IMG/VR virus record: IMGVR_UViG_3300031566_000035
Span: 1-57,447 of that record
Reading direction: 5' to 3' (one strand)
DNA length: 57,447 nt
DNA from: a virus
Taxonomy: Duplodnaviria; Caudoviricetes
Shown here: piece by piece, positions 1 to 57,447 of the stretch
Numbering within the stretch: position 1 is the stretch's first letter
Layout of the letters: every line of letters begins with the position of its first letter
Program-made: the position numbers and the translations under genes
The notes under the pieces: model-generated
Seen by the model: only the letters and a program-made list of their open reading frames with translations
The model's database searches: none
Told to the model about the DNA's origin: nothing

Positions 1-132
1 AGAGGAAGGATTGAAACCTATTGATGATTGGACTGTTGTTGAATATTACTTTCTCACTAACAGAAGGGGCAGGGGCAGGGGGGGCGTTGTTGCTGGTTAT
101 GCTCCAATGGTAAAAATTCCAGTAAATACTTA
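1..132. repeat. Terminal direct repeat, left copy (circular assembly overlap)
   Basis: 1-132 matches 57316-57447 except position 6 (a vs t); 7-132 is an exact 126-bp match. Confidence 0.95.
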
Positions 133-2299
133 TGTAGTTATGAATTATCTTTCTGGGTTTTTTGACGGTAACGCACCTAAAAGACAGCTTTTCGCAGTTC
201 CACCGACAAAATTTCAAGATCAAGAAGGTTTTTACCTTGCCGACAGGGAACAGATACTCGGAGAGGATTTTTCGGATATAGATTTAAGCGGTGACGAATA
301 TGTTTGGTTAAGCACAAAAACTTATGGAATTGCAATTATAGAAAAATCACTTGACAATATAGTATGGTACAGAAGTGTTCCAACAAATCCATTCAAAGCT
401 TATAAATCAATAAAGTTCGGGAATCTAAATAAACAACCAGACATAAATCCTGAATGGTGGGAGGAGTTTGATAAGGGTGAGATATTCCCATCAAAAGGTG
501 ATTACGAACTGAGTGAACTTACCGTTTGGGACGGGGGTATTATTTATAGCGGTGGACTTAAGGAACAATTGTACTGTACGACCAAGTTCAGTAGGGAGGA
601 ATTCAGGAAAATAGATGTTGTTTCCGAATCTGATCCGTCTGGCTATGAGCCACCGCAAGGTGAGGGATGGCATTTAAGGTCAAAAGTGAAGGTAGGCGGA
701 CAGAACGGGCATCTTTGGACAAGAAAACCTTTTAACGGTGCTTTTTCCGATAATTGGTCTTTGCAGGATGAAGAAGAAAACACGGATGGTCAATCGGATC
801 ATTTTGAATGGTGGAGAAAAAGGACGACAAGGATAAATTACGATAAGAATATATCAACAGGGGATTGTACGACAACGATAACATCAAGGGGGTTCTTGGA
901 ATATGCATTAAGGAATACAAGCAGTGTCTTTGAGGGGAAAAACGTGTATTCGACATTTTTCTTTAATGATTTTGAGGATGAACTTCCTATATTGGAAGAT
1001 AGGATAGGGCAGGGGTACAATTATGTAACACTTGCAAAAAATTACCTGAACAACACATCATTTATACTGACGAGGGATTTGATACCAGATATAGACCTTT
1101 CGGACAAATCAACCTTCCCGGACATATCGTTGAAAGAAATAATCGAGGATTTTAACAATCTTTTTGCAGGAAACCTGTACTGTTTTCTGGATGATGATTT
1201 TAATTTAAGGATAGAACACGTAAAATACATAGACCTTACAAAGACCGTTACCGATCTTAGGGGGCGCGAGGAACTTTCTGAGACGTTGGTTTGGAAATAT
1301 GATAAAAGTTTGATGTTCAACAAAGTTGAACTAAGGCAGGTAAATGCAAAAGGAAGGGATTTTACAGAAAACCTGATAGTATTCGACAAAATAGTCTCCA
1401 ATAAAAGGACAAAAGACATAAAACAGGAGTTCGAGACATCTATATTCTCGACAGACATAAGGTATGCCATAGAAAATTCAGGAGACCTTGAAGACGGTGT
1501 GTTCTTCCTTGCGACAGAACCGAACAATATACTTGTTGAAAATCCGCAGATAGATGAAATAGAAGTAAGTGGAAGCACTGGAAGTGCCGGAGTAACCGCA
1601 GGTGGTTTGACTAGGACAATAAACGCAAGCTATTTGGGGGCTGTATTTTCGGTAATAAGTTTTATAAGTGCGTATTCTGATGATTATAGCAGTATAGGGA
1701 TTTCGTTGACAAGAAACTTAGATAAATTGATATTTACAAAAAATGGCCGGTTCCAAAATGCTTCAATATTGAACATTTCTGGAAATATGAACGGTGTCGC
1801 ATCACAAGTACGAGCGTATAGCGTAACAGGGACTTCTACAAAACAAACCGTAAGGTCTAAGATCGGATTTTTAAGCGGTGTGGAAGAAGCAAACGGATTC
1901 CTTGCATTATCTAACATTATAAACGACTTTGGGAGATATGAAGGTGTTTGGGAAAAAGGAATTGTTAATGGAATAGAAAAAGATTTTACAACAACGTCAA
2001 GAACAAAAAAAGGCGATGAAATACTTTTAAAAGGGATAAGTACATCTCTTTTTTATATAACGGATATAGGGATAGGGATAGTAGATGATGAAACGATTGA
2101 TTTTGAAGAAGAAAATACAAAATTAAATATATCTTACAGATATGATTCAAATCCGTATTCAGATAGGTTTGTTCTTGTTGCACAGAAAGAGAACGACTTT
2201 ATTGGGGCTGAAAACATTTGGTTGGACATTGCAAGTTATACAACATGGCAAATTATACAACATGAGCGGAATAATAACACAACAAAGGATACAACATGA
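11..2299 (+). CDS. C-terminal part of large tail/baseplate hub-like protein (~900 aa in total)
   Basis: Long ORF two genes downstream of the tape measure gene on the circle; function inferred from position. Confidence 0.7.
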   Translation: MKPIDDWTVVEYYFLTNRRGRGRGGVVAGYAPMVKIPVNTYVVMNYLSGFFDGNAPKRQLFAVPPTKFQDQEGFYLADREQILGEDFSDIDLSGDEYVWLSTKTYGIAIIEKSLDNIVWYRSVPTNPFKAYKSIKFGNLNKQPDINPEWWEEFDKGEIFPSKGDYELSELTVWDGGIIYSGGLKEQLYCTTKFSREEFRKIDVVSESDPSGYEPPQGEGWHLRSKVKVGGQNGHLWTRKPFNGAFSDNWSLQDEEENTDGQSDHFEWWRKRTTRINYDKNISTGDCTTTITSRGFLEYALRNTSSVFEGKNVYSTFFFNDFEDELPILEDRIGQGYNYVTLAKNYLNNTSFILTRDLIPDIDLSDKSTFPDISLKEIIEDFNNLFAGNLYCFLDDDFNLRIEHVKYIDLTKTVTDLRGREELSETLVWKYDKSLMFNKVELRQVNAKGRDFTENLIVFDKIVSNKRTKDIKQEFETSIFSTDIRYAIENSGDLEDGVFFLATEPNNILVENPQIDEIEVSGSTGSAGVTAGGLTRTINASYLGAVFSVISFISAYSDDYSSIGISLTRNLDKLIFTKNGRFQNASILNISGNMNGVASQVRAYSVTGTSTKQTVRSKIGFLSGVEEANGFLALSNIINDFGRYEGVWEKGIVNGIEKDFTTTSRTKKGDEILLKGISTSLFYITDIGIGIVDDETIDFEEENTKLNISYRYDSNPYSDRFVLVAQKENDFIGAENIWLDIASYTTWQIIQHERNNNTTKDTT

Positions 2300-2327
2300 G
2301 CGGAATAATAACACAACAAAGGATACA
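2255..2327 (+). repeat. 34-bp tandem duplication over a gene junction
   Basis: ATACAACATGAGCGGAATAATAACACAACAAAGG at 2255 and 2289. Confidence 0.9.
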
Positions 2328-3132
2328 CGAACTCGGTACATATACACAGGTATCGCCCGGTGATGTAGGCTACAAAGACCCTTCGACTATTTATTTGCCT
2401 GTTGATAAGAATGGGTTTACAAGACCTTTAAAGATGGCATTATCAGATTTTCTTTCCTCGCAACACATAGAAACGGCTGCGATAACCGCAACTTCGGTAA
2501 ATGTTGATGTTACTTACAGTAAACAGTTTCTTGATAGCAGTTATTTTTTTATGAAGCCTTATGTTTATAAATTGGTTACTTTGCCAAGCGGGGGCGTGAT
2601 AAGGCAAAACGTTCCGCACGATAACATAACGCCAACTTTAACAGGGTTTACGTTAAGATTGATTGAATTTCCTCCAGAGCCTGTTGTAATTACTTATTTC
2701 GCATCAGAACCAGTAATAGCTACATCGTTTACAAAGGACTATATACAAATAACGGCGGCCGACCCTACCATTAACATCCCTGGAAGTTCAAGGATACAGG
2801 TAATAGGGCTTTCAAGTATAGAGAATTCTGGATTGACTTTGGCATCAAATGAAATAACGGTATCAAAAACATCAAAATATCTTGTTTTTATAAGTTTTGC
2901 ATCGAGCAATGGGAGCGGTGGTTCTTTATTGCTTGATTTAATGAACGAAACACCTATAAGTTACGGGACTACCAGAAGGTTCGACCATTTAACGAATTAT
3001 TCAAATACGATCTTGCAATTTGAAAAAAGTTTTTCGGCCAACGAAAAGATAAGGCTTTATATAGAAAACATTATCGGGTCGGCAGGATCGTTCGATTTAT
3101 TAGATTTATCAATTACAATACAGGAAATATGA
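2296..3132 (+). CDS. Putative tail structural protein, beta-rich C-terminal domain
   Basis: 278 aa within the tail cluster; ATGA overlaps with both neighbours; C-terminus resembles a C1q/BclA-like jelly roll pattern. Confidence 0.6.
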   Translation: MSGIITQQRIHELGTYTQVSPGDVGYKDPSTIYLPVDKNGFTRPLKMALSDFLSSQHIETAAITATSVNVDVTYSKQFLDSSYFFMKPYVYKLVTLPSGGVIRQNVPHDNITPTLTGFTLRLIEFPPEPVVITYFASEPVIATSFTKDYIQITAADPTINIPGSSRIQVIGLSSIENSGLTLASNEITVSKTSKYLVFISFASSNGSGGSLLLDLMNETPISYGTTRRFDHLTNYSNTILQFEKSFSANEKIRLYIENIIGSAGSFDLLDLSITIQEI

Positions 3133-6100
3133 AAAAATTAATTTTATTTTTAATGATGTTGCCTTTATTTTCTTTTGGGCAAATAGACGATTACACTATA
3201 AGGGCTAGGTATGAATTAAAAACCGACAGTATATTTGTTATAGGAAAAGACACTTTTAAACTCGCAAATCCATTACAGGACAATCAAATAATGCAAAGGG
3301 TCAATGGTACTTGGGTAAATACATTTATTACAGGAATACAGGCATCCGATGTATCATATAATATAGCTGGCACAATTTACGATAGTACAACCGTACAGGG
3401 AGCTATAACACAGATCGGAAATCTTTTTGATGATAGTTATGGCGGATTTGAGCATACTATATTTATTAAAAACGAAGGATCGACACCTATACAAGATGCC
3501 GTAGATTTATTATCGGTATCGGATACCGTATTATTGCAATTGGATGCGGGCATATACAATGAAACAGTTACAATAACGAACAAAAACATCTCCATAACAG
3601 GGGCAGGTCATTTATCCACCGCTGTGAACGGAATAATAATAACGCAAAATACGCCCGGGATATTTCAGGAACAAAAAATATCAAATTTAACAATAACCGA
3701 GACAGTTACACTTACACAAGGAAGCGTTGCGGATTTTAAGTTCATAAGAATGGAAGATGTAACAACAGTTGGGACAATGACCGTTACGGGAGCAAGCAAC
3801 GAAAATCATTTAATAGCTATAAAAAACGGGTTTAACAATTCGGCAACGACCATTTCCAATTGTTTCTTTTCATCCGAACACAATGGATGGGGGCTTGGAT
3901 GGACATTGGCAAACAATGCTATATTCCAACACAATGCAGCAGAGATAAACGGAACTTGCACATTGGTAAGCGGAACAGAAGCATATCTTAGTGGCGCAAG
4001 GGTTTTGGCGAAGCCGAACGATCCCGGTGTTTCTGCTATTTATATAGCCCCGGAAGGGTCTATCTTGAACACGGACGGCAACACTTATTCAACAGCAAAT
4101 GTGGATGCTGTCGATCTTTCTGCTCTTGAACTCCAAGATGCCAATTCCTCAGGTTCGATTTCACCAAAATTTATTATAACCGAAAATGTGGACGGAACTA
4201 TTGATATAAGCAATTTCCCGATCAACCTTTACAACAATATAAACCATTTTGGAAAACCGAGACGATATAATATAACAGGAGTAGATGACCAAGTTTTAAC
4301 AAACAATTCATCGAATTTTATTTCTGTCGATTTTAATTCGGGAAACCCTATCCTCCGATTCGATACGTTCGACCCATCAAACGAGAGCAATATTGTCCTT
4401 ATTGCACAAAGGAACAGGAGGAACACGGAACTTCATGGATATGACCTCAATACAGAAGGGGAGGGAAAGGCTGATAAAATCAATAAGCGTTTAAAAAAAG
4501 AAGCATTTTTTAAACGTGCAAATGGTTTGATATTAGGCGAATTGCCTACAAGATACGTAACGTCTACTGCCGGACTGTTGTACATAGGGGCTTCCCCGAT
4601 TTCATTGGGTGCAACGAATTCAAGTACTGGGATTCTTGATTTTTATGCCCATGTGGCAGGGGTATATACATTGAACCCCAATGGTATTACGACCCAGTAT
4701 AATAATTCTCAATATGATAATGGAACGAACCTTGTTACTATGGGGCCGAATAAATTCAAGAATAATTTTATTTATCGCGATATAGATAATCATGACCATA
4801 TTTTTTATGTCATTGGGAATGAATTCGGGACTGTTTCACTTGCACTCGCCGAACCTAAACCTACCAACCTACCACAGATAATAACTAATAATTCTACATA
4901 TCTTGGGCGTATAATTGTAGGTACAGGGCTTTCTACGGCAGCTCTTATAATAAGTGCTTTTGAGGAAAAAGAGGCTGCCTCCGGTGTAATAGACCATGAT
5001 AATACGGGGAATATCAAAATAGCGGGGACAGGTGTTACTTATGGTCATATCAATTCTATTGTTCAAAGCATATATGGCGCAAAAACTTTCAATTCACCGG
5101 TAACCGCACCAAATTTTATCTCCACTGTAGCCACTGGAACAGCTCCTTATGCGACTACTTCGACAACCTTGAACACAAATTTGAATGCAGATTTGTTGGA
5201 TGGGCAGCACGGAGCGTATTATAAGGCCGAGTTAGACCCTTTATATATCGCCGATACATCTAATATCGCTTTTTTGAATACAAAAAATACTTTCACAAAA
5301 AATCAAACAATATCTAAAATTATAGGAGGAACTTCAACAACTTCCGATTTATATCTTCAAACAACGAGCGGAATCGGTACAATAGGGGCTGATATGCACT
5401 TTCTCGTTGGGAATAATGGAGCAACAGAAGCGATGACGATATTGAACAATGCTAATGTCGGCATCGGGACGACGAGTCCGTCAAAGAAACTAGATGTTAA
5501 TGGAACTTCCATTTTTAATGGAGAGTCTATGTTTATAACAGATGATGGCGCTCAATCTGTTTACATTGCTCGTACTGCTGGGTCTGGAAGTGCCCAATCA
5601 ATGGAAATGTATGTTGAGGATAGAGATTTTTATTTTAATTCTATTCAAGATGAAAATACTGGCTACCATAGAGTTAATTTTAATATAAGTGGTCCTGCCC
5701 CAGAAAAATATTATTCTTTTATGAACGGCAACGTCGGCATCGGGACGACTGCCCCGACAGCTTATTTGCATATAAAAGCAGGGACAGCTTCATTTTCTCC
5801 TTTTAGGCTTTCAAGTGGAATATTGAAGACATCTCCCGATGCTGGGGATTTTGGATTTTTGAACGATAGGCTTTATTTTGCAATAACAACCGGCCCAGCA
5901 TGGAAAACATTTGCGTTCCTGACAGATATTTACCCATCTGCCGGGATTGCGCTTTCAACTGGATCGGCTTGGGGGAGTTCGATAACCGATAATTCTACTA
6001 ATTGGAACACGGCGTACACTGACAGGTTGAAATGGGACGGTGGGTCGACTGGACTTGTGGCTGCAACCGGGAGGACGTCCCTTGGTGCAAATACCATAGG

Positions 6101-7373
6101 TTCTAACATCTTTACATTGCCAAATCCCGATGCAATAACATTTATGAGCGCAAATGCAAACAATACGGTATCCATGCTGAATGCTGCTGATTTCAGGACT
6201 GCCATTGGGGTACTTTCGATAAGCGGTTCTGGCACGACAGGCAGATTCCCTTATTTTTCTGCCCCCGCAACACTTTCCGATTCCCCATTGGAATGGGAAA
6301 ACGATTCTACTATATTTGTTAAATTTTCCGTTATCGGCGATACGATAAACAGGAGCAACACCGCGGGCGTAGATTGGATTTTATCTTTGAGCAATGAATA
6401 TCAAACAGTAAGTTCTAAGAATTATTATGGGAAATATGGGTTCAGGATTGATTCTGACAATAATTTACATCTTGACAGAAGGAACATTTCCATTAAAACG
6501 CTTCCATCTCCATCGTACTCAAATTTGGAAATAGACCTTTCATCGGGAAATTGGACATTGGAAGCAAACTTAACAGCGGCTACATATGGCTCGGACGGTT
6601 CTGTTTCCGATACAGAACTGAAATATATAAACACTTTATCGAGCAATGCACAAACACAACTTAGCGATAAAATAAACGGTTCTGGTACTGCGAATATAGG
6701 AACAATGTTTACGGCGAACAAAACAATAGGTAACGCACCGATTCTTTATTCATCCGGGAATGCTATTTTTTCCGGAAAAATAAATACGGACAATGCAACG
6801 GATGCAACAACGACAACAGACGGGTCTTTGCAGACAGATGGCGGACTGAGTGTCGTTAAGTCTGCTGTAATCGGTGCAAATATAGCAGCATCGACTTATG
6901 GTTCTGATGGATCGGTAAGCAATACTGAATTACTTTACATCAATACCTTATCGAGCAATGCACAAGATCAAATAGATGCAATTACAGCTGGATCAGCTGT
7001 ACTTTATCAGTTAGTAACGCTAGATGCAACTGCGGTCAGTAATTCCGGGAGCGCGCAAACAATATTGGCAGCCCCCGGCGCAGGGAAGGAATACATGATT
7101 GTAGCAATAAGATTAAAGCCAACAGTATCGACACCACTTGAAGTCGGAACGCAAACCCTACAAATAACCACTGGCGGGGGCGCAATATATAGTTTTACCA
7201 ATAATGAAATTGAAGCTAACAGCAGTGTACGAACGTACAATCCTACGCAATTACCTGTCGCTTGGACACTTGAAAATACTGCCGTTACAGCACGCCTTTC
7301 ATCTGGTACAAACCCAACAAGTGGGGATGCTACGTGGGCATTTAGGATTATATATAAAATAATAGATCTTTAA
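3129..7373 (+). CDS. Tail fibre/adhesin-like protein with N-terminal signal peptide
   Basis: 1414 aa, G/T/S/N-rich; beta-helix-like N-terminal part; two NVGIGTT.P repeats; internal TYGSDGSVS.TEL.YINTLSSNAQ repeat; starts MKKLILFLMMLPLFSFG-Q. Confidence 0.75.
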   Translation: MKKLILFLMMLPLFSFGQIDDYTIRARYELKTDSIFVIGKDTFKLANPLQDNQIMQRVNGTWVNTFITGIQASDVSYNIAGTIYDSTTVQGAITQIGNLFDDSYGGFEHTIFIKNEGSTPIQDAVDLLSVSDTVLLQLDAGIYNETVTITNKNISITGAGHLSTAVNGIIITQNTPGIFQEQKISNLTITETVTLTQGSVADFKFIRMEDVTTVGTMTVTGASNENHLIAIKNGFNNSATTISNCFFSSEHNGWGLGWTLANNAIFQHNAAEINGTCTLVSGTEAYLSGARVLAKPNDPGVSAIYIAPEGSILNTDGNTYSTANVDAVDLSALELQDANSSGSISPKFIITENVDGTIDISNFPINLYNNINHFGKPRRYNITGVDDQVLTNNSSNFISVDFNSGNPILRFDTFDPSNESNIVLIAQRNRRNTELHGYDLNTEGEGKADKINKRLKKEAFFKRANGLILGELPTRYVTSTAGLLYIGASPISLGATNSSTGILDFYAHVAGVYTLNPNGITTQYNNSQYDNGTNLVTMGPNKFKNNFIYRDIDNHDHIFYVIGNEFGTVSLALAEPKPTNLPQIITNNSTYLGRIIVGTGLSTAALIISAFEEKEAASGVIDHDNTGNIKIAGTGVTYGHINSIVQSIYGAKTFNSPVTAPNFISTVATGTAPYATTSTTLNTNLNADLLDGQHGAYYKAELDPLYIADTSNIAFLNTKNTFTKNQTISKIIGGTSTTSDLYLQTTSGIGTIGADMHFLVGNNGATEAMTILNNANVGIGTTSPSKKLDVNGTSIFNGESMFITDDGAQSVYIARTAGSGSAQSMEMYVEDRDFYFNSIQDENTGYHRVNFNISGPAPEKYYSFMNGNVGIGTTAPTAYLHIKAGTASFSPFRLSSGILKTSPDAGDFGFLNDRLYFAITTGPAWKTFAFLTDIYPSAGIALSTGSAWGSSITDNSTNWNTAYTDRLKWDGGSTGLVAATGRTSLGANTIGSNIFTLPNPDAITFMSANANNTVSMLNAADFRTAIGVLSISGSGTTGRFPYFSAPATLSDSPLEWENDSTIFVKFSVIGDTINRSNTAGVDWILSLSNEYQTVSSKNYYGKYGFRIDSDNNLHLDRRNISIKTLPSPSYSNLEIDLSSGNWTLEANLTAATYGSDGSVSDTELKYINTLSSNAQTQLSDKINGSGTANIGTMFTANKTIGNAPILYSSGNAIFSGKINTDNATDATTTTDGSLQTDGGLSVVKSAVIGANIAASTYGSDGSVSNTELLYINTLSSNAQDQIDAITAGSAVLYQLVTLDATAVSNSGSAQTILAAPGAGKEYMIVAIRLKPTVSTPLEVGTQTLQITTGGGAIYSFTNNEIEANSSVRTYNPTQLPVAWTLENTAVTARLSSGTNPTSGDATWAFRIIYKIIDL

Positions 7374-7404
7374 TTAAAAAACGAAAATTTAAAAAAATAA
7401 AACC

Positions 7405-7617
7405 ATGGCAAAAACAGCAGTAAAGATTGATGAAAAAAACATTATGGTATCATGGACGGATACCGTAAACGATGAAGAAAAACCAAAAAATGTACCTTAT
7501 AATTTGGATTTCCTTAAAGACCAAAAGGCCCTAATAATCGCACAAAGGGAAAAGGAGATCGCAGAAATAGATATGTTATTGGGAATGTTTGAAAATGTAG
7601 GTATTTCTACGAAATGA
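7405..7617 (+). CDS. Small hypothetical protein after the fibre gene
   Basis: 70 aa ORF with A-rich leader. Confidence 0.65.
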   Translation: MAKTAVKIDEKNIMVSWTDTVNDEEKPKNVPYNLDFLKDQKALIIAQREKEIAEIDMLLGMFENVGISTK

Positions 7618-7758
7618 AATTATCATTAAAAATATTCGAGATAGTCCTATGGTCTGCGATTGCCATAAGGATCATAATGCTTTTCATTATAATGGATTAA
7701 AATATGTAACTTTAGGGTTACTTTTATAAATAAGTATTAATTAATAATAAAAATTATC

Positions 7759-7911
7759 ATGGAAAATTCAACAACTGAAAAATTCAAAGAAATTGATAAA
7801 TCTATATACTGCTTGGAATTGCAGATATGGCATTTAAGAAAGAAATTAGACCCAGAAATGAAGGACGAGCCACCAATACCACCTCCTCCTGATCCACCAG
7901 GCAATCCATAA
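7759..7911 (+). CDS. 50-aa peptide with poly-proline C-terminus
   Basis: MENSTTEKFKEID...DEPPIPPPPDPPGNP; A-rich leader; below the ORF-track cutoff. Confidence 0.6.
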   Translation: MENSTTEKFKEIDKSIYCLELQIWHLRKKLDPEMKDEPPIPPPPDPPGNP

Positions 7912-7915
7912 GGAC

Positions 7916-8368
7916 ATGAAAAACAAGGACGTTCTAATAGTGATATGCATATCGTTGTACATTTATTTCCAATATATTGTTTATGATATTTTTGGTAAAA
8001 ACAACAATGTTTTATGGGTATTATATCATTGGTTCGTCCCTGTTTTTTTTATAACATTGGCCTTGGTTTGTGTTATTTTTGCTAAAAAAACAAACGCCAT
8101 TCCAAAATTTAAAAATCCTATATTTTATTTAAAAATATATTCATGTATCACAATATTTGTTACGTGGTATCATTATTTAAGGATTTGTTTTAAATATCCT
8201 ATCACAAAAGGGTATCTTGATTTTTTTAATGAAATAAAAGAATCTATCATTGTATATAACAGCACCATTATATGGCTATACCTTTCATTTTTATTGTTGG
8301 TATGGATAAAGTGGGAATTTATTAAAGAATTTATAAAAAAATGGACAAAAAAGAGAAATTTCAATTAA
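7916..8368 (+). CDS. Multi-pass membrane protein (about 4 TM)
   Basis: Four hydrophobic stretches in 150 aa. Confidence 0.65.
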   Translation: MKNKDVLIVICISLYIYFQYIVYDIFGKNNNVLWVLYHWFVPVFFITLALVCVIFAKKTNAIPKFKNPIFYLKIYSCITIFVTWYHYLRICFKYPITKGYLDFFNEIKESIIVYNSTIIWLYLSFLLLVWIKWEFIKEFIKKWTKKRNFN

Positions 8369-8694
8369 TAGCTATCCATGCTGTTATTACGACCATTATA
8401 GTCTTGGCCATAACAGGTATTTTTGGGTATTTTGGGAATACATTTGAAAAAGCTGAAAATGCCGCAAGTATTGATTATGTAAATAAAGCAAACGAAAAAC
8501 AAGATGCAGCCCTAATGAAGATTGTTGAAAGTTTAAATGTTTCAATAAATTTAAAAGCCGATAAAACATATGTGGACGATGAAAACAAGAGGATGTATGA
8601 GCTCTTATTAATAATTGATGGCAGGGTTTATGACTTATGGGCAAAAGCAAACGGTTATAACAATAGAGGTGAAGAAAGCACAAAACGAAATTAA
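8341..8694 (+). CDS. Membrane-anchored coiled-coil protein, lysis region
   Basis: One N-terminal TM followed by helical region. Confidence 0.65.
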   Translation: MDKKEKFQLIAIHAVITTIIVLAITGIFGYFGNTFEKAENAASIDYVNKANEKQDAALMKIVESLNVSINLKADKTYVDDENKRMYELLLIIDGRVYDLWAKANGYNNRGEESTKRN

Positions 8695-8998
8695 TTTATT
8701 ATCTTTGTTTTACAAAAATAGAATTATTAATTAAAAATTTAAAAACAAAAACGATAATGGATTCAAGAATTTTCGATCTATGGAAAGAGCGAAAATAACA
8801 ATAAATCAAACAATGAAAATCATTATATTTGTATTTGAATTTATATGGATGCTGATATGTTTTACAATATCAATATATCTATTTATTTTTTTAATATATG
8901 GTAATATGTTTTTCCCAAACAAGAATTGGTTTTGGCCCATCGACCAAGGATTCAAGATAACCTTTAAATATAATTTATAAACAAAAAAAACTAAAATT

Positions 8999-9214
8999 AT
9001 GAAAGCAAAAGAAATTTTTATGTACGCACTCGGCGCAATAGTATTGATCGGATTTTTTATTACACTTTTCTTTTTAGTAAAAGAAGGTATATATGAAAGC
9101 ACGATTAATTTGGCAATCGGTGCATTGATTGCCGCATTTGCAACCGTAGTAGGATATTTTTATGGGTCCTCAAAAGGAAGTACCGATAAAAATGAAATGA
9201 TAAACAATAAGTAG
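8999..9214 (+). CDS. Putative holin
   Basis: 71 aa, two TM segments, VVGYFYGSSKGS tail typical of small phage holins, directly upstream of endolysin. Confidence 0.75.
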   Translation: MKAKEIFMYALGAIVLIGFFITLFFLVKEGIYESTINLAIGALIAAFATVVGYFYGSSKGSTDKNEMINNK

Positions 9215-9220
9215 AAAAAA

Positions 9221-9676
9221 ATGTACACAAAAGCAGAACTTAAAAAACTCATTGATGAAGTATTGAAAGGTATCGGGAAACATTCGCCCGATGCCTCCAA
9301 TTTAATCCAAGGGATAATAGCCCAAGAATCCAGAATGGGAAAATATAGAAGGCAGCTTGGTGGCGGTCCGGCATTGGGAATTTGCCAAATCGAGCCGAAT
9401 ACTTTTAACGATTTGATAAATTATATAAAAAAAGATATACAATTATATTTTAAAATATTGAAAACCTGCAAAATATCGTCATTCGATCCCATTGATCTGA
9501 TAAGCAACGATAAACTTTCGATATGTATGTGCAGGGTTTTCTTTTTAAGGTTCAAAGAAAAATTGCCATCTACGATAGGAGGTTATGCAAAGGAATGGAA
9601 GGTAAGGTACAACACAAAGTACGGAAAGGGTACGGTAGAGGAGTTTATCAAAAACTATAAAAAATACATTTTATGA
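9221..9676 (+). CDS. Putative endolysin (lysozyme-like fold)
   Basis: QES...GPALGICQIEP and WK.RYNT..GKG motifs; next to holin. Confidence 0.75.
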   Translation: MYTKAELKKLIDEVLKGIGKHSPDASNLIQGIIAQESRMGKYRRQLGGGPALGICQIEPNTFNDLINYIKKDIQLYFKILKTCKISSFDPIDLISNDKLSICMCRVFFLRFKEKLPSTIGGYAKEWKVRYNTKYGKGTVEEFIKNYKKYIL

Positions 9677-10383
9677 AAATAACCAAAACGGCAAAAATAG
9701 CGGTAACGACATTCATAATTTTTATCCTTGTAATTTCCGCTTGGCAATTTTATAAACTTTTCGACAAAAACAAAACCTACGAAACGCAATTACAATTTTC
9801 CAATGCGAAAATAAGCCTATACAGCGATACGGTAACCGTTTTGAAGCAGGATACCGCAAAGTTGTTAAGGCGCATCGACAGCTTCGCTAAAGCGGCACAC
9901 GAGACATTTTTGTTGCACGAAGCGGAAATACAAAAAAGGTTGGCTTTGGAAAAAGAAAAAGAAGCCGCAAAAGAAGGGATAAAAAACTCCTCAGAGCCGG
10001 AACAGGTCAAATTTTTTATCTCTTATACCGGGGAAAATTACGAACCAGAAATCTTCAAGGATAAATATCTTATAAGTTTCCCCAGTATAAGTTATTTCAA
10101 CAATATTGCAATAGACTATGATTTTTGCATCAGGAACAATCTGTCGTTAATAACCGATCTTGAAATCCGTAACAAAGAAATTTTAAATAAAAACGGTGAA
10201 TTGAAATCTTTTTATACGTATAGGGAAAAAACAGATAAAATGCTTATTATGAAAAATTCGATAATAGCAGAAAGCAATACAAAATTTTATTTGCAAAACG
10301 GCGAAATAAAAAAATACAAAAAACAAAGGAATGTATCTTATGGCCTTACAATAGCCCTTATTTTAATAAAATCCATATTCTAA
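9673..10383 (+). CDS. Spanin-like membrane coiled-coil protein
   Basis: N-terminal TM, coiled coil, hydrophobic C-terminus; follows endolysin. Confidence 0.55.
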   Translation: MKITKTAKIAVTTFIIFILVISAWQFYKLFDKNKTYETQLQFSNAKISLYSDTVTVLKQDTAKLLRRIDSFAKAAHETFLLHEAEIQKRLALEKEKEAAKEGIKNSSEPEQVKFFISYTGENYEPEIFKDKYLISFPSISYFNNIAIDYDFCIRNNLSLITDLEIRNKEILNKNGELKSFYTYREKTDKMLIMKNSIIAESNTKFYLQNGEIKKYKKQRNVSYGLTIALILIKSIF

Positions 10384-10425
10384 TTATATGTAAATCAGTT
10401 ATTTAATTAGACATCTTTATGGTTT

Positions 10426-10456
10426 AAGGGAATCAAATATAGGTTCTCTTTTTTTT
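10426..10456 (+). terminator. Putative intrinsic terminator after lysis genes
   Basis: AAGGGAATC...GGTTCTCTT stem with wobble pairs followed by a T-run. Confidence 0.55.
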
Positions 10457-10500
10457 AAATATTTATTCTTATTTATACTAAATATAAACAACGAAAAAAC

Positions 10501-10531
10501 TTGACTTCTTGTTTGTTTATTTATATATTTG
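10501..10531 (+). promoter_or_regulatory. Bacteroidota-type promoter
   Basis: TTG at 10501 and TATATTTG (TAnnTTTG -7 box) at 10524-10531, upstream of the 10.6 kb operon. Confidence 0.6.
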
Positions 10532-10575
10532 AAATATGAAACAATCAAATAAACAATTAATCTAAATTAAAAACC

Positions 10576-10887
10576 ATGAAAAAGCACACGATCGAGAAAA
10601 TAGATTTATGGGACTCAAAAAGACAAGGTGAATCATTCGACATTTCAACTCCTGATTCTTTTGCGGAAAAGAGATGTTCAGAATTGAACTTGATGGGAGA
10701 AGAATATAAGCATAATTATGTTTACATTATCAATCCGGAAAATAAAGACGGCTTTCCATTCGAGTTATATGAGACCGATTATTCATCGAGGGCACATGTA
10801 ACTCCGGTTGTAATTGGAATTTACAGGAAGCCTTTAAAATCGAAAAAAATGAAAACATCGATAAAAGAAGATGAAAAAATTATTTAA
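10576..10887 (+). CDS. Hypothetical protein
   Basis: 103 aa ORF, first gene after the promoter. Confidence 0.65.
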   Translation: MKKHTIEKIDLWDSKRQGESFDISTPDSFAEKRCSELNLMGEEYKHNYVYIINPENKDGFPFELYETDYSSRAHVTPVVIGIYRKPLKSKKMKTSIKEDEKII

Positions 10888-11137
10888 AATAATACATTTT
10901 ATTTTTATTTTTATTTTTATTTTGTTTGTTGTATTTACATGTGATTTAAAAGAACAAAAGTTGAGACGAGAAATGTTAAGGGTTTCTGATTTGCAAGATA
11001 AATACATTGAAAAATATTTAAAGCTGCCATTTAAAGGATCGTATGAATTGAAAAAAATATATAATGATTCGATACAATTATACCGTGATAGCGTGCATTA
11101 CTTTTATATCGAAATATATCCAAAAAATATACATTAA
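10871..11137 (+). CDS. Hypothetical membrane/lipoprotein-like protein
   Basis: Hydrophobic N-terminus ending FTC. Confidence 0.5.
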   Translation: MKKLFKIIHFIFIFIFILFVVFTCDLKEQKLRREMLRVSDLQDKYIEKYLKLPFKGSYELKKIYNDSIQLYRDSVHYFYIEIYPKNIH

Positions 11138-11159
11138 TAACAAAATCATAAAAGAAAGT

Positions 11160-11348
11160 ATGGAAAAAAAAGACATATGCCCTATTTTGAAGAAAATGGA
11201 GAAAGGCGAAAAGGAAGAGTATCCATCAGATCGGTATTCGACATTGAGAACATCCATTCACAGGATACAAACAGAAACCGGGAAAAGATTCTCATTGAGA
11301 AGATCGGCGAAACCATTAAATTCGCTTATTATCGAAAGGGTAAAATAA
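11160..11348 (+). CDS. Small basic putative DNA-binding protein
   Basis: MEKKDICPILKKMEKGE...; start reassigned to ATG 11160. Confidence 0.55.
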   Translation: MEKKDICPILKKMEKGEKEEYPSDRYSTLRTSIHRIQTETGKRFSLRRSAKPLNSLIIERVK

Positions 11349-11353
11349 AAATT

Positions 11354-11905
11354 ATGAAAATGGCAAGATTAGATTTGAATAGTGAAAAGAAACTCCGTAA
11401 AATTCCAATACTTATTACAAAGTGGAATGATGAAAATGTGGGATGGCGTGTTGAAATAGCAGACAATTATGAAGACTATAAACCTGTAAAACCGAATGAG
11501 GTAAATTTTGAGGACTTATCATTTCTTTTTGAGCACAATGTAGATACCCATGAAGATGACCGCCTACTATTTTATAGAAAAAAGGATGCGGTGGCATGTG
11601 CCGAATATATAAATAAAACTTACTTGAACAATAAATGTAAAGTGTGGCTTTACGGGGAATCGCGCCTGATAAATTCATGCCATCCAGTGCATGACAGTGC
11701 GCAGGCTATTGAAGATAAATTAGAACATTTAAAATTAAACGAGAAAGAATCGGAATTAGTAAGAATACTTTTAAGGATCGAATTTGATCGTGAAAAATCT
11801 GCTTATATTTATTCCAAAGAATATTACGAAAGAATAATTTCCATTTCAGAAAAGTTAGGACTTGAAAAGGAATTTATCCAAGACCTTAAAAAAGACATGA
11901 AATGA
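11354..11905 (+). CDS. Hypothetical protein
   Basis: Track ORF 11177..11905; likely start ATG 11354 after an A-rich leader. Confidence 0.6.
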   Translation: MKMARLDLNSEKKLRKIPILITKWNDENVGWRVEIADNYEDYKPVKPNEVNFEDLSFLFEHNVDTHEDDRLLFYRKKDAVACAEYINKTYLNNKCKVWLYGESRLINSCHPVHDSAQAIEDKLEHLKLNEKESELVRILLRIEFDREKSAYIYSKEYYERIISISEKLGLEKEFIQDLKKDMK

Positions 11906-12324
11906 AAAAAATAACAATAAAAAAAGATAAATCGCTTATTAAATTAGCGACACTTCTTGGCAGGTCCCCCGATTTGCTAATTGAACAAATGTTATCGGCG
12001 GCACAAAGAGAAGGATTGACGGACGATGTTTGCAATGTGCAGATGTTATTGGTCGATATTTTTGTGTTGCACGGGGATTTATATACAAACTCCGGGGCCT
12101 GCCTACTGTGTACGGGAAGCCATGATTCGAGGATAATAGAATTGTTCGAGAAACTTATTATTCGGGGCGTCGGTGATTGCCCTGAGTGCGGGTGCGAATC
12201 CGAAGAAAGCCCAAAAAACAGGTACACTCCATTAGGGCCGCACCCTTGCCTTGACCAACCAGAGATTATCGGCGATGAGCTAATGGTTTGCATGAAATGC
12301 AAAAATGAATTTTATAAAAAATAA
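11902..12324 (+). CDS. Hypothetical protein with C-terminal zinc ribbon
   Basis: CPECG and CMKCK pairs. Confidence 0.65.
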   Translation: MKKITIKKDKSLIKLATLLGRSPDLLIEQMLSAAQREGLTDDVCNVQMLLVDIFVLHGDLYTNSGACLLCTGSHDSRIIELFEKLIIRGVGDCPECGCESEESPKNRYTPLGPHPCLDQPEIIGDELMVCMKCKNEFYKK

Positions 12325-12331
12325 ATTTATT

Positions 12332-12658
12332 ATGAGTGAAAATATAAATACAATGACAACAGAACAAATTTATGAATTATTGATTGAGGCTTCAAAAGTT
12401 GAAACCTCTGGATTTAGAAAAAACAAAATACAATGCTTGTTAGGTGAGCAATCCGCTGGGTTTAATGGTGAATATTACGAAATTGAAGGATGTGTGGCTG
12501 GAATAAAGCCAATCCTCGATAAACTGTACTTAGATACGCTGGATAATAATCCAAAACTGTTACCTTCTCTATTGCCAGTTTTTGCAATAATATCGGGTGA
12601 ACGAGAAAAGGAACATATAGTTGCCGATGCTGATTGGAATTTCATTAATAGGCTATAA
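12332..12658 (+). CDS. Hypothetical protein
   Basis: ORF within the operon. Confidence 0.6.
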   Translation: MSENINTMTTEQIYELLIEASKVETSGFRKNKIQCLLGEQSAGFNGEYYEIEGCVAGIKPILDKLYLDTLDNNPKLLPSLLPVFAIISGEREKEHIVADADWNFINRL

Positions 12659-12680
12659 AGGCGGTTTTAAAACTAAAAAT

Positions 12681-12851
12681 ATGAAAACAGTAGACGATTA
12701 TTTGATTGCTCTTGAAAAAAAGGGCAATGATAAAAACGACCAACTCTTAACAAAGTTGCACGCTTTTTTGATGAACCAAAAAGCAAACGGAAAAGGGAAT
12801 ATGTCCGTAACGAATGTTGAAATGTTGAACTTGATAAATAAATATTTATGA
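12681..12851 (+). CDS. Small hypothetical protein
   Basis: MKTVDDYL...; ATGA overlap with next gene. Confidence 0.55.
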   Translation: MKTVDDYLIALEKKGNDKNDQLLTKLHAFLMNQKANGKGNMSVTNVEMLNLINKYL

Positions 12852-13669
12852 AGGCATTTTTTGTAAATCTGAACACAAAACAAATCCATGTACCAAATTC
12901 GAGGTGGTACGAGATCGGCGATTACACAAAGACAAAAATAGCATATCCCGGAGTAACCTCGATTTTACAAGTAAAGGCAAAGCAAGGATTGATGAACTGG
13001 CAGATCCAAATAACTAAATTAGGCATAGACCCAAAGGAACTTGGACGGAAGATGATGGACGAGGGCAGCAAGGTACATAATGCAGCAGAAAAATTAACGA
13101 ACGGTGAAACGTTGACGTATTCTGATGAATATGATTTTTATGGGGAATGGCTACCGATCTGTAGGTTCAAATCCGCGTTCGAGGAACTTGAAATAAAGCC
13201 TATCCTCATAGAACAAACCGTGTGGTCGAATAGGATGAAGTGTGCCGGGACATTGGATCAGTTATCATTCATCACATTGAAAGGACTTAAAAATCCGGTC
13301 TTGGCATTGATCGACCTGAAAAGGAGCGCAAACGCATACATAGATTACCAATGGCAAATATCAGCTTATAAGGAATGCTTGGTCGAAATGATCGAAAAAC
13401 AAGATAGCATGAGCAAATTCCTTGTATCTTATTTGTGCGATAAAATGAAAATGAGATCAAACGAGATACTCGATGAACTTAAAAAGACAAGGTGTTTTTT
13501 GCTCCTTTTGAACACGCCGACAAAAAAAGGGTGGAGATTGGCGGAGGTTGAAAATATCGAAACCAAACTTGCGGGATTCGAGGCTTGCAATACATTGTTC
13601 AAAGTGGAATACCCGAACTTGGAATATATACGTGAACTTTATCCAACTGAATTAACTTTAAATTTATAA
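12848..13669 (+). CDS. PD-(D/E)XK exonuclease (phage recombination nuclease)
   Basis: YPGVTSIL, GSKVH, AGTLD, LIDLK, WQISAY motifs. Confidence 0.85.
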   Translation: MKAFFVNLNTKQIHVPNSRWYEIGDYTKTKIAYPGVTSILQVKAKQGLMNWQIQITKLGIDPKELGRKMMDEGSKVHNAAEKLTNGETLTYSDEYDFYGEWLPICRFKSAFEELEIKPILIEQTVWSNRMKCAGTLDQLSFITLKGLKNPVLALIDLKRSANAYIDYQWQISAYKECLVEMIEKQDSMSKFLVSYLCDKMKMRSNEILDELKKTRCFLLLLNTPTKKGWRLAEVENIETKLAGFEACNTLFKVEYPNLEYIRELYPTELTLNL

Positions 13670-13672
13670 AAA

Positions 13673-14437
13673 ATGAATTACAGAGACAAATTAAAAGAAT
13701 CGCAAGGGGACAACCAGTCATTCCCAAAATTAATACCCGATTTATTTATCGAGGTAAAGGACAACAACGGAGTACCATCATTTTCTTTTTGGGATAAGGA
13801 TTTGGAGAAACGCAAATACAATCCAAAACCTATTGTTGGAGTATTGATAGGCAAATGTATTGCCGCATCTATCTATGACGACCAGCTTGGCCCAAAAGGC
13901 GGAACTTATAAGAGTTCATATTATCTTAACAATAACAATCAAATTGTGCTATTTGGCAATGGGGGAAAAATTGAGGTTAAGGGAACTATTGAAGATTTGG
14001 AACGGTTCGCAAATGGATGTACCGGAAATTTATCTAAAAAACAAGTATTATTGGTTCTTACAGATAATGGCTTGATGGCCGTTTCAACAAATCTAACCCT
14101 GTCTATCGGGCAGCTATCTTCTATTGGAACCGATGTTTTTTTAGATAAAAATATCATTCTTACTCCAACTCTTTACAATCCCGATGACATAGAAATTTCT
14201 TCTAAAACTAAAAAATATCTTGGCAAATTCGCAGCTACAAACAAACCTAAATACGCGTCCATTTCAATTGGAGGGAATATTGACGATACCATGCAAGGAT
14301 TAAGCGAGGCTGCCGATATGTTTATTGAATGGCGGAATCATATAAATAAAGGCGGTGATGTTATTGTAGAAATAAACGAAGATATACATGAACATTCCAT
14401 TGATGACATTCCGCCAGAAGATGATTTGCCTTTTTGA
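13673..14437 (+). CDS. Putative ssDNA-binding/annealing protein
   Basis: Follows the exonuclease; acidic tail ending DDLPF. Confidence 0.6.
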   Translation: MNYRDKLKESQGDNQSFPKLIPDLFIEVKDNNGVPSFSFWDKDLEKRKYNPKPIVGVLIGKCIAASIYDDQLGPKGGTYKSSYYLNNNNQIVLFGNGGKIEVKGTIEDLERFANGCTGNLSKKQVLLVLTDNGLMAVSTNLTLSIGQLSSIGTDVFLDKNIILTPTLYNPDDIEISSKTKKYLGKFAATNKPKYASISIGGNIDDTMQGLSEAADMFIEWRNHINKGGDVIVEINEDIHEHSIDDIPPEDDLPF

Positions 14438-14479
14438 TTTAATAAGATACCCATATTTGTGCTTTGGTTAATAATGGAT

Positions 14480-14527
14480 TCCGGCAATTTAATTGGGATA
14501 GCAGGTTCGATTCCTGCTGCCGGATCA
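14480..14527 (+). ncRNA. tRNA-like minihelix (acceptor stem plus T arm only)
   Basis: TCCGGCA/TGCCGGA 7-bp stem, GCAGG-TTCGATT-CCTGC T arm, only 14 nt in place of the D and anticodon arms. Confidence 0.6.
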
Positions 14528-14575
14528 AAAAATTAAACATAAAAAACACAAAAAAATATAAAAATCAGAAAAATT

Positions 14576-14845
14576 ATGAAAATAGAACTTTCTTACAAAC
14601 ATTCAAAACTTGACAAAACACAACAATTCGGATTGGTTATAAATGGAATTAATGAAGATTACGCACGATGGGTGTTTTTTTATTTGGGGAAATATCTGGG
14701 TGTAAAAGAACCGTCAATTTTCCCGTATAAAATTGGAGAAATTTTATATGATTATAAACATCTCAACGATGCGGAACGACAAGGATTGCTGATAGCCAAT
14801 AAAATCGTTAAAAAATTAAAAAAATCAGAACCGATTGTATTTTAG
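14576..14845 (+). CDS. Hypothetical protein
   Basis: 89 aa ORF. Confidence 0.6.
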   Translation: MKIELSYKHSKLDKTQQFGLVINGINEDYARWVFFYLGKYLGVKEPSIFPYKIGEILYDYKHLNDAERQGLLIANKIVKKLKKSEPIVF

Positions 14846-14885
14846 ATGGGCCAATTAATTATTTTATAGATTATAAATAAATATC

Positions 14886-15113
14886 ATGAAAAAAACGCAA
14901 TTACAAAAAGTCAAAGACCATTTAGAACTTTATGGAAGTATAACTACAATGTGCGCATTCAATCGTTATGGGATAACAAGATTGAGCGAACACATAAGAA
15001 AATTGAGGAACGAATATTATTGGAGCATCCCGGACGAATGGATTTGTCCATTCAAAGGTAATAGATATAAAGTTTATAAATTTAAAAACAATGCTGAAAA
15101 TAAAGAAGTTTAA
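14886..15113 (+). CDS. Winged helix-turn-helix protein
   Basis: HLELYGSIT...YGITRLSEHIRKLR pattern of small phage wHTH proteins. Confidence 0.75.
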   Translation: MKKTQLQKVKDHLELYGSITTMCAFNRYGITRLSEHIRKLRNEYYWSIPDEWICPFKGNRYKVYKFKNNAENKEV

Positions 15114-15154
15114 AATATTGAAGCGGATAAAAATCAGGTAACGAAACATAAAAA

Positions 15155-15601
15155 ATGAGGGAAATTTCTACGTATGGAAATATTGAAAGCGGGAAATTAA
15201 AAATCTATAAGAAAAGAGAATTCTTGGAAAGTATAGAAATCCTTGGTGGGAATAAAAAAGTCCGTGTTGAAATAATAATAAAAAAACTTTATAAAAAACG
15301 CAGCAATGAACAAAACAGGTATTATTGGGGATATATAATAATGGAATTTTGCAGGGGGTTCAAAGAAACAACAGGTGAAATAATATCAAAGGAACAAGCT
15401 CATGAATTTCTTAAAAGTAAATTCCTTTATATTGAATTCGTAAATGAAGAACATGGAACAATAGAGCGCATTCCAAGACAGTCATCAAAATTGACAACTG
15501 TTGAGTGGATCGAATTCAATGATGAATGCGGGAAATTTATAACCGAATGGTTCGGGATAACAATACTTGAACCTAATCAACAATCTGAATTAATATTTTA
15601 A
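15155..15601 (+). CDS. NinB-like recombination protein
   Basis: KRSNEQNRYYWG, HEFLK, SSKLTTVE motifs. Confidence 0.7.
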   Translation: MREISTYGNIESGKLKIYKKREFLESIEILGGNKKVRVEIIIKKLYKKRSNEQNRYYWGYIIMEFCRGFKETTGEIISKEQAHEFLKSKFLYIEFVNEEHGTIERIPRQSSKLTTVEWIEFNDECGKFITEWFGITILEPNQQSELIF

Positions 15602-15724
15602 GACAATGGAATTATTCTGGGTTCAAACAATACGATTGATAATAATATGCTTGATTTGCTTTGCTGTTCTCGTGATCGGATACAAAAATGCAAGAAGAAA
15701 TTAATAACTAAAAAGATAAAAATC

Positions 15725-15937
15725 ATGATAGGAACACAAATAAAAAATGGCTTTATAGACTTTGCAAAAACAGACTTTAGCTGTCCAAATTGCGGGAAAG
15801 AATACAACGATACAGATGATAAGTTTTTAAAAAGATGCCAAAGAAATAAAAGTGGAACAACTAAAATAAAATGCGAATGCAGGAAGCCGTTTTTCATGAC
15901 TTATAATTATAAGTCAGATGCTGTGTCATTTTTATAA
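15725..15937 (+). CDS. Zinc-ribbon protein
   Basis: CPNCG and CEC motifs; likely start 15725. Confidence 0.65.
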   Translation: MIGTQIKNGFIDFAKTDFSCPNCGKEYNDTDDKFLKRCQRNKSGTTKIKCECRKPFFMTYNYKSDAVSFL

Positions 15938-15975
15938 TATAACCAACGATAGATAAATTTTCAAATTATAACAAA

Positions 15976-16257
15976 ATGAAAAACGAAGCAAAAAAGATTG
16001 ATAACAAACAAGGCAATGGAGTTTTACCGTGTGTTAGCGGTTCGTTTTCATGGAAAAAACTTCTACACAACTTTTGTTATTGGACAAATCCATTTTATAT
16101 GCTATCAACTGATTTAAAGAATAGTCCAAAAGCGCAGGCATTTATTGTAGAGCATTTCGGACATATACTTGAGCCAATAGTAATTTGGTTATCTAAAATG
16201 TTGTATTGCGCCATTAAGGCTTGTGCGCATAGCATCCGTTACGCTAAGAAAGGCTAA
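15976..16257 (+). CDS. Chimeric hypothetical protein at the degenerate left end of array 1
   Basis: Reads through orphan GTT arms at 16033 and 16200. Confidence 0.5.
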   Translation: MKNEAKKIDNKQGNGVLPCVSGSFSWKKLLHNFCYWTNPFYMLSTDLKNSPKAQAFIVEHFGHILEPIVIWLSKMLYCAIKACAHSIRYAKKG

Positions 16258-16284
16258 TTGAGTGATTTAAAAAGTTTTGAAATT

Positions 16285-16785
16285 ATGACTCATAAAGAAG
16301 AAAGAGAATTTATTCGACTAAAGTTTAATGGTAGATGTGCGTATTGCGGAAACCCATTGCCTAATAAGTGGCACGTAGACCATAAAATTCCAGTTGTTAG
16401 AAATAAAGAGTTTAATTATGAAAAAAACAAATGGGTTTCCGCAGGCTTTGAGAATCCAGAGAATGACAATATTGAAAACAAAATACCATCTTGTCCAAGT
16501 TGTAACATTAATAAACACTCATTGAGCGTAGATCAATTTCGTAGTTTGATTTCTGGATTTATAAAATCATTAAATAGAGACTCTGTGCAATATAAGGTAT
16601 CTAAAAGATATGGGTTGATACAAGAAATTGATAGGGATGTAGAATTTTATTTTGAAAAATTTCAAAACGAAAATCACGTCCCGTCGGTTTGCAAGTGTAT
16701 AAACTGGCATCCTTCAATTAAAGCAGATATGGGTAAAAAAGCAAGATGTTCGCATTGTGGTAAATTACGGCAAACTTATTGCTAA
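16285..16785 (+). CDS. HNH endonuclease with fused C-terminal Cys-rich tail
   Basis: CAYCG...VDHKIP...N..PSCPSCN motif; stop codon lies in CTAAC. Confidence 0.85.
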   Translation: MTHKEEREFIRLKFNGRCAYCGNPLPNKWHVDHKIPVVRNKEFNYEKNKWVSAGFENPENDNIENKIPSCPSCNINKHSLSVDQFRSLISGFIKSLNRDSVQYKVSKRYGLIQEIDRDVEFYFEKFQNENHVPSVCKCINWHPSIKADMGKKARCSHCGKLRQTYC

Positions 16786-16842
16786 CGGTGGTGTATGACA
16801 CGTTTGAATTAAACAGACATTAATTAAAAATACTATACAGTT

Positions 16843-17085
16843 ATGAAAAACACTAAATATACAAATACAGACTACGTGCAAATGTGTTATGACACGTTGT
16901 TAGCACCCGTTGTTTGGGGCGTTAATAAATTCGGACAAGAAGTAAAAGAACATGATAAGCTAAGTTGTGGCAATGGACACGATACTTGGTTTACTCACGT
17001 AATGTTTGACACACAAAGAAACTGTTGGCACAGGGAGCAAGACTATTACCACAGCCGAGTGGTTGGTTTTTACAATGGGTGCTAA
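16843..17085 (+). CDS. Cassette hypothetical protein
   Basis: Starts in attC loop, crosses GTT 16899, stops at TAAC. Confidence 0.7.
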   Translation: MKNTKYTNTDYVQMCYDTLLAPVVWGVNKFGQEVKEHDKLSCGNGHDTWFTHVMFDTQRNCWHREQDYYHSRVVGFYNGC

Positions 17086-17134
17086 CGGTTTGTGTTTGTG
17101 TAGTGCGTGAAATATGCACAAAATTTGATACGAG

Positions 17135-17335
17135 ATGAAAAAAACAATTTTATTTAACGACTTCTGTGCTAATAAAAAATGTGAAGAATATATTGCATGG
17201 AATTATGATGTCGAAGGTTGTCCAGTAGACTGTGAAAGTTGTAAACTGGTAGGACAAAGCCATGACATTACGGAATATCCTAAAAATTGTTTGTTTTTGA
17301 ATGACATACAAAAGTTTGAACGAGGCAGAAAGTAA
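17135..17335 (+). CDS. Cys-rich cassette protein inside an attC-like loop
   Basis: 66 aa with six Cys. Confidence 0.65.
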   Translation: MKKTILFNDFCANKKCEEYIAWNYDVEGCPVDCESCKLVGQSHDITEYPKNCLFLNDIQKFERGRK

Positions 17336-17476
17336 GCATGGAATTTACGCATTGTTAGCGTTATTGTGTTTTGCGAAACTATTTTGCTTCAACTTAGATT
17401 AAACTTTGTTGAGCAAAATATTAACGCTAACGGTTTAGGTATGGCATGTAATTTTACGAATTAAAAGAACGAAATA

Positions 17477-17719
17477 ATGGAAACAAAAGTATTAGAAATT
17501 ATTAAAGATGAAAGTGAAAAAGCAGATGTTAGAAAATACACCTGCATTAACGGATTTGGATATTCGCAGTTTGAACGCAATATAGCAGATAGGGTAGTAA
17601 AATTATTTGCTATACCACGTGTTACAAACTGGCGTTTTTGGTATGACAACCGAAACAACAGGATTGTAGGATTTATAGTTGGATTGATTACAGGCATGGC
17701 TATTTACGCTTGTTTGTAA
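17477..17719 (+). CDS. Cassette protein with C-terminal TM
   Basis: Crosses GTT 17621, stops at TAAC. Confidence 0.7.
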   Translation: METKVLEIIKDESEKADVRKYTCINGFGYSQFERNIADRVVKLFAIPRVTNWRFWYDNRNNRIVGFIVGLITGMAIYACL

Positions 17720-17868
17720 CGTTGACGCTATGAAAAGTAGCGGAAATCGAAGCACTTAACTATCAAATTACGATGAATTTAAATAAAATTATAAACCACC
17801 AAACAGCACCGACACCGCTATTTTTTATAGCATGTGTTATGCGCTGGGCGGTATAATAACAAATAATT

Positions 17869-18117
17869 ATGAAAAGTAATGATAAACCCGTAAACCCAAC
17901 TCCAATAGCTGGAGGTGATGAATCAGTAGTAAATATTCATTCAATGGCTAATAGTACAGGAATGACAGAAGGAATTACATTGCGTGAACATTTTGCATCA
18001 ATGGCTATGCAAGGATTATTAAGTCAACATAATCTAAAACAGCCTACTGACCAACAAATAATATGTCAACTTAGCGTTGAATTAGCCGATACGTTGCTTG
18101 ATGAACTCGCAAAGTAG
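17869..18117 (+). CDS. Conserved phage hypothetical protein (GxTLRExFA.MAMQG family)
   Basis: GITLREHFASMAMQGLL...ADTLL motif. Confidence 0.75.
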   Translation: MKSNDKPVNPTPIAGGDESVVNIHSMANSTGMTEGITLREHFASMAMQGLLSQHNLKQPTDQQIICQLSVELADTLLDELAK

Positions 18118-18238
18118 CCTTGCGCATAACGGTTTGGCTATGTTTTGAAGCCTAACCACAACCACAAATGATTGAATTTAGTATAAACTTGACAAAGGCT
18201 TTTAAATATAGCTTTTGTTATAAACTGAAAAAAAAATT

Positions 18239-18388
18239 ATGGCAACAACTATTTGGTTGATACTATCCTTGATTGAAAAAGAGCCGATACCTAACTTTTT
18301 GCAAAGCAATGGCAGTTGGGTTAGTTCGTGGATACCTGCATTATTGCTTGATTTATTCGTTATTTACATAATTTTTTATTGTTTATAA
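18239..18388 (+). CDS. 49-aa membrane peptide cassette
   Basis: MATTIWLILSLI...IYIIFYCL fills body 18217-18389 and stops at TAAC. Confidence 0.55.
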   Translation: MATTIWLILSLIEKEPIPNFLQSNGSWVSSWIPALLLDLFVIYIIFYCL

Positions 18389-18427
18389 CGAAAAAGTATA
18401 TGAACTGAAATTAAAATTTTTTGAGCG

Positions 18428-18640
18428 ATGGCAAGAACTAAAGGAAGCGGTTGGGGTGGTGGAACTATCCTATACCAAAAATGCCCTAAATGCGGCAAAA
18501 AGAAAGTAATGTATGATGGTGGTAGCGGAATAAGAGATTTAACCTCAATTCCGTTTAAATGCACCTCATGTAAGCATAGGTTTAATGACTCTGATTTGAT
18601 TAGAGAGCAATACGCAGCAAAAGCGGGTAGGCAATTTTAA
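18428..18640 (+). CDS. Zinc-ribbon protein inside an attC-like loop
   Basis: CPKCG and CTSCK pairs. Confidence 0.75.
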   Translation: MARTKGSGWGGGTILYQKCPKCGKKKVMYDGGSGIRDLTSIPFKCTSCKHRFNDSDLIREQYAAKAGRQF

Positions 18641-18820
18641 TTTTTGTTTATATACAGTGTTGTATTGAGCGCAGCGGCGTTTTAATGCAATACAACGTAT
18701 GGTAATATGAAAAGTTGGCTTTGTAGTCACTTTCAGTTTACCATCGCAGCTTGATAGCCAATTTTTTATATTACGTGTTATCGGCTGCCTTTTATTGTTA
18801 AATTATTAAATATCAAATAA

Positions 18821-19204
18821 ATGAAAAGAGAAATATTATTTAAAGGAAAATCGGTTAATACTGGCGAATGGGTTGAAAGTATGACTATTGCAAAAGGAAC
18901 TATTAAACGCAAAAAAGATGATGTGTTTATGGAGATTGGCGAAAATAAATGGATAGGTATTGAACCTAAATCATTAAGCCAATTTATAAACCAAAAGGAT
19001 AAAAACGGCAAAAAGATTTTTGAAGGCGATTATGATGCCGATGGTAATTGTGTTGTTTGGTGTGAAAACTGTAATGGTTTTGAATTTGCTGCTATAGATG
19101 TACCAACTAAAGATATTTGCATACCATGCCATAGATGCGATGGAAATTTCTTCTTTGGCGACCAAATAAACGACTTTGAGATTGTCGGAAATATTGCGGA
19201 CTAA
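18821..19204 (+). CDS. YopX family protein
   Basis: MKREILFKGK...DKNGKKIFEGD...EIVGNI. Confidence 0.85.
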   Translation: MKREILFKGKSVNTGEWVESMTIAKGTIKRKKDDVFMEIGENKWIGIEPKSLSQFINQKDKNGKKIFEGDYDADGNCVVWCENCNGFEFAAIDVPTKDICIPCHRCDGNFFFGDQINDFEIVGNIAD

Positions 19205-19299
19205 GGTTGCCGATAACGAATAGTGGTAAGCGGTCGTTTTAATGCCGTTTACCACGTGTTACCGGCTGACACGGATTATTAACCACTAAAGATTATTAA

Positions 19300-20139
19300 A
19301 TGAACGAATGTAGCAATAACAGTTTTTTGAGCGTTGGCAAAAACGGCTTTGCCGAACTTACACACGGCTCACTTTTTAGTGGCGTTGGCGGGTTTGAAGA
19401 AGGCTCTGAGCTGGCAGGAATAAAGACTATTTGGAATTGTGAACTTGAAAATTACCAAAGTAAAATATTAAAGCAAAATTACAATGAAAGCAAACAATAT
19501 AGAGATATTACAGAAGCCGAAATCAAAGAGCGAGTTAGCATCATTAGTGGAGGTTTTCCGTGCCAAGACATTAGCGTTGCGGGAAAAATGGAAGGTATCA
19601 CAGGTAAACGCTCTGGGCTTTGGAGTGAGATGTTTAGAATTATTAGGGACATTAGACCTTACTACGTCATCATTGAAAACTCGCCAGCTTTGCTTATTCG
19701 AGGATTTGAACAAGTCTTATGCGACCTTTCCAAAATCGGGTATAATGCAGAATGGCAAAGTATTTCAAACATCGCTTTTGGATACCCACACAAGAGAGAA
19801 AGATTATACGCTATTGCCTACGCCAACGAAATCGGATTACAAAGCGACATTTGCACAGGTGACGGCTTTAACTCGATATTTAGAAAGTGGACACCAAATC
19901 AGAATGATGGATATTCTTTGTCAAAAAGGATTCACGAAATCGGAGCGTGTGAAGATATTAGAAATGGTGATGGGTTTCAATCCTGGACACACAGAGTTGG
20001 AAGCATAGGAAATGCAGTAAACCCAACAGTTGCCTACTATTTATTTGAATGTATTAAGCATCATTTTTTAAAAAGGAGGGGAGAAAAAACTGTTATTGCG
20101 GACTTACAGCAGATAACTCGATTAAATGTATCGGCGTAG
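19300..20139 (+). CDS. C5 cytosine DNA methyltransferase, alpha chain
   Basis: LFSGVGG (I), GGFPCQD (IV), ENS (VI), HKRERLY (VIII), GNAV (X); motif IX not seen. Confidence 0.92.
   Translation: MNECSNNSFLSVGKNGFAELTHGSLFSGVGGFEEGSELAGIKTIWNCELENYQSKILKQNYNESKQYRDITEAEIKERVSIISGGFPCQDISVAGKMEGITGKRSGLWSEMFRIIRDIRPYYVIIENSPALLIRGFEQVLCDLSKIGYNAEWQSISNIAFGYPHKRERLYAIAYANEIGLQSDICTGDGFNSIFRKWTPNQNDGYSLSKRIHEIGACEDIRNGDGFQSWTHRVGSIGNAVNPTVAYYLFECIKHHFLKRRGEKTVIADLQQITRLNVSA
19484..20008 (+). CDS. Overlapping alternative-frame ORF, putative methyltransferase beta chain
   Basis: Nested in the +1 frame; LLPTPTKSD and terminal LEMVMGFNPGHT resembling motif IX; true start uncertain. Confidence 0.7.
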   Translation: MKANNIEILQKPKSKSELASLVEVFRAKTLALREKWKVSQVNALGFGVRCLELLGTLDLTTSSLKTRQLCLFEDLNKSYATFPKSGIMQNGKVFQTSLLDTHTREKDYTLLPTPTKSDYKATFAQVTALTRYLESGHQIRMMDILCQKGFTKSERVKILEMVMGFNPGHTELEA

Positions 20140-20239
20140 TGTTTGCTGGTAACGGTTTGGCTATGCACCGTATGAGGAACGAATATGGGGTATAGGTGTT
20201 GTTACCCACCTGTACCGATTTAATAACGAAAAACTTTAA

Positions 20240-20692
20240 TTGAAAATGAAAACTTTTGTCTTGACTGTTTCAAAGCAGTTTCCAAAAACACACGAAAAGG
20301 CTGGAAAATCAACTGGCTTTGTAGAAAATATCTCCCGACTATTTACTAATGATAGTGAGAAGATACATACTATTCGCTCAAATTATGACCTATGGCACAA
20401 ACGAGCAAAAGAAATAAACGAAGGAAAGGCTGTGTTGTCGATTAGATACTGGTTTGAAATGCCTTACCGTTCAAAGCAAGTTGAAATTTGCAGACTTGAA
20501 AGAGTTGGTGTTGAAAAACTTGAACAGCCTGACAACTTCGTATTTGCTCCAATTGAAGGGAAGCCGATTGATTGGGAATTAGTGGCAAAGAATGACGGTT
20601 TAAGTTTTGAGGACTTTTGCGAGTGGTTTAAGTCAAGACAAAAAGAACCTATGGCTGTTCTTCATTTTACCGACTTTAGGTATGGTGGGTAA
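20240..20692 (+). CDS. ASCH/PUA-like protein
   Basis: KIHTIR...W...PYRSKQ...AKNDGLSFEDF..WF; stops at TAAC. Confidence 0.65.
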   Translation: MKMKTFVLTVSKQFPKTHEKAGKSTGFVENISRLFTNDSEKIHTIRSNYDLWHKRAKEINEGKAVLSIRYWFEMPYRSKQVEICRLERVGVEKLEQPDNFVFAPIEGKPIDWELVAKNDGLSFEDFCEWFKSRQKEPMAVLHFTDFRYGG

Positions 20693-20874
20693 CGGTGGCA
20701 ATAAGAAACGAAAGGGATTGCGAGCCACGAACCTATCAAACCGTGAAAATTTGGCACGGATTACTGAACTTGATTAACCGATTAAACCCTTTTGTTTTTT
20801 ATTGCGTGTTATAAGCCGTATTTGTTTTATTATCAACCGAAAGTAAAATAATTTAAAAATAAATCACTTTTTAC

Positions 20875-20905
20875 TTGTATATATGATATATATTATATAT
20901 CTTTA
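20875..20905 (+). promoter_or_regulatory. Internal promoter/operator in cassette 20808-21257
   Basis: TTGTAT followed by near-palindromic ATATATGATATATTATATAT and TATCTTTA (near TAnnTTTG). Confidence 0.5.
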
Positions 20906-20938
20906 CTTCATAATTAATAACAAATAAAACATACAATT

Positions 20939-21103
20939 ATGAGTACAACAGAAGTAAGAGAACAATTAAAAGCAGAAGGAATTTCTGCAATTGTTAAATT
21001 GGTAGATAATAGATTTGAAATAAAAGTAAAAATGCAGGAAAACTTTACAAAAGTAGTAAGAATGTTTCCTTTGGCAAATGTAAGCCATACAACGATTAGA
21101 TAA
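20939..21103 (+). CDS. 54-aa hypothetical protein
   Basis: MSTTEVREQLKAEG...HTTIR; below the track cutoff. Confidence 0.65.
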   Translation: MSTTEVREQLKAEGISAIVKLVDNRFEIKVKMQENFTKVVRMFPLANVSHTTIR

Positions 21104-21244
21104 ATGAAAAAGATTATTGATATACCTGACGAAATAGTTAAAGACTTAAAGAAGTTAGCTATTGACCAAAATAAAGACCTAAAAAACTTTATTCAAGACG
21201 AACTAAAAAAACTTGTCGAGAACCCTCAATCGAAGCCGTCTTAA
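21104..21244 (+). CDS. Ribbon-helix-helix (CopG/Arc-like) regulator
   Basis: MKKIIDIPDEIVKDLKKLAIDQNKDLKNFIQDELKKLV; strand-helix-helix pattern. Confidence 0.75.
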   Translation: MKKIIDIPDEIVKDLKKLAIDQNKDLKNFIQDELKKLVENPQSKPS

Positions 21245-21399
21245 TATGGCTTATAACGTTGAGTATAAGAAACGTAGCGTTTTAAAACACTTAACTACAA
21301 TAACTTACAAAAGTGAAATTGAAATAGAAAATTTAATATTAACCACTGGTGCAGCTATGTTTTTTATACATTGTTACCACCAGTACATTAATTAACAGC

Positions 21400-21645
21400 A
21401 TGAAGAAATTTAATATAAACCACTATATGTACATTCAGATAACCGATACTGGATGGCAACACCTAAAGCAAACTGTGGGTGAAGATTACATTAAACATTG
21501 TATTGAACCTTATAAAACTGATGTAGATGGCAAAACTTGGTATAGATTACAAGCCCACAGTGTATTTGAACTACTGCCAATAAATTTCGGTGGACAAGTA
21601 GCCTACAACCCTAATGTAATGTTTGACGATAAAGACCTTACTTAG
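21400..21645 (+). CDS. Cassette hypothetical protein
   Basis: Fills body 21373-21658. Confidence 0.7.
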   Translation: MKKFNINHYMYIQITDTGWQHLKQTVGEDYIKHCIEPYKTDVDGKTWYRLQAHSVFELLPINFGGQVAYNPNVMFDDKDLT

Positions 21646-21702
21646 TATTGGTGGTAACGTTGAGTGTATGGTTTGATTTTTAACGATTTAAAAGAACGAA
21701 AT

Positions 21703-21954
21703 ATGAAAGATTTAGAACACTTACAAAGAATTATAAAAGAATTGCAAAATGATAAAGATAACGGAAAACTTGGTGATTACGCACAAGGTAGATTAGCTGC
21801 ATTTAAGATGTCAGAAAAATTAGTTAAAAATTTAACTATACATATTGTTAGCAATTCGGTTTGCTGCGATAACTGCCAACACCAAACACCAAGACATAGT
21901 ATTATGTGCAGTAGTTGCTTAGGGTTTAATCACTTTCAGCAAACTGATTGCTAA
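21703..21954 (+). CDS. Cassette protein with C-terminal zinc finger
   Basis: Crosses GTT 21847; CDNC and CSSC encoded in the body. Confidence 0.7.
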   Translation: MKDLEHLQRIIKELQNDKDNGKLGDYAQGRLAAFKMSEKLVKNLTIHIVSNSVCCDNCQHQTPRHSIMCSSCLGFNHFQQTDC

Positions 21955-22076
21955 TGTTTCGACTGTATGGCGTGAGCCTTGTACTTCACAAGGCGGAAAG
22001 CCATTCAATAGATGCTTACGCTATACAGTATGTTATGAGTAGTGACACAAGTTTTAACCTTAAAATAATTATAGAA

Positions 22077-22343
22077 ATGGAAAATGTAAAAGAATTAATT
22101 GAATTAAAAGCTATGATGATATTGGCTTGTAAACTAAATAAAGAGCAACTTATAATTGAACTTACAGACCTTGTAAATTCAATTAATTCAGCATCTATCG
22201 AAAGTCGAAACATTATGAGTAATGAGGCTCAAAAAGAGCTATTAATTGATGTGCTTAATGTTATTGAGCGTTACTATGATGTAGAATTTGGTAACATTGA
22301 TAATGCAGTAAGCTATATATTAGCTAAAATTAATAGTGATTGA
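22077..22343 (+). CDS. Cassette hypothetical protein
   Basis: Within body 22032-22371. Confidence 0.6.
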   Translation: MENVKELIELKAMMILACKLNKEQLIIELTDLVNSINSASIESRNIMSNEAQKELLIDVLNVIERYYDVEFGNIDNAVSYILAKINSD

Positions 22344-22428
22344 GCCGTCCACTTGTGGCATTACTCATAACGGTTTGGCTATGTTTTGAAAATATATTTT
22401 ACTAATTTTTAACTAAAATAAAAAGATA

Positions 22429-22857
22429 ATGAAAAGAGAAATTAAATTTAGAGTTTGGGAACAAAATAAAAAGAAAATGGTATATCCGATTGACACTTTA
22501 AAGGTGAGTAACGAGGAAGGATATTCACATTTAGAGCAATTTTTAGATCGTGGAGATTTAGTAATGGCAGACGATTATGATATTAAGCATTATAAAAAGT
22601 TACCATGTATTATGATGCAATACACTGGAATAAAAGATGTTGACGGCAAAGAAATTTACGAAGATGACATAATTAACGGTATGACCGTAACATACTGCGG
22701 AGATCAAAATGGCGGGCTTGGAATGGCTTGTGGTTGGTATTTACAGCAAGATGATTTTGAAAGATGGATAGAGTTAGAATCTAAATGTAATGCAAATGGA
22801 GATAACCATAAAATTGATGGGAATGTACATGAGAACCCTGAACTACTAAAAAGCTAA
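22429..22857 (+). CDS. YopX family protein inside an attC-like loop
   Basis: MKREIKFRVW...MQYTGIKDVDGKEIYEDD...GNVHENPELL. Confidence 0.9.
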   Translation: MKREIKFRVWEQNKKKMVYPIDTLKVSNEEGYSHLEQFLDRGDLVMADDYDIKHYKKLPCIMMQYTGIKDVDGKEIYEDDIINGMTVTYCGDQNGGLGMACGWYLQQDDFERWIELESKCNANGDNHKIDGNVHENPELLKS

Positions 22858-23098
22858 AAATATATTTATAAAATATTAGCTGTTGTTGTATTGCGCCATT
22901 AAGGCTTGTGCACATAGCATCCGTTACGCTAAGAACTGATTATTAATATGCAGATTATCAGCTTTAAACTGATACAGAGACTATGAAACATAAAAAACAT
23001 TATAGCGTAATGGAATACAATGGATGGCAATAAGAATAGTTGGCTCTCGAAATTTAGTACAGACTTTAATTTGAAATACAAATAAAAACAAAAAAGAG

Positions 23099-23422
23099 AT
23101 GGAAAAACATGATTTAAGAACACAAATTTGCATAGAAGTAGATGCAAAAAATATTGATGGTAAAACAGCGAGCAGATTACTACAAGCTATTAATAATACC
23201 GAAAATAAGCAAATAAGCAAATTACAACATTTCAAGGACACAACTGTTGGGCTATATGCTTTTGATTGTAACCCAGAAGATTTAATTATAAAATTTGTAA
23301 ATAGCCAAAGCGATGCTTGTAGTTTATTTACAGAAGATGTTGATAGACTTACTGAAGATTGGAAAACATTTTGTAATGATAAAAATATTGTAAAAAGTCC
23401 ATTTTTCAGAATTAGTGGGTAG
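23099..23422 (+). CDS. Hypothetical protein inside an attC-like loop
   Basis: 107 aa between arms at 23019 and 23494. Confidence 0.7.
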   Translation: MEKHDLRTQICIEVDAKNIDGKTASRLLQAINNTENKQISKLQHFKDTTVGLYAFDCNPEDLIIKFVNSQSDACSLFTEDVDRLTEDWKTFCNDKNIVKSPFFRISG

Positions 23423-23510
23423 GCTTTTGTTTTTATTCCACACAAACCTACTGCACTTGATTGAAAAACAAGCCAATTATTTTTATTGCGTGTTATAAAC
23501 TGTAAAAATT

Positions 23511-23702
23511 ATGAGCATATTATTAGACAAATTACTAAAAGAAGCAGACACCTCAACAACCACACAAGCAAAAGATTTGAAGTGGTATATCGCAAAACCA
23601 TTACCGTTTTATTCGTTGAAAACAAAACTTAAAAGGATAAAAGATGGATTAAGAGTTATGAACGGAAAATCTTTTGCGGTACATTATAAACAAGATGAAT
23701 AA
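23511..23702 (+). CDS. Cassette hypothetical protein
   Basis: Fills body 23492-23719. Confidence 0.7.
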   Translation: MSILLDKLLKEADTSTTTQAKDLKWYIAKPLPFYSLKTKLKRIKDGLRVMNGKSFAVHYKQDE

Positions 23703-23846
23703 TTTTTATTGTTTATAACGGCTGGCGGTATGGTTTAGTAAAGGCTGACCACTACCGACCAATCGAAGAACAAAACTTAATTCAGCCTTTATTAACTATA
23801 CCGCTTGTTAGGCTTTCGTGCTTTGCGGGCGGGAAACACAAAGATT

Positions 23847-24074
23847 ATGAGAAACTATACAACATTAGATTTAGTGAGGTTTAACAGGCTTGCAAATGAA
23901 AACAAAGACCTAAAGCCAATTGAGTTGATTAAATTATATAATGAAAAGTACCCTGAGAAAACAGCAAAAGAAAAACTGATAATTTTATCAAAGGCTTTAG
24001 GAATTAATAACCTACACAAAGCCTTAACTGGTAATGATATTCCAGAGGACGAGCGTTGGGAGCATGAAGCCTAA
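23847..24074 (+). CDS. Cassette hypothetical protein
   Basis: Stops at TAAC. Confidence 0.7.
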   Translation: MRNYTTLDLVRFNRLANENKDLKPIELIKLYNEKYPEKTAKEKLIILSKALGINNLHKALTGNDIPEDERWEHEA

Positions 24075-24134
24075 CGGCAAATTGTAAGTTGTCGGGTGCT
24101 GTTGAAATACGCACAGAATTAAATTGAAAAATAA

Positions 24135-24470
24135 ATGTTGAATAACTTAAATAGTGAACGGATGAAATTTACAGACAAACAAATTAAGGCAGCAAAGGAA
24201 GTGAAAGAAGAAGTAATACACGGTACTTTGTATGATTGGAGACATATTTACATGGCTGGTGAAATTTGCATGTGGGACGAATTACAGCAAAAGAAAGTGA
24301 ACGGTGTTGAACAAAGCGAAAGCACCTGCAATTTACAAAATGTTATAGATAGGTTTTGTGCGTTGGAAGATGCGATGAAACTTACTCTTACAAAAAACAT
24401 TGGTAAAGTTAGTTTAATAAATAGATTTGAAGAACTTGGTAAAGCGCTGGGGAGGGAAACTTCTCTATAA
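24135..24470 (+). CDS. Cassette hypothetical protein
   Basis: Crosses GTT 24342, stops at TAAC. Confidence 0.7.
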   Translation: MLNNLNSERMKFTDKQIKAAKEVKEEVIHGTLYDWRHIYMAGEICMWDELQQKKVNGVEQSESTCNLQNVIDRFCALEDAMKLTLTKNIGKVSLINRFEELGKALGRETSL

Positions 24471-24534
24471 CGTTGAGCGTATGCGCCTGTTGGCGTGTTG
24501 ATTAGAATTACATAACTTTAAAAACAGATATAAG

Positions 24535-24762
24535 ATGAAAAAAGAAAACACAGTTAAAAATACCACTAAGCCAATGGCGTATGACGCATTGTTAGGTGTT
24601 GTTGCTGCCGAGCTAACCCAAGCAGCCGAAATAATACAACACTTAAAGGCTTATGGAATGATACACCCAGTTACAGGAGTTAAATACCCAGAAGGAACGC
24701 ACCAAGATTTTATTAGAAAAGCTGATGAATGGCTATGGCGTTTCCGAGGCAATAACACCTAA
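24535..24762 (+). CDS. Cassette hypothetical protein
   Basis: Crosses GTT 24591 (AYDALL), stops at TAAC. Confidence 0.7.
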   Translation: MKKENTVKNTTKPMAYDALLGVVAAELTQAAEIIQHLKAYGMIHPVTGVKYPEGTHQDFIRKADEWLWRFRGNNT

Positions 24763-24810
24763 CGGTAAATTGTATGGGTTGATTTTGCCCGATTTAAAAT
24801 AACAAATGAT

Positions 24811-25104
24811 ATGAAAAAAGACTTAATTAAAACGCTATGTATTTTCCAATACTGGCTACACGACAATTACAAAACAATAAGCACCAGCTCTATTGATATG
24901 ACAAATAGAGCTTCTGAATTTGTACAAAGCAAAGGGCAAAATTTACCTGTACAAATTGTTAGCGATAGTACGTTAACTAAACATAGAAGCCTTGGATGGG
25001 TTCGAGAAGTAAAGCAGTATAAATGTCCTCACTGCTTAAGAAATCAAGTGCCTGAACTGGCTTCATTTTGCCCAGATTGCGGTGCTAAATTTGATTGGGA
25101 TTAG
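24811..25104 (+). CDS. Cassette protein with C-terminal zinc ribbon
   Basis: Crosses GTT 24958; CPHC...FCPDCG. Confidence 0.7.
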   Translation: MKKDLIKTLCIFQYWLHDNYKTISTSSIDMTNRASEFVQSKGQNLPVQIVSDSTLTKHRSLGWVREVKQYKCPHCLRNQVPELASFCPDCGAKFDWD

Positions 25105-25189
25105 TATTATCGCTAACGAAAAGCAATAAGAAACGTGCGAAATAACGCACAAAACTAAATACGAGTACTGATTTTAAATAAAAAAAGCG

Positions 25190-25483
25190 ATGGAAGAAAA
25201 CACAGTATTATTGAGCCTTGAAAAATATGATAGGCTAGTTGAAGCTCATAAAAAAGTAAATGAGCCAAGGAAAAAAACAGTATTAATTGAAAGCGCAATG
25301 TTTAGCCGTTATGAGTGTAAAACAGATGACGAAGCGACTGCGAAATTGGCGAATGATTTAAAAGAGGTTAAGGCTGAACTGGCAGAAGCTAAGGCGAAGT
25401 TAGACAAACTGCCAAAAGAAATAACGCTTGATGACATTAAACAAATGAGCTGGCGTGAGTTTAAGAAGTGGAAGCGTGGGTAG
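25190..25483 (+). CDS. Coiled-coil protein inside an attC-like loop
   Basis: 97 aa between arms at 25115 and 25563. Confidence 0.7.
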   Translation: MEENTVLLSLEKYDRLVEAHKKVNEPRKKTVLIESAMFSRYECKTDDEATAKLANDLKEVKAELAEAKAKLDKLPKEITLDDIKQMSWREFKKWKRG

Positions 25484-25700
25484 GCTTTTTATTTAAAATT
25501 GCCCCAATAACCCACTAAAGCTAATACGAGGCACAGACCTAAGCATGTTTTTTATTGCATGTTGTACGCTGTGCCTTGTTTAAAAGCAAACTGAACTACC
25601 AATTACGCACCAACCTAATTAAAGATTTTAGGCATTGCGTACAACGGTAGTAGGTAAGTTGCGTTGCGTGAATTTAGTAAAAACTTAAAAAATATAACAA

Positions 25701-25913
25701 ATGTTAAAATTTATAAAAAACTTATTTAAAGGTAAAAAGCAGCAATGCAATTTACCTGTTGTTAGCGGTAGTGCTTGGGATTTGCCTGATGGCGTTTACC
25801 AAGTTGGAGTTGATAAAGCAGCTAAAGGAAGTAAAGACTATAGCTGCCGTGTATGGATGAAAAAGGGAATAAGTGGAGAAATGATAATTGTAGCGGAGGA
25901 GCATTACCGCTAA
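25701..25913 (+). CDS. Cassette hypothetical protein
   Basis: Crosses GTT 25761, stops at TAAC; last unit of array 1. Confidence 0.7.
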   Translation: MLKFIKNLFKGKKQQCNLPVVSGSAWDLPDGVYQVGVDKAAKGSKDYSCRVWMKKGISGEMIIVAEEHYR

Positions 25914-25965
25914 CTATGTTATATAGTTACTTAATTGTTATTAATTTAAAAATCAAATAATTATG
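25909..25965. repeat. Array-terminal site, copy 1 (57-bp direct repeat)
   Basis: Identical to 29002-29058; core AACTATGTTATATAGTT. Confidence 0.9.
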
Positions 25966-26187
25966 ATTGAATATATTTCAAATACTGAAAAATTTATGAG
26001 TAGTTATAATTTATTATTGCAGAAAGTGAAAGAAAGGTGGGTCCGGGCCGATTGCAAAAGAACAGGGATTAATGAAACGAAAGTTAGTAGAATAAAAAAC
26101 GGGCAATTTGATATTTTAACATTAATAGAAATGGCTTCTGTGTGTAATCTTGAAATGGATTGCGATATTAAAGAAATTTGGCATTAA
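25963..26187 (+). CDS. XRE/Cro-like HTH protein
   Basis: RADCKRTGINETKVSRIKNG...TLIEMA helix-turn-helix pattern. Confidence 0.65.
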   Translation: MIEYISNTEKFMSSYNLLLQKVKERWVRADCKRTGINETKVSRIKNGQFDILTLIEMASVCNLEMDCDIKEIWH

Positions 26188-26219
26188 AGAAAAATAGAAG
26201 AAATAACAAAAATTTATAT

Positions 26220-26315
26220 ATGAAAAGGATACAAAGAAAAAGGACAAAAGGTTGGAGGATGCCAGATAATACTATTTTTGTTGGCAGACCTACAAAATGG
26301 GGAAATCCGAAATGA
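26220..26315 (+). pseudogene. Truncated DUF4326-like gene
   Basis: MKRIQRKRTKGWRMPDNTIFVGRPTKWGNP then stop; this is the typical N-terminus of that family. Confidence 0.7.
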
Positions 26316-26461
26316 GAAAAAAGGGACGTATTTATATTGGAATTTTCGAGAATTGCATAAATTATGAAAATGGATATTGCAAAGAAAAAGGCATTGTTTT
26401 GATAAGAAAAGACAAGGTTTGCCATACTTGCAGGGATTTTAAGAAGATTAAAAAATAATAG

Positions 26462-26641
26462 ATGAAAAAGAAAGTAATATTAACGTTTAAAGCAGAATAT
26501 ATTTTAGAAGCCAAAGATGAGGATTCTATGAATATTCTTGATGAATGGGTAGAAGAGCTTGATATGACAACAAGTAAAATTAGTAATGTAACAGGCTCAA
26601 TAAATAGAATCCGAGTTGATAAGAAAATTTTAAAGAAATGA
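26462..26641 (+). CDS. 59-aa hypothetical protein
   Basis: MKKKVILTFKAEYILEAKDE... open frame. Confidence 0.55.
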   Translation: MKKKVILTFKAEYILEAKDEDSMNILDEWVEELDMTTSKISNVTGSINRIRVDKKILKK

Positions 26642-26674
26642 TAGTAGATGAATTACCATAAAATTTAAGATAAA

Positions 26675-26935
26675 ATGGAAAAAACAACAAAATTTAAAAT
26701 CAGGGAAGGTATTAAACTACCTAAAAAAGAATCTTATCGCAAATACCCATTTTCAGATATGGAAATCGGAGATTCGTTTATTGTTGGCAAGTATTCAAGA
26801 TATTTGATGACCAACTGTTTAAATGCAGCCAGAAATTGGGCAAAACAATCTGATAGAAATTGGGAATTTGCAGCCAGAAAAATAGAATATGAAAAATCAG
26901 GGACTTACACAATTGGGATTTGGAGGGTTTCTTAA
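26675..26935 (+). CDS. Small putative DNA-binding protein
   Basis: RKYPFSDMEIGDSF...IWRV motif common in phages. Confidence 0.7.
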   Translation: MEKTTKFKIREGIKLPKKESYRKYPFSDMEIGDSFIVGKYSRYLMTNCLNAARNWAKQSDRNWEFAARKIEYEKSGTYTIGIWRVS

Positions 26936-26961
26936 TGAAAAACTATTTAATGTAATGGATT

Positions 26962-27366
26962 ATGGATTCTAAAACAATCAAAAAATATTCAAAAAAAACC
27001 GTCCCGCAATTAATAAAAATTGCAACACTGCATTTTAATAAATTTATCAGGGAAAGGGACAAGGATTTTGGATGTGTCTCATGTCAATCAAAAGTAAATC
27101 AGGCTGGACATTTTTATTCCGGTGGTCATTATTCAGCCCTTAGATTCAATCAGAACAATGTACATGGACAATGTACAAGATGCAATCTGTACCTTTCTGG
27201 AAACCTTAACGAATACCGAAAAAATATTGTTAAAAGGATAGGTGAAAACGGACTTGTTAAACTTGATGAACTCGCTGCATATTATAAAAGGAACGGGTTT
27301 AAATGGGATAGATTTACACTTATAAAGATCATAGAGGAACATAAATTATTAAACAAAAAAAAATGA
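26962..27366 (+). CDS. ninG: NinG/Rap-like recombination endonuclease
   Basis: FNKFIRERD..CVSC..AGHF...LRFN..NVHGQC..CN..LSGN. Confidence 0.88.
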   Translation: MDSKTIKKYSKKTVPQLIKIATLHFNKFIRERDKDFGCVSCQSKVNQAGHFYSGGHYSALRFNQNNVHGQCTRCNLYLSGNLNEYRKNIVKRIGENGLVKLDELAAYYKRNGFKWDRFTLIKIIEEHKLLNKKK

Positions 27367-27494
27367 CAAACGAAAAAATATTGGAATTATTGTGGGAGCT
27401 AAAAACGGAAGATAAATTTTATTTTATTTCTTACGGGATTGATCTCTTTAGTGGTGGATCACGTGAATTAAGTCGAAGAAATCGAAAAATTACT

Positions 27495-27625
27495 TGATAT
27501 TAACTAAATAATTACTATCTTTATGGTGCAGTTCGGTCATGAAAAAAATAAATCCCATATCGTTAACATCGCCTAATCCGAATATTTCGGGACCGGACTG
27601 CCTTTGTTCTCGGTATGGGTATTTT
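27495..27625 (+). promoter_or_regulatory. Promoter followed by structured leader with interleaved inverted repeats
   Basis: TTGATA...TATCTTTA, then GCAGTTCGGTC/GACCGGACTGC and CCCATATCG/CGGTATGGG. Confidence 0.55.
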
Positions 27626-27663
27626 ATTATGAAAGAAATTTGAAAATATAAAATTTAATCAAA

Positions 27664-28332
27664 ATGGGACTAAATAAATCAAAAGGTAATATGTATGGGT
27701 TTATCACCCACACTTGGAACACTGTTAAAGGTGCTTGTTTTCACGATTGCAGTTATTGTTATATGAAAAGATGGGGTAAACAAAACCCTATTAGATTTGA
27801 TGAAAAGGAATTAAAAACAGATTTAGGAATTGGAAATTTTATATTTGTTGGAAGTAGTTGTGATATGTGGGCTAAAAATATTCCTGATGAATGGATAATT
27901 AAGACATTGAAAAAATGCGAAATTTCTGATAATAAATACCTTTTCCAAACCAAAAACCCAGATAGAATACTTCATTTTATGGACGCATGTATTATTAGTG
28001 ATAAATCTATTGCATGTACTACAATTGAAAGTGATAAATTTTATCCTGAAATAATGAAAAATTCACCACATCCAGTACTTAGAAGTTTATCAATGGAAGA
28101 AATAAGCGGTGCGATTAAAACATTTGTAACAATCGAACCGATAATGGATTTTAATTTAAAAAATTTAATACAAATAATAAAACGATGTAATCCAGAACAG
28201 GTAAATATCGGTGCTGATTCTGGAAATAACAATCTACCAGAACCACCAAAAGAAAAAGTTTTAGAACTTATTTCTGAACTTCAAAAATTCACAATTGTAC
28301 ACAAAAAATCTAATTTGAACAGGCTTTTTTAA
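27664..28332 (+). CDS. DUF5131 / phage Gp37-Gp68 family radical-SAM-like protein
   Basis: TWN...GACFHDCSYCY, FVGSSCD, QTKNP, TIEP motifs. Confidence 0.8.
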   Translation: MGLNKSKGNMYGFITHTWNTVKGACFHDCSYCYMKRWGKQNPIRFDEKELKTDLGIGNFIFVGSSCDMWAKNIPDEWIIKTLKKCEISDNKYLFQTKNPDRILHFMDACIISDKSIACTTIESDKFYPEIMKNSPHPVLRSLSMEEISGAIKTFVTIEPIMDFNLKNLIQIIKRCNPEQVNIGADSGNNNLPEPPKEKVLELISELQKFTIVHKKSNLNRLF

Positions 28333-28354
28333 TTTACAATATACAGTAGAACAA

Positions 28355-28576
28355 ATGCAGGAATTAGACCATATTCCAACCGATGAAATTGTTCAGGATA
28401 TAAAAGATACTGAGCGTGAGGTAAAGGATTACAATGATGAACTTGAAATATTAATGAGAAATCCACCTCAAAATAAATTGCGTATTTATATGATAGAAGG
28501 TCATATTTTACAACACAAAGAACTGATAGAAAAACTCAATAAAATAATAAGGTTCCGTGAAGGCGTGCGGGAATAA
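28355..28576 (+). CDS. Hypothetical protein, cassette remnant
   Basis: Followed by the TTTTATTTGTTTATAAC cassette end. Confidence 0.6.
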   Translation: MQELDHIPTDEIVQDIKDTEREVKDYNDELEILMRNPPQNKLRIYMIEGHILQHKELIEKLNKIIRFREGVRE

Positions 28577-28590
28577 TTTTATTTGTTTAT

Positions 28591-29021
28591 AACGTCTTGA
28601 TGTATGAACTGATTTTTTAACGATTAAATAAACTAAAATGAAAAATATAAAGATAAATTTTGAAGGTAGAAACGAAGGTTGTGCTTTTTTTGCTTTGTAC
28701 GCAGGACTTAGAATGTACAACGAATATAAGCACGAACAACACAAGGGTAAAGATTCATTCAGTACCGCAGGAGCAGAAGCCTATGGCATCATGGAAGACC
28801 TTAGATATAGCCACCCTAAAGAATATGAAGAAGCAAAAAAAGAGTACGATAGTGAGTTGAAAAATTTGATTATACATCTTGTTAGCCAACAAAGCGAACA
28901 GTTAATTAATTTTTTAACATGGCATGATTCGGAGAACTTAGGTTGCTTACCTGACGGAATTGAAGGCAGAGTGGATGAATATCTAAAATTAATTAATTGT
29001 GGCTAACTATGTTATATAGTT
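28591..29021. mobile_element. Cassette array 2 (one complete unit plus terminal site)
   Basis: AAC 28591 GATGTATGAACTGATTTTTTAAC pairs with GTTGAAAAATTTGATTATACATC-TT-GTT 28881; body GTTAGCCA...TGGCTAAC 29007. Confidence 0.85.
28638..29006 (+). CDS. Cassette hypothetical protein
   Basis: Crosses GTT 28881, stops at TAAC. Confidence 0.7.
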   Translation: MKNIKINFEGRNEGCAFFALYAGLRMYNEYKHEQHKGKDSFSTAGAEAYGIMEDLRYSHPKEYEEAKKEYDSELKNLIIHLVSQQSEQLINFLTWHDSENLGCLPDGIEGRVDEYLKLINCG

Positions 29022-29058
29022 ACTTAATTGTTATTAATTTAAAAATCAAATAATTATG
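29002..29058. repeat. Array-terminal site, copy 2
   Basis: Identical to 25909-25965; supplies the leader and ATG of the replication gene. Confidence 0.9.
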
Positions 29059-29778
29059 GCAAAAAGATTTACTGATACAAATAAATACAAAAAACCCTTT
29101 ATAAGGGGCTTACAAGGGGCTTATAAGGTGCTTTGGGATTATATTTGCCTTGATTGCGACCATGCTGGAATTTGGATTGTCGATTTTGATGTAGCACAAA
29201 TATATGTAGGCAAAGAACCGTATATGAAAGTTAATAAATTAGATGCATTAAAATTTTTTAATACAGGAGAAATAAGAATTATAGAAATTAATGATGGATC
29301 AAAATGGTTTATACCTTCATTTATAGAATTTCAATATGGATTTTTAAATGAACAAAATCGAGCGCATAATTCTGTTATTAAAATTTTATATAAATATGGA
29401 TTTTATAAAAATAAGGGGCTTGCAAGCCCCTTACAAGGACGTAAAGATAAAGATAAAGATAAAGATAAAGATAAAGATAAAGATAAGAAGGAGAAATTTG
29501 AATTATTTTGGGAACAGTATCATATGATGACTAAACTTTTGAAATCAGATAAATCACCTACTGAAAAACACTGGATGAAACTTTCTTACGATGAAATGGA
29601 TAAGGCAATTAGTAATATTCAGCCTTATTACAATTCCTTAAGGCTTATAAATAATAAAAAACCAGTTAAAAAGGCGAGGACTTATTTATCCGATAAAAAT
29701 TTCAACGATGAATTTATTGAACCAATTAAAAAATCAAATCCACAAATATTCGAGATCGACCCAAAATTTTCACAATGA
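29056..29778 (+). CDS. Replication initiator / replisome organiser
   Basis: MAKRFTDT...LW.YI...CDHAGIW N-terminus, DKDKDK linker, FELFW..Y C-terminal domain; upstream of helicase. Confidence 0.8.
   Translation: MAKRFTDTNKYKKPFIRGLQGAYKVLWDYICLDCDHAGIWIVDFDVAQIYVGKEPYMKVNKLDALKFFNTGEIRIIEINDGSKWFIPSFIEFQYGFLNEQNRAHNSVIKILYKYGFYKNKGLASPLQGRKDKDKDKDKDKDKDKKEKFELFWEQYHMMTKLLKSDKSPTEKHWMKLSYDEMDKAISNIQPYYNSLRLINNKKPVKKARTYLSDKNFNDEFIEPIKKSNPQIFEIDPKFSQ
29413..29486. repeat. Putative replication origin elements within initiator gene
   Basis: Palindrome AAGGGGCTTGCAAGCCCCTT then about seven TAAAGA units; related AGGGGCTTA repeats at 29104-29128. Confidence 0.6.
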
Positions 29779-30095
29779 ACTCTATAATTTCAGAACGGGG
29801 AAAAGAATTGGCGGAAAGCCAATTGTTATTTAAAAAAAGGATAAGAAATGAAGCAAGGAGTGGATTGTCTGAAAATTTTATTAAATTTTTGATAGGTTAC
29901 CATGATTTTACTGAAAAATATATTTCAGAAGTTGAAATGGAAAATTTAAGATTACATTTAAAGGTAAATAAACTTAATAAAAAATCAGAGGCAGGTGTAG
30001 ATGCTGTTTCATGGCTTCAGTCAATTTTAATAAAACAACTGAAAAAATTCAACAATGAACTTAGAGCAATTAAAGAAAGAAAGACAAAAGGTTAA
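29775..30095 (+). CDS. Hypothetical protein
   Basis: Between initiator and helicase. Confidence 0.6.
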   Translation: MNSIISERGKELAESQLLFKKRIRNEARSGLSENFIKFLIGYHDFTEKYISEVEMENLRLHLKVNKLNKKSEAGVDAVSWLQSILIKQLKKFNNELRAIKERKTKG

Positions 30096-31014
30096 AGACG
30101 CCATCTATCTTGAAGACTGCAAAAAGTCAATGATGGATGGTTTCCGCAATGGATATGAAATAGGGAAAACAACACATTTTTATGAAATCGACCGTCATTT
30201 CAGGTGGCTGAAACAGAATGTCATAATATTCGGCGGTTATGGAAATCACGGTAAATCAACTTTTTTATATCAATTATTGCTTTTACGGGCATTGAACAAT
30301 GGAGAAAAATTTGCAATATTTTCACCGGAAAATATGCCTGCGGACTTTTTTTACAACGATCTTATTCATACATTGATCGGAAAATCGACCATACTTCAAC
30401 ACTCAAACAGGATGACGCAGTTGGAATATGAAAAAGCAATGGAATTTATCAATGAACATTTCTTTTTGATTTACCCTGAAAACGATGAACCAAGTCCTGT
30501 ATATGTAAACGAAAGGTTCAAAGAAGCAATCGAAAAGCATAAAATTGACGGGTGCATAACAGACCCTTTCAATCAGCTTGACAGGGACTGGGAAAAATCC
30601 GGTAGGGACGATAGGTATATAAGCGATTATTTGAACAAAGAAAAGAGATTTTCACAATCTAACAATGTTTATAAAATAACGGTCGTCCATTGCCATTCGA
30701 GGGTTTCGTTCGATGAATCAGGTATGTTAAAAGAACCGAATGTTTATAGTATTTCAGGTGGCTCAATGTGGAGCAATAAAGCAGACGATATTTTATTTAT
30801 TCACAGGCCTTACAAGCATTCAGACCCAATGAACACCTCAACAACTTTCATCTCGGACAAAATAAAAAAACAAAGGATTTGCGGATTTCCGGGAAGCGTA
30901 ATATTGGATTTTAATATTTTAGAAAATAGATATTATGTAAACGGGAACAGCCCATTTTCAAAATTTGATAATTTTATGAATGATAAAATTGAAAAGTTTC
31001 AAAGAAAAATATAA
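30055..31014 (+). CDS. SF4 (DnaB/Twinkle-like) replicative helicase
   Basis: Walker A GGYGNHGKST, FSPEN, ITDPFN, ISGGSMWSNKAD. Confidence 0.85.
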   Translation: MNLEQLKKERQKVKDAIYLEDCKKSMMDGFRNGYEIGKTTHFYEIDRHFRWLKQNVIIFGGYGNHGKSTFLYQLLLLRALNNGEKFAIFSPENMPADFFYNDLIHTLIGKSTILQHSNRMTQLEYEKAMEFINEHFFLIYPENDEPSPVYVNERFKEAIEKHKIDGCITDPFNQLDRDWEKSGRDDRYISDYLNKEKRFSQSNNVYKITVVHCHSRVSFDESGMLKEPNVYSISGGSMWSNKADDILFIHRPYKHSDPMNTSTTFISDKIKKQRICGFPGSVILDFNILENRYYVNGNSPFSKFDNFMNDKIEKFQRKI

Positions 31015-31018
31015 CAAT

Positions 31019-31216
31019 ATGAAAATTACTAAAAAAATGAAAAGAGAATTACTTCAAGATTACGTGAAAAAATATGAAGCTCTTGAGAATATATCCTTTA
31101 AACTTTATAGGCTTGGATATGAGGATTTATGTAAAGGCATTATCGAAGAAATGGCTGGATTGAAATTATTAATAGAATGCTGTGAAAATATTAATGAGGA
31201 CGAAAAAAACAAATAA
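31019..31216 (+). CDS. Hypothetical protein
   Basis: Track ORF 30980..31216; likely later start. Confidence 0.5.
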   Translation: MKITKKMKRELLQDYVKKYEALENISFKLYRLGYEDLCKGIIEEMAGLKLLIECCENINEDEKNK

Positions 31217-31622
31217 ACCAACATTGGACATAGGCTTTTTCAAAGAAATCCCATTATATCCGACAAGATTTTCAGTCGATATTTGGGTTTGTAATAATCA
31301 AGATAATCTTGCAAAATATTTCAAAAAAAGATATGGTGCAAGCGTTGAATATTACAAAGAAGAAGTAGCCCCAAATCAAGTTGCAAATTTACATTCGACC
31401 ATTGAATCAGAATTAAATGGGGAGGTAAGAATAGTAATGAATGTCATTGATTGGGATTTAAATGTAATTGGACATGAATTGATTCATATAATTTATCATT
31501 TAGATAAAATTTGTAATTTAGGCATAGATTTCCATTGTCAAGAATGGGTAAGTTATTTGTTCGAATATTTATTCGAACGTTGTAAAAATGATGGCAGTTT
31601 TAAATCGTGCGATTCAATATAA
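31182..31622 (+). CDS. HExxH-containing hypothetical protein
   Basis: IGHELIH...E motif. Confidence 0.65.
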   Translation: MKILMRTKKTNKPTLDIGFFKEIPLYPTRFSVDIWVCNNQDNLAKYFKKRYGASVEYYKEEVAPNQVANLHSTIESELNGEVRIVMNVIDWDLNVIGHELIHIIYHLDKICNLGIDFHCQEWVSYLFEYLFERCKNDGSFKSCDSI

Positions 31623-31965
31623 AAACAACAATAATATGAACGAAGCATTGAGAACACGAATAGACGAACATTGTCAAATGGTAAAATGTGGCGTAAAGCC
31701 ATTAAGTTTATTGACATATCAAGCAAGGTATCACGAAGAAGTAATAAATATCATAAAAGATTACGATCTTTATTATTCATCTGAACCAAATGGCAAAGGA
31801 TGGCTGACAATTTATATTTATAAAAACAAAGCAATTGGATTCCTGATCCCGGAATTGCCAAAAACCCCTAAAAAACCAATCGAACATGCTTTAGTTGGAT
31901 TGTTTTTGGGATATGGCATAGATTCGATTTGTGAATTTATATTTAAAAAATATAATTTATTTTGA
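31588..31965 (+). CDS. Hypothetical protein (GLFLGY motif)
   Basis: GVKPL...H...GLFLGY. Confidence 0.65.
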   Translation: MMAVLNRAIQYKNNNNMNEALRTRIDEHCQMVKCGVKPLSLLTYQARYHEEVINIIKDYDLYYSSEPNGKGWLTIYIYKNKAIGFLIPELPKTPKKPIEHALVGLFLGYGIDSICEFIFKKYNLF

Positions 31966-31993
31966 ACGGCATATAAAATACTGGCAAGAAACG

Positions 31994-32374
31994 ATGGATG
32001 AAATTTATATAGCTCAAATGGATTACGGATATGGCAAGAGTGATAAAAGTTGGTTGCCTTGCACTAAAGATGATGAATTTATTTACTTTAAGAGAGACGA
32101 AAATGGCGTACACGCTTGGCACTGTAATAAAGTATCATTAAGTGACCATAGATTACTTGATTTGAAACCACAAGCTTTTAAAATTATGTGGGAATATGCG
32201 ATAATACCAATTAGCTTTAAAGATTACAATGAGTATGTTGATTGTTTAAATGATTATGGAAAAGAGGGGTGGATATTTGGAGCAATGATACGGACTTACG
32301 AAGATTCACCAATGATAGGAATTACGACACACGACTATGTATGCAGACGTGCGAATAATTTTTATTGTTTATAA
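31994..32374 (+). CDS. Hypothetical protein with DUF4177-like C-terminal half
   Basis: MWEY...LNDYGKEGW; ends in the TTTTTATTGTTTATAAT cassette end. Confidence 0.55.
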   Translation: MDEIYIAQMDYGYGKSDKSWLPCTKDDEFIYFKRDENGVHAWHCNKVSLSDHRLLDLKPQAFKIMWEYAIIPISFKDYNEYVDCLNDYGKEGWIFGAMIRTYEDSPMIGITTHDYVCRRANNFYCL

Positions 32375-32465
32375 TCTTCGATGCGTATGTTGAGTGAACC
32401 CGATGTCGCATTTTAGCGACCCGTGAGTTCACGAAGAAACATCCATAACGTAAAAATACAGAAAA

Positions 32466-32795
32466 ATGAAAACAGAAAAAGAAAAATTAATTGATGCTCA
32501 AAAAGAGTATATTAAATTTTTAGATAAATACATAAGTGGAGTTTCAATGTATTTACATGTTCACGGACAAATTCAAAATGATAAAGATGTTAAGAAAGGA
32601 AAACTTATGAGGGATAAAATATCAGAATTAGAAAAATCAATTAATCCTCAGAATGAACCCGCTGGGCATCGAAGATTAGAGGATAATAAGGTTCAAAAAA
32701 AGCCTTGTCCTCATCCGGGAATCATGTGTTTTGACACAATGAAACCTGTTAAATGTTGGAAATGTGATAAATTATTAAGTAAAAAAGGCGATTGA
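32466..32795 (+). CDS. Hypothetical protein with Cys-rich C-terminus
   Basis: 109 aa ORF. Confidence 0.65.
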   Translation: MKTEKEKLIDAQKEYIKFLDKYISGVSMYLHVHGQIQNDKDVKKGKLMRDKISELEKSINPQNEPAGHRRLEDNKVQKKPCPHPGIMCFDTMKPVKCWKCDKLLSKKGD

Positions 32796-32876
32796 ACCGT
32801 TCGTTTTTACGATATTAACCATACCGCTTGTTAGCGTTTCGTTTTTGAGCGTTGGCGGTAGAAAACTTAAAATATC

Positions 32877-33215
32877 ATGGGAGAAACAGCAGACATGATA
32901 CTTGATGGTATCTTAGATGAACAAACAGGTGAATATATCGGTGAGGCGGTAGGATATCCACGGACAATGCAGAAAGGATGTTATAACTCAATTAAAAAAC
33001 GAAAGCCTAAACGAAACATTAAATATGCGATGAAAGGCGAAAGTTTAGGAGGGTTGCATTTAGTGGGAAAGAACGCTATAATCGAAAATGTAGGTGAATG
33101 TGAAATTGTGGACTATATAGGGAAAAGAGGTCGTAAAAGATATGTTTTGATTGATAATGAAGGTAAAGAACATAGAGTTGAATTTAGCAGTATGACGCTG
33201 TGCGTTGGCAAATGA
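32877..33215 (+). CDS. Cassette hypothetical protein
   Basis: MGETADMILDG...GEYIGE..GYPR; fills body 32830-33223. Confidence 0.75.
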   Translation: MGETADMILDGILDEQTGEYIGEAVGYPRTMQKGCYNSIKKRKPKRNIKYAMKGESLGGLHLVGKNAIIENVGECEIVDYIGKRGRKRYVLIDNEGKEHRVEFSSMTLCVGK

Positions 33216-33290
33216 ACGCTAACGGTAAAGCTATGTTGCGTGCGAGAATACAGAAAAATAATTATACGTTAAATAAAAAAAATAGAAATT

Positions 33291-33488
33291 ATGAGTGCAA
33301 AGGATTTTAAAAGAAAAAAAGCAATTGCATTTTTAGGGTTAATTGGAGTTAAAACAGACACTAAAATAAACCTAGAACATGGAAAAGATTGTGGTGCTAC
33401 AATGAAATTAATAGATATTATGGTTGCGTTTTATGATGATATGTGCGATACACAAAAAAACACCGTATGCAATTGCACAAAAAGCTAG
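33291..33488 (+). CDS. Cassette hypothetical protein
   Basis: Starts after left arm 33221; right arm not found. Confidence 0.55.
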   Translation: MSAKDFKRKKAIAFLGLIGVKTDTKINLEHGKDCGATMKLIDIMVAFYDDMCDTQKNTVCNCTKS

Positions 33489-33792
33489 CGGTGTTGACTT
33501 GGTGTTTACGTGTACTTGCGGCGAAAAAATAAACTTATAATATGGTTGCTAATGTTAGTATAAGTGGCGTTTTTTCTATGCCATTTATACATTGTTACCT
33601 GACTGGTACGATTTATAAGCCTAAAACTTTGATTTAAGCACACAATAAGTAACTATTTATTTTTTAGCGTTGGCAAATTAATGAGGCACGAATTAAAATA
33701 TTTACAAAATAATTAAAATAATTTGCTTTTATAGTTGATAATTACAAAATAAGTTATATATTTGTAGTGTAAGAAACAAACAAATAGAAATT

Positions 33793-34080
33793 ATGAAAAG
33801 AAATGTGTGGATACCAAAAATGACAAAAGGAAGATTAGAAAGATTATTAGCCAAATCAAAGTTAACTAATGATGAAAAAGAAGATTTGTTAGACTACAAG
33901 TATTTTTTACTTAATCAAAAAGTTTGTGCTTATGAGAAAAAATTAATGGATGCTGTAAGTGTTAATCAAGCAGAAGAGTTTTGCGATATTAGAGGTTGTA
34001 TTTTAGTTCCTAAAAATATGTTTTGGTTAACTAACATAAATCATTTAACTAACGGATTTAAAAGCGAATACTATTTATAA
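33793..34080 (+). CDS. Hypothetical protein in promoter-bearing cassette
   Basis: Preceded by a TATATTTG -7 box near 33757. Confidence 0.7.
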   Translation: MKRNVWIPKMTKGRLERLLAKSKLTNDEKEDLLDYKYFLLNQKVCAYEKKLMDAVSVNQAEEFCDIRGCILVPKNMFWLTNINHLTNGFKSEYYL

Positions 34081-34268
34081 TGGCATACATATACTACAAT
34101 AAAGAATTAAACCAATACAGATTGTTTGGAAGCCTTCCTGTAATGTGTAAGACTTGCGAATTAGATTACACGCATTTACAATACGCATTTAGAAATAATA
34201 AAACGGAATACGAAAACGACACTTTAAAGATTATTAAGGTTACGCTTGAAAGGGGTGGAAAAAAATAA
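34080..34268 (+). CDS. Small putative HTH regulator
   Basis: FGSLPVMC...LDYTHLQYAF helix pattern; translationally coupled. Confidence 0.6.
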   Translation: MAYIYYNKELNQYRLFGSLPVMCKTCELDYTHLQYAFRNNKTEYENDTLKIIKVTLERGGKK

Positions 34269-34474
34269 ATAGTTACGTGTAGATAAAAACAGGTTTTAGA
34301 ATTAAGCACGAACCTAAGTACTTGCAGGTACGAAAAAGTATATGATTTCGAGCCGATAAATGGCACGAAACTACAATAACAGAATAAAGTAAATTAATAT
34401 TATAAACTAAGAAGATAGCACCAACACGGCTTGAATTATATACGGTGTTGTGCATCTTTTAAAAATGCGGAATT

Positions 34475-34789
34475 ATGCAAGGAAAATACCTTATAAACAC
34501 AGATGAATGGTTTGTTGCACCAAATGGTAATAGCTACAAAGCAGCGTGGGGAAATGTTGAAATAATAGAAGACACTTCTTTAGGACTAAAAACTAACAGA
34601 AATAGTACAAATTGGTATGCTAGAGTGGGGAGCGAGGACAACCACATAATAATAGCAGGTTGCCAAATACACTACGCTGTTAGATGCGAGAATAAACCTA
34701 ATACAGAACCGAGCGAAGAATGGCAAGCAGATGCAGCCAATGGGCTAAAAGAATATAAAGCACCTGCCCGAATATATATAGCTGAGTAG
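34475..34789 (+). CDS. Cassette hypothetical protein
   Basis: Fills body 34447-34809. Confidence 0.75.
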   Translation: MQGKYLINTDEWFVAPNGNSYKAAWGNVEIIEDTSLGLKTNRNSTNWYARVGSEDNHIIIAGCQIHYAVRCENKPNTEPSEEWQADAANGLKEYKAPARIYIAE

Positions 34790-34956
34790 CATTTTTTATT
34801 GTGCACAACAACGCTAAGCTGAAATTCGTTTCAATGAATTTTAGCGACCGTTATCAATCGTATGACGGAGGCTGAGCTTGTCGAAGCCGAGTAATATGAT
34901 TGACAGGACAGACAAAAAGTTTTTAAATGCAGATTTTTATATAAATTTAAAAAAAA

Positions 34957-35142
34957 ATGAAAATAAACATAACTTGTTCATGTGGAAGGGTATTCGATGT
35001 TATAGGTAATGGGATCAGGTTCATTCATCATGGAAAAGAAAACAAAATAATGTTAAAAGATGAAATAATACGTTGCAAATGCGGATCGGATAACCTTAAT
35101 TTTACGAGTAATTTAAAAATAAAAAAATCGGATTACCCATAA
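34957..35142 (+). CDS. Zinc-ribbon protein
   Basis: CSCG and CKCG. Confidence 0.6.
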   Translation: MKINITCSCGRVFDVIGNGIRFIHHGKENKIMLKDEIIRCKCGSDNLNFTSNLKIKKSDYP

Positions 35143-35245
35143 GTAAAGAGCTTTATTTATTTTGATTTTGATTAAATATTTATTATATTTGTATCTTGTT
35201 TCATGTTTATATATTTAGATTAGATGTTTGGTTAGTAAATTGGTT

Positions 35246-35276
35246 AAAAAGGGCTATTTCTCGATAGCCTTTTTTT
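35246..35276 (+). terminator. Intrinsic terminator-like hairpin
   Basis: AAAAAGGGCTAT-ttctcg-ATAGCCTTTTTTT. Confidence 0.7.
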
Positions 35277-35317
35277 ATTATACAAAACCCGATCCTGATC
35301 TTATAAGAAAATAAATT

Positions 35318-35572
35318 ATGGTTATATCACACATACCGCTAAAGCTAATATTAGTTGAAGACCCAAAGGTTGGAGGTTACACATCTTTTTTTGCGCAATT
35401 CCCAGAAATTTTGGCTCAGGGTGAAACAGAAGATGAGGCAACTGAAAATTTGTTTAAAACGGTTAGTATTGTTTTTAAACACAAGGGTGGTATTGGACAT
35501 GGTGTTAAGAAGAGTGAATATAATGTTATAGAAAAAGACATAAATCTTGACACCTGTGAATGTCGGAAATAA
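35318..35572 (+). CDS. HicB-like antitoxin domain protein
   Basis: EDPKVGGYTSFFAQFPEILAQGETEDEA..NL. Confidence 0.8.
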   Translation: MVISHIPLKLILVEDPKVGGYTSFFAQFPEILAQGETEDEATENLFKTVSIVFKHKGGIGHGVKKSEYNVIEKDINLDTCECRK

Positions 35573-35768
35573 TCCTTTAATTACAAGTCATGGTTTACAC
35601 GAATGGATTTTAAATGCGTTAATATCGACTTTATTTACCTAAAACAAAATAGAACGAATATAAACAATATACATAAATACCTGAAATAAAATATAATAAA
35701 AGGAATAAAAATAAAAAATAAAATATTTAGAATATTTTTATTATCTTAGCATTATAAAATCTCCGAAC

Positions 35769-36251
35769 ATGATAAAAATATTAAAAAACGAAAAAACAGA
35801 AAATGGTAATTTTTTTATATTTTTCAATACCGAAACAAAGGAAAAGGCAAGGATAAAAACAGACAATACATCTGTATTGGCGTTATGCGAACTAATAAAC
35901 GGGGAGCGGATAAATTTAAAACAGGCAGAATGCTTTAATCTTTTGGATTATAAAAGCATCTTATTAGAGAAAAAAGAGACACGTGTACAGTCGGACGTAA
36001 TGGACATATCATATTTATTGGTGAGTATAAACGGGAAAGATTACCTTAAAATCTTCCATAAAGGACAGGATATGCTTTCTTTCAGCTCCGCACCGATCAA
36101 AAACATAAAATCCTTTATGGCTTATACGGAAAAAAAACTACAAGATGTCGAATGGGGCTTGATTGATGAGCGATCCGCTATTATAGAATCATCGGAATCC
36201 ATCCTTTCTGGAATAAGAAAAGCCAATGGTTTTTATTCAATAAAAAAATAA
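35769..36251 (+). CDS. Hypothetical protein
   Basis: 160 aa ORF. Confidence 0.65.
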   Translation: MIKILKNEKTENGNFFIFFNTETKEKARIKTDNTSVLALCELINGERINLKQAECFNLLDYKSILLEKKETRVQSDVMDISYLLVSINGKDYLKIFHKGQDMLSFSSAPIKNIKSFMAYTEKKLQDVEWGLIDERSAIIESSESILSGIRKANGFYSIKK

Positions 36252-36604
36252 TTTATTTATATCCGTATTTATTATTTATAACTGCATTTACCTTTTATTT
36301 ATAGTGCCATTTATGCTTTATTTATGGCGCCATTTATCGTTTATTTATGGTTGCATTTATATATGGCGCATTAGCCCAATATAGATATATAGACACAGCG
36401 CATATGTATTAATATATATAAGAACCTTTAATTGCTATAAATAATGTACATATGTTATAATGCTTCAACTATTTGTAATTAATATAAACAACATATATAA
36501 AATATTGATAATGAAATAATTTGAAATGAAGCTTAAAAAAACGCTTGACAAATTTCTTAATTTGCTGTAGATTAGCAGAAAATTATTAACCAAAAACTTG
36601 CAAA

Positions 36605-36910
36605 ATGAAAACGATTAAATCAAACAAATTAAATTTAAAAACCATGAAAAACTTGAAAAATGCAATTACAGACAATCTAATTAATTATTATGCGAATTCA
36701 ATTAATTTATTCGATTTTGTCGAAAATAATATTTCGCCATTCATTGAAATTTCTGAAGAATCAAAAGAAACAATACGATTGATAATATCGCAAAGCCAAA
36801 GAGGGTGGTATGCAATTGAATGCGATGAGGAAGGGCCCACAAAAGAACAGGACGAAGAAATGGACGCCTATATAGAATCGGTAACGGCCGAAATTTTAAA
36901 TTCACTATAA
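36605..36910 (+). CDS. Acidic putative early protein
   Basis: After TTGACA at 36545; acidic C-terminus. Confidence 0.65.
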   Translation: MKTIKSNKLNLKTMKNLKNAITDNLINYYANSINLFDFVENNISPFIEISEESKETIRLIISQSQRGWYAIECDEEGPTKEQDEEMDAYIESVTAEILNSL

Positions 36911-36921
36911 AAAATAAAACC

Positions 36922-37173
36922 ATGAAATTCACAAAAGATCACTACAAGTTAATCAAGGACAGGTTTATAAATCTTGGAATTGATGCAATTATAGAACACC
37001 AAGCATATTGCTTGCTCAATAATTATTCAAAAACAAGATTTGTGTGGGGGGTTTATTGGGAAGCCGAGGATGAAAATTCAAGGTTGGATACATCCAATTA
37101 TTCGGACATACACATCGAAACGGCCATAACAACGGCAATAAAAGAACTATTAAAAGATAAATACCTTTATTAA
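36922..37173 (+). CDS. Hypothetical early protein
   Basis: 83 aa with AAAACCATG leader. Confidence 0.7.
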   Translation: MKFTKDHYKLIKDRFINLGIDAIIEHQAYCLLNNYSKTRFVWGVYWEAEDENSRLDTSNYSDIHIETAITTAIKELLKDKYLY

Positions 37174-37241
37174 ATCGCTTTAACACCCCTGCCCCACGGG
37201 CAGTATTTCAAACAAAAATCAATTAAAATAAACATAACATC

Positions 37242-37466
37242 ATGAAAACATCGATAAAAGAAGTATTTGAAAGCGGAAGTTGGATGATCCAACGAATCCA
37301 TCAAGGAACAAGCAACAAGACAAGGCGCATTGATGCAAAGCGAAGATTCCCAGAAGCTGATGGAAAGAATTCATTTTCAGAATGGTGCAGCACTGCATAC
37401 GCCGATAGGTTGGCGAGAGAACATTATGGGAAAAATACCAATGATTTTATGTGTTTTTGCTATTAA
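37242..37466 (+). CDS. Hypothetical early protein
   Basis: 74 aa ORF. Confidence 0.7.
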   Translation: MKTSIKEVFESGSWMIQRIHQGTSNKTRRIDAKRRFPEADGKNSFSEWCSTAYADRLAREHYGKNTNDFMCFCY

Positions 37467-37486
37467 ATAATTTAAAAACTTGCAAA

Positions 37487-37693
37487 ATGAAAAAACTAAC
37501 AAAAAAAGAATTAGCGGAATGGTATGTTAGCGCTCATTCCGACTGCGGACACGTATTATATTTTTCAGGGGATCCCCGTTCAGCGGTAACCGAAGATTAT
37601 TTTTTTAAACACCTGATGAAAAAAAGGAGAGGGGAATTGGTCGAATTGATCTATAACCATTCAGACGAGGGTAGGGCGTTTTTAAACAAATAA
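37487..37693 (+). CDS. Hypothetical early protein
   Basis: Leader AAAAACTTGCAAAATG is shared with ORF 36605. Confidence 0.65.
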   Translation: MKKLTKKELAEWYVSAHSDCGHVLYFSGDPRSAVTEDYFFKHLMKKRRGELVELIYNHSDEGRAFLNK

Positions 37694-37761
37694 TCAAAAA
37701 AAATGAAAGAAATTTCAACAAATAATTAGGATTTTAAACAAATATTAAATAACTTAGCATT

Positions 37762-38541
37762 ATGGAAACCAAAGTATTACATAATAAATTCAAATATATA
37801 TTGGAAGGATTGGCCCCTGCCGGAAAGGAAGAGGAAGGGCATCTGTACATTGAAGTTGACGGGCTTACATATGACGTTACAGCGAAGCCCGACATATACC
37901 ATGTAATGGCGTACGATAGGCCAAGGAATACAATAACGGTGGATACATGGCTGCCCGTGTTCCCCGGGTTTTACGGGACTATTTTCGATCACGGCGAAGC
38001 CATCGACATTGAACGCGAAAACATTGAACAGGACAGAAAGGATAAAGGGTTATCACCACCGCTCACACAAAAAGAAATCGAAAGCATTGACTTCGATATA
38101 AATTCAAGGATGAATGACATTGCAGCGAAATGTTGTGGAATAATGGAAATGGAACTATCAGGCTTCGTACACTCAATAGAATTCCAGGGAGTCCATAGCC
38201 CACGCTCCTACAACTTCACGAACGATCAGATCAATTGCCGTATCACGTTCGACATGCAGGCGGCCAGGAAATACATAACGGATGACATTGAAGCATTCAA
38301 GGCCCACCTAAAGGAACGGTACACATCAAGGGATGGGTTTATCCCATTGCAATCAAGCGACGCAAAAGATTGGCAATTCTACGATGTGCTAAGGGACGAA
38401 CACAAAGCGGGCGAAGTACTCCAGTTTATCTGCAACCAACAGGGCATAACAGATGAAGACCTGCAAGAGGCCTCAATGATGTACATCAGCGCCAATAACT
38501 ACGATTACGAGAAGCACGAGATAATCATTAACAACAAGTGA
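37762..38541 (+). CDS. Acidic conserved phage hypothetical protein
   Basis: FPGFY, SPRSYNFTND, YTSRDGF motifs; visibly higher GC than flanks. Confidence 0.75.
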   Translation: METKVLHNKFKYILEGLAPAGKEEEGHLYIEVDGLTYDVTAKPDIYHVMAYDRPRNTITVDTWLPVFPGFYGTIFDHGEAIDIERENIEQDRKDKGLSPPLTQKEIESIDFDINSRMNDIAAKCCGIMEMELSGFVHSIEFQGVHSPRSYNFTNDQINCRITFDMQAARKYITDDIEAFKAHLKERYTSRDGFIPLQSSDAKDWQFYDVLRDEHKAGEVLQFICNQQGITDEDLQEASMMYISANNYDYEKHEIIINNK

Positions 38542-38561
38542 ATATGTAAGCTAAACAATTT

Positions 38562-38596
38562 AAAACCCCTCTCAATAACAACAGAGGGGTTTTTTT
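38562..38596 (+). terminator. Intrinsic terminator
   Basis: AAAACCCCTCT...AGAGGGGTTTTTTT. Confidence 0.8.
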
Positions 38597-38971
38597 ATGC
38601 AATAACACACCAAACCAATACAAAAGAAGCATACTTACAGTAAAGCCCTGTCTATACTATCCGGATCAAAACAAACCAAACTATCCAAAGGCTAAAACAA
38701 ACCCAAAGAAGATCAAAGCAAACCCCATAACTTGTGGAATAAAGGGTTAATGGGCAATTGTCTTTTTTAAATCCTTTTCATGTGCGCAAGAATAACGCCC
38801 TGTAATGAACGATAACACACTTATAGTATCCATACATAGGATAATATTAAAGACCTGTTAGGTGCGCTTATATGAAGCTATATGGGTAGATTATCAGGGG
38901 GGCTGTTGAATGGTTAAAGGCAGACTTATTACTATCATTATAACTTATTGATTAATAGTGCATTAACACCT

Positions 38972-38999
38972 ACTTAACATAATGGTAATTATAGGACAA
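38972..38999 (-). other. dif-like XerCD recombination site
   Basis: Minus strand TTGTCCTATAA-TTACCA-TTATGTTAAGT, 11-6-11 layout with near-canonical XerD arm, in a long non-coding region. Confidence 0.8.
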
Positions 39000-39484
39000 A
39001 TAAATAAATATAATATACTGACACAGTGATGGTTATAAATACGTCATAAATCTTTAACATCTTTTTTGCGTTTTCGTTTTGCCCGATAGGGCCTTTTCCC
39101 TCCTATAATTACCAAACACAAAACCTAAAATAACTTTTTGGATTCGTTATAAATTACGGATATAGTTGTATATGTTACAAAAATGTAGTATTATTGCCGA
39201 TAGAACACAACAAAGATGTAGTATTGATAATTTTAAGGGGTCATTCCGCCTTGATGATGACATTAATTTTTATTGTTGGTAATGGAAAAGAATATGAATA
39301 ATAAGGGAGTAAGGCACGGGTAAGAGTCCCGTAGAAATAGGTGAAGTGTCGATAGGGCAATCAGCCAACTGCAATCCTACCCTTATTATTTATTGTTGTA
39401 TGTCTTTTTAAATTGTAGATAACGCACCGTGCGCGGAGTGAAACGGGATACAATGCGGACTGTTGATTAAAATTACAAAAGGCG

Positions 39485-39799
39485 ATGGACAAGGAAAGTA
39501 GATACGAATTACAAAAAATTGACTGCAACTGTAACGATTGCTTTTTTATGGTTAGGGATTTTGATACTTATAAAAAATGGGGATCATTTCACATGGATTT
39601 GCAATTAAAAGAATTTGAACATAAAAAAGAGAACGGAGAAATAAGACCTAATGCGCAATTTCAATTTGATAAAAGCACTTTACTTCAATATGGGAAATGC
39701 TCAAAATTAGGCAAAGGCATTTCGTTTATACCTAACGTATGTCAAATTGAGACTCAAGAGTGCTTCAAACATAGGCGAGTGCGTTTTAATGCATTTTAA
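39485..39799 (+). CDS. Cys-rich hypothetical protein
   Basis: DCNCNDC...C...C...CF. Confidence 0.7.
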   Translation: MDKESRYELQKIDCNCNDCFFMVRDFDTYKKWGSFHMDLQLKEFEHKKENGEIRPNAQFQFDKSTLLQYGKCSKLGKGISFIPNVCQIETQECFKHRRVRFNAF

Positions 39800-39829
39800 A
39801 CATTGTTGTAAATCTTTTAAATACGGAAT

Positions 39830-40066
39830 ATGGAACACGAACTTAAAATACTCCCACAATACTTCGAGGAAGTGTGGAGCGAAAACAAAACCTTTGAACT
39901 AAGAGAGGATGACAGAGATTATAAAATAGGTGATACTTTGAGACTACTTGAATTTGACTACGGAACTTATACAGGTAGAGAATGCAACCGAACAATATTA
40001 TACATACTTAGAGATGCTGACCAATACGGACTGAAAGAAGGTTTTGTGATACTAGCAATGAAGTAG
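39830..40066 (+). CDS. ASCH/DUF3850 family protein
   Basis: HELKILPQYF...KTFELR.DDRDYKIGD.L.L.E. Confidence 0.85.
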   Translation: MEHELKILPQYFEEVWSENKTFELREDDRDYKIGDTLRLLEFDYGTYTGRECNRTILYILRDADQYGLKEGFVILAMK

Positions 40067-40203
40067 TATTTTATTGTTTACAACGTTGAATGCAAGGTGT
40101 CGTGGCTGCCTGATAAAAGCTACATAGTTATAAATTTAAACAAATATTGATATGAAAAACGAAACTTTAAAACCCCAACAGCCATGCACTATATAACATA
40201 GTT

Positions 40204-40485
40204 ATGGGTAGTACTTATAGAATGCCAGAAAGTTTCTCTGAATATGAAGGCGAAGAGATTATGTCAAACTTTGACGGGCGTGTAGTAGAAGAAAGTGCAA
40301 AAGCAATTAAAGGTAAGGAATTATTTAGTAGGTATGCTGGTTGGAACTTTAACGGAAAAGTTTGGTGGCAGAATGATAAATGGTTATGTGAAGTGTGGTG
40401 TTATAGAAGCTGGAGAGAAACTTTCGTTTGTGAAACGCCAAAAGAATTAATGGAAGAGATAAGCTCTGAATATGGGTACGAATAG
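40204..40485 (+). CDS. Cassette hypothetical protein
   Basis: Fills body 40201-40498. Confidence 0.7.
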   Translation: MGSTYRMPESFSEYEGEEIMSNFDGRVVEESAKAIKGKELFSRYAGWNFNGKVWWQNDKWLCEVWCYRSWRETFVCETPKELMEEISSEYGYE

Positions 40486-40576
40486 TATTACCCATAACGG
40501 ACAGCGGTATGATTCGTTTGCTCCTCGAATCACCACGAAATTAGGAGCGTAGTATTAACTTAACAATTTACGAGCG

Positions 40577-40924
40577 ATGGATTTTGGATATGCTATACAG
40601 ATTTTAAGAGAAAAATTAGTTGATGATAGTTATGAACTTACATTAGCTGTTGAACAAAAAGATGAAGAAGTGCAGGAACGGCAAAAAGAACGCTTAGCTA
40701 TATTGCAGGATGCGATGAATGCGTTGGCTAAACCTTCGAGCATACCACAAGCAAATGAATTATTACCGCATGTTAGCGGTAGTAATAATTTTAAGAAGAT
40801 ACTTAAAAAAGCTAACAGTGAAATATGGCACCTAACTAATGATGAAATAAGAAGTTGGGAAAAAGATGGAAGTATAGAACGTGGTGATATTTTGTACAAA
40901 GTTGTAACAGATACACTGTACTAA
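40577..40924 (+). CDS. Cassette hypothetical protein
   Basis: Crosses GTT 40772 (LLPHVSGS). Confidence 0.7.
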   Translation: MDFGYAIQILREKLVDDSYELTLAVEQKDEEVQERQKERLAILQDAMNALAKPSSIPQANELLPHVSGSNNFKKILKKANSEIWHLTNDEIRSWEKDGSIERGDILYKVVTDTLY

Positions 40925-41006
40925 TTATTACCGCTAACGGTTTGTGTATGAAAAGTACGGGATTAACCCTAAAAATTATAAACGAGTACAAATAAAATTT
41001 ACGATT

Positions 41007-41228
41007 ATGAAAACAACAAATGAATTAAGAGACGAATTAGCAATGAAAATGCCAAAAGAAGCATTGCCAACGCTTAACGCACAAGAAACTATGGAGAAAG
41101 TTGCAAAAGAATTTGATATTGATGTTGACTTTAATGATGAGATAAGCCTTATTGAATTTAGCCTAAAATACCAAGCTGCAATAAGGTATAAGTATGCTGA
41201 TGCAATGATTGAAGCAAGAGCTAAGTAA
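41007..41228 (+). CDS. Hypothetical protein inside an attC-like loop
   Basis: LRDELAM...YKYADAMIEAR motif. Confidence 0.75.
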   Translation: MKTTNELRDELAMKMPKEALPTLNAQETMEKVAKEFDIDVDFNDEISLIEFSLKYQAAIRYKYADAMIEARAK

Positions 41229-41407
41229 ATTTTATTGCTTCAATTACGCAGCAAAGTAGATACGAGAGATACAGTAGTATTTTTTATACACTTTGTTACC
41301 GTGTCGTTGCTTCTCCTTAAAAGATGTGACGCTCAAAGATTGCTACTAATTAATTTTAGAGCAATGCACGGTAACTATGTTATATAGTTCACTTTTATTG
41401 CAATAAA

Positions 41408-41623
41408 ATGAAGATATACACTAATAGACAGGTGATTATGATTTCAGGCGAACAAGCAAAAAGTAGCAATGGATTATATACATTGTTACCCACAGTGCCG
41501 ATGTTTGATTACATAAAATGCCCTTTGAATAAATGGACTTTTAAAGTGAGAAATATAAGGGAATGGGTGGAGAAAAATTGCGAAGGAAAAACATTGTTAC
41601 CAACCGTTAATTTATTGATATGA
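41408..41623 (+). pseudogene. Probable cassette remnant
   Basis: Contains two orphan arms ACATTGTTACC (TLLPTV twice) and looks truncated. Confidence 0.45.
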
Positions 41624-41826
41624 AAAACTGTAAAGATTGCAAAAGTTGGGACAAAATGACACACCGAGAAGGATATGGATTTTGCCAAAGTGAAAAATGG
41701 AATAGACACCCAAACTACTATGAAAATAGCGACAAGGTAACAGAACTTGATATGGTTGAAATAACTTACAGCCCAATTACGGGCAAAGACTTTGGATGCG
41801 TTCATCATAATGGTGGGTTTGAATAA
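41620..41826 (+). CDS. Cys-rich small phage protein
   Basis: CKDCKSW...GFC...DFGCVHH. Confidence 0.7.
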   Translation: MKNCKDCKSWDKMTHREGYGFCQSEKWNRHPNYYENSDKVTELDMVEITYSPITGKDFGCVHHNGGFE

Positions 41827-41940
41827 GAATAGTAGGCAAAACAAAACCCAGGTACAGGATAAAGGAGTATTTGGGATTTTATTACATCGAAAAGCATGTT
41901 TACCATGAAGTATCACTTTAAGTAATCTTTGTAAACTATT

Positions 41941-42105
41941 ATGATGCAAGTTGTTGCGATAAAAGAAGGTAAATTTTTCCATGGCAATGCCGTCGAGGTC
42001 GCTTCCGTTATTGGGAGAAACCCGGAGACCGTTCGCAGGTGGTGGCGTTCAGGCAAGAACATGCACGTCAACGGCTGGGACGTTTATGTCAGGAAAGCAA
42101 CGTGA
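41941..42105 (+). CDS. 54-aa HTH protein
   Basis: AVEVASVIGRNPETVRRWWRSG. Confidence 0.65.
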   Translation: MMQVVAIKEGKFFHGNAVEVASVIGRNPETVRRWWRSGKNMHVNGWDVYVRKAT

Positions 42106-42168
42106 TTTATTGATTTTAAAATTATAGGCATGAACAATTGTGATTGGATTCGATAATCTCCCATAATA

Positions 42169-43467
42169 TTACCACAGCCTCCCTTTCATCCATATAGAAT
42201 ATTTCCCTGCATCTATTGCGTGATCGTGTTCTTTGATCGGATCGGGGAGTATTGTCCCGTTCTTATCTATCGCCCTTACATAGTTCTCGAATTCGTTCTT
42301 TATGTTTTCCGAACTTGATGTAAGTATATGGTTGAACGAAAGGAGCATGTTTATACCGTCTATTATTTTTGGTTTGTCCGATGCGAATACGTTGAACCCT
42401 GAGTTCCTGAGTTCCATTATGCTATCGTTCCTCGAAGAATCGGCAACTATCAAATGATCTTTGTCGAAATCCAGTTCTTCGAGCTTGTTCTGAATGCTGT
42501 GAGGGAGCATTGAATCGCTTTGCACGGCGGTAAGCCCTGTTTGGTAGAATATTTCGTCCCATACTATCGTGTGGTCTCCGAGCAGGTAAAGGTCTATCAG
42601 TGTTGCGGGATGTGGGCTGAACCCGAAGTCGAGACCAGATGGTATTCTCCTTAAATGTTCGCCATCTATAAAAGGCTCTCCGCCCCTCCATTCTATTTCG
42701 CCACCTACGGACCAGTTTTTCATTATGCACCTGTCGGATATTTCACCATATTCTCCGTCCAAAAAACGTTTTCTTTCTTCTTCCGGCAAACGGTTCAGTT
42801 CTTCTATAAAATCACCTTCAAGGTTTTCTGCATTTCCCGATGGGTGCATCATCATCGAGGAATAAAGGCTTTTGTCGAGCAATGTTTTTGTTTTTATCAA
42901 AGGATTGCTGACAGGTTCTATCCCAAGCTCGAATATCTTGTATGTCCAATGAGTTTTCAATGGTGGGTTGCAATCGTAATAAAATTTGTTCTTGAGACCT
43001 GAGTTTTCTGCAAGCCTCGTTCTTGCTATCAATATTGATTTATAGGAAATTTGTGAGCATTCATTGAAATATATGGTTGAATACTCGGTCCCGAGTATCT
43101 TCTCTGTCCTTTCTTTGTCGTCCAGTCCTCCGACCCATATTTCGCTTCCGTTAGGCAATTGTATGTACCAATGTGATTTGTTCCCGTAATAAGGAAGGTT
43201 CGGGAAGCATATGTCCATAACCTTTGGTAATGTTTGATGCCATATCGAGGTGATCGCATGCGAAAACGTCGCCCTCAATATGACGTGCTTTGATACTTTC
43301 TTTAATGCCCTTAGTATTATGGAATAAACGAGTATAAAGGTTTTTCCAGACCTTGATCCCCCATATAGCATAACGTGCTTTGCGGCCCCACCCAAGAGTT
43401 TAACGGCTTTTTTCTGGTCTTCCGTTTTTTTGAACTTTCCAACAGGTGCGTTAGAGTCCTTCATCAT
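42169..43467 (-). CDS. terL: Terminase large subunit
   Basis: Walker A YGGSRSGKT, FNECSQ, DCNPP, GLDFGF, DHAIDA. Confidence 0.95.
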   Translation of the reverse strand: MMKDSNAPVGKFKKTEDQKKAVKLLGGAAKHVMLYGGSRSGKTFILVYSIILRALKKVSKHVILRATFSHAITSIWHQTLPKVMDICFPNLPYYGNKSHWYIQLPNGSEIWVGGLDDKERTEKILGTEYSTIYFNECSQISYKSILIARTRLAENSGLKNKFYYDCNPPLKTHWTYKIFELGIEPVSNPLIKTKTLLDKSLYSSMMMHPSGNAENLEGDFIEELNRLPEEERKRFLDGEYGEISDRCIMKNWSVGGEIEWRGGEPFIDGEHLRRIPSGLDFGFSPHPATLIDLYLLGDHTIVWDEIFYQTGLTAVQSDSMLPHSIQNKLEELDFDKDHLIVADSSRNDSIMELRNSGFNVFASDKPKIIDGINMLLSFNHILTSSSENIKNEFENYVRAIDKNGTILPDPIKEHDHAIDAGKYSIWMKGRLW

Positions 43468-43906
43468 CTTTGTCGAATATAAGGCTTATTTTCCCTCCAA
43501 GTTCTTTTTTGTCTTTCAATCCCTGTTTGGCCATTATTATCCTTTCGTTATAATTCCCTATAACGGCATGTTGGATCTGATGGTCGTCTATATACTCTTT
43601 TATTTTATTGTAAGTGTCGTGGAATTCTGAACGGTCTTCCATCGTCCCGTAATTATATAGCGTGATCTTTGTGTAGCCTACGAACAAAGCAAACCCATCC
43701 ATTGTCATTATGTGAGGCATCTCTACGGGGAATGTTTTTCCTGCGTTCTGCCCGGACTTTATCATTTCGTTTCTGGACAACGGGGTTTCCTCACAATGTT
43801 CTTTGTATTCAAAAAACAAGGATTCAAGTTCTTCTGGTGATTTGAATACTTTTTGCCTGTGGAATTTTTTCCCGACCTCCTGATGAGTCATTTTCTTCTT
43901 TTTCAT
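43451..43906 (-). CDS. terS: Terminase small subunit (P22 gp3-like)
   Basis: FKSPEEL...EY, TMDGFALFVG, YNERII..QGLKDK; directly upstream of terL. Confidence 0.85.
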   Translation of the reverse strand: MKKKKMTHQEVGKKFHRQKVFKSPEELESLFFEYKEHCEETPLSRNEMIKSGQNAGKTFPVEMPHIMTMDGFALFVGYTKITLYNYGTMEDRSEFHDTYNKIKEYIDDHQIQHAVIGNYNERIIMAKQGLKDKKELGGKISLIFDKDDEGL

Positions 43907-43947
43907 AGAGTTGAAAAGTTTACTTAAAGCATTACTTTAGCTATGTG

Positions 43948-44024
43948 CAAATATAATAAAACAAGGAGTTTAAAACAAATTTATTTTTTAATTTTGTTTT
44001 TTGTATTTGTAAGTTGTATATTTG
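43948..44024. promoter_or_regulatory. Divergent Bacteroidota-type promoters between terS and portal
   Basis: TATATTTG on minus at 43948-43955 and on plus at 44017-44024. Confidence 0.6.
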
Positions 44025-44071
44025 TAGTTATTTATAATATTTACTTAAAGTGATACTTTAAATTAAAAGAT

Positions 44072-45430
44072 TTGATTTATTTGCAAAATAAATTCCCTTT
44101 TTTCAGGAGGGGGTCGTTTTTTTCGAGCATGTACGGCAATTATAATGCTAATTGGATGGATTTTGCAGACCTTTCCTTGTTGTATAACAAAGTTTCTGCC
44201 ATAAGGATCGTAATGGATATAAAAGCAAACGCAAAAGCGAACATGAAACTTACGCCTGTCGATCTCAACGGTGAGCTTATTACCACCGAGAACGCAAGCA
44301 GGGACCAGAAAAGAATAATCAAACTGATAGAACGCCCGAACCCGATACAGGGAACATGGGAATTCCTCCGTTTGGTTGGGCTTTACAAGGAAATATGGGG
44401 AAGGAGTTTTGTATATGCCAATGTTCCGGCAGGTTTTGATATAAACGGAACAAATATAGCAACGCTGATGCCGTTGCCATCTCAATATATGCGACCTATA
44501 TATACGGGAAGGCTATTCGACCAAAACAATAGGTCTGATATTATAAAAAGGTACGAATTGCGGTATAACGGCATGAACGCAAAGACATTTGAACCAAATA
44601 CAATATTGGACAGGTCGGATTCGGATGTTTCGTTCTTTGACGATATTTACGGTTCGCTTGGTATTTCAGATTTGTACGGGAACTATAATGTTAATTCCAA
44701 ATCCAAGCTGTTGAGCGTAAAAAAGGAGATAACAAATTACATCCTCTCTTTAGAGGGAAGGAACATAACGACAAAAAAATTGGGTGCAAGGGGAATTTTA
44801 ACTTCTGGCAAAAAAGACGGCATGGGTTCTTATCCGTTGACCGACAAAGAGAGGGAATCCGCACAGGCAAGGCTTGATAATTATGGTGCAATGGAAGACC
44901 AAAAACAATATATAGTAGCATCAGAGCCGTTGCTGTACCAAAATATAGCGTTTTCGCCAAAAGACCTTATGTTGCACGAGGAAACATACCAAACGATGAT
45001 AACCATTGCCCAAGTAACGCAAGTACCGGAAGGGCTGGTCAGGCTGTACATGAGCGGTTCTGGAAAAGAAGCTGAAAAAGAACTTTTGAAAAGGCTTTAT
45101 ACACAAACGATAATCCCCGAAAGCAAAGATACGGCAGATGATTTGAACGAATTTTTGAAAACGGAAAAGTTTGGGATGAGGTTCAAGGCGAGCTTCGACC
45201 ATTTGGACTTTTTGCAAGAGGACAAAAAAGATGAGTCCATTAAGAACAGGAACATAAACATAGCTTATAGGGACATGTTCAAATCTGGGACGATAACTTA
45301 TAATCAATGGCTCGAAGCAATGGGGCTTCCTTCCGATCCAGAATTTGGCGACAAAAGGATTTGGGATTTGTCCACAGAACAACAAGCTATAATAACAGGG
45401 AATATCATACAGGATGTACCAAAAAAATAA
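44072..45430 (+). CDS. Portal protein (HK97-like)
   Basis: LIERPNPIQ, GILT, LYTQTIIP, FDHLDFLQ, TYNQW; start codon uncertain. Confidence 0.9.
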   Translation: MIYLQNKFPFFRRGSFFSSMYGNYNANWMDFADLSLLYNKVSAIRIVMDIKANAKANMKLTPVDLNGELITTENASRDQKRIIKLIERPNPIQGTWEFLRLVGLYKEIWGRSFVYANVPAGFDINGTNIATLMPLPSQYMRPIYTGRLFDQNNRSDIIKRYELRYNGMNAKTFEPNTILDRSDSDVSFFDDIYGSLGISDLYGNYNVNSKSKLLSVKKEITNYILSLEGRNITTKKLGARGILTSGKKDGMGSYPLTDKERESAQARLDNYGAMEDQKQYIVASEPLLYQNIAFSPKDLMLHEETYQTMITIAQVTQVPEGLVRLYMSGSGKEAEKELLKRLYTQTIIPESKDTADDLNEFLKTEKFGMRFKASFDHLDFLQEDKKDESIKNRNINIAYRDMFKSGTITYNQWLEAMGLPSDPEFGDKRIWDLSTEQQAIITGNIIQDVPKK

Positions 45431-45522
45431 AACAATGAAAAACAAAGTCGACAAAAAAGCCTTGGAAAAAGCAATAGAAAAGAAAAAAAAGATTTTGAAA
45501 GAAAACAAAATAATTTATAAAA

Positions 45523-46344
45523 ATGGCACAGAAAAGAATTGAAATACCTGAATTTGAAACACGAAAGGAATTATTTGATTTCCTTGAAACAGAAAAAGAT
45601 ATGTTGATAGCGCAGAAAAAAGCTATTGCAAAGGAATCTGATGGCGTTTTTTATGTTTCGTCAATTAATGATAAAAAAGAAGTGGAGGTGAAGGCGAATG
45701 AACCTATTGATGTATCTGGATTGGACGAGATCAAGGTAAGGGTAGTTATCAATACCACTAATTTAATGGACAGCCATGATGACGTACACATTCCTAACTT
45801 GTGGAATAAGAGCCTAAAAGAAAATAAGATGATTATGTTTTTACAGGAGCATATAATGAAATTCGATAAAATAATAGCGGATTCAGAAGACCTTAATGCT
45901 TTTGTTAAAACTTTTACATGGAAATCGCTTGGATTTGATTTGGATGGCAGCACACAAGCCCTTGTTTTTGATGCGACCATAAAAAGGAGCAGGAACGAAT
46001 TTATGTTTGAACAATATGCTAAAGGATTTATAAAGAACCATTCGGTAGGTATGAGGTATGTAAAAATTGGATTGGCGGTAAATGACGAAGATCGTGTTAG
46101 CGCTTTTGCTCTTTGGGAAAAATACATTGATGAAATCGCGAATAAAGACCTTGCTATCGAAAAAGGATATTTCTGGGCTGTTACGGAAGCGAAAATTATA
46201 GAGGGGAGCGCAGTCCCGTTAGGGAGCAATTTTGCTACGCCTACCCTTGAAAACAATAAAGAGCCGCTGGAAAGCACTCAAAAAGAGCCGTCTAACGACA
46301 CTCAACAAAAGGAGTTTTATTTTAATTACTTAAAAAAACAATGA
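45523..46344 (+). CDS. Prohead maturation protease
   Basis: DSHDDVH, LQEH, HSVGM, EGSAVPLGSN. Confidence 0.85.
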   Translation: MAQKRIEIPEFETRKELFDFLETEKDMLIAQKKAIAKESDGVFYVSSINDKKEVEVKANEPIDVSGLDEIKVRVVINTTNLMDSHDDVHIPNLWNKSLKENKMIMFLQEHIMKFDKIIADSEDLNAFVKTFTWKSLGFDLDGSTQALVFDATIKRSRNEFMFEQYAKGFIKNHSVGMRYVKIGLAVNDEDRVSAFALWEKYIDEIANKDLAIEKGYFWAVTEAKIIEGSAVPLGSNFATPTLENNKEPLESTQKEPSNDTQQKEFYFNYLKKQ

Positions 46345-46345
46345 A

Positions 46346-48088
46346 ATGGAAAAAATTTGGATCAAGGACGGTAAATTTGCGGAACTCACAGACGAGCAAA
46401 TAAAAGGCTTGGATGTGGATCAACTTGCCGCATACACCGCAGAAACAAACAAATCCCAAACAAATAAACTGATTGAGGATTTTGAAAAGAAAATGGATGA
46501 AAAAACCAAGGATTTTTTAACACAAGCAGAAATTGACAAAATCAAAACTGATTTTGCAGATAGTGTTAAAGGATTGGACAAAGAGGCACTTTCAAAGTAC
46601 ACGGAAACGATTGACGGATTGAAAAAAGAAGTCAAGGACGTTACCGAACTTGCTGATGAAATCAAAGAAATTGCCAGGGAACAAGGAATTACAATTAAGT
46701 CTATGGGTGAAAACAAAATCCCTGATGTAAGGCGCAAAGCGACAAGGGAGGATCAATTAAAAGCGTTAATAACAAATGCTTTATATTCCACCGAATTTAA
46801 AAATTTTGAAAATCGTGGGTTCACTGGCAACTCCTCCAAGATGTTCTTAGATCAACTTGATGGGAGGGTTCAACTTAAAAAGCTTGGGTCTCAAAAAGGA
46901 GAGGATGCAGGGAATGTTGAGAAAGCTACTGTTGACACATCGAGCCATACAGGTACGGTTATGATTAGTGAGGTCTCGGATATGGTTAGGGATGATGCTC
47001 CAACACGCAGGTCTCATGTAAGGGACATTATTAACGTTGGGATGACAAATCAAGCTCAAATAGTTGCTGGTCAGGTTTATGACTTTACCGATGCCCTTAC
47101 CCTCGGTGCTGTTATGCTTGCTGAAAATGGCGAAGCTCCTGAAAGTGTATTCAAATCAAAAGAGAATACATGGACGATCAAACGTATTGCGAATTCGATG
47201 AGGATTTCAAAACGTGAAATAAAAGTCAATGGATTAAAATTTGTATTAGATAAAGTTCTTTCTAAACTTCCTGATTCAACCCTATTCGTAGAGGATGTTC
47301 AATTACTATTTGGTGACGGTGCAGGAAATAATGTAAAAGGACTTGCTAATGATGCCCGGGCGTTCAATTTAATCCCAAATACATATGCTGCCGCAGCTTT
47401 TTTAAGTGTTGCAACTTATAATAGCGGAACACAGGCGCTTATTACGTTCAATGCTGCACATGGAATGAAAAACGGGGACAACCTAACAATTGCAAATGCT
47501 ACCGAAGCCACGTATAACGATACACATACCTCGGCTGAGGTCATCAACGCTACTCAGGTAATTATCGACCTTGCTTATGTTGCAGAAACTTTAGGGAACG
47601 TTGCAAATTGGACTGGTTCTTCTTCTTCTCCTTTCTATCTTGAGATAGAAGCTGCACAAGAATATGATGTACTGGCTGTCGCAGATGCAAATCTTGAGGC
47701 TGGGGAATACATGAACAGTGGGTATGTTATACACCCAAGCCAATCAACCCAAATGGGACTACTTAAAGCAACTGACAGCAATTACCTAAATATCACGAAA
47801 GATGCGAGCGGTAAAATTGCAAGCGTAAACGGGAAGCCGGTTGTTACAACTACAGCAATGCCTTATGGCAAGTGGATTTGCGGTGATTTTTCAAGAAATG
47901 GCCTTGAATTAAAAGAGTTTACACCTTTGAACATCCAATTTGTTGAAGATGTTGAGTCTGTTAAGAAAAATGAAATCGTTGTGGTCATAGAAGAAGAAAT
48001 AATTTTCCCAATCTATAATCCTTATTGGTTCATATTCGGAAAGTTCAGCACTGCAAAAGCACAATTACTTAAACCTGATGCAATTTAA
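46346..48088 (+). CDS. Major capsid protein (HK97 fold) with delta domain and internal insertion
   Basis: Coiled-coil N-terminus, ENGEAPES, EDVQLLFGDG, GKPVVTT, GDF, KNEIVVVIEE. Confidence 0.9.
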   Translation: MEKIWIKDGKFAELTDEQIKGLDVDQLAAYTAETNKSQTNKLIEDFEKKMDEKTKDFLTQAEIDKIKTDFADSVKGLDKEALSKYTETIDGLKKEVKDVTELADEIKEIAREQGITIKSMGENKIPDVRRKATREDQLKALITNALYSTEFKNFENRGFTGNSSKMFLDQLDGRVQLKKLGSQKGEDAGNVEKATVDTSSHTGTVMISEVSDMVRDDAPTRRSHVRDIINVGMTNQAQIVAGQVYDFTDALTLGAVMLAENGEAPESVFKSKENTWTIKRIANSMRISKREIKVNGLKFVLDKVLSKLPDSTLFVEDVQLLFGDGAGNNVKGLANDARAFNLIPNTYAAAAFLSVATYNSGTQALITFNAAHGMKNGDNLTIANATEATYNDTHTSAEVINATQVIIDLAYVAETLGNVANWTGSSSSPFYLEIEAAQEYDVLAVADANLEAGEYMNSGYVIHPSQSTQMGLLKATDSNYLNITKDASGKIASVNGKPVVTTTAMPYGKWICGDFSRNGLELKEFTPLNIQFVEDVESVKKNEIVVVIEEEIIFPIYNPYWFIFGKFSTAKAQLLKPDAI

Positions 48089-48100
48089 AAATTAGAAGTT

Positions 48101-48520
48101 ATGAAAAAAATATTGATTTTATTATTCGTTATATTATTATTTTCTTTTGGTGCAACAGCCCAATCGACAAATAGTTATGTTTCTTTTGCTGCCGATTCAA
48201 CATTGGACGCAGAAACGGTTTACCTTGTCTTGGATTCACCAGACCCCATAACAAGGAACCATGCCGTTACATTGACGCTCGTCCCGGTAAACAATACCGG
48301 AACAGCAACTGTATTGGCAACACCTCAAGGGAGTCTTGACGGTACTGTTTATTTTGACCTTCAAACTGCCGCTGATACCGTAAACAACGCAGGAACTATC
48401 GCCGTAAAGACATATACGTATGCAGATGCGTATTGGAGATATTATAGGCAAAAATTAGTTAGTTCGGGAACGGGAGTGACGGATTTTACGGGCGAACTTG
48501 GTATGAAAAGAAAGTATTAA
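48101..48520 (+). CDS. Beta-rich protein with signal peptide next to capsid gene
   Basis: MKKILILLFVILLFSFGATA-Q; QGSLDG..Y and YWRYYR. Confidence 0.75.
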   Translation: MKKILILLFVILLFSFGATAQSTNSYVSFAADSTLDAETVYLVLDSPDPITRNHAVTLTLVPVNNTGTATVLATPQGSLDGTVYFDLQTAADTVNNAGTIAVKTYTYADAYWRYYRQKLVSSGTGVTDFTGELGMKRKY

Positions 48521-48521
48521 T

Positions 48522-48824
48522 ATGGCGAAACTGATAATTACCGGAAGTATAAATCAGTTGAAGCTGATAGTACGGGAAAATAGGATACGGGCGAGCAGAT
48601 CGGGGATTTCTTTTTCTTTAGTGGAAGACGATATTTCCGTAACCGAAAAAACTTGTATCTCTAATTTTCCAAATCAGGAATCGGATCACGAATTTTCTGT
48701 AAGGAAGATAATCCCGATGATAGAAGCTTGTGCCTCTATTTATGAACTTAAAAAGTTCGATGGCGATGACAGAAAGACCGTCATTGCAGCTTATTTAAAA
48801 AAGTTGAAATCTTTTGAGGCATGA
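48522..48824 (+). CDS. Head-region hypothetical protein
   Basis: DDRKTVIAA C-terminal motif. Confidence 0.65.
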   Translation: MAKLIITGSINQLKLIVRENRIRASRSGISFSLVEDDISVTEKTCISNFPNQESDHEFSVRKIIPMIEACASIYELKKFDGDDRKTVIAAYLKKLKSFEA

Positions 48825-49414
48825 GCATAGATAAATCATATTTTATCAGGGAAATAGCGATCCCGAACCTTAACCAAGCACCTGTTATCGCAGAACTTGA
48901 TGTGGATATACTTTTTTATGAAAAGGAAATCCTCACAGACCTTTTGGGTTACGAACTTTATGCCGCATATATTACAGGTATAGCAGGAGAAACCCCGGAA
49001 GCGAAATGGACGGATTTAAGGGATGGGGCTGATTTTTCTTTTGAATTTTGCGGCCGTACCGTAAACACAAGATGGAACGGCTTTGAAAATTCGGAAAAAG
49101 ATTCGCTAATAGCTTATTATGTTTATGCAAACTGGGTAAGTAAAAGGATGCAGACGTTGACAAGTATAGGTGTCGGAGCGGCAAGTTCGGAAAACTCAAG
49201 TGCGGTTACGGGAGAAAGGAAAATGGTTGGCGCATGGAGGCGTTTTTTAGAGCTTTATGGAAAAGCACCTGACTGGGTTTGCGATTATGCCCATGAACCT
49301 ACCATGCATTTTAACGAAAAGCCATCGGCGTACAATTTTTTGTTGGCCAACTTTGATAATTATGATAATTGGATATTCACTAAAAGGGAGGATGTTGTAA
49401 TTGGAGGTTTCTAG
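48821..49414 (+). CDS. Putative head-tail adaptor
   Basis: Position; LLGYELY...IAYYVY. Confidence 0.7.
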   Translation: MSIDKSYFIREIAIPNLNQAPVIAELDVDILFYEKEILTDLLGYELYAAYITGIAGETPEAKWTDLRDGADFSFEFCGRTVNTRWNGFENSEKDSLIAYYVYANWVSKRMQTLTSIGVGAASSENSSAVTGERKMVGAWRRFLELYGKAPDWVCDYAHEPTMHFNEKPSAYNFLLANFDNYDNWIFTKREDVVIGGF

Positions 49415-50099
49415 CACTATATTGACAAATGTTTTCGATGAACTCGTGGCTAGCATGAGGGAAACTGGAGTTATTGGTTCCGTAGTGGAAACTGACGGTA
49501 TTTCGGTTATGCAAAGCGTAAACGCTTTATCTGAAAACGAAGTCGTGGTCATCAACGGTGCTGATTATACTGTTTTTAATGTCAGCACTATTGGTTTTTC
49601 AGTGGAAGGCACAGGGCTTTCTGGTTCTTGGGTTTCACAAAGCCCTTATTATGATTATGGGCATTTAAAGGAAATATCGAACAAACTGATAAAAATGGAC
49701 ACGGAAACCGCACCTTACAGTTATAAGAAATACCCATTGATAGCACTTGTCACGGATATTGAAATAGACGAGGGCGATCCGATCGTAGAAGGTATCGTGA
49801 GAAATCTTTTTTTGGTGATAATAAACAATACCCAGGAAGAATACTCATCAAAAGAAAGGTACGAAAATAACATTATACCCATTCTATATCCTCTATTCGA
49901 GGAATTAAAGAAAAAAATAAAGAGTTCTAAATATTTTATCGGTGTCTATCCGAAAATCAACCTAAAACGCAAAGAAATGCCGTTTTGGGGAAGCACTTCA
50001 AAATACGGGAATATCAAAAACATCACAAATGACCCGTTGGACGCCATACAGATACGGATAACAGAACTCAAAATAGATTCAAAAAAATGTATAATTTAA
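49401..50099 (+). CDS. Putative tail terminator/completion protein
   Basis: KYPLIAL...RY...PILYP; upstream of major tail gene. Confidence 0.6.
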   Translation: MEVSSTILTNVFDELVASMRETGVIGSVVETDGISVMQSVNALSENEVVVINGADYTVFNVSTIGFSVEGTGLSGSWVSQSPYYDYGHLKEISNKLIKMDTETAPYSYKKYPLIALVTDIEIDEGDPIVEGIVRNLFLVIINNTQEEYSSKERYENNIIPILYPLFEELKKKIKSSKYFIGVYPKINLKRKEMPFWGSTSKYGNIKNITNDPLDAIQIRITELKIDSKKCII

Positions 50100-50111
50100 A
50101 AAAATAAAACT

Positions 50112-50978
50112 ATGGATTGTTTATTAACAGGGAATACCGGAAGTAAATATTGCACTACAAAGGCAATTTTTGGTGATCCGGAAGGTATCATCTTGGCAAA
50201 GGACGGCTTCTCTATGAGCGCAGCCGACTTTTTGGACAAAGATAAATGGTACGAAGCTATAAATGCAGGGAATATATTCCCTATAATGGATTTAAAGGCA
50301 TTTTTAGTTAATCCTACAGAGGTTAAATACCAAGAATACGATAACGATAAACGCTCGTTCATCAAACATGGAGTATATCGTTTTTCTGTGGAATTCAACA
50401 AAAACCAAGAACAAAAGAAGCAATTGCAATCATTTATGGGATTTACGCAAAAGTTTTTCTTTGTATATGCAAATGACGTTATCAGGGGTCGCTCCATTGA
50501 CGGTGGAACAAATGTAGAAGGGATAAGGATTTCGGAACTTGTCGTTGACAAGGAGAGACTTAGCACTACTAGTGAATCTTCTATGATCCCTATCCACGTT
50601 GACGTAAAAAACTATAAAGACCTTAACGGGTTCGATTATGCGATGGAAGTCGATTGGGACGTTACGGAACTTGACGGTCTTACAGAGGTCGATCTCGAAC
50701 AAGTCGGAACTGCTTCTGCAACTGAGTTGACGATAAGCATATATGGAACCGTGTACGGTAAAAGTTATCCGATAACCGGGACTGTACTTGATGATTTTTC
50801 AATTACAGGGACAGGTACTTTGGATAGTGTCGTGGATAATGGAGATGGAACTTATACTTTTGCCACTACTGGTCTTATTACTACTGATATTGTCGATTTA
50901 GATGCACCAGCTGACATGACGACACAAAATTTGCTTATAAAATCAAGTGGCGCTGTTACTGTAACTGTAACTCCATGA
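50112..50978 (+). CDS. Major tail tube protein
   Basis: 288 aa, acidic, Ig-like C-terminus (DNGDGTYT); position. Confidence 0.7.
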   Translation: MDCLLTGNTGSKYCTTKAIFGDPEGIILAKDGFSMSAADFLDKDKWYEAINAGNIFPIMDLKAFLVNPTEVKYQEYDNDKRSFIKHGVYRFSVEFNKNQEQKKQLQSFMGFTQKFFFVYANDVIRGRSIDGGTNVEGIRISELVVDKERLSTTSESSMIPIHVDVKNYKDLNGFDYAMEVDWDVTELDGLTEVDLEQVGTASATELTISIYGTVYGKSYPITGTVLDDFSITGTGTLDSVVDNGDGTYTFATTGLITTDIVDLDAPADMTTQNLLIKSSGAVTVTVTP

Positions 50979-51427
50979 TAGAAACGCTGATAGCACGGGC
51001 GAGGTCGATTGATATTGACATGATATTGGACAATACAATAAACCAAAGGATCGAATTTTTACTCGATCTTGTCCGTTCTCAGCTTTTGTCAGGGGAAAGG
51101 TCGGACGGTACGCCGATAGGCACGTACTCAAAAAGTGAAATCGGGAAGTATTATGTCGACCTAAAATTCGACATGGGGCTTTTCAAAGGTGGGAGTGATC
51201 CAAACTACGACCTATATTTTGACGGTACGTACCATAAAAGCCTAACGGCAAAAGTAACATCCGATAGCATAGAAATATGGTCGACAGATCCGAAAGAACC
51301 TGAAATAGAGATGAACACAGGAAGTCTGGACAACGCATTGGTGCTGAACGAAGAAAATTTGCAATTATTTATAGATGAGTTAATACCATTGATAAAAAAT
51401 GATATATATGGAAAACTTGGGATATAG
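50975..51427 (+). CDS. Tail completion/neck protein
   Basis: QLLSGERSDG, DLYFDGTYHKS. Confidence 0.65.
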   Translation: MIETLIARARSIDIDMILDNTINQRIEFLLDLVRSQLLSGERSDGTPIGTYSKSEIGKYYVDLKFDMGLFKGGSDPNYDLYFDGTYHKSLTAKVTSDSIEIWSTDPKEPEIEMNTGSLDNALVLNEENLQLFIDELIPLIKNDIYGKLGI

Positions 51428-51626
51428 ATATGTTATGTATGTAACAGAACTAAAAAAAGGCTATCCAAAAGGATGGTTGTTCAGGCCTTTGATATGGCTG
51501 TTTTTCAAAAGGTACAGGTCTAAATTAAAAAAGAGGCTTGCTTTACTAGAGGAACAGCATAATAACGGGCTTGTCAAGAAAGAAGTTTATACAATATGGA
51601 AAAAAATGATAAAAGAAGTATTATGA
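51399..51626 (+). CDS. Small basic hypothetical protein
   Basis: 75 aa ORF in tail operon. Confidence 0.5.
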   Translation: MIYMENLGYRYVMYVTELKKGYPKGWLFRPLIWLFFKRYRSKLKKRLALLEEQHNNGLVKKEVYTIWKKMIKEVL

Positions 51627-52009
51627 AACCAATCGTAACGAACAAAAAAAAGCAAAAGGACATTGATTATATAACGAGGCTTGCACAGAATTATGCAAAT
51701 AACGAAAAAAAAGATGTATATGTTTTCAAAATTGAAAAACAAGGTATCGGGGTTTGTTTTGATTTTTCGGAAGAAAAACACCCAAAAACAGTCGTTACTG
51801 TACGATTCGATAGAAGACCTGCTCGTAAAACCGTTCTTCAAGATAATGGAGACAGGGAACTTGAACCTATTGAAAAAAAAGAACGTAAGGGTAAGCGCGA
51901 AAAAACTGGAAGAAACTTGGGAGAACTTAAAAGAGCAGTACTGGAAGGAGAAGGACAAACAGAAATACAAGGCGTTCCTAAAGAAACAAAAGAGGATAAG
52001 GCTACTTGA
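51623..52009 (+). CDS. Hypothetical protein overlapping next gene
   Basis: ATGA coupling at 51623. Confidence 0.55.
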   Translation: MKPIVTNKKKQKDIDYITRLAQNYANNEKKDVYVFKIEKQGIGVCFDFSEEKHPKTVVTVRFDRRPARKTVLQDNGDRELEPIEKKERKGKREKTGRNLGELKRAVLEGEGQTEIQGVPKETKEDKAT

Positions 52010-52358
52010 GATCGAGATAAGCGCATGCAAGATGTGTATCGCTTATTACGAAATGACTGGACAAATACATGAAAGTTTCAAGGATTTCGGTTATGAGGTA
52101 AGGGACGGCAAGGACGTAGAAAAGGTAAGGCAGCACATAGGCGTGAAAATGACGAAGTTTTCCAGGATTCTGATAGAAAACGAAATATTGAATGAAGCGG
52201 AAAGTACCTCTTTTTGGGAAATATTGACAGATTTTGAGGCGATGTTAAACGAATGGGGAGTAATAAAAGGACAGCTCGACATCGAAAATACAACTGTTTC
52301 AAGATGGATAGCCTACGAAAAAACATTGAAAAAAAGGCAAATGGCGCAAAAAAAATAA
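51681..52358 (+). CDS. Putative tail assembly chaperone
   Basis: Immediately upstream of tape measure gene; start uncertain. Confidence 0.6.
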   Translation: MHRIMQITKKKMYMFSKLKNKVSGFVLIFRKKNTQKQSLLYDSIEDLLVKPFFKIMETGNLNLLKKKNVRVSAKKLEETWENLKEQYWKEKDKQKYKAFLKKQKRIRLLEIEISACKMCIAYYEMTGQIHESFKDFGYEVRDGKDVEKVRQHIGVKMTKFSRILIENEILNEAESTSFWEILTDFEAMLNEWGVIKGQLDIENTTVSRWIAYEKTLKKRQMAQKK

Positions 52359-52361
52359 GAT

Positions 52362-55300
52362 ATGTCAAAAGGAAAGATAGGAAAAGATACGTTTTTTGAT
52401 TCTGATGGCATTAGATCAGGTGTAGACCAACTTATAAAGCAGTTGCAGAGAATACCATTGGAACTTGCCAATATCTCCAAGGATATAAAATCGTCAGGTG
52501 GCTTAAAAGAACTCAACGAACTTTCAAAAAAAGGTGCTTTATTGAACGAAAGTTACAATGCTTCAATAAAAAAGCTCACCACCAGTATAGATAGCCATAC
52601 AAAATCCATGACGAAATCAGGGAGTGCCGGAAAGAAAAACAACAAAACCGCATCAGAGGGCGCAAGGATAAGGGAAAGGCTTAGAAAAGTCATTGAACAG
52701 AATAGGCTCGCGCAAAAAGGAATGACATCAGAGCTTGTAAAACAACAGGTCAAAAGGCAGCAATTAAATAAAACATTAAGGGATCAGGCACGTGCAGAAC
52801 TCGGAATAGCAAAAAGTTCAGGTGGTCTTAGAAATGGTTTTAAGCTCATGGCCGCACAGCTCAGAAACCTTGCGGTGGCATATTTAGGCGTACAGACTGT
52901 TATACGTGGGTTTCAAGATATATTCAAGGTAACAAAGACTTTGGATGCCATAGGGTTTGCACAAAAGAGGGTCATTCAGAGCCAAGTGGAATTTGCACAA
53001 ACACAGGAATTCCTGTCGCGGATAATCGTTGACTATGGGCTTGACCTTGTCGCTGTAACGGAAAGGTATACAAAATTCAGGGCTGCCACGAATTCAAGTA
53101 ATTTAACCGCTATCCAAACACAGAAGATATTCGATAGCGTTTCAAAGGCGTCTGCCGTTTTAGGCTTAAAGACAGATGAACTAAGGGGCGTGTACCTTGC
53201 CTTGGAGCAGATGATCTCAAAAGGGACCGTGACGACCGAAGAGCTCAGGAGACAGCTAGGAGAACGTTTGCCGGGTGCGTTTCAGATCATGGCAAAAGCT
53301 TTGGGAACGAACACCAGGGGACTTAATAAAATGCTCCGTGCAGGGGAGGTGCTCGCAGAAGAAGCATTGCCTAAATTCATAATAGCCTTAGAAGAAGCAT
53401 ATGGACTTGATAGCGTAAAGACCGTTGACACTTTGATAGCTGCACAGAATAGGCTAAGAACCGCATGGATCGAATTCATAAAACTAATGGACGGTGCTGA
53501 TTTTTTTAAGGGAGTACTTAACCAGTTATCTGGATTTGTTAGGTGGATTGGTGAAAATATAAACTTATTGGTAAAACTCGGAAAGGTCGTTATAAATCTG
53601 ACTATTATTTATACGGCATACAGGATAGGATTAAAGCTAACCACAAACGCATCTATACGCTATATCGCTGTTACAAGAGGAATTACTGTTGCACAGGCCG
53701 TGCTGACAATTGCTACGACAAAAGTAAAGAATGCGTTTATTGCACTAAGGGCTGCATTTATGACAAGTGGGATAGGGACTATTATAACGCTTATAGGTGT
53801 TGCTGTATCTGTATTATTACCGTTTATTATTAAAACAAAGGAAGCAAAAGAAGAATTAAAATCGTTTGACAACCAAGTAAGTGAAAGCCAAAAAAAGTTA
53901 GATTTAATATTTGCATCTTTAAAAAACGCAGCAAAAGGGACAAATGAATGGAAATTGGCAAAACAGGAATTTAATAAAACGTATGCAAAGTATCTTGGTT
54001 ATATTATTGACGAGAAGACAAACATCGAGGATATTCTTAAATTAGAAAAAGAATTAAAAGAAGAAGAAGAAGGAAAGATAAGGAGGATGCAGTATGAAGT
54101 TGAGATCAGTGAAGCAAATAGAAGTCAAAGGGATAGGGAGGCTGTTGCTATATCTGAGTTAAGGGATCGTTTTGAAGAATATAACGAAGAAAGGAAAAAA
54201 GAAGGAAAGGTCGGACTTACGCCTTTTGATATAGAGAAAAAAATTGCAAAATTTAAAGATTTATCAAGACAATATGCAGATGGGAAAATATCTGCAACTG
54301 GTTTTATTGCAGGTCTTGTTGACACTGAATTAAATATGATTAAGGTCGATAGATCAACCTTCGAACTTGCAAATTCATATAAAGACTTAGATGATGAAAC
54401 AAAAAGAATAACAACAAGTCTTTTTGCTTGGATCAAAGCAAATGAAACGTCTAAGGGCTTTGATTTAGATAAGTTTAAAAATAATTTAAAAGGAGCGGAA
54501 AAAATATTTACCAAGTTTACATCACTTACATCAGGAGACCTAAAAAAATGGGTATCCGATAATGAAAAAATCACAATAGAGGGTATAAAGAAAAGTTTCA
54601 CGGCTGCCGACTTCGGTACTTATGAAAAATTCCTTAAAGAACTCCGAAAGAAATACAAAGACCCACAAGCAAGGATAGAAATTGAGCTTGAACTTTCAAG
54701 GGTAAGGGACAAAAAAGGCGGAGATGCTATATCTATACAAAGAGAAATAAACAAACAATTGCTTTCAGAAGAAAAAGCGATGCAAGAACTTGATTTGAAG
54801 TTCAGTATAGAAAAACTACAAAAAAAAGGAGCATCAGAGGAATTCATGAACAATTTCATACAAGATCAGCGAAGGGAGAACAATATCGCACTATTGGAAC
54901 TTGAAATAGGACTCAGCAAAAAACTTTTAAAACTATCAAAAGATGATGCAAGCGCACAGGCGAAGATAAGGACAGATATTGCAAAACTTTATGAAGGTAT
55001 CGCAAAAGAACAATCTGAGCAAGAAATAGACGAAGCCAAAAGAACATCGGAAGAAAAAAAAAGGATTTTGAAAAAAGAGGCTTCCGATATAGAAACCGAA
55101 GGAATGGATCGTGTACTTTCTGTAGAAAAAACGGCATCAAATCTTATAAACAGCGAACTCCAAAGATTTAAAGATAGAGAGATAACACATAAAGAGTTCA
55201 CAAAGAACATAGAAGAAATAGAACAGAATTTACAGGATGAGATACTTAAAATACAAATTGATTCGCTAAAGAAAAAGCAATTGCTTTACGATCAAGATTC

Positions 55301-56138
55301 AGATGAATACGCAAAAATTTCGCAGCAGATACTTAACCTTGAATCACAAAAAAACAAAAACATCGTAGAGGACGACAAAAAGACCGCTGAAAAGATAGCC
55401 GAAGAAAGGAAATTACTGTCCGAAAAATCAAAGGAATTCATAAACGAACTGTTCAATGCGGTCATAGCATCGTTCGAGAACCAACTCGCCGCCGCAGAAC
55501 AGGCAAAGAATTTTGAGGTTGCGCTTGCAGGGTCGAATACGGAACAAAGGATAAAGGCTGAAAGGAAATTTGAAAAGAAAAGTGCGGATATAAAAAGAAG
55601 GCAAGCAAACGCACAGAAGGCACAGTCTGCATTTAATATCATAACAAACACGGCTCAAGCGATAATAGGGTTCTTGGCTAACCCGAGCGGTTTTCCAGGT
55701 CTTGCGCTTTCGATACTTGCAGGTTCTATAGGTGCCATACAACTCGCAACGGTACTAAGCACGCCAGTGCCTACATTTGCGGAAGGCGGTATTACGGATA
55801 AAGATGGAGGTATAATCGTAGGTGATAAGAAAGGCGATAAAACGCTTACGAAAAAAGGTGGAAGTGAACTCGCTGTACTTCCAAGTGGCAAGTCTTTCTT
55901 GACAAGTGCATACCCGACAATGATGGACGTTCCAAAAGGTACTGAGATAATACCGCACGACATGACCCAAAAAATGCTTGCAGTGGAGGCTAAAAAATCG
56001 GCATACGAAAGACATGACATGTTAAAATCAGAAAGATATTTAAGGGAGATAAGGGACAAGGATGATATAACGTACCGTGATGGATACAAAATAGTAACGA
56101 GGAAAAATTTCAGGGGGGTATATGCTTCAAGGATATAA
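52362..56138 (+). CDS. Tail tape measure protein
   Basis: 1258 aa helical; ALEQMISKGTVTTEELRRQLGERLPGA tape-measure motif; FAEGG near the C-terminus. Confidence 0.95.
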   Translation: MSKGKIGKDTFFDSDGIRSGVDQLIKQLQRIPLELANISKDIKSSGGLKELNELSKKGALLNESYNASIKKLTTSIDSHTKSMTKSGSAGKKNNKTASEGARIRERLRKVIEQNRLAQKGMTSELVKQQVKRQQLNKTLRDQARAELGIAKSSGGLRNGFKLMAAQLRNLAVAYLGVQTVIRGFQDIFKVTKTLDAIGFAQKRVIQSQVEFAQTQEFLSRIIVDYGLDLVAVTERYTKFRAATNSSNLTAIQTQKIFDSVSKASAVLGLKTDELRGVYLALEQMISKGTVTTEELRRQLGERLPGAFQIMAKALGTNTRGLNKMLRAGEVLAEEALPKFIIALEEAYGLDSVKTVDTLIAAQNRLRTAWIEFIKLMDGADFFKGVLNQLSGFVRWIGENINLLVKLGKVVINLTIIYTAYRIGLKLTTNASIRYIAVTRGITVAQAVLTIATTKVKNAFIALRAAFMTSGIGTIITLIGVAVSVLLPFIIKTKEAKEELKSFDNQVSESQKKLDLIFASLKNAAKGTNEWKLAKQEFNKTYAKYLGYIIDEKTNIEDILKLEKELKEEEEGKIRRMQYEVEISEANRSQRDREAVAISELRDRFEEYNEERKKEGKVGLTPFDIEKKIAKFKDLSRQYADGKISATGFIAGLVDTELNMIKVDRSTFELANSYKDLDDETKRITTSLFAWIKANETSKGFDLDKFKNNLKGAEKIFTKFTSLTSGDLKKWVSDNEKITIEGIKKSFTAADFGTYEKFLKELRKKYKDPQARIEIELELSRVRDKKGGDAISIQREINKQLLSEEKAMQELDLKFSIEKLQKKGASEEFMNNFIQDQRRENNIALLELEIGLSKKLLKLSKDDASAQAKIRTDIAKLYEGIAKEQSEQEIDEAKRTSEEKKRILKKEASDIETEGMDRVLSVEKTASNLINSELQRFKDREITHKEFTKNIEEIEQNLQDEILKIQIDSLKKKQLLYDQDSDEYAKISQQILNLESQKNKNIVEDDKKTAEKIAEERKLLSEKSKEFINELFNAVIASFENQLAAAEQAKNFEVALAGSNTEQRIKAERKFEKKSADIKRRQANAQKAQSAFNIITNTAQAIIGFLANPSGFPGLALSILAGSIGAIQLATVLSTPVPTFAEGGITDKDGGIIVGDKKGDKTLTKKGGSELAVLPSGKSFLTSAYPTMMDVPKGTEIIPHDMTQKMLAVEAKKSAYERHDMLKSERYLREIRDKDDITYRDGYKIVTRKNFRGVYASRI

Positions 56139-56895
56139 TACGTTGCAATATTACGAGAGCAAAAGCCTTCAAAGATGGGAAAGGCTCGACAATATGATAT
56201 TTGTTTATTTTAAGACAGATATATTACCTTCATTTATATTGATCTCCGATACCAGTGCTTCATCTGCAACCGCACAAGTGTATAATGCAATAGACGATAC
56301 ACCGTTCGGTGCAACTTTTCCTGTTGTCGTTTCCGTTTCCGGTTCTAAAAAGATTTTAAAGATAGAAAACAAACAAACGGTCGGTGGCGAAGATGGTTGT
56401 TATTACACAAAGATAATTGCAGGGGGCGATATTTTTTATTCCGAGGTTTACAAATGGGTCGATGACACATTGGTTAACAGGAAAGAAATAGGGCTATTGG
56501 AAATAACCGCTGTCAGCCAAGCGATCACTATTGGTTCAACATATGAAGTGGATGCATTCACGTATTCCTGCCTTTTGAAAACAAACAACCCCGTTGTGAA
56601 CGAAAGTATAAAAGAAACAGGGAAGGAAAGGACCTATGGTGATTTGTCTGTATTTACAACAAGGGTCATTAAGCAAAAATACGAAATGCTCGGCGGAGTG
56701 GATGCATTCAAGTTCCTTACAGGGTTAAGGGTATTGGATACAAACGGCACTGTTACTTTTATTTATGACGGGATTTCTTACATAGGGATAGATATAAATT
56801 TTGAAAAAACGGACAGCATTTCTTTTGACGATGGGATCTCCATGACAATAGAATTCACCGAACAAGACTATATAAGCACAAGGAATGAGACATAA
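56122..56895 (+). CDS. Putative distal tail protein
   Basis: Directly after the tape measure gene. Confidence 0.6.
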   Translation: MLQGYNTLQYYESKSLQRWERLDNMIFVYFKTDILPSFILISDTSASSATAQVYNAIDDTPFGATFPVVVSVSGSKKILKIENKQTVGGEDGCYYTKIIAGGDIFYSEVYKWVDDTLVNRKEIGLLEITAVSQAITIGSTYEVDAFTYSCLLKTNNPVVNESIKETGKERTYGDLSVFTTRVIKQKYEMLGGVDAFKFLTGLRVLDTNGTVTFIYDGISYIGIDINFEKTDSISFDDGISMTIEFTEQDYISTRNET

Positions 56896-57447
56896 GATGT
56901 ACATAGATATAGGCGATGGGTACAATGAATTTTACCCGGATAAGATAGAACCGTTCCGTAGGGGCGGGGATGCTTCCGGTATAACGAGATATATCTTTCG
57001 GTATTCATGGGGAAAGCTCTCTGTATCCAATGACACACAAATGTACGAATCCACTGGTGATGACGTGTACAGGCTTTATGATATTGTAAATTCTTATAAG
57101 CCAACCTTTGAGGTCAAAGTAAAGTTAGTATCGGATTCATTGGAAATAGAAGGATATTTTGGTATAAATGACTGTGAATTTGATGATGATAAAAAGATAT
57201 TCGATGTAAAACCAACTATATTAGATATATACACGCCATTATTCGAGAACTGGGAGACAAAGATTGATTTTTCAGGCGTTGATTTCGATGCGCTTCCTAC
57301 GGAATTAAACGTAAAAGAGGTAGGATTGAAACCTATTGATGATTGGACTGTTGTTGAATATTACTTTCTCACTAACAGAAGGGGCAGGGGCAGGGGGGGC
57401 GTTGTTGCTGGTTATGCTCCAATGGTAAAAATTCCAGTAAATACTTA
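56885..57447 (+). CDS. N-terminal part of large tail/baseplate protein (continues at window start)
   Basis: Open frame MRHKMYIDIGDG...EVGLKPIDDW from ATG 56885, 147 codons before the LKPIDD shared with ORF 11..2299; missing from the ORF track because it wraps. Confidence 0.85.
   Translation, partial: MRHKMYIDIGDGYNEFYPDKIEPFRRGGDASGITRYIFRYSWGKLSVSNDTQMYESTGDDVYRLYDIVNSYKPTFEVKVKLVSDSLEIEGYFGINDCEFDDDKKIFDVKPTILDIYTPLFENWETKIDFSGVDFDALPTELNVKEVGLKPIDDWTVVEYYFLTNRRGRGRGGVVAGYAPMVKIPVNT
57316..57447. repeat. Terminal direct repeat, right copy
   Basis: Same sequence as 1-132; the reading frame from 56885 continues in frame into ORF 11..2299. Confidence 0.95.

What the first reader, a model, noticed from the sequence alone, without database searches (positions are those of the whole stretch)
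16033..41389. Phage accessory genome built from integron-like gene cassettes, with no integrase on board
Seen: about 30 imperfect hairpins bounded by AAC...GTT, in four arrays (16.0-25.9, 28.6-29.0, 32.4-34.9, 39.3-41.4 kb). They alternate with bodies whose first 8-21 nt after GTT are complementary to their last nt before AAC, and the pair differs for almost every body (GTTACAAAC/GTTTGTAAC, GTTATCGGC/GCCGATAAC, GTTATGAGTAGTGACACAAGT/ACTTGTGGCATTACTCATAAC). Established: this is the R''/R' signature of integron cassettes that circularise through attC. The cargo is ordinary phage genes (YopX twice, methyltransferase, ASCH, zinc ribbons), not bacterial resistance genes, and no tyrosine recombinase ORF is recognisable. 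Inference: the phage shuffles its own accessory genes as cassettes using a host or helper IntI-like enzyme.
Basis: partly seen in the sequence, partly recalled or inferred. Interest (0 to 1): 0.95.

Follow-up and report, generated by a model that had tools for sequence, protein, structure and literature searches.

The report
Integron-type gene cassettes in a phage
Much of this phage's accessory genome is a string of small gene cassettes separated by folded recombination sites of the kind bacteria use in integrons, and the same sites fill the chromosomes of its likely hosts, so phage and host may trade genes through one cut-and-paste system.

Summary
Between 16.8 and 41.4 kb there are 21 perfect inverted repeats of 9 nt or more anchored on GTTA/GTTG...AAC. 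Shuffles give 2.1±1.4, and the rest of the window has 1. Each pair is different.

The hairpins between them belong to a structured family. A covariance model built only from Bacteroidota chromosomal sites finds 14 in the window, all on the + strand. In bacteria these sites form arrays just downstream of a dedicated Xer-like tyrosine recombinase (21 of 30 loci, same orientation every time). Sites occur in 89 of 101 sampled genomes of one family, almost certainly Flavobacteriaceae.

Cassettes recur in different contexts, and homology breaks exactly at the AAC. The window has no tyrosine recombinase. Neither do three 98-100% complete array-rich phages or Polaribacter phage P12002L.

The host enzyme lacks the IntI-specific domain. 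Phage ORFs lie on the opposite strand, relative to site polarity, from bacterial cassette ORFs.

attC clusters in phages are already published (Qi 2023). The scale, the reversed polarity, the attI-like array ends and the host system appear new. Recombination itself is inferred, not shown.

The parts
16780..25914 (+). Array 1: about 20 cassettes. Each is a folded site (AAC-GGTTnGnnTATG...L'..nT-GTT) followed by a body whose first 9-10 nt (GTTAnnnnnn) are complementary to its last 9-10 nt (nnnnnnTAAC).
   Evidence: 12 covariance-model hits at E<0.01, all on the + strand. Perfect arm pairs are listed. There are 6 long-loop sites with pairing flanks.
28586..29008 (+). Array 2: one long-loop site (AAC 28593 ... 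GTT 28881) and its body 28881-29008. ORF 28638-29006 starts in the loop and stops on the TAA of TAAC.
   Evidence: Sequence read. Flank pairing is -20.1 kcal/mol, against a cross-pair mean of -9.5. No model hit at E<0.01.
32370..34860 (+). Array 3: body 32830-33223, model hits 33547-33600 and 34326-34453, and a weak hit 34806-34856.
39294..41375 (+). Array 4: bodies 40201-40498, 40772-40938 and 41295-41375. Long-loop sites at 40498-40772 and 40938-41295. Weak model hits at 39294-39393 (E 0.93) and 40078-40207 (E 0.11).
19217..20152 (+). Example of one inferred cassette: C of AAC, a 42-nt hairpin, GTTACCGGC, the C5 cytosine methylase ORF 19300-20139, then ...GCTGGTAA. One mismatch in the arms.
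   Evidence: Model hit 19211-19264. DNA fold z -4.1. PF00145 at 6e-40. Contigs from another study's run cover 19214-20165 with 9-11 differences and then diverge.
25639..25914 (+). Cassette whose ORF (25701-25913) starts inside the hairpin loop, reads through L' and R', and stops on the TAA of TAAC. Viral contig L044 has the same hairpin (95%) and the same arms with an unrelated payload.
25911..25926 (-). attI-like half-site at the end of array 1. On the - strand it reads CTATATAAC-ATA-GTTA. It is part of a 57-nt block repeated exactly at 29002-29058.
   Evidence: Bacterial arrays start next to the recombinase with CATATAAAC-AA-GTT.
29004..29019 (-). attI-like half-site at the end of array 2.
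41372..41387 (-). attI-like half-site at the end of array 4. An inverted copy lies at 40185-40204 on the + strand.
   Evidence: (I14).
42169..48088 (.). Context that makes this a tailed phage: terminase large subunit 42169-43467 (-), small subunit 43451-43906 (-), portal 44072-45430 (+), capsid 46346-48088 (+).
   Evidence: Pfam.

Best explanation
The accessory region of this phage is made of integron-type gene cassettes. The likely host is in Bacteroidota, probably Flavobacteriaceae.

Each site is a roughly 45-130 nt imperfect hairpin, longer when an ORF sits in its loop. It has an outer R stem whose only invariant letters are AAC/GTT, an asymmetric spacer, and an inner L stem that is conserved in structure but not in sequence.

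The mobile unit on the + strand runs from the C of one AAC through the hairpin, the GTT and the body to the TAA of the next TAAC. When such a unit is circularised, its two 10-nt arms pair and complete the site. This explains why each body's ends are complementary to each other and to nothing else.

The same site family fills chromosomal arrays of the host family. There the arrays begin immediately downstream of a dedicated Xer-like tyrosine recombinase.

I infer the following. During infection this host enzyme (in some phages a phage-borne relative) recombines folded single-stranded sites. It excises cassettes and inserts them at the attI-like half-sites that end three of the phage's arrays. 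That lets the phage gain, lose and reorder accessory genes without an integrase of its own.

Shown: the anatomy, the family membership, the covariation, the cassette-sharp homology breaks, and the linkage to a recombinase in bacteria.

Inferred: that the enzyme acts on these sites, that it does so in phage DNA, and where exactly in the AAC triplet the strands are exchanged.
For: 1. Arm complementarity is far above chance: 21 pairs against 2.08 +/- 1.35 in shuffles.
2. In 39 bacterial sites the consensus fold has 22 pairs, 17 of them with compensatory changes. The model built from those sites finds 14 window sites, all on one strand. The window's own sites covary.
3. Bacterial linkage. The best integron-integrase-like hit of 5 of 5 genomes examined lies in the recombinase family, and in the 3 whose flanks I read it abuts the array. 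In 30 recombinase loci from a family sample, 21 have a site within 1.5 kb, always 3' of the gene and on the opposite strand. Five of the 9 misses lie at contig ends.
4. Co-occurrence in 101 genomes: both 74, sites only 15, recombinase only 3, neither 9.
5. Unit of mobility. Of 79 pairs of hairpins >=85% alike, 10 share only the arm after GTT and 1 shares only the arm before AAC. In L323 (a duplicate), L116/L080 (two viral contigs) and L253/L196, identity stops at the AAC on both sides.
6. ORFs respect that unit. Of 25 arm pairs listed, 12 are entered by an ORF across the GTT, 1 across the AAC, and 10 stop on the TAA of TAAC. Three of those 25 pairs I regard as chance or cross pairings.
7. No tyrosine recombinase in the window. 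None either in viral records G111, G113 and G114 (98-100% complete, with 35, 15 and 10 sites) or in Polaribacter phage P12002L.
8. P12002L is a published phage CALIN, and one of its sites was recombined by IntI1 (Qi 2023, section 3.4 read). It carries 8 sites of this family at E<1e-4.
Against: - No excision, insertion or circular junction was seen for this phage. The runs available were contigs only, and their joints were ambiguous.
- No close relative of the phage was found, so gain and loss could not be mapped in its own lineage.
- Folding energies of the long sites are no better than shuffles.
- Nine sites have loops of 189-443 nt holding coding sequence. That is far beyond known attC loops and should fold poorly.
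- The candidate enzyme lacks the domain that defines IntI. Nobody has shown that it acts on hairpins.
- The window is about 64% complete, so an enzyme could lie in the missing part. L289 shows that phage-like contigs can carry one.
- The attI-like resemblance rests on a 7-nt motif. Related strings also occur at ordinary L' ends.
Confidence: 0.68

Rival explanations
1. The cassettes are real, but they are moved by a phage-encoded enzyme rather than a host one. That could be a tyrosine recombinase in the missing third of the genome, or another nuclease on board (HNH 16258-16785, NinG/Rap-like 26962-27366).
For: The record is about 64% complete. Phage-like contig L289 has an array (5606-9459) directly followed by a 266-aa tyrosine recombinase, then a DnaB-like helicase, a clamp and a DNA polymerase. 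Nine of the 80 viral loci with recombinase relatives carry sites. HNH and NinG/Rap genes are present in the window.
Against: Three array-rich viral records rated 98-100% complete, and the complete isolate genome of P12002L, have no PF00589 match and no match to the array-linked family (which covers the IMG/VR records only). HNH and Rap enzymes are not known to carry out conservative site-specific exchange (recalled). Five recombinase-bearing viral records gave no Terminase_6N or capsid match, so their viral nature is unproven.
Confidence: 0.14
2. The hairpins are intergenic regulatory or processing elements of the phage transcript (terminators, RNase sites, promoter-stem-loop modules). Genes are shuffled by ordinary homologous recombination between these repeats, as proposed for the PeSL elements of T4-type phages (recalled, not checked here).
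For: The sites lie between genes on the sense strand. All 14 are on the coding strand. Three positions are invariant G-T (G-U) pairs, which an RNA would tolerate well. Hairpin cores are the main DNA shared with other viral contigs.
Against: - Homologous recombination between repeats does not explain why each body's two ends are complementary to each other and differ between bodies.
- In bacteria the same sites lie antisense to the cassette ORFs: 117 against 23.
- In bacteria they are tied to a recombinase gene.
- No hairpin has the T-run of an intrinsic terminator. The 4 terminator-like hits on the + strand lie elsewhere.
- No Rfam family matches.
Confidence: 0.08
3. The arrays are inert relics: pieces of host chromosomal arrays picked up by illegitimate recombination and no longer mobile in the phage.
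For: Qi 2023 suggests such routes for some phage CALINs (section 3.4). Several window sites are degenerate or have very long loops.
Against: - Phage cassettes have the opposite coding polarity to bacterial ones: 119 against 14 in viral loci, 117 against 23 the other way in bacterial loci.
- ORFs start inside the sites and stop on the TAA of the R box.
- The cargo is phage-like.
- There are four arrays, and three end on near-identical half-sites.
- The arms are still perfect in 21 pairs.
- The same cassette occurs in different viral contigs.
Confidence: 0.07

Closest known systems
CALINs (clusters of attC sites lacking an integron integrase) in phage genomes, Qi et al. 2023, Front Microbiol (PMC9892861). 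Abstract, section 3.4 and passages read; supplements closed.
   Same: attC-type sites flank small genes, including DNA methyltransferases, in virulent phages without an integrase. One of their phages, Polaribacter phage P12002L, carries 8 sites of exactly this family. They showed that IntI1 can recombine one P12002L site.
   Different: They found 17 CALINs in 10,705 phage genomes, each with as few as 2 sites, and called the frequency 'not high'. Here there are about 23 sites in one phage and 10-37 in others, and the sites organise most of the accessory genome. They did not link the sites to a host system, and they read 'divergent directions' as mosaicism. I find that sites follow the gene strand. 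I could not see their supplementary tables, so I cannot say which of my hits are their attC1 and attC2.
Sedentary chromosomal integrons (for example the Vibrio superintegron) and integrons of the 'inverted integrase' type, as described in Cury 2016 (passages read).
   Same: Long arrays of mostly single-ORF cassettes. Species-homogeneous folded sites with invariant AAC/GTT. R'/R'' complementarity within a cassette. A recombinase at one end, co-directional with the cassettes as in the inverted type.
   Different: The recombinase lacks the IntI-specific domain and has an extra N-terminal domain of about 100 aa. The R stems are 10 bp. The spacers are asymmetric (5 nt against 2-3 nt). The system was present in 89 of 101 sampled genomes of a family that integron surveys treat as nearly integron-free.
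PeSL 'mobile regulatory cassettes' of T4-type phages (recalled from memory; not searched or read here).
   Same: Repeated intergenic stem-loops flank small novel ORFs in hyperplastic phage regions, and are proposed to mediate gene shuffling.
   Different: Those act through homologous recombination between like repeats. They have no cassette-specific end complementarity, no AAC/GTT boxes and no counterpart next to a host recombinase.

Membership tests
Integron (IntI + attI + attC cassettes) | attC: an imperfect hairpin with R''/R' boxes whose AAC/GTT triplets are conserved and L''/L' boxes conserved in structure rather than sequence | tested here: met
   In A1 the invariant columns are AAC-G and T-GTT. 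There are 22 consensus pairs, 17 with compensatory changes. In the window's 14 sites 95.6% of cells pair, against 68.8% when shuffled.
Integron (IntI + attI + attC cassettes) | The start of a linear cassette (after GTT) is complementary to the R'' at its own end, because both come from one site in the circular form | tested here: met
   21 perfect arm pairs against 2.08 +/- 1.35 in shuffles. The arms travel with one hairpin: 10 against 1.
Integron (IntI + attI + attC cassettes) | Cassettes are discrete mobile units with exchange inside the conserved triplet | tested here: met
   Identity ends at the AAC on both sides in L323 (a duplicate), L116/L080 and L253/L196. For the window itself there are only window/L044 and another study's contigs that diverge after 20165.
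Integron (IntI + attI + attC cassettes) | An integrase of the IntI clade, with the IntI-specific additional domain, next to the array | tested here: not met
   The window has no PF00589 match. The bacterial array-linked enzyme scores 197.8 and 178.5 bits on TIGR02249 (cut-off 265), in two stretches that skip model positions 181-236. Its best solved relatives are XerA-type. TIGR02249 over the cut-off: 0 of 101 genomes (the control set held no positive).
Integron (IntI + attI + attC cassettes) | An attI insertion site between the integrase and the first cassette | tested here: inconclusive
   The bacterial junctions share CATATAAAC-AA-GTT. Three of the phage's array ends read CTATATAAC-ATA-GTT on the reverse strand. 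The motif is short, and related strings occur at ordinary L' ends.
Integron (IntI + attI + attC cassettes) | Integrase-catalysed recombination of the folded bottom strand | not testable with these tools
   Only indirect: IntI1 recombined one P12002L site in E. coli (Qi 2023). Three invariant G-T pairs make the two strands fold differently.
Integron (IntI + attI + attC cassettes) | Cassette ORFs co-oriented with site polarity (ORF first, then attC on the top strand) | tested here: not met
   Met in bacterial loci (117 against 23). Reversed in viral loci (119 against 14) and in the window (7 against 1).
CALIN (Cury 2016) | Two or more attC sites clustered with no integron integrase nearby | tested here: met
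   14 model hits and no tyrosine recombinase. The model is my own family model. IntegronFinder's attC model and HattCI could not be run here.
Intrinsic terminators | A G+C-rich stem followed by a T-run | tested here: not met
   10 terminator-like hits in 16-26 kb, against 5.2 +/- 2.3 in shuffles. Only 4 are on the + strand and none is at a hairpin.

The most novel reading that the evidence does not exclude
Bacteroidota and their phages share a second, IntI-independent integron system. A Xer-like recombinase serves structure-specific sites that are near-universal in Flavobacteriaceae chromosomes. Phages without any integrase plug into the system through attI-like half-sites. Host and phage keep two cassette pools of opposite coding polarity, so a cassette that crosses over lands antisense and silent. 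The result would be a common gene market for the phage-host arms race with a built-in polarity barrier.
Probability: 0.35. Interest if true: 0.92.

Novelty: new variant of a known kind. Interest (0 to 1): 0.8.

Why it matters
Integrons are viewed as bacterial devices, and Bacteroidota as a phylum that largely lacks them. The IntegronFinder 2 preprint reports only In0 elements and one Salinibacter integron. A 2024 preprint lists Bacteroidota among clades 'previously found without any integrons'.

The evidence here points to three things:
- a large, unrecognised cassette system in Flavobacteriaceae that uses a different recombinase;
- virulent phages that organise most of their accessory genes (methylases, YopX, nucleases) as cassettes of that system;
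- a concrete, testable route for rapid gene turnover in phage genomes and for phage-host gene exchange.

It would also give a second natural structure-specific recombination system to compare with IntI/attC.

Tried and rejected
Relatives of the phage.
- Megablast of 1-25000 and 25001-50000 against 50,697 phage records: no match.
- blastn 'distant' with 16700-22400: 20 records, gene-level hits only (methylase, YopX), no hairpins.
- tblastn with the terminase: best 31% identity.
- Portal protein in IMG/VR: nothing.
- Helicase: 4 distant loci.
- So breakpoints could not be mapped in the phage's own lineage.

Other negative or uninformative searches.
- The attI-like 18-mer in IMG/VR gave 3 unrelated contigs.
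- Rfam: 0 matches at E<=1 over 15000-42500.

16-mer counts.
- In 596 Gb about 280 chance hits are expected under uniform composition (my arithmetic), so the counts alone prove nothing.
- What counts is that about 91 of 120 titles name Bacteroidota (my count by eye).
- 30 of 120 bacterial loci have >=3 GTTA/GTTG-anchored repeats, as do 37 of the 45 top-ranked rows printed for the 122 viral loci (the remaining rows were not printed).

Sequencing runs.
- All four runs were contigs.
- The source run's contigs break at the sites.
- Many joints had short sides or low likeness and may come from other organisms. I draw nothing from them.
- Parts without cover are not evidence.

Recombinase-bearing viral records.
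- Terminase_6N and capsid searches found nothing in 5 of 5 records, so I do not call them phages. The exception is L289, on the strength of its replication genes.
- ORF 29056-29778, which sits where L289 has its recombinase, matches no PHROG. I dropped the idea that it is a degenerate recombinase.

Literature.
- Six searches found no paper on these Flavobacteriaceae arrays or on cassette polarity in phages. Subscription journals and supplements were not searchable.

Folding.
- Energies were weak, so I did not use them as support.

Rows dropped.
- L213 was left out of alignment A1 as not a site, along with one other row that I did not identify (one search used 39 of the 41 non-redundant sites).
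- Overlapping loci L187, L142, L243, L246 and L247 were dropped, and L338 as well.
- In one search I regard the pairs 16396-16786, 21823-22413 and 24958-25914 as chance or cross pairings, but they are kept in the counts.

Full report
WHAT THE WINDOW IS. The window is a whole IMG/VR virus record of 57,447 bp. It is linear and rated about 64% complete by CheckV. It encodes terminase large and small subunits, a portal, a capsid protein, a DnaB-like helicase and an HNH endonuclease, plus a NinG/Rap-like nuclease. From 1 to 41.4 kb nearly all long ORFs are on the + strand. No isolated phage is close: megablast finds nothing and the terminase is at most 31% identical to any record.

THE OBSERVATION. 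Reading 15.9-26 kb shows a repeating pattern...nnnnnnTAAC-GGTTTGGCTATG...(hairpin)...CRT-GTTAnnnnnn...body...nnnnnnTAAC. A script lists every perfect inverted repeat of 9 nt or more. The ones with non-AT-rich arms almost all start exactly at GTTA/GTTG and end at TAAC/CAAC, lie 38-500 nt apart, and each has different arms.
- In 16000-41500 there are 21 such pairs.
- 100 dinucleotide shuffles give 2.08 +/- 1.35 (max 5).
- The other 31.9 kb of the window has one.
The count of 'about 30' hairpins is a little high; I can support about 23 (see below).

THE HAIRPINS ARE A STRUCTURED FAMILY SHARED WITH BACTEROIDOTA CHROMOSOMES. Exact-match counts of that size are partly chance. But about 91 of the 120 titles name Bacteroidota (my count), and many loci show the same GTTA...TAAC architecture with 10-nt arms. 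Examples are L110 with 25 pairs and L037 with 21, and the bacterial loci L187, L222 and L142.

I aligned 39 non-redundant sites taken only from bacterial loci.
- The invariant letters are AAC-G at one end and T-GTT at the other.
- RNAalifold gives 22 pairs, 17 with compensatory double changes.
- A covariance model of these bacterial sites (R1) finds 14 matches in the window at E<0.01. All are full-length and on the + strand, between 16780 and 34453. Nothing comparable turns up elsewhere.
- Within those 14 window sites 95.6% of cells pair, against 68.8 +/- 2.1% after shuffling partners and 35-55% when partners are slid. This alignment was fitted to the model, which favours it.

Twelve further AAC-to-GTT intervals are too long for the model because ORF starts or whole ORFs sit in the loop (189-1120 nt). 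In 9 of these 12, all with loops of 189-443 nt, the two flanks pair with each other better than the 5th percentile of mismatched flank pairs.

Thermodynamics alone is weak. DNA-fold z-scores of three long sites are -0.75, -0.25 and -1.8, and only the 62-nt site reaches -4.1. No hairpin has a terminator's T-run, and Rfam has no match.

IN BACTERIA THE SITES FORM ARRAYS TIED TO ONE RECOMBINASE. In five genomes holding such arrays, the best hit to the integron-integrase model TIGR02249 is a 353-393 aa tyrosine recombinase. In the three genomes whose flanks I read, it abuts the array:
- Tamlana: gene 3973-5154 (+) in L251, first cassette at 5324.
- A Bacteroidales genome: gene 17433-18584 (-) in L253, array ending at 17361.
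- A Prolixibacteraceae genome: L254.

I then sampled 101 genomes of the Tamlana family.
- The recombinase family was found in 77 at E<=1e-60.
- Co-occurrence: both 74, sites only 15, recombinase only 3, neither 9.
- Of 30 recombinase loci fetched with 1.5-kb flanks, 21 hold a site. In all 21 it lies 3' of the gene and on the opposite strand.
- Five of the nine misses sit within 270 nt of a contig end.

Cassette ORFs in bacterial arrays run the same way as the recombinase gene. This is the layout of 'inverted-integrase' integrons.

The enzyme is not an IntI.
- It scores below the cut-offs of TIGR02249 (197.8 against 265) and of the XerA/integron-integrase model NF040815 (209 against 220).
- It matches TIGR02249 in two stretches that skip model positions 181-236, where the IntI-specific domain lies.
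- It is closer to solved XerA-type enzymes than to IntI4.
- It has an extra N-terminal domain of about 100 aa.
- Source databases call it 'tyrosine-type recombinase/integrase', 'XerD' or 'site-specific tyrosine recombinase/integron integrase'.
- No TIGR02249 match over the cut-off was found in 0 of 101 genomes. The control set had no positive, so the sensitivity of that search is unproven.

WHAT THE MOBILE UNIT IS. I took all hairpins bounded by perfect arm pairs (216 sites in all loci plus the window) and compared those at least 85% alike.
- Of 79 pairs, 64 share neither variable arm and 4 share both (identical loci).
- 10 share only the arm after the GTT. 1 shares only the arm before the AAC, and that one is a repeated cassette in a genome with homogeneous hairpins.
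- In the informative cases the sequence before the AAC is unrelated, while the hairpin, the arm and usually the body after it are the same.
- In L323 (two copies in one contig), L116/L080 (two viral contigs) and L253/L196 (two places in one genome), identity stops at the AAC on both sides.

So the unit, in the orientation of the model and of the window's + strand, runs from the C of one AAC through the hairpin, the GTT and the body to the TAA of the next TAAC. Circularising it joins its two arms into a perfect 10-bp R stem.

For the window itself there are two pieces of evidence.
- The unit 25645-25914 shares its hairpin (95%) and both arms with a unit in viral contig L044, but has an unrelated payload.
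- Contigs from a different study's metagenome cover the methylase unit 19214-20165 with 9-11 differences and then diverge.

A TWIST: PHAGE CASSETTES HAVE THE OPPOSITE CODING POLARITY. Counts of bodies by the strand of the dominant ORF, relative to the model orientation:
- Bacterial loci: 117 on the opposite strand, 23 on the model strand.
- Viral loci: 14 on the opposite strand, 119 on the model strand.
- The window: 1 on the opposite strand, 7 on the model strand.

In the window an ORF of at least 40 aa enters the body across the GTT in 12 of 25 listed pairs and crosses the AAC in 1. In 10 the stop codon is the TAA of TAAC (three of the 25 pairs are probably chance).

So in the phage the site precedes its gene. 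It often supplies the start codon and even a conserved N-terminal peptide. The first 24 residues of ORF 25701 are 92% identical to those of an L044 ORF.

Three columns are invariant G-T pairs. The complementary strand has A-C mismatches there, and it does not form the long stem. This points to the model strand as the folded, active one. That strand is the non-coding strand in bacteria, as for classical attC bottom strands, but the coding strand in the phage.

ARRAY ENDS. Arrays 1, 2 and 4 end with TAAC-TATGTTATATAG. The first two lie inside an identical 57-nt block. Read on the other strand this is CTATATAAC-ATA-GTTA. The junction between recombinase and first cassette in bacterial loci reads CATATAAAC-AA-GTT or a close variant (L338-L343, L359, L251, L363). 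This looks like an attI-type half-site (L'-spacer-R' with no partner), but the motif is short and similar strings occur at ordinary L' ends. I rate it as suggestive.

IS THERE AN INTEGRASE? The window has no PF00589 match in six frames, but a third of the genome may be missing. Stronger evidence comes from elsewhere.
- Viral records G111 (93 kb, 100% complete, 35 sites), G113 (56.6 kb, 100%, 15 sites) and G114 (37 kb, 98%, 10 sites) have no tyrosine recombinase. Within each record, all listed sites lie on one strand.
- The complete genome of the virulent Polaribacter phage P12002L also has none.
- Against a blanket rule: contig L289 has an array followed by a 266-aa tyrosine recombinase and a phage replication module.

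WHAT IS KNOWN. Qi et al. 2023 (abstract, section 3.4 and passages read; supplements closed) reported 17 clusters of attC sites without integrase in 10,705 phage genomes, including P12002L. They showed that IntI1 recombines five of six tested phage sites. Model R1 finds 8 sites in P12002L at E<1e-4. Seven are on the - strand among the - strand early genes, around the methylases that the paper figures, and one is on the + strand among + strand genes. The window is therefore a member of a published kind.

What I did not find in print, in six full-text searches:
- the scale seen here;
- the link to a near-universal Flavobacteriaceae array system with a non-IntI recombinase;
- the polarity inversion;
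- the attI-like ends.

Survey papers treat Bacteroidota as nearly devoid of integrons (passages read).

VERDICT. It needs three corrections: the unit boundaries, the coding polarity, and a Xer-like rather than IntI-like candidate enzyme. The recombination step is inferred, not shown.

Noticed in passing
L251-L254, L338-L367 (bacterial loci); G001-G110: Chromosomal arrays of the same folded sites occur in 89 of 101 sampled genomes of one Bacteroidota family. Some span more than 60 kb (G099 C1 537765-601472). Each starts just downstream of a 370-420 aa Xer-like tyrosine recombinase that lacks the IntI domain. I found no paper describing this.
   Followed up: partly
L289:5606-18066: An IMG/VR contig (61 kb, CheckV 84%) carries a cassette array directly followed by a 266-aa tyrosine recombinase, then a DnaB-like helicase, a clamp and a split DNA polymerase. 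This may be a phage-borne complete version of the system.
   Followed up: partly
window 25909-25965 and 29002-29058: An exact 57-nt direct repeat spans the array end, an AT-rich stretch and the ATG of the next gene. A looser copy lies at 20885-20941.
   Followed up: partly
window 16199-16259 and 22884-22944: A 61-nt direct repeat, 92% identical, that is not a hairpin site of the family. One copy lies at the end of ORF 15976-16257 and the other downstream of the second YopX gene.
   Followed up: no
window 16015-16041, 25746-25772, 40754-40780: Three ORFs read through L'-spacer-R' (TTACCnnnTGTTAGCGGT) and so share the peptide LPxVSGS. A recombination site is imposing a conserved protein motif (D12).
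   Followed up: partly
window 29090-29128, 29411-29438, 29442-29486: Iteron-like repeats (ATAAGGGGCTTACAAGGGGCTTAT and an inverted copy) and a TAAAGA tandem run lie inside ORF 29056-29778, just upstream of the helicase. This may be a replication origin or initiator gene. The ORF matches no PHROG.
   Followed up: no
window 36252-36344: Four copies of a roughly 23-nt AT-rich repeat (TTTATTTAT...) spaced at 19, 23 and 23 nt (D4).
   Followed up: no
window 38545-39480: About 0.9 kb without ORFs of 50 aa or more lies between the early-gene block and array 4. It begins with a strong terminator-like hairpin (CCCCTCTC...GAGGGGTTTTTTT at about 38566-38598).
   Followed up: no
alignment A3 columns 8/171, 21/161, 27/156: Three positions of the site are G-T pairs in all 14 window sites, and in 36-39 of the 39 bacterial sites. 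This makes the two DNA strands fold differently.
   Followed up: partly
window 16000-25999, run X1: The source run's contigs end at the hairpin sites (17362, 18161/18197, 19232, 21283/21333, 22028, 23689/23782, 24593). The sites therefore act as repeat nodes in the assembly graph.
   Followed up: no

Follow-up and report, generated by a model that had tools for sequence, protein, structure and literature searches.

The window, a 57,447-nt stretch of DNA, is a 57-kb contig of a Bacteroidota phage (an IMG/VR virus record, linear and ~64% complete); a terminase and portal, capsid and tape-measure proteins are among its products. In this phage genome an integron-style DNA hairpin stands ahead of each of some two dozen small genes. 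Twenty-one units of hairpin plus body lie in series on the plus (coding) strand at 16784-25912 (array A), and lone units on the same strand are located at 28591 and 40936. The first-pass annotation had placed the array at 16784-25914, where it was indeed found, but further units exist beyond that extent, at 28591-29005 and 40936-41373. It is also noted that the phage's own recombination module (exonuclease, NinB and NinG/Rap) could act on the conserved junction of the sites. The features, all on the plus strand, are as follows:

12848-13669, plus: exonuclease (phrog_298) from the phage's recombination module, 5' of array A
15155-15601, plus: NinB/Orf recombination mediator
16258-16785, plus: HNH/endonuclease VII-like gene; the first TAAC supplies its TAA stop
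16784-25928, plus: array A, 21 units (hairpin plus body), ending in a terminal mini-hairpin
16784-16901, plus: site 1 (AAC..GTT); ORF 16843-17085 begins in the loop and crosses GTT
17084-17356, plus: site 2, weak arms; loop holds ORF 17135-17335
17429-17623, plus: site 3, stem of 19 pairs; GTT crossed by ORF 17477-17719
17718-17838, plus: site 4, stem of 18 pairs
18128-18219, plus: site 5, stem of 17 pairs
18387-18661, plus: site 6, stem of 22 pairs around ORF 18428-18640
18694-18779, plus: site 7, stem of 20 pairs
19215-19260, plus: site 8, 46 nt; C5 methyltransferase gene (19300-20139) downstream
20151-20203, plus: site 9
20691-20810, plus: site 10, stem of 22 pairs
21255-21375, plus: site 11
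21656-21849, plus: site 12; GTT crossed by an ORF ending at 21954
21953-22034, plus: site 13, triplet variant AAT
22369-22925, plus: site 14, weak arms, around ORF 22429-22857
23009-23494, plus: site 15, AAT variant, stem of 19 pairs around ORF 23099-23422
23717-23809, plus: site 16
24073-24344, plus: site 17; GTT crossed by ORF 24135-24470
24469-24593, plus: site 18, weak arms; GTT crossed by ORF 24535-24762
24761-24960, plus: site 19; GTT crossed by ORF 24811-25104
25115-25563, plus: site 20, around ORF 25190-25483
25643-25763, plus: site 21; GTT crossed by ORF 25701-25913
25912-25965, plus: terminal element copy 1, mini-hairpin AACTAT..ATAGTT plus leader up to the next ATG
26962-27366, plus: NinG/Rap junction-specific endonuclease, downstream of array A
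28591-29005, plus: array B, one unit; site 28591-28883, ORF 28638-29006
29005-29058, plus: terminal element copy 2; in the sequences shown, GCTAAC through ATG is the same as in copy 1
40936-41373, plus: array C, one unit; site 40936-41297 around ORF 40944-41228
41373-41389, plus: terminal element copy 3

Each unit has the order TAAC, a spacer of 3-7 nt, an imperfect stem, a spacer of 0-4 nt, GTTA and then the body, and a curated set of 23 sites of the form AAC...GTT was compiled. The arms vary between sites, yet 10-22 complementary pairs were present in 20 of the 23; the sites with weak arms at 17084, 22369 and 24469 have 7, 4 and 8 pairs, respectively, and are supported mainly by the pairing rule described below. 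Loops reach 270-550 nt in five sites. The spacer on the AAC side was longer than that on the GTT side in 19/23 sites, as the first-pass annotation had stated, with medians of 5 nt past AAC and 2 nt ahead of GTT. A scanner with a threshold of at least 12 stem pairs returned 27 plus-strand versus 5 minus-strand matches across the whole window, and 23 versus 2 when the pairing rule was added. There are 25 copies of the motif TAACGKT in the window (17.1 +/- 4.3 in shuffles); 21 of them are on the plus strand, and 13 of these 21 fall within 16783-24766.

The pairing rule links successive sites. The 5-7 nt past each GTT are perfectly complementary to the bases preceding the next AAC at 20 of the 21 junctions, where the score of GTT(n) against AAC(n+1) was 4/4 positions in perfect runs of 5-7 nt, compared with 1.7/4 for the same site's own flanks and 1.55/4 for a shifted control. 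The AAC and GTT flanks of a single site in the array have no complementarity past the triplet. In a control integron with an IntI, that of Shewanella phage M16-3, nine cassette bodies lie between GTT plus 7 nt and 7 nt plus AAC, and since the rule is thus also followed in a bona fide integron, it can be considered a signature of cassette recombination inside the triplet.

Stop codons had been reported at eleven TAAC/TAAT coordinates and all eleven proved to be ORF ends, including 18388, the end of a 49-aa ORF (18239-18388). Because the stops of the control classical integron are also inside TAAC, this coincidence does not discriminate between the two polarities. The related claim that ORFs cross GTT but not AAC was upheld for ATG-initiated ORFs of at least 50 aa, none of which spans an AAC junction in the window, but not for three mechanical TTG-initiated ORFs that do so (20607-20777, 21213-21395 and 21948-22343). 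Seven ORFs begin in a hairpin loop and cross GTT (starts at 16843, 17477, 21664/21704, 24135, 24535, 24811 and 25701) and five are internal to a loop (17135-17335, 18428-18640, 22429-22857, 23099-23422 and 25190-25483). In the depositors' annotation of Polaribacter phage P12002L, AAC junctions were crossed in 0/10 cases, GTT was crossed by four CDS and one CDS was situated in a loop. For many cassette genes the hairpin doubles as a portable translation start, acting as the source of the ATG and first codons.

A marked strand bias was apparent in the stems. G on the AAC arm faced T in 49 pairs, versus 11 in the reverse arrangement, in keeping with the G-to-T asymmetry that the first-pass annotation had noticed, and its expectation that the plus strand would be the better folder was also borne out. 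For 15 strong sites, whose selection on the plus strand biases the comparison, that strand was more stable in 15/15 with RNA parameters (mean difference -9.3 kcal/mol) and in 14/15 with DNA parameters (mean -2.9 kcal/mol). Relative to shuffles, eight short sites had the lower z-score on the plus strand in 8/8 cases; as DNA, z was <= -2 in only 6/8 on the plus and 2/8 on the minus strand, and the hairpins as DNA were only moderately stable (z -0.6 to -4.8). Over 13 sites the coding strand folded better in all 13, with 3.4 G:T pairs per site versus 0.5 on the other strand, whereas among seven sites of the control integron the non-coding strand was better in six (0.14 G:T pairs on the coding strand versus 1.86). 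In 12 of the 13 sites it is the AAC arm of the better-folding strand that carries the extra unpaired bases, but in the control the better-folding strand has them on the arm opposite AAC, which is where they are described for the recombined strand of classical sites in Nivina 2016. On this basis a classical IntI should favor the other strand here. The cassettes had been proposed to be inverted relative to classical integrons, and that observation is confirmed in that the hairpin leads the gene; the site, however, cannot be obtained just by reversing a classical attC, as its bulge asymmetry differs from that of a flipped attC.

The hairpin-led array system is widespread. The same arrays recur in two cultured phages of Polaribacter, P12002L and P12002S, as well as in Muminvirus phages of Flavobacterium. 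Chained sites on the coding versus the other strand numbered 13 versus 0 in P12002L, 12 versus 0 in P12002S, 4 versus 0 in L006, 6 versus 0 in L007 and 2 versus 0 in mumin6-1, and chained sites were also present in a Prolixibacteraceae MAG prophage, between the terminase and portal genes. Comparison of near-identical genome pairs, drawn from the Polaribacter and Flavobacterium phage groups and not from the window's own lineage, placed 23 of 25 indel or replacement boundaries at a TAAC junction, while one adjoins GTT. These included 7/7 resolved block boundaries at AAC junctions between P12002L and P12002S, where P12002S has an additional segment (9226-10320, reverse-complement coordinates) made up of three whole units, and 16/18 boundaries at TAAC among five Muminvirus/Hattifnattvirus genomes; mumin6-1 and mumin6-3 differ by the presence or absence of a 506-nt unit with TAACGTT at both ends (2/2 boundaries). 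Since the boundaries are at TAAC in 23/25 cases, the moving unit is the hairpin plus its downstream body, as had been proposed, and the co-segregation test suggested at that time in related genomes likewise found that the hairpin goes with the downstream body. Where both copies of the junction were visible, the crossover interval was TAACGT, TAACGTT or CTTATAAC, 5-8 nt wide, which fits the predicted crossover at plus-strand AA|C. In insertion 1 of filifjonk, 9 nt of arm identity were on offer and were unused in the crossover. Of the two exceptions, one hattifnatt boundary lies within an identical 20-nt left arm and another just 3' of a GTT, from which we conclude that homology-driven exchange occurs as well.

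Neither a PF00589 tyrosine recombinase nor a PF01797 Y1 transposase was identified in the window (~64% complete), and neither family was detected above its cut-off in the complete genomes of P12002L, P12002S, mumin6-1 and Cellulophaga phage phi12:1. The single Y1 transposase match scored 13 bits and is interrupted by a stop codon. Three complete array-bearing relatives likewise yielded no tyrosine recombinase, and this system has neither an intI gene nor a recognizable attI. Given that no integrase was found, the connection to integrons is one of likeness only.

Our preferred explanation, which we hold with moderate confidence, is that the region is an integron-like mobile gene cassette array of mirrored polarity. 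A cassette begins at the C of one TAAC, ends with the AA of the following one and comprises the spacer, the imperfect hairpin (AAC arm, loop and GTT arm) and then the body, whose first 8-10 bases (GTT plus 5-7) pair with its last 8-10 (5-7 plus AAC), with the gene situated in the loop, in the body or spanning the GTT arm. Cassettes would be gained, lost or replaced via exchange within TAAC, most simply at AA|C of the coding strand, which would fold as single-stranded DNA. We propose that an excised cassette would be a circle whose two ends build a complete base helix of 8-10 bp beneath the hairpin, and that it could re-insert at another TAAC, including that of the array-closing mini-hairpin AACTAT..ATAGTT. 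The recombinase would not be of a recognizable phage-encoded tyrosine type, and may be a host Xer- or IntI-like enzyme or an unrecognized phage enzyme.

A different possibility, which we regard as tentative, is shuffling of the PeSL type, in which the hairpins would be mainly regulatory (a translation start region, terminator or RNA-processing site) ahead of each accessory gene, and exchange would proceed by homologous or microhomology recombination at the conserved junction through a phage exonuclease/NinB/Rap-type system, without a dedicated site-specific enzyme. There is a precedent in T4-type promoter/stem-loop motifs, which are described in the available parts of two reports (PMC2839356, PMC4122927) as bounding indels and giving mini-circles by recombination. 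Exonuclease, NinB and NinG/Rap are all encoded in the window, the search for a recombinase gene found none, and the G:U-compatible pairs on the mRNA-sense strand together with the start codons in loops suit an RNA role. In addition, conservation extends furthest at the left junction (TAACGGT in the window, up to CTTATAACGTT in Muminvirus), so homology alone would favor it, and one boundary is within the shared 20-nt arm. However, this explanation does not account for the perfect complementarity of body ends (8-10 bases, 20/21), which a true integron shares, and most crossovers lie within 5-8 nt, with longer arm identity unused at one event and exchange partners otherwise unrelated in sequence. 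That the hairpins are static mRNA structures or terminators without a part in gene movement is extremely unlikely: the sense strand is the better folder, uses G:U-compatible pairs and carries conserved start regions in its loops, but the breakpoint data contradict it, as indels between 99%-identical phages start and stop exactly at sites, and no plausible function in translated mRNA can be offered for body ends that pair over the length of whole ORFs.

Two other readings involve recombination of a single strand or of a classical site. IS200/IS605 elements provide an analogy for single-strand transposition from cleavage at a hairpin foot. An HUH-type or other nuclease might similarly recognize the hairpin foot and cut the coding strand after TAAC, with single-stranded circles moving at replication forks, and the strand-specific process, the hairpin beside a fixed short cleavage motif and the fact that no target duplication was seen are consistent with this. 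We nevertheless consider it improbable, as no Y1 transposase exceeded the cut-off in the window or four phage genomes, and such elements have conserved ends, whereas the inverted ends here are unit-specific. An ordinary CALIN in the classical orientation, in which plus would be the attC top strand, the attC would belong to the upstream gene and the folded minus strand would cross over at G|TT, is very unlikely. The AAC-arm location of the extra unpaired bases on the coding strand (12/13 here, 5/7 in the control) and the stop codons in TAAC would agree with the control, and one P12002L site was recombined by IntI1 according to the available text of Qi et al. 2023 (PMC9892861). It is largely refuted, however, by the natural boundaries (23/25 at AAC, with just one adjoining GTT), by the seven window ORFs and four annotated P12002L CDS that a G|TT crossover would cut, and by the minus strand being the worse folder in 13/13 sites.

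The mirrored cassettes resemble those of classical integrons in that AAC/GTT core triplets flank an imperfect hairpin with unpaired spacers, cassettes are co-oriented, post-GTT bases pair with the pre-AAC bases of the next site (as in Shewanella phage M16-3), TAAC often contains a stop codon and G:T pairs sit on a single, better-folding strand. They differ in that the hairpin precedes rather than follows the gene, exchange is at the coding-strand AAC junction and not at G|TT, the coding strand is the better folder (13/13 versus 1/7 in the control), the AAC arm of that strand has the extra unpaired bases, genes begin within the site, loops are up to 550 nt and only YAAC is kept from the RYYYAAC consensus. 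The polarity of hairpin-plus-gene units gained and lost at a fixed TAAC is therefore opposite to that of classical integron cassettes. Host tyrosine recombinases (Xer) serve elements without a recombinase of their own, such as the pdif modules of Acinetobacter plasmids, which are flanked by inversely oriented sites, and the integrating CTX phage, whose substrate is a folded single strand. By analogy, a host recombinase, inversely oriented flanking sites and a folded single-strand substrate may apply here, but the difference in spacer length (5 versus 2 nt) speaks against a pair of inverted copies of a single double-stranded site.

CALINs, which are attC clusters without an integrase, have been found in virulent phages including P12002L, as far as the accessible text of Qi et al. 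2023 (PMC9892861) describes; those appear to have the same kind of site, at least one phage in common (P12002L) and methyltransferase genes as frequent cargo. In P12002L we located the array on the coding strand. The accessible text treats two predicted sites of this phage "with divergent directions" as ordinary attC, and arrays of 10-21 sites, a polarity with the hairpin in the lead, breakpoints at TAAC and in-site start codons are absent from it. The PeSLs of T4-type phages, in the available portions of Arbiol 2010 and Comeau 2014, are likewise repeated stem-loops ahead of accessory genes in plastic regions that bound indels in close relatives, with circles proposed as vectors, but they comprise a promoter and terminator moved by homologous recombination, and an AAC/GTT core or complementary body ends are not described in those portions. 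Lastly, hairpins and bodies were observed in differing combinations at 87-92% identity, and over longer times the two also reassort.

The plus (coding) strand array that the first-pass annotation had placed at 16784-25914 was recovered as 21 consecutive units spanning 16784-25912, and single further units were identified at 28591-29005 and 40936-41373. Each unit opens with (T)AAC and a 3-7 nt spacer, continues with stem, loop and second half-stem, and then has a 0-4 nt spacer and GTT(A); it is completed by a body that runs from GTT to the next AAC. The AAC and GTT triplets close an imperfect hairpin in all 23 sites, two of which are AAT variants; loops range from 9 to about 500 nt, and stems comprise 10-22 pairs in 20 of the sites, with weak arms in three (17084, 22369 and 24469). 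With respect to R boxes (RYYYAAC / GTTRRRY), only the base adjacent to the triplet is conserved, giving TAAC at most sites and GTTA at 19/21, and the rest is unit-specific. A single scanner applied to the whole window returned 27 hairpins on the plus strand and five on the minus strand. An Rfam search of the window yielded no family at the gathering score, and searching bacterial genomes by pattern was impractical, given that few bases of the site are conserved and >10^5 chance matches were estimated.

The arm asymmetries reported from inspection held up on counting: 49 stem pairs have G on the AAC arm opposite T, versus 11 with the reverse, and the AAC-side spacer is the longer one in 19 of the 23 sites (medians of 5 versus 2 nt). 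Under RNA parameters the plus strand was the more stable at all 15 sites compared, and under DNA parameters at 14 of them, in agreement with the claim that it folds best, these being sites that had been picked on that strand. Relative to shuffled sequences, the z-score was lower on the plus strand in all eight short sites, and the DNA hairpins were only moderately better than shuffles (plus-strand z of -0.6 to -4.8, and <=-2 in six of the eight).

Integrons are the textbook example of gene-cassette capture, and their polarity rule is that the gene comes first, attC follows and the bottom strand is recombined. In the window, by contrast, the hairpin precedes the gene. One procedure was applied to seven sites of a control integron, that of Shewanella phage M16-3 (which appears among those listed in the available part of Qi et al. 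2023, PMC9892861), and to 13 window sites.

Strand properties of control integron sites (7) and window sites (13)
Better-folding strand: control, non-coding in 6/7; window, coding in 13/13
G:T pairs per site, coding strand / other strand: control, 0.14 / 1.86; window, 3.4 / 0.5
AAC arm richer in unpaired bases than the opposite arm, on the coding strand: control, 5/7; window, 12/13

The control integron agrees with the arrangement given in the available text of Nivina et al. 2016, in which the attC bottom strand is the more stable of the two, is richer in G:T pairs and carries its extrahelical bases opposite AAC. The window sites differ in that the coding strand is favoured rather than the bottom (non-coding) strand, and in that the extrahelical bases on the better-folding strand lie beside AAC (12/13 sites) and not opposite it. 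Classical attC sites carrying antisense genes were considered and rejected, as they predict a bulge on the GTT arm of the coding strand but it was observed on the AAC arm. Judged by published rules, the bulge geometry of the window is one that a classical IntI should disfavour. The definition of a CALIN (>=2 attC, no nearby integrase) fits if the sites are counted as attC, but two structural criteria of attC fail.

The stop codons reported to coincide with the sites proved less telling. All eleven are ORF ends, and they had been described as coinciding with TAAC/TAAT, but they are uninformative on polarity because the control integron has them too. The claim that ORFs avoid AAC stands for ATG-initiated ORFs, none of which crosses it, but not for three mechanical TTG ORFs that do:

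20607-20777, TTG ORF crossing AAC
21213-21395, TTG ORF crossing AAC
21948-22343, TTG ORF crossing AAC

Twelve window ORFs begin 5' of GTT; seven start in a loop and then traverse the GTT arm, and five are wholly within hairpin loops. The cassette body 20808-21255 has two tiny ORFs (20939-21103, and a second starting at 21103) preceded by an AT-rich, promoter-like stretch, a layout that appears similar to that of the self-expressed toxin-antitoxin cassettes of integrons. Promoters of Bacteroidota differ from the sigma-70 consensus.

The window is a linear IMG/VR virus record of 57,447 b that is ~64% complete and encodes a large terminase, portal, capsid, tape-measure protein and DnaB-like helicase. 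A lambda-like recombination module flanks the array region on both sides:

12848-13669, exonuclease
15155-15601, NinB/Orf
16258-16785, HNH / endonuclease VII-like gene
26962-27366, NinG/Rap

There is no close cultured phage (terminase identity <=31%), and the protein 13673-14437 retrieved no near relatives from IMG/VR. The HNH gene as query matched two distant loci, and a DNA search of INPHARED with the window matched the methyltransferase gene only. The core of this C5 methyltransferase gene (19353-20058) has ~77% DNA identity to many IMG/VR contigs with few or no such hairpins (L010-L047; <=5 per strand, both strands about equal) and is 81-85% identical to the hairpin-bearing contigs L006-L009 and L042; the ends of the gene beyond the core are unshared with the compared contigs. 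Since the nearest homologue of one window gene is in a Prolixibacteraceae MAG and Bacteroidales MAGs, the phage probably infects one of the Bacteroidota. Given that these searches found no near relative of the window phage, co-segregation of hairpins and bodies was tested in other phages rather than in the lineage of the window.

Chained sites restricted to the coding strand were also present in the Polaribacter phages P12002L (13 on the coding strand, 0 on the opposite strand) and P12002S (12/0), in Flavobacterium phage mumin6-1 (2/0) and in several IMG/VR contigs, including L006 (4/0) and L007 (6/0). P12002L and P12002S are ~99% identical and differ by blocks, and all seven of their resolvable block boundaries are AAC junctions, with homology edges at ...NNNNAACG(T); one segment present only in P12002S is made up of three whole units. 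Between mumin6-1 and mumin6-3/6-4 the difference is a 506-nt unit with TAACGTT at both ends, containing one gene whose start is within the hairpin loop. Across the Flavobacterium phages mumin, filifjonk, tooticki, mymlan and hattifnatt, in which identity within blocks is >98.5%, 16 of 18 boundaries are at TAAC, one is just 3' of GTT and one is inside a 20-nt left arm common to two hairpins. When all comparisons were pooled, 23 of 25 boundaries were AAC junctions, and where both partner junctions were visible the crossover interval was TAACGT, TAACGTT or CTTATAAC. The depositors' CDS of P12002L follow the same pattern, with 0 of 10 AAC junctions crossed, four CDS traversing GTT and one within a loop. 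Because nearly all boundaries in these relatives fall at AAC and no P12002L CDS crosses it, we conclude that the mobile unit is the hairpin plus the downstream body, as the first-pass annotation had proposed, on evidence from outside the window lineage. The converse arrangement, with attC after the gene, crossover at G|TT and the ORF between GTT and AAC, is contradicted by the same boundaries and by the twelve window ORFs that begin 5' of GTT. The annotation's further statement that the cassettes are inverted relative to those of integrons was upheld for the hairpin-first polarity; the bulge is not that of a flipped attC.

A rule absent from that annotation concerns the ends of the bodies. At 20 of 21 window junctions the 4 nt after GTT pair in full with the last four bases ahead of the following AAC, as the body ends of integron cassettes likewise pair; the single exception (19258/20151) has three of four matched. 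The perfect run between body ends is 5-7 nt, which with the triplets makes a helix of 8-10 bp. Within a single site, the two flanks pair about as poorly as in a shifted control (1.7 versus 1.55 of 4), and therefore each body has its own inverted repeat and each hairpin its own arms. In Shewanella phage M16-3, which has an annotated integron integrase, nine cassette bodies show GTT+7 ... 7+AAC pairing. The pairing is the trace of recombination within a conserved triplet, and the rule alone does not tell which triplet.

Hairpins and bodies also separate from each other. IMG/VR contig L007 (3249 onward) and mumin6-1 (2433-3224, L076) share one hairpin at 92% identity, with unrelated flanking DNA on both sides, and the loop of this hairpin supplies the start codon and ~14 codons to two proteins without detectable similarity, one of them the annotated methyltransferase gp006. 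The loop serves its ATG in two reading frames, the difference being a 1-nt indel just after the ATG. Similarly, a P12002L hairpin was found in P12002S at 89% identity ahead of another gene, and the body of the gp36 methyltransferase was found again at 87% identity behind another hairpin. In contigs L006, L007 and L042 the methyltransferase homology is confined to the stretch from GTT to the next AAC, its two limits being GTGTTACGC and GCGTAACGT, in a comparison of the methyltransferase cassette at six loci that does not assign the gene to either flanking hairpin. Exchange at or near the GTT junction also occurs over longer times, with the hairpin behaving as a start module that is portable between genes.

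Chained sites were found at 7 of 76 IMG/VR loci and 3 of 36 genome loci with a DUF5131-like gene, and therefore the arrays are not tied to this gene. The DUF5131 / radical-SAM-like gene of the window (27664-28332) belongs to the backbone. In a prophage of the Prolixibacteraceae MAG the DUF5131 gene is a hairpin-led cassette (L158 9841-10764; L159); this prophage has four chained sites between the large terminase gene and the portal gene, and the first TAAC is the stop codon of its large terminase gene. Four chained sites also lie beside a DUF5131-like homologue on the minus strand (1619-8209) of a contig from a Thermoplasmatota archaeon MAG (L187), which may be a mis-binned phage contig.

A complete integron has intI next to its array, with an attI site and a Pc promoter at the end nearest the integrase, whereas a search of the window (~64% of the genome) gave no match to intI or a tyrosine recombinase (PF00589) beside the array or elsewhere in it. 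PF00589 also had no match in the complete genomes of P12002L, P12002S, mumin6-1 and Cellulophaga phage phi12:1, in a search that was positive in 14 of 14 control genomes. The Y1-transposase family had no match in the window and, among the same four phages, a single weak match in phi12:1 that was below the cut-off. The Prolixibacteraceae MAG genome as a whole has 11 integrase matches; in the 20-kb prophage locus the Pfam-scanned ORFs are phage genes, with no integrase match.

We lean towards structure-specific recombination of the integron kind as the mechanism. The coding strand would fold, exchange would take place within TAAC (AA|C), and the cassette would pass via a circle in which its two ends form the 8-10 bp helix at the base; the enzyme would come from the host (Xer- or IntI-like) or be a phage protein that is not recognised as such. 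The main rival, which we consider less likely, is that recombination proteins of the phage itself shuffle cassettes at a conserved junction, much as described for PeSLs (PMC2839356, PMC4122927), which couple a strong early promoter to a terminator stem-loop. Such shuffling would explain the absence of an enzyme and the crossover inside a hairpin arm, and leaves the complementary body ends unexplained. We tentatively offer a broader reading, possible though still doubtful, in which lytic and temperate Bacteroidota phages would share an undescribed cassette system that needs no integron integrase. Cutting at TAA|C on the folded coding strand would be the work of a recombinase that is either unrecognised or borrowed from the host, and the recombination hairpin ahead of the gene would double as a portable start codon and leader, used in two frames and for unrelated bodies. 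If true, the integron problem would have been solved a second time in mirror image, by a system that may be either ancestral to attC or convergent with it.

The available passages of Qi et al. 2023 (PMC9892861) report CALINs in virulent phages, one HattCI+Infernal site in P12002L, and two sites 'with divergent directions' in that phage, one of which was recombined by IntI1; these passages hold no account of long arrays, their polarity, TAAC breakpoints or start codons within sites. A search of full-text literature, and a term search of the P12002L/S genome paper, likewise found no description of such arrays. The arrays place the sequence logic of the integron in phages with the opposite polarity and with the enzyme absent; they comprise 10-21 cassettes and are present in cultured, tractable phage-host pairs, namely those of Polaribacter P12002L/S and of the FspS phages of Flavobacterium. 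This opens to direct test the identity of the enzyme that moves the cassettes, the effect of bulge geometry on the choice of attC strand, and whether lytic phages exchange anti-restriction methyltransferases and further accessory genes in circular form. Integron-finding software may orient such sites arbitrarily and attribute genes to cassettes to which they do not belong.

All three window arrays are closed at the 3' end by a mini-hairpin, AACTAT..ATAGTT (25912, 29005 and 41373), and an analogous element is repeated where each of the two P12002L arrays ends; such array-end elements may be backbone sites for cassette entry. The first two terminal copies in the window (25909-25965 and 29003-29058) match over ~52 nt in the sequences shown, running from GCTAAC through the mini-hairpin and an AT-rich leader to the ATG that starts the following gene; the third, at 41373, is partial. 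This stretch may be a promoter or leader besides an array-closing site. A separate repeat of ~50 nt beginning GTTGTATTGCGCC occurs at 16203-16256, within the 3' end of ORF 15976-16257, and at 22880-22935, where it provides site 14 with its right arm and R'. Because the former copy precedes the first unit, the sequence hints that the array once started further upstream. Elsewhere in the window, a 34-bp tandem duplication is suggested at 2242-2330, where a 765-aa ORF meets ORF 2296-3132, and the same short stems were found twice 34 nt apart (2259/2293 and 2276/2310).

What the first reader, a model, noticed from the sequence alone, without database searches (positions are those of the whole stretch)
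16843..40924. Recombination-site arms are translated: ORFs start in the attC loop and read through GTT
Seen: ORFs at 16843, 17477, 21703, 24135, 24535, 24811, 25701, 28638 and 40577 (and remnants 15976, 41408) start inside the hairpin and cross the right arm. This gives a recurring linker in unrelated proteins: VLPCVSGS, AIPRVTNW, TIHIVSNS, NLQNVIDR, PVQIVSDS, NLPVVSGS, IIHLVSQQ, LLPHVSGS (GTT read as Val), or CYDTLL, AYDALL, LYTLL in a second frame. Inference: the site doubles as coding sequence and supplies the translation start, and exchange at the arm could recombine N- and C-terminal modules into new proteins.
Basis: partly seen in the sequence, partly recalled or inferred. Interest (0 to 1): 0.85.

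Follow-up and report, generated by a model that had tools for sequence, protein, structure and literature searches.

The report
Translated hairpin joints shuffle phage protein modules
In this uncultured flavobacterial-type phage, small early genes are joined by attC-like hairpins that are themselves translated, and comparison with other phages shows that N- and C-terminal protein pieces have been swapped exactly at those hairpins.

Summary
The window is a siphophage record. Its early region (16.8-41.7 kb) holds 18 imperfect TAAC...GTTA hairpins on the + strand, 0 on the - strand, against about 1.7 in shuffles. The arms covary. In 9 of 18 hairpins an ATG in the loop opens a frame that runs through the 3' arm and GTT for 32-62 more codons.

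The proposed test was run. Homologues of the two halves of ORF 28638 form disjoint sets, 7 and 11 proteins with none shared. All 4 homologues of the ORF 40577 N-half (89-91% identical) carry a different C-half after ...LLPHV. Its C-half sits behind unrelated N-parts in 16 of 16 representatives.

The "attC" label holds for architecture only. No tyrosine recombinase was found in the window or in 5 array-bearing phage records. No integron integrase was found in 301 Flavobacteriaceae genomes. G.T wobbles favour the sense strand, not the bottom strand. Small attC clusters in phages, PeSL shuffling and attI1 ORF-11 are known. In-frame module shuffling at a translated hairpin is a new variant. The exchange mechanism is unresolved.

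The parts
16783..41738 (+). Array of gene modules joined by TAAC...GTTA hairpin joints, in the early/replication region of the phage
16783..16902 (+). Hairpin joint, 120 nt. The loop holds the start of ORF 16843.
16843..17085 (+). ORF, 80 aa. 18 codons lie in the loop. It crosses the core in the TTG-TTA frame (CYDTLL) and stops in the next TAAC. A TTG at 16897 is an alternative start.
17083..17357 (+). Hairpin joint, 275 nt, with an atypical 14-nt 5' spacer. It encloses the whole ORF 17135-17335 (66 aa).
17428..17624 (+). Hairpin joint, 197 nt
17477..17719 (+). ORF, 80 aa. 48 codons lie in the loop, followed by AIPRV|TNW and a 32-codon hydrophobic tail. No alternative start lies after GTT.
17717..17839 (+). 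Hairpin joint, 123 nt. The next gene (17869) starts after GTTA.
18127..18220 (+). Hairpin joint, 94 nt. Similar copies occur in 4 other viral contigs.
19214..19261 (+). Mini hairpin joint, 48 nt, upstream of the C5 methylase cassette (19300-20139). Its apical 18 nt are identical to a site in Polaribacter phage P12002L.
20150..20204 (+). Mini hairpin joint, 55 nt
20690..20811 (+). Hairpin joint, 122 nt
21254..21376 (+). Hairpin joint, 123 nt. The first ATG of the crossing frame (21400) lies after GTTA.
21655..21850 (+). Hairpin joint, 196 nt
21703..21954 (+). ORF, 83 aa. 48 codons lie in the loop, followed by TIHIV|SNS and a Cys-rich C module.
23716..23810 (+). Hairpin joint, 95 nt
24072..24345 (+). 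Hairpin joint, 274 nt
24135..24470 (+). ORF, 111 aa. 69 codons lie in the loop, followed by NLQNV|IDR.
24468..24594 (+). Hairpin joint, 127 nt
24535..24762 (+). ORF, 75 aa. 18 codons lie in the loop. It uses the TTG-TTA frame (AYDALL). A TTG at 24589 is an alternative start.
24760..24961 (+). Hairpin joint, 202 nt
24811..25104 (+). ORF, 97 aa. 49 codons lie in the loop, followed by PVQIV|SDS and a zinc-ribbon-like C module (weak Pfam hits below cut-off).
25643..25764 (+). Hairpin joint, 122 nt, with left core CAAC. It is 91.5% identical from left arm to GTT to a joint in an otherwise unrelated phage (L049), while both flanks differ.
25701..25913 (+). ORF, 70 aa. 20 codons lie in the loop, followed by NLPVV|SGS.
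25911..25929 (+). Minimal 19-nt palindromic copy of the joint (TAAC-TATG-TTA-TATA-GTTA) inside a 57-nt repeat. The identical copy is at 29004-29022.
   Evidence: family D3
28590..28884 (+). Hairpin joint, 295 nt
28638..29006 (+). ORF, 122 aa. The N module (81 aa) is in the loop, followed by IIHLV|SQQ and a 41-aa C module. The two halves have disjoint sets of homologues.
40495..40775 (+). Hairpin joint, 281 nt
40577..40924 (+). ORF, 115 aa. The model shows an N helix (residues 3-51), a disordered linker (57-68) that spans LLPHV|SGS, and a small beta-beta-alpha-beta C module.
40935..41298 (+). Hairpin joint, 364 nt
15976..16257 (+). ORF, 93 aa, with a right-arm motif (VLPCV|SGS, GTTA at 16033). 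No paired left arm was found.
41408..41623 (+). ORF, 71 aa, crossing two right-arm motifs (GTTA at 41485 and 41597). From 41597 on, the next module is 85% identical to a module in L032, and the identity ends one base before the left core.

Best explanation
The early region is a chain of exchangeable gene modules joined by attC-like hairpin joints.

Anatomy of a joint:
- An invariant TAAC on the left and GTTA on the right.
- A conserved G.T next to the core.
- An unpaired spacer that is about 2 nt longer on the 5' side.
- A 15-20 bp stem whose sequence differs from joint to joint but stays complementary.
- A loop of 3 to about 300 nt.
- The 12 nt after each GTTA pair with the 12 nt before the NEXT TAAC, so both kinds of segment, loops and bodies, are closed by their own inverted repeats.

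In half of the joints the loop carries an A-rich leader, an ATG and an N-terminal protein module of 18-81 codons. The frame runs through the 3' arm and GTT, which become a flexible linker (..I/L-P/H-x-V-S..), into the next body. It usually ends at the TAA of the next TAAC.

Shown here: the structure, the coding character, and repeated exchange of N and C modules exactly at GTT (and of bodies at the left core) among otherwise unrelated phages.

Inferred:
- The pairing is read in the sense strand.
- The joints are transcribed structural punctuation of the early operon.
- Their short conserved cores act as hot spots for recombination between co-infecting phages (relaxed homologous recombination or copy choice, as with PeSLs of T4-type phages), not through an integron integrase.
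- The fixed frame across GTT makes most exchanges yield in-frame two-module proteins.
For: Structure:
- 18 hairpins on + against 0 on -, and 1.65 in shuffles.
- RNAalifold on 48 joints of the 113-128 nt class gives 13 pairs, 11 of them with compensatory changes.
- The outer flank pairs with the next TAAC at 10 or more of 12 positions in 43 of 108 cases, against 5 of 213 for the joint's own TAAC and 3 of 213 at random. In the window 17 consecutive bodies are so flanked, among 26 pairs listed.

Sense strand:
- Stem mismatches are G.T-type on the sense strand 329 times against 28 A.C-type (both locus orientations summed). In the outer stems the counts are 129 against 10.
- Folded as RNA, the joint is the minimum-energy fold in 10 of 10, with mean z about -2.6.
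- Folded as top-strand DNA, it is the minimum-energy fold in 6 of 10 by my reading, with mean z about -1.65.
- The bottom strand gives mean z about -1.1.

Coding. Across the window and 118 other loci, 55 of 70 crossing ORFs read GTT as Val, 14 use the TTG-TTA frame and 1 uses the third frame.

Exchange.

Linker: residues 57-68 of ORF 40577 have pLDDT below 50, between two better-modelled modules.

No dedicated enzyme:
- PF00589 has 0 hits in the window and in 5 array-bearing records, 4 of them at least 98% complete.
- PF00239 has 0 of 5. Y1 transposase has 1 of 5.
- No protein family is shared by all 5 phages in BLASTP.
- The integron-integrase model is above cut-off in 0 of 301 genomes of the family of a Flavobacteriaceae MAG, while the same model scored 395 bits in a Lysobacterales MAG.

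Precedent: PeSL-mediated shuffling (PMC2839356, abstract read).
Against: - No RNA data exist for this phage, so neither transcription of the joints nor translation from the loop ATGs is shown.
- An RNA role does not by itself explain the invariant AAC/GTT cores, which are the same triplets as in attC. It also does not explain why each body should be closed by its own helix. Both follow naturally from an integron-type excision and insertion cycle.
- Break points are precise to within a base or two of the cores even between modules 85-93% identical. That looks site-specific.
- A site of the same family in Polaribacter phage P12002L lies in the region where Qi et al. 2023 predicted attC sites, one of which IntI1 recombined in E. 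coli.
- The 118 comparison loci were picked with a 16-mer of the left arm, so they are a biased sample.
Confidence: 0.45

Rival explanations
1. This is a dedicated hairpin-directed site-specific recombination system, integron-like but without IntI. A host or unrecognised phage enzyme, for example a Xer-type or other tyrosine recombinase, recognises the folded sense-strand DNA and exchanges strands at the TAAC/GTTA cores. Modules move as cassettes.
For: - The architecture is attC-like: conserved AAC/GTT, an unpaired spacer, extra bases on the 5' arm, and a variable stem and loop.
- The integron signature is present. The bases after GTTA pair with the flank of the next TAAC, as expected if both ends of a cassette form one long stem in an excised circle.
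- Break points lie at the cores.
- Joints about 91% identical are shared by phages that share almost no proteins.
- Generic tyrosine recombinases are abundant in the sampled Flavobacteriaceae, with 300 of 301 genomes giving sub-cut-off matches.
Against: - No candidate enzyme is conserved among the phages.
- Both the left and the right cores are break points. Neither GTTA-to-GTTA nor TAAC-to-TAAC units were seen as shared blocks: 0 and 0, against 36 left-to-right and 9 right-to-left blocks.
- The many G.T pairs make the stems weak as DNA.
- The hairpin pattern is almost absent from 185,579 species genomes. It gave 4 hits, all on low-GC MAG contigs.
Confidence: 0.3
2. These are true integron attC sites, a CALIN, recombined by an integron integrase supplied in trans, on the bottom strand as in bacterial integrons.
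For: - CALINs with 2 or more attC sites are reported in 17 phages, including Polaribacter phage P12002L. Five of six tested phage sites were recombined by IntI1 (PMC9892861, section 3.4 and passages read).
- The window joint 19214-19261 is of the same family as a P12002L site lying between two methyltransferase genes.
- The window also has a methylase cassette.
Against: - There is no IntI in the window, in 5 array-bearing phage records, or in 301 sampled genomes of the Flavobacteriaceae family.
- Wobble bias and folding favour the top strand, not the bottom strand.
- Eight of the 18 hairpins are 196-364 nt long.
- I could not see the supplement that gives the P12002L attC coordinates, so the identity of the homologous site with a tested one is not established.
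Confidence: 0.07
3. These are selfish palindromic mini-elements (MITE- or RPE-like) that spread among phages. They carry a stop and an outward-reading start, so that insertion is tolerated.
For: - The hairpins fall into discrete size classes: about 46-60, 85-93, 113-128, 184-207 and about 285 nt.
- Left-to-right units are the commonest shared block between unrelated contigs, 36 of 373 classified blocks.
- Similarity of the window to other contigs is concentrated in the hairpins.
Against: - Bodies are flanked by their own inverted repeats and are exchanged as units too.
- Only two clean indels were found among related contigs. One removes a whole left-core-to-left-core gene unit. The other lies between 17-nt leader repeats, not at a hairpin.
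- No transposase is common to the phages.
- The loop modules are diverse real protein domains, not one repeated sequence.
Confidence: 0.08
4. The crossing ORFs are annotation artefacts. Translation starts only downstream of GTT and the loop frames are open by chance.
For: - Two of the nine ORFs have a TTG at the core that could serve as a start.
- There are no expression data.
Against: - Four of the nine have no start codon near or after GTT.
- The loop parts score as coding in frame.
- The loop modules are conserved as proteins down to 44% identity and also occur free-standing.
- The frame across GTT is non-random, 55/14/1.
Confidence: 0.03

Closest known systems
Integron attC sites and clusters of attC sites lacking an integrase (CALINs), including those reported in phages (Qi et al. 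2023, PMC9892861; section 3.4 and passages read)
   Same: - Imperfect hairpins with conserved AAC...GTT cores, an unpaired spacer, and a variable stem and loop.
- The stop codon of the upstream gene often lies in the left core.
- The bases after GTT pair with the next site's left flank.
- Cassettes include DNA methylases.
- One window joint is homologous to a site in Polaribacter phage P12002L.
   Different: - No integrase in the phages or in the sampled host family.
- Pairing is selected on the sense strand.
- Loops reach about 300 nt and hold translation starts and protein domains.
- Both cores are break points.
- The arrays hold 9-36 sites rather than 2-4.
- The pattern is nearly absent from bacterial genomes.
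attI1 ORF-11/ORF-18 and short ORFs inside attC (review PMC8876359, sections 3.1-3.2 read)
   Same: - An ORF starts inside the recombination site and runs across the crossover point into the next cassette.
- It serves expression of cassettes that lack their own initiation region.
   Different: There the peptides are short, non-functional helpers of translational coupling. Here the frame continues into the next module and makes a two-domain protein, and the loop part can be an 81-aa domain.
PeSLs, promoter-early stem-loops of T4-type phages (Arbiol et al. 2010, PMC2839356, abstract read; PMC4122927, listing only)
   Same: Short conserved stem-loop cassettes between small non-essential phage genes, at which recombination shuffles gene modules.
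   Different: PeSLs are intergenic promoter-terminator units. The joints here lie inside reading frames, have covarying rather than conserved stems, and shuffle parts of proteins. Promoter or terminator activity was not tested here.
pdif modules of Acinetobacter plasmids, the R64 shufflon, and C-terminal swapping in polymorphic toxins (all recalled, no call)
   Same: - Modules are bounded by alternately inverted sites (pdif).
- A recombination site inside an ORF selects among C-terminal segments (shufflon).
- A conserved motif marks the joint of constant and variable parts (toxins).
   Different: Those use double-stranded sites with known or presumed recombinases, or plain homologous recombination. 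None has a covarying hairpin that encloses the start of the gene.
Rickettsia palindromic elements (recalled, no call)
   Same: Palindromic repeats that are translated as part of proteins.
   Different: RPEs are insertions of one repeated sequence inside genes. Here the hairpin arms flank diverse modules and mark exchange points.

Membership tests
Integron attC site / CALIN | Inverse cores with conserved AAC (R'') and GTT (R') | tested here: met
   TAAC and GTTA were required by the finder. The flanking profile and the alignment show further conservation (G after TAAC 0.81, T before GTTA 0.88).
Integron attC site / CALIN | Full 7-nt consensus RYYYAAC / GTTRRRY (the review, gives GTTRRRY) | tested here: inconclusive
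   After GTTA the next base is G 0.45 / T 0.36 and the following one is C 0.43. Common forms are GTTAGC, GTTATG and GTTACC, which fit only in part.
Integron attC site / CALIN | Imperfect hairpin with an unpaired central spacer and extra bases on one arm, conserved in structure rather than sequence (definition recalled) | tested here: met
   The commonest spacer offsets are 4 nt on the 5' side and 2 nt on the 3' side in duplex folds. 11 of 13 stem pairs show compensatory changes.
Integron attC site / CALIN | The bases after the G|TT crossover belong to the next cassette and pair with that cassette's own R'' | tested here: met
   10 or more of 12 positions paired with the next TAAC flank in 43 of 108 cases, against 5 of 213 for the joint's own flank and 3 of 213 at random. 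17 consecutive cases occur in the window.
Integron attC site / CALIN | Length about 57-141 nt (recalled) | tested here: not met
   8 of the 18 window hairpins are 196-364 nt, and 2 are 48 and 55 nt.
Integron attC site / CALIN | The bottom strand is the folded, recombined strand (review passage; Qi et al.) | tested here: not met
   Sense-strand G.T against A.C is 329 to 28 in the inner stems and 129 to 10 in the outer stems. The bottom-strand DNA fold is the weakest.
Integron (complete) | An integron integrase (IntI) with attI next to the array, or available in the cell | tested here: not met
   PF00589 has no hit in the window (64% complete) or in 5 array-bearing records, 4 of them at least 98% complete. 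TIGR02249 is above cut-off in 0 of 301 Flavobacteriaceae-family genomes, with a positive control of 395 bits in another MAG.
Integron attC site / CALIN | Recombined by IntI in an attC x attI assay | not testable with these tools
   Reported for 5 of 6 phage sites by Qi et al.. Whether the P12002L site homologous to window 19214-19261 was among them is not known, because the supplements are closed.
PeSL-type mobile regulatory cassette | Strong promoter plus terminator stem-loop | not tested
   No promoter or terminator scan was run. No T-run follows the stems in the sequences read.
PeSL-type mobile regulatory cassette | Recombination between copies shuffles neighbouring modules | tested here: met
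MITE / palindromic repeat element | Terminal inverted repeats with a target-site duplication and empty sites in relatives | tested here: inconclusive
   Inverted ends are present. Only 2 clean indels were found, and neither is a simple hairpin insertion. Target duplications were not searched systematically.

The most novel reading that the evidence does not exclude
A widespread exon-shuffling-like system in phages that needs no integrase. Structured joints with a fixed reading frame let any loop-encoded N-module be fused in frame to any body-encoded C-module. A dedicated, still unknown single-strand recombination activity at the TAAC/GTTA cores moves these half-genes among unrelated flavobacterial-type phages. 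Protein domains, not genes, would be the cassettes.
Probability: 0.3. Interest if true: 0.9.

Novelty: new variant of a known kind. Interest (0 to 1): 0.8.

Why it matters
Phage mosaicism is usually described gene by gene. Here the unit of exchange is half a gene, and the joint is a conserved, structured and translated sequence that keeps the reading frame. That would be a built-in way to make new two-domain proteins in the fast-evolving early (host-takeover or anti-defence) region.

It also extends the recent finding of attC-like sites in phages in three ways: to large arrays, to hosts in which no integron integrase was found, and to the sense strand. This bears on the open questions of where attC sites and cassettes come from and whether such hairpins first served RNA-level roles.

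The arrays are common in uncultured viral contigs (more than 118 records hit by one 16-mer), so the question can be tested once a cultured example is found.

Tried and rejected
Tried without useful result:
- Close relatives were sought through the DnaB-like helicase. IMG/VR gave only 4 loci at 26-36% identity, so no genome-wide indel comparison with a near relative was possible.
- Polaribacter phage Freya_1 (strains vary in length) lacks the motif, with only chance-like matches.
- blastn of joint 18100-18245 against 50,697 phage records gave no match.
- Sequencing runs: no RNA holder was listed. Contigs of four DNA runs laid at 85% likeness gave many joints between repeat copies that I could not interpret as rearrangements. 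I draw nothing from them.
- Pfam on the nine crossing ORFs and the loop ORF gave nothing above cut-off.
- The fold of ORF 40577 had no match at E <= 0.001 among viral predicted structures.
- An inversion system (shufflon or inverton) was rejected. All ORFs and all hairpin asymmetries share one polarity.
- Translational bypass or shunting across the hairpin was rejected. Take-off and landing codons are complementary, not identical, and the loops hold real coding modules.
- RNase III-type processing was considered but not tested.
- Literature searches found no report of ORFs that start in an attC loop and fuse to the next cassette. That rests on those four searches only.

Closed or unused tools:
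- Supplements of PMC9892861 were not opened (closed). They may hold the P12002L attC coordinates.

Full report
**What the window is.** It is a 57,447-base IMG/VR virus record, estimated 64% complete. It encodes a large terminase, a gp3-like packaging protein, a portal, a capsid protein and a tape measure. The only DNA-level relatives among 50,697 phage records are the capsid genes of Polaribacter phages, at about 70% identity. The region 16-42 kb has 29-36% G+C. It carries small + strand genes of the early/replication type: HNH endonuclease, two YopX proteins, a C5 DNA methylase, NinG, a radical-SAM-like protein and a DnaB-like helicase.

The repeated sequence has two halves. The left half has consensus ..AATTGnGnC-TAAC-GgTTtG-nnTATG... 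The right half has consensus ..TATAnnnnnT-GTTA-Gnnnn.. and is an imperfect inverted copy of the left.

A finder for TAAC...GTTA pairs (40-450 nt apart) with complementary arms and a longer 5' spacer gives 18 sites on the + strand and none on the - strand. Sixteen of them lie in 16,783-41,298. Twenty block shuffles give 0-6, mean 1.65.

The arms differ from site to site but remain complementary, even when 200-364 nt apart. In an alignment of 48 sites of the 113-128 nt class (5 from the window, 43 from other contigs), RNAalifold finds 13 pairs, 11 with compensatory double changes and one a conserved G.U.

I examined 18 window hairpins: the 16 finder hits in the array plus two added by eye and checked. 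Nine have a loop ATG whose frame crosses GTT and continues for 32-62 codons. Seven of the nine read GTT as Val and two read TTG-TTA. Four of the nine have no other start codon near or after GTT. The remaining nine hairpins behave like ordinary cassette boundaries, for example the YopX and methylase genes, or enclose a complete small ORF (17135-17335).

**A wider family.** These contigs have low G+C and show the two halves on one strand.

In these loci I found 186 oriented hairpins in discrete size classes:
- Of 135 hairpins up to 140 nt, 35 have a loop-ATG ORF crossing GTT.
- Of 51 longer hairpins, 33 do.
- The loop parts are typically 14-25 codons in the ~120-nt class and 43-51 codons in the ~190-nt class.

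Over the window and these loci, 55 of 70 crossing ORFs read GTT as Val, 14 use the TTG-TTA frame and 1 uses the third frame. This sample is biased, because every locus was chosen for that 16-mer.

Five phages with arrays of 9-36 hairpins share no protein family present in all five. A hairpin-specific pattern matches 9 of the 118 viral loci but only 4 contigs among 185,579 species genomes. All four are low-G+C MAG contigs of 2-39 kb.

**Are the loop parts coding?** A codon model trained on 16 long genes of the window favours the read frame of the nine loop parts over both shifted frames, by +91.7 and +94.5 nats (416 codons). Eight of the nine are positive in both comparisons.

The 81-aa loop part of ORF 28638 has 11 homologues at 44-89% identity with conserved motifs. 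Eight of them are 77-89 aa proteins that end near the position of the right arm. So the loop can hold a complete small domain that also exists on its own.

- ORF 28638. Its C part (residues 82-122) finds 7 other proteins at 82-93% identity. Its N part finds 11 others. No protein is in both lists. The 7 carry seven unrelated N parts of about 40-90 aa. In five the joint reads ..V-(S/R)-(Q/K)-Q.., and in the other two the Val is not kept.
- ORF 40577, N part. It finds 4 other proteins at 89-91% identity. All 4 have a different sequence after ..LLPHV or ..LSPLV.
- ORF 40577, C part. It finds 16 cluster representatives. In all 16 it is C-terminal, behind N parts of 18-91 aa. By my reading of the sequences and the alignment, these N parts are unrelated to each other and to the window's.

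At DNA level there are three more cases.
- Window 25631-25772 is 91.5% identical to a joint in L049, from the left arm to GTT including 24 codons, while both flanks differ.
- L042 and L098 share a 193-nt joint at 91% identity, with different C parts.
- The body starting at window 41597 is 85% identical to one in L032. The identity begins at GTTA and ends one base before the left core.

Among local pairs of crossing ORFs, 7 share only N, 5 share only C and 9 share both. Five of those 9 are identical copies.

The AlphaFold model of ORF 40577 has mean pLDDT 72.7 and pTM 0.33. It shows a helix at residues 3-51, a low-confidence stretch at 57-68 that spans the joint, and a small beta-beta-alpha-beta module.

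**Integron-like features.** The 12 nt after each GTTA pair with the 12 nt before the next TAAC: 10 or more of 12 positions in 43 of 108 cases, against 5 of 213 with the joint's own TAAC and 3 of 213 at random. In the window 17 consecutive bodies are so flanked. This is the pattern integron arrays show because the crossover lies in G|TT.

Qi et al. 2023 reported 17 attC clusters without an integrase in phages, among them Polaribacter phage P12002L. They showed that IntI1 recombines 5 of 6 tested phage sites. P12002L has one site of our kind, between two methylase genes, whose apical 18 nt are identical to window 19214-19261 with compensating stem changes. I could not check whether it is one of their tested sites.

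**Features that do not fit an integron.**
- There is no tyrosine recombinase in the window or in 5 array-bearing records, 4 of them at least 98% complete. There is no serine recombinase in 5 of 5. A Y1 transposase occurs in 1 of 5 only.
- The integron-integrase model is above its cut-off in 0 of 301 genomes of the family of a Flavobacteriaceae MAG, although it scored 395 bits in a Lysobacterales MAG. The host is inferred, not known.
- Stem mismatches are overwhelmingly G.T on the sense strand: 329 against 28 in the inner stems and 129 against 10 in the outer stems.
- Ten window joints fold into the hairpin as RNA in 10 of 10 (z from -0.19 to -4.96). As top-strand DNA they do so in 6 of 10 by my reading (z from +0.22 to -4.11). 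They fold worst as bottom-strand DNA.
- Both cores are break points. Shared blocks between contigs run left core to right core (36) or right core to left core (9). None runs GTTA to GTTA or TAAC to TAAC.

**How it most likely works.**

Shown:
- structured joints with covarying stems, of one polarity;
- reading frames that cross them in a fixed frame;
- repeated exchange of the parts on either side.

Inferred:
- The pairing matters in a sense-strand molecule. I put about 55% on the transcript and 45% on displaced sense-strand DNA.
- The conserved cores are where recombination between co-infecting phages resolves, without an integron integrase.

The review read says that attC hairpins in mRNA block ribosomes and that short ORFs in attC or attI1 (ORF-11, ORF-18) relieve this. 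Placing the initiation region in the loop would have the same effect here. That link is my inference.

The main rival is a dedicated single-strand recombinase acting at the cores. It explains the invariant AAC/GTT and the flank signature better, but it has no candidate enzyme.

**Novelty and verdict.** attC-like clusters in phages, PeSL-type shuffling and ORFs across the attI1 crossover are in print. Large sense-strand arrays whose loops hold gene starts and whole domains, and which shuffle protein halves in frame, were not found in four literature searches. I rate this a new variant of a known kind, with high interest.

Noticed in passing
window 29090-29128 and 29411-29438 (inside ORF 29056-29778, just upstream of the DnaB-like helicase gene): Iteron-like direct and inverted repeats of about 11 nt (AAGGGGCTTAYAAGG type). 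The bin 29008-29674 has by far the highest contig depth in all four metagenome runs laid. This may be a replication origin inside an initiator gene.
   Followed up: no
window 36252-36344: Four to five tandem copies of a roughly 23-nt unit (TTTATTTAT..CATTTAT..) downstream of ORF 35769-36251. Role unknown.
   Followed up: no
window 25909-25965 and 29002-29058: Two 100% identical 57-nt copies: a minimal 19-nt palindromic joint plus an A/T-rich leader that ends in the ATG of the next gene. A related copy lies at 20885-20941.
   Followed up: partly
window 16199-16259 and 22884-22944: A 61-nt direct repeat, 92% identical. The first copy is the 3' end of ORF 15976. The second looks like a stranded gene end.
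   Followed up: no
G001 (93 kb virus record): L146, L147, L148: Three IS200/IS605-type Y1 transposase genes (two at E about 1e-34) in a phage that also has 36 hairpin joints. None was found in the other four phages searched.
   Followed up: no
L102:7400-7948 versus L041:480-800: A 256-nt gene-unit indel between near-identical contigs, bounded by 17-nt direct repeats of a conserved gene-start leader rather than by hairpins. This shows short-repeat recombination at work in these phages.
   Followed up: partly
window 42169-43906 (- strand): The large terminase and gp3-like small terminase genes lie on the opposite strand, between the array and the + strand structural genes. The last array module ends exactly where its left core would be (41818).
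   Followed up: partly
proteins P0002 and P0005: Their N parts end like the loop modules of window ORFs 24135 (..STCNLQNV) and 40577 (..PQANELLPHV) but are fused to the C module of window ORF 28638. So modules present in this one window occur elsewhere in other combinations.
   Followed up: partly

Follow-up and report, generated by a model that had tools for sequence, protein, structure and literature searches.

A putative integrase-less integron-type cassette array in a phage contig, with attC-like sites that overlap or enclose open reading frames

Can a recombination site of the attC type carry a whole gene in its loop? The question was raised by a viral record of 57,447 nucleotides (the window, meaning the whole stretch of DNA analysed), in which inverted arms appeared to enclose complete open reading frames (ORFs). 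Terminase, portal, capsid and tape measure genes identified the 57-kb window as a phage contig. The record, 64% complete by its own estimate, also contained exonuclease, NinB/Orf and NinG/Rap genes, and the host of the phage is probably a member of the Bacteroidota. TAAC and GTTA boxes in alternation, linked by two kinds of complementarity, delimited the locus:

16784 to 41375, + strand: putative integron-type cassette array without integrase (CALIN-like), at least 25 cassettes

Ordinary phage gene blocks interrupted the array at about 25.96-28.57 kb and 29.06-32.37 kb, and a further gap was found at 35.1-39.2 kb. The whole 57-kb record gave zero matches to the tyrosine recombinase family PF00589, and a tblastn search of the window with the recombinase of a chromosomal array (G001, described below) gave none either. 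The intI gene and attI site that adjoin the array in a complete integron were absent from the record. We lean towards reading the stretch as an integrase-less integron-type cassette array in the accessory-gene region of the phage, with its sites turned round relative to the genes.

The sites were built from two halves. The conserved half, consisting of a TAAC box, a spacer of 5-6 nt and an L arm (canonical L'-R'), lay directly 3' of the stop codon of the preceding gene, and the TAA of the box often doubled as that stop codon. The complementary half, with L arm, a 2-4 nt spacer and a GTTA box (canonical R''-L''), varied in position. Core boxes followed the pattern RYYYAAC ... GTTRRRY, with TAAC or CAAC in 23 of the 25 curated sites and TAAT in two, and GTT, mostly as GTTA, in all of them. 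As read from the sequence, the L stems contained mostly mismatches, not bulges, and the spacers on the TAAC and GTT sides were unequal. A recurrent 16-mer marked the conserved half; it is listed here with two of the short sites:

18127 to 18142, + strand: conserved 16-mer (TAAC box, 5-nt spacer, L arm), recurring at 20150 and 22368, with a stop codon immediately before each copy
19215 to 19260, + strand: short site of 46 nt before the C5-cytosine methyltransferase-like gene 19300-20139; hairpin z -3.4
20151 to 20203: another short site

Do the halves recognise their partners? The flank after one site and the flank before the next were complementary at 6 or more of 7 positions in 22 consecutive pairs, a trace of circular cassettes. 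For the arms, duplex energies of 53-nt arms were compared with those of about 900 GTT-anchored arms from the whole window. Over 26 curated sites the cognate mean was -10.0, against -4.3 (sd 2.5) for non-cognate pairs, and the site's own GTT box ranked first in 14 of 26. Strict triples, defined by both flank complementarities of at least 6/7 and an arm energy of -9 or lower, numbered 15 in the window, as against 0 after its reversal. The short sites pointed out by the initial annotation folded as hairpins, with z values of -1.3 (20151-20203), -3.5 (33551-33596) and -1.9 (34807-34852) besides the one given above. Partner-specific arms and folding thus support the annotation's proposal that these sites are of integron type.

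The 16-mer also connected the phage with bacterial chromosomes. One strand of G001 contained its reverse complement 49 times, as against 0 in the control, and 43 of the 49 copies lay within a 69-kb array that ended about 0.5 kb from a tyrosine recombinase gene. In G003 and G005 the motif was preceded on its own strand, at distances of 3.4 and 6.3 kb, by a gene for the same type of recombinase. The G001 enzyme scored below the integron-integrase cut-offs (TIGR02249 178.5 vs 265; NF040815 192.7 vs 220), and its TIGR02249 match was split into positions 2-181 and 239-314, skipping model positions 182-238; the extra segment specific to IntI was not recovered. It matched IntI4 (PDB 2a3v) with an E value of 1.9e-31, and its top PDB match was a XerC-like protein. 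On the coding strand of the G001 array the order was ORF, TAAC...CATAGCCAAACCGTTA, then the next ORF. The sites were non-coding and followed the gene; a first box was recognisable in 30 of 40, which were 126-151 nt long, and 7 of 28 aligned sites had an extra C on the first arm. Comparison of the sequences showed that the window sites belong to the same family as Bacteroidota chromosomal attC sites next to Xer/IntI-like recombinases.

The orientation of this family relative to genes differed between viruses and chromosomes. Of 129 viral occurrences of the 16-mer, 120 had a coding strand identical with the TAACGG strand, 3 had it on the other strand and 6 were ambiguous; the corresponding counts for 125 occurrences in genomes were 16, 95 and 14. 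Since the TAAC side carries the L'-R' half of the chromosomal attC sites, the phage sites stand in reverse orientation to the genes. The annotation had placed R'' on the TAAC side and R' on the GTT side; these labels have to be exchanged.

Against this background, the sites for which the initial annotation had proposed whole genes in the loop were as follows (arm energies in kcal/mol, with the number of controls as good; MFE pairs are terminal pairs):

17084 to 17356, + strand: 273-nt site, loop ORF 17135-17335 (66 aa), body 72 nt, unusually long TAAC-side spacer; arms -13.7, 22/897; 21 MFE pairs
18387 to 18661, + strand: 275-nt site, loop ORF 18428-18640 (70 aa, zinc-ribbon-like), body 32 nt; arms -16.0, 0/898; 22 MFE pairs
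22369 to 22925, + strand: 519- or 557-nt site (GTT box 22885 or 22923), YopX gene 22429-22857 (142 aa) in the loop; arms -12.5 / -11.9, 13 / 20 of 899
23009 to 23494, + strand: 486-nt site, TAAT variant box, long spacer, loop ORF 23099-23422 (107 aa); arms -16.1, 2/901; 19 MFE pairs
25115 to 25563, + strand: 449-nt site, loop ORF 25190-25483 (97 aa), body 79 nt, empty; arms -14.7, 11/899; 12 MFE pairs; inner stem around the ORF
40936 to 41297, + strand: 362-nt site, loop ORF 41007-41228 (73 aa), body 75 nt; arms weak, -12.1, 52/900; inner 11-bp stem against the ORF

Each of the six loops indeed held a complete ORF. The following body was empty in five cases, as had been described (72, 32, 121, 79 and 75 nt); the sixth, after site 23009-23494, measured 222 nt and contained a second ORF, 23511-23702. 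ORF 22429-22857 encoded a full-length YopX domain (Pfam E 8e-18), and the zinc-ribbon matches of ORF 18428-18640 were all sub-threshold. Around the 23009-23494 ORF an inner stem of 13 bp directly flanked the reading frame, and in the inner stems an A-rich region upstream of the ATG paired with a T-rich one downstream of the stop codon. Arms were described as well matched at five of these sites, which holds for 18387-18661, 25115-25563 and 23009-23494 (annotated as 23019-23494); those of 22369-22887 and 40936-41297 were at the level of the family consensus. At 17084-17356, where the arms had been called weaker, they were fair. The boxes of this site were complementary in their flanks at 7/7 on both sides, and those of 40936-41297 were anchored by 7/7 and 6/7. 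When whole segments were folded as single-stranded DNA, terminal arms paired in the MFE structure at 18387, 17084, 23009 and 25115, whereas 0 pairs formed at 22369-22887 and 40936-41297. Hidden GTT/AAC pairs that would split the long sites into ordinary ones were not found: candidates at 5/7 flank complementarity numbered 0, 0, 1, 0, 2 and 1 in the six sites, all with arms at background level. A further candidate, 32373-32832, was rejected as a seventh long site (arms -6.7, 610/896 controls as good). Sites of at least 250 nt in viral loci outside the window showed no excess over reversed-sequence controls (18 vs 14).

Are these loop genes a class of their own, as first thought? The position of the second half-site argued for a continuum: 10 cassettes had it ahead of the ORF and 6 behind it, and in 9-10 it fell within an ORF that started inside the site and continued in frame across the GTT box. 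The loop genes thus mark the extreme of a series. Among 15 sites of 100-150 nt from other viral contigs, 14 likewise had an ORF that started inside the site and read on in frame. In 15 cassettes the next ORF started about 40-90 nt past the TAAC box. Of the 25 sites, 15-16 overlapped or enclosed an ORF, and 12 were 194-519 nt long, outside the range of about 57-141 bp of non-coding attC sites. Partial overlap was found at:

40496 to 40774, + strand: 279-nt site with the start and first 66 codons of ORF 40577-40924; arms -18.5, 3/900
24073 to 24344, + strand: 272-nt site with the first 70 codons of ORF 24135-24470
16784-16901, 17429-17623, 21656-21849, 24469-24593, 24761-24960, 25643-25763 and 28591-28883: sites of the same partial-ORF kind

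The 279-nt site was about 90% identical in another phage, L259, exactly from TAAC box to GTT box, with unlike flanks on either side, and its interior evolved as coding sequence (pN/pS 0.13, purifying selection). This is the nearest indirect sign that long sites may recombine, in a site that encloses the N-terminal part of an ORF and is none of the six with a whole gene in the loop. Protein modules in the ORF 40577-40924 family broke at the GTT box. Likewise, the 25643 site with a 24-residue leader was 91% identical in L048, where the body was different. For the whole-gene loops, L072 had the same scaffold as 25115-25563 (87% over the left 100 nt) around an unrelated loop ORF, and homologues of the zinc-ribbon-like gene were body genes in L251, L252 and L253, 3 of the 7 homologous loci examined. 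By this comparison of scaffolds and genes, the loop is a cargo position.

It is rather unlikely, in our view, that the long sites are dead relics, that is, once short attC sites into whose loops ORFs were later put by illegitimate or homologous recombination, for which the phage's exonuclease, NinB/Orf or NinG/Rap could serve, so that only short sites are active. Some features fit such a history. TAAT boxes at sites 23009 and 21953 and spacers of 15-16 nt at sites 17084 and 23009 look like decay, two loop sites lacked a full-length fold, and short direct repeats (TTGATACGAG-like) flanked the loop inserts. Contigs from other samples also joined the arms across the loop, at 23046 to 23468 (runs X4 and X5), 25185 to 25476, 21685 to 21820 and 17464 to 17580; these joints, however, rest on matching sides of just 20-37 nt with the intervening sequence undefined. 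Against relics speak the partner-specific arm pairing of 18387, 23009 and 25115, well past the family consensus, and the box-to-box conservation of the 279-nt site in a second phage.

What, then, moves as a unit? ORFs crossed 1 of 29 TAAC boxes vs 11 of 25 GTT boxes. The listed pieces that matched contigs from four further metagenomes had 64 ends, of which 13 lay at TAAC boxes where 2.1 were expected (P 3e-7), compared with 3 at GTT boxes where 1.1 were expected. Because the matches end at TAAC boxes, we take the unit to run from TAAC to TAAC. Contigs of run X3 covered one such unit, 19214-20165, at about 98% identity, in which the methyltransferase-like gene travelled with its upstream site. 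The three piece ends at GTT boxes, together with the module breaks in the ORF 40577-40924 family, indicate that the GTT box may recombine too.

The initial annotation implied another arrangement, with the + strand in classical orientation, crossover between G and TT, and a cassette made of a body and the following site, so that loop genes travel with the preceding body. Sharp homology breaks at the GTT box in the ORF 40577-40924 family, in L259, in L048 and in record 17 of run X4 would suit it, as would the codon phase 0 of GTT in 7 of the 9 ORFs that read through the box in the sequence. We nevertheless consider this arrangement improbable: a G-TT crossover would cut 9-11 ORFs, the listed piece ends favour TAAC over GTT boxes, the methyltransferase-like gene moves with the site before it, and the 16-mer homology puts L'-R' on the TAAC side.

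A further reading is that the inverted repeats act mainly in RNA, where a long-range stem from the upstream stop codon would sequester the next start, for translational coupling or as a processing site, the likeness to attC being inherited and disused. The almost fixed orientation relative to transcription (120 to 3), start codons within the loop at a regular spacing from the box, and the inner stems around ATG and stop codon agree with a role of this kind, and short ORFs in attC sites were proposed to help translation in the part of PMC8876359 available. Yet it leaves unexplained the complementarity across bodies (GTTA plus 7 nt vs 7 nt plus TAAC), the letter-for-letter 16-mer common to chromosomal arrays and the homology ending at the boxes, and Rfam families gave zero matches in the window. 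We regard a purely RNA-level function as very improbable.

Returning to the array as a set of recombination sites, the mobile unit would extend between successive TAAC boxes, cut between TAA and C by analogy with known sites. The recombinase would come either from the host or from the third of the phage genome that the record lacks, and its substrate would be the folded + strand, the counterpart of the canonical bottom strand. Folding is probably less efficient when the loop is long, with recognition retained. In six cassettes the whole gene forms the variable terminal structure (VTS). Taken further, and only tentatively, attC may serve in Bacteroidota phages as a cargo bay besides being a downstream tag: the sense strand would be recombinogenic, the loop would hold the start of translation, an exchangeable N-terminal module or an entire gene, and host or phage Xer/IntI-like recombinases would shuffle coding hairpins between phages and chromosomal arrays.

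Repeated hairpins are known from phages. In the hyperplastic regions of T4-type phages, promoter-early stem-loops (PeSLs) stand between small accessory ORFs and have been proposed to mediate module shuffling; the present array is alike in its repeated hairpins among many small phage accessory genes. To our knowledge, PeSLs lack AAC/GTT core boxes, are not complementary across the cargo and have not been linked to integron arrays. The attC sites of sedentary chromosomal integrons are uniform, as in the Vibrio VCRs; these integrons, represented here by G001, share with the phage array boxes and arms of the same family, the 16-mer, a single ORF in each unit and box-to-box conservation with differing cargo. 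The phage sites, at 46-557 nt, differ from the G001 sites in length and in lying on the other side of the gene.

The closest published case is that of the phage CALINs (clusters of attC sites lacking an integrase). According to the available part of Qi et al. 2023 (PMC9892861), 10,705 phage genomes yielded 17 of them, with two or more predicted sites apiece and three in one; IntI1 recombined 5 of 6 phage attC sites tested. They resemble the window in attC-type sites between phage genes, the lack of a nearby integrase and methyltransferase cargo, and one resides in a Bacteroidota phage, Polaribacter phage P12002L. The window differs in having at least 25 sites that are uniformly inverted and reach 279-557 nt, half of them overlapping coding sequence; coding attC sites and an orientation bias are not described for phage CALINs in that part of the report. 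Synthetic attC sites in coding sequence likewise place attC structure and reading frame on the same DNA, with a VTS of 3-21 nt and a natural class 1 range of 3-100 nt as given in the available part of Nivina et al. 2020 (PMC7439510). In comparison with these, the phage overlap is natural, the loops reach about 150-450 nt, and what they encode is 19-82 N-terminal codons or else an entire gene. ORF-11/ORF-17 of attI1 and short attC ORFs, peptides of 11-18 residues acting by translational coupling according to the same part of PMC8876359, are alike in that a translation start within the recombination site serves the cargo behind; in the phage, it is the cargo protein itself that starts there, and the site encodes part or all of it. 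Finally, Treponema-type integrons transcribe intI towards the cassettes and have attC sites of 63-132 bp in the available part of PMC3607928. G001, G003 and G005 resemble them in having recombinase gene and cassettes in the same direction, a likeness of the bacterial platforms, not of the phage array.

Whereas attC sites are usually taken as short non-coding tags after a gene, natural sites of the same family here encode protein and reach four times the usual maximum length. The long sites are a natural test of the loop length that a folded single-stranded recombination site tolerates, and a scaffold conserved around unrelated loop genes is relevant to how cassettes are made. If unrelated ORFs do enter the tip of one conserved hairpin scaffold, for which the window and L072 are the examples, this would reveal a step in the genesis of cassettes. 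The near-universal inversion in viral contigs points to a rule tying strand choice, replication or translation to the carriage of cassettes by phages. The 16-mer common to the chromosomal arrays, for its part, suggests a route of gene exchange between phages and the integron-like arrays of Bacteroidota.

Two kinds of box, read from the sequence, alternate in the window: x7-TAAC followed by a spacer of 5-6 nt and an arm, and an arm followed by a spacer of 2-4 nt and GTTA-x'7. The arm 3' of a TAAC box pairs with the arm 5' of the following GTTA box, and the 7 nt after GTTA are complementary at 6-7 of 7 positions to the 7 nt before the next TAAC in 22 consecutive pairs. We call the stretch from TAAC to GTT box a site and the stretch from there to the next TAAC box a body. 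A chain search returned one unbroken chain from 16784 to 25912, plus additional pieces. When both kinds of complementarity were demanded in a strict test, 15 sites were found in the window and none in the reversed window, and over 26 curated sites the mean arm energy was -10.0 kcal/mol for cognate arms vs -4.3 (sd 2.5) for non-cognate ones. In its anatomy, this repeat system is an integron cassette array. Phages were already known to carry small arrays of integron cassettes, as mentioned in PMC9892861.

Several further repeats were observed. A site-like triple of 76 nt outside the array (9463-9538; arm energy -9.6, 6/7 or more positions complementary in both flank comparisons) may be due to chance, about one false triple per 57 kb being expected from the control. 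A 57-nt stretch occurs at 25909-25965 and 29002-29058 with 100% identity (41373-41395, 20885-20941 and 40188-40215 belong here too). Both copies open with a TAAC box carrying a mini-palindrome of 17 nt (AAC-TATGTTATATA-GTT) and close with the ATG of the first gene in an ordinary phage gene block; they could combine a terminal site of the array with a promoter or leader. A 61-nt repeat including a GTT box (16199-16259 and 22884-22944, 92% identical) lies once within the 3' end of ORF 15976-16257 and once in non-coding sequence 3' of the YopX gene. At 36272-36360, in an AT-rich ORF-free gap, a unit of 23 nt is repeated in tandem three or four times, and the copies look like replication-origin iterons. 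Contigs from each of the four other metagenomes pile up very deeply on a GATAAA run (29440-29485, a Lys-Asp repeat within ORF 29056-29778), probably through low-complexity matching.

The initial annotation had claimed that whole genes lie inside the loops of six sites. Some 900 GTT-anchored arms from across the window served as the comparison for their 53-nt arms, and the full-length sites were folded:

18387-18661: arms -16.0 kcal/mol; controls as good 0/898; 22 terminal pairs in the full-length MFE
23009-23494: arms -16.1 kcal/mol; controls as good 2/901; 19 terminal pairs
25115-25563: arms -14.7 kcal/mol; controls as good 11/899; 12 terminal pairs
17084-17356: arms -13.7 kcal/mol; controls as good 22/897; 21 terminal pairs
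22369-22887: arms -12.5 kcal/mol; controls as good 13/899; 0 terminal pairs
40936-41297: arms -12.1 kcal/mol; controls as good 52/900; 0 terminal pairs

Folding as ssDNA thus brought the terminal arms together in 18387, 23009, 25115 and 17084, and left them unpaired in 22369-22887 and 40936-41297. When the ORF was swapped for a tetraloop, 23009, 25115 and 40936 gained a second, inner stem directly against the ORF. Two loop sites look weak, and two with TAAT boxes and long spacers look decayed. The claim that the enclosed ORFs are complete was borne out in all six loops, one of them holding a full-length YopX domain, and the body following the loop gene was indeed empty (32-121 nt) in five of six cases. 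Hidden internal GTT/AAC pairs, which might have split the long sites, yielded two ordinary sites in none of the six, the few candidates having arms at background level. The four short sites singled out in the same annotation all fold as hairpins. An extra long-site candidate at 32373-32832 failed the arm-energy test. Whole genes between arms are a largely real observation; its interpretation was right in this core, wrong in orientation and too narrow in scope.

Comparison with other loci bears on the loop as a cargo position. The viral locus L072 matches the 25115 site at 87% over the left 100 nt and resembles its right flank, inner stem included, whereas its loop ORF has no similarity to the one in the window. 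A pattern scan of viral contigs found no relative of this ORF (25190-25483), and ORF 23099-23422 has one viral-contig relative (L258), which lacks attC-like flanks. Among seven examined loci with homologues of the zinc-ribbon gene (an eighth, L257, incomplete at the edge, was left out), L251, L252 and L253 have it as a body gene, preceded by a short site that brings complementary flanks of its own; L250, L254, L255 and L256 are without short sites with complementary flanks. In runs of other metagenomes (X2 to X5), arms were found joined across the loop at 23046>23468 (X4, X5), 25185>25476 (X2), 21685>21820/21821 (X2-X5), 17464>17580 (X2) and 24157>24290 (X2, X4). These joints give a hint of loop skipping, with matching sides of only 20-57 nt, and letters between the joined parts may exist.

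The six sites are part of a continuum and not a special class. Site lengths form a gapless series from 46 to 519 nt. The position of the GTT half-site relative to the ORF, scored in 25 curated cassettes, is upstream in 10, internal in 9-10 (codons 19 to 82) and downstream in 6. Of 15 sites measuring 100-150 nt in other viral contigs, all anchored on a 16-mer (TAAC box, 5-nt spacer and L arm), 14 carry an ATG some 19 codons ahead of the GTT box; the frame stays open to the next TAAC box, and the downstream proteins are mutually unrelated. A widespread site of about 120 nt was seen in 11 viral contigs (L008, L018, L044, L052, L062, L073, L080, L096, L110, L111 and L113), with an ATG in the loop, ...KALHIADV encoded by the second arm and unrelated proteins after it. 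The 25643 site and its 24-residue leader are 91% identical in viral locus L048, where the body differs. Likewise, the 40496 site (279 nt) and L259 share about 90% identity over precisely the box-to-box interval, between unlike flanks. The 66 codons of this site differ from L259 by 13 synonymous and 7 non-synonymous changes (pN/pS 0.13), from which translation of the loop follows. Database proteins combine the N-terminal part of the 40496-site protein, up to the GTT-box residues (88-91% identity), with four distinct C-terminal parts, and its C-terminal part (58-70% identity) with five distinct short N-terminal parts. An automatic search of other viral loci for sites of at least 250 nt gave no excess over the reversed-sequence control (18 vs 14); at -11 kcal/mol or below, the counts were 10 vs 4.

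As to the unit that is exchanged, TAAC boxes are crossed by ORFs (40 codons or longer) in 1 of 29 cases and GTT boxes in 11 of 25, and the TAA of the TAAC box is itself the stop codon in 10 of 29. Contigs of four other metagenomes were compared over 15.5-35.4 kb. Of the 64 ends of 32 listed pieces, selected from 1722, TAAC boxes account for 13 (expectation 2.1, P 3e-7) and GTT boxes for 3 (expectation 1.1). In run X3, two contigs jointly span 19214-20165 at about 98% identity, that is, a methyltransferase-like gene plus its upstream site, from TAAC box to next TAAC box. Box crossings, piece ends and the X3 contigs support units running from TAAC to TAAC, with which some exchange at GTT boxes remains compatible. 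The patterns of L048, L259 and the protein family would fit linkage of the body to the upstream or the downstream site alike, as expected of a conserved site family.

The orientation of these units was read from the 16-mer, which directly follows three stop codons in the window (at 18127-18142, 20150 and 22368). At least 118 viral stretches contain it, as do no fewer than 120 genome stretches, which are mainly from Bacteroidota. Chance alone predicts about 280 occurrences in 596 billion bases of even composition, and the raw genome count is not above this; the evidence from the 16-mer is its clustering and strand bias. In G001, a genome with a Bacteroidota-type chromosomal array, its reverse complement was counted 49 times, always on the same strand (control: 0); 43 of the 49 fall within a 69-kb array whose end is about 0.5 kb away from a tyrosine recombinase gene. 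Far from this large array, six sites with the 16-mer make up a second, small cluster (G001:C1:1311127-1314115). The coding strand of the large array reads ORF, stop, TAAC-AAC-GGCTAT...CATAGCC-AAACC-GTTA, next ORF, and because of this order the 16-mer forms the distal (L'-R') end of a site, which measures 126-151 nt. The aligned G001 sites vary too little in the loop for use as a general attC model. Compared with G001, the phage 16-mer is reverse-complemented with respect to the genes: relative to the coding strand, TAACGG lies on that strand in 120 of 129 viral occurrences and on the other in 3, vs 16 and 95 of 125 genome-locus occurrences. From 16-mer homology and strand counts, the box earlier labelled R'' on the TAAC side is therefore the canonical R', and the + strand the canonical bottom strand; that labelling has to be reversed. 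By analogy, we infer that crossover would fall between TAA and C.

The G001 recombinase is Xer/IntI-like but scores below the curated integron integrase cut-offs; in two other genomes (G003 and G005), a recombinase of this type precedes the motif by 3.4 and 6.3 kb and shares its strand. A co-directional layout of recombinase and cassettes is known from Treponema integrons, as described in PMC3607928. A relative of the G001 recombinase, 34% identical, lies directly 3' of the zinc-ribbon cassette in L252, and this stretch (L252:1501-2533) may represent a phage-borne integron-like platform. The record under study (57,447 bases, a viral contig with 64% completeness by its own estimate) has no match to PF00589, the tyrosine recombinase family. 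It encodes a lambda-like recombination set, which could act on hairpins or conserved arms, and a large terminase:

12848-13669: exonuclease
15155-15601: NinB/Orf mediator
16258-16785: HNH endonuclease
26962-27366: NinG/Rap junction endonuclease
42169-43467, - strand: large terminase

Small terminase, portal, capsid and tape measure proteins and a primase/helicase-like protein are also encoded in the window (G+C about 33%), and dozens of small ORFs occupy about 16.8-41.4 kb on the + strand. Nothing in the window matched Rfam at gathering thresholds. The stretch at about 14.46-14.53 kb was ruled out as the 3' half of a tRNA since ARAGORN found none in the window. No close phage relatives were found: for the helicase, identity to viral contigs is 36% or less, and for the large terminase it is 31% or less among cultured phages, with one 7-kb viral contig reaching 50%.

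In the main texts of the literature consulted, we found no report of whole genes within attC loops or of an orientation bias of phage attC sites. Natural variable terminal structures range from 3 to about 100 nt, as given in PMC7439510, and deletion of a 65-bp VCR loop changed recombination little under single-strand delivery, as stated in PMC2727003. Given both, recombination activity of sites with longer loops would be plausible. All in all, what we see is that inverted attC sites overlap coding sequence generally in phages.
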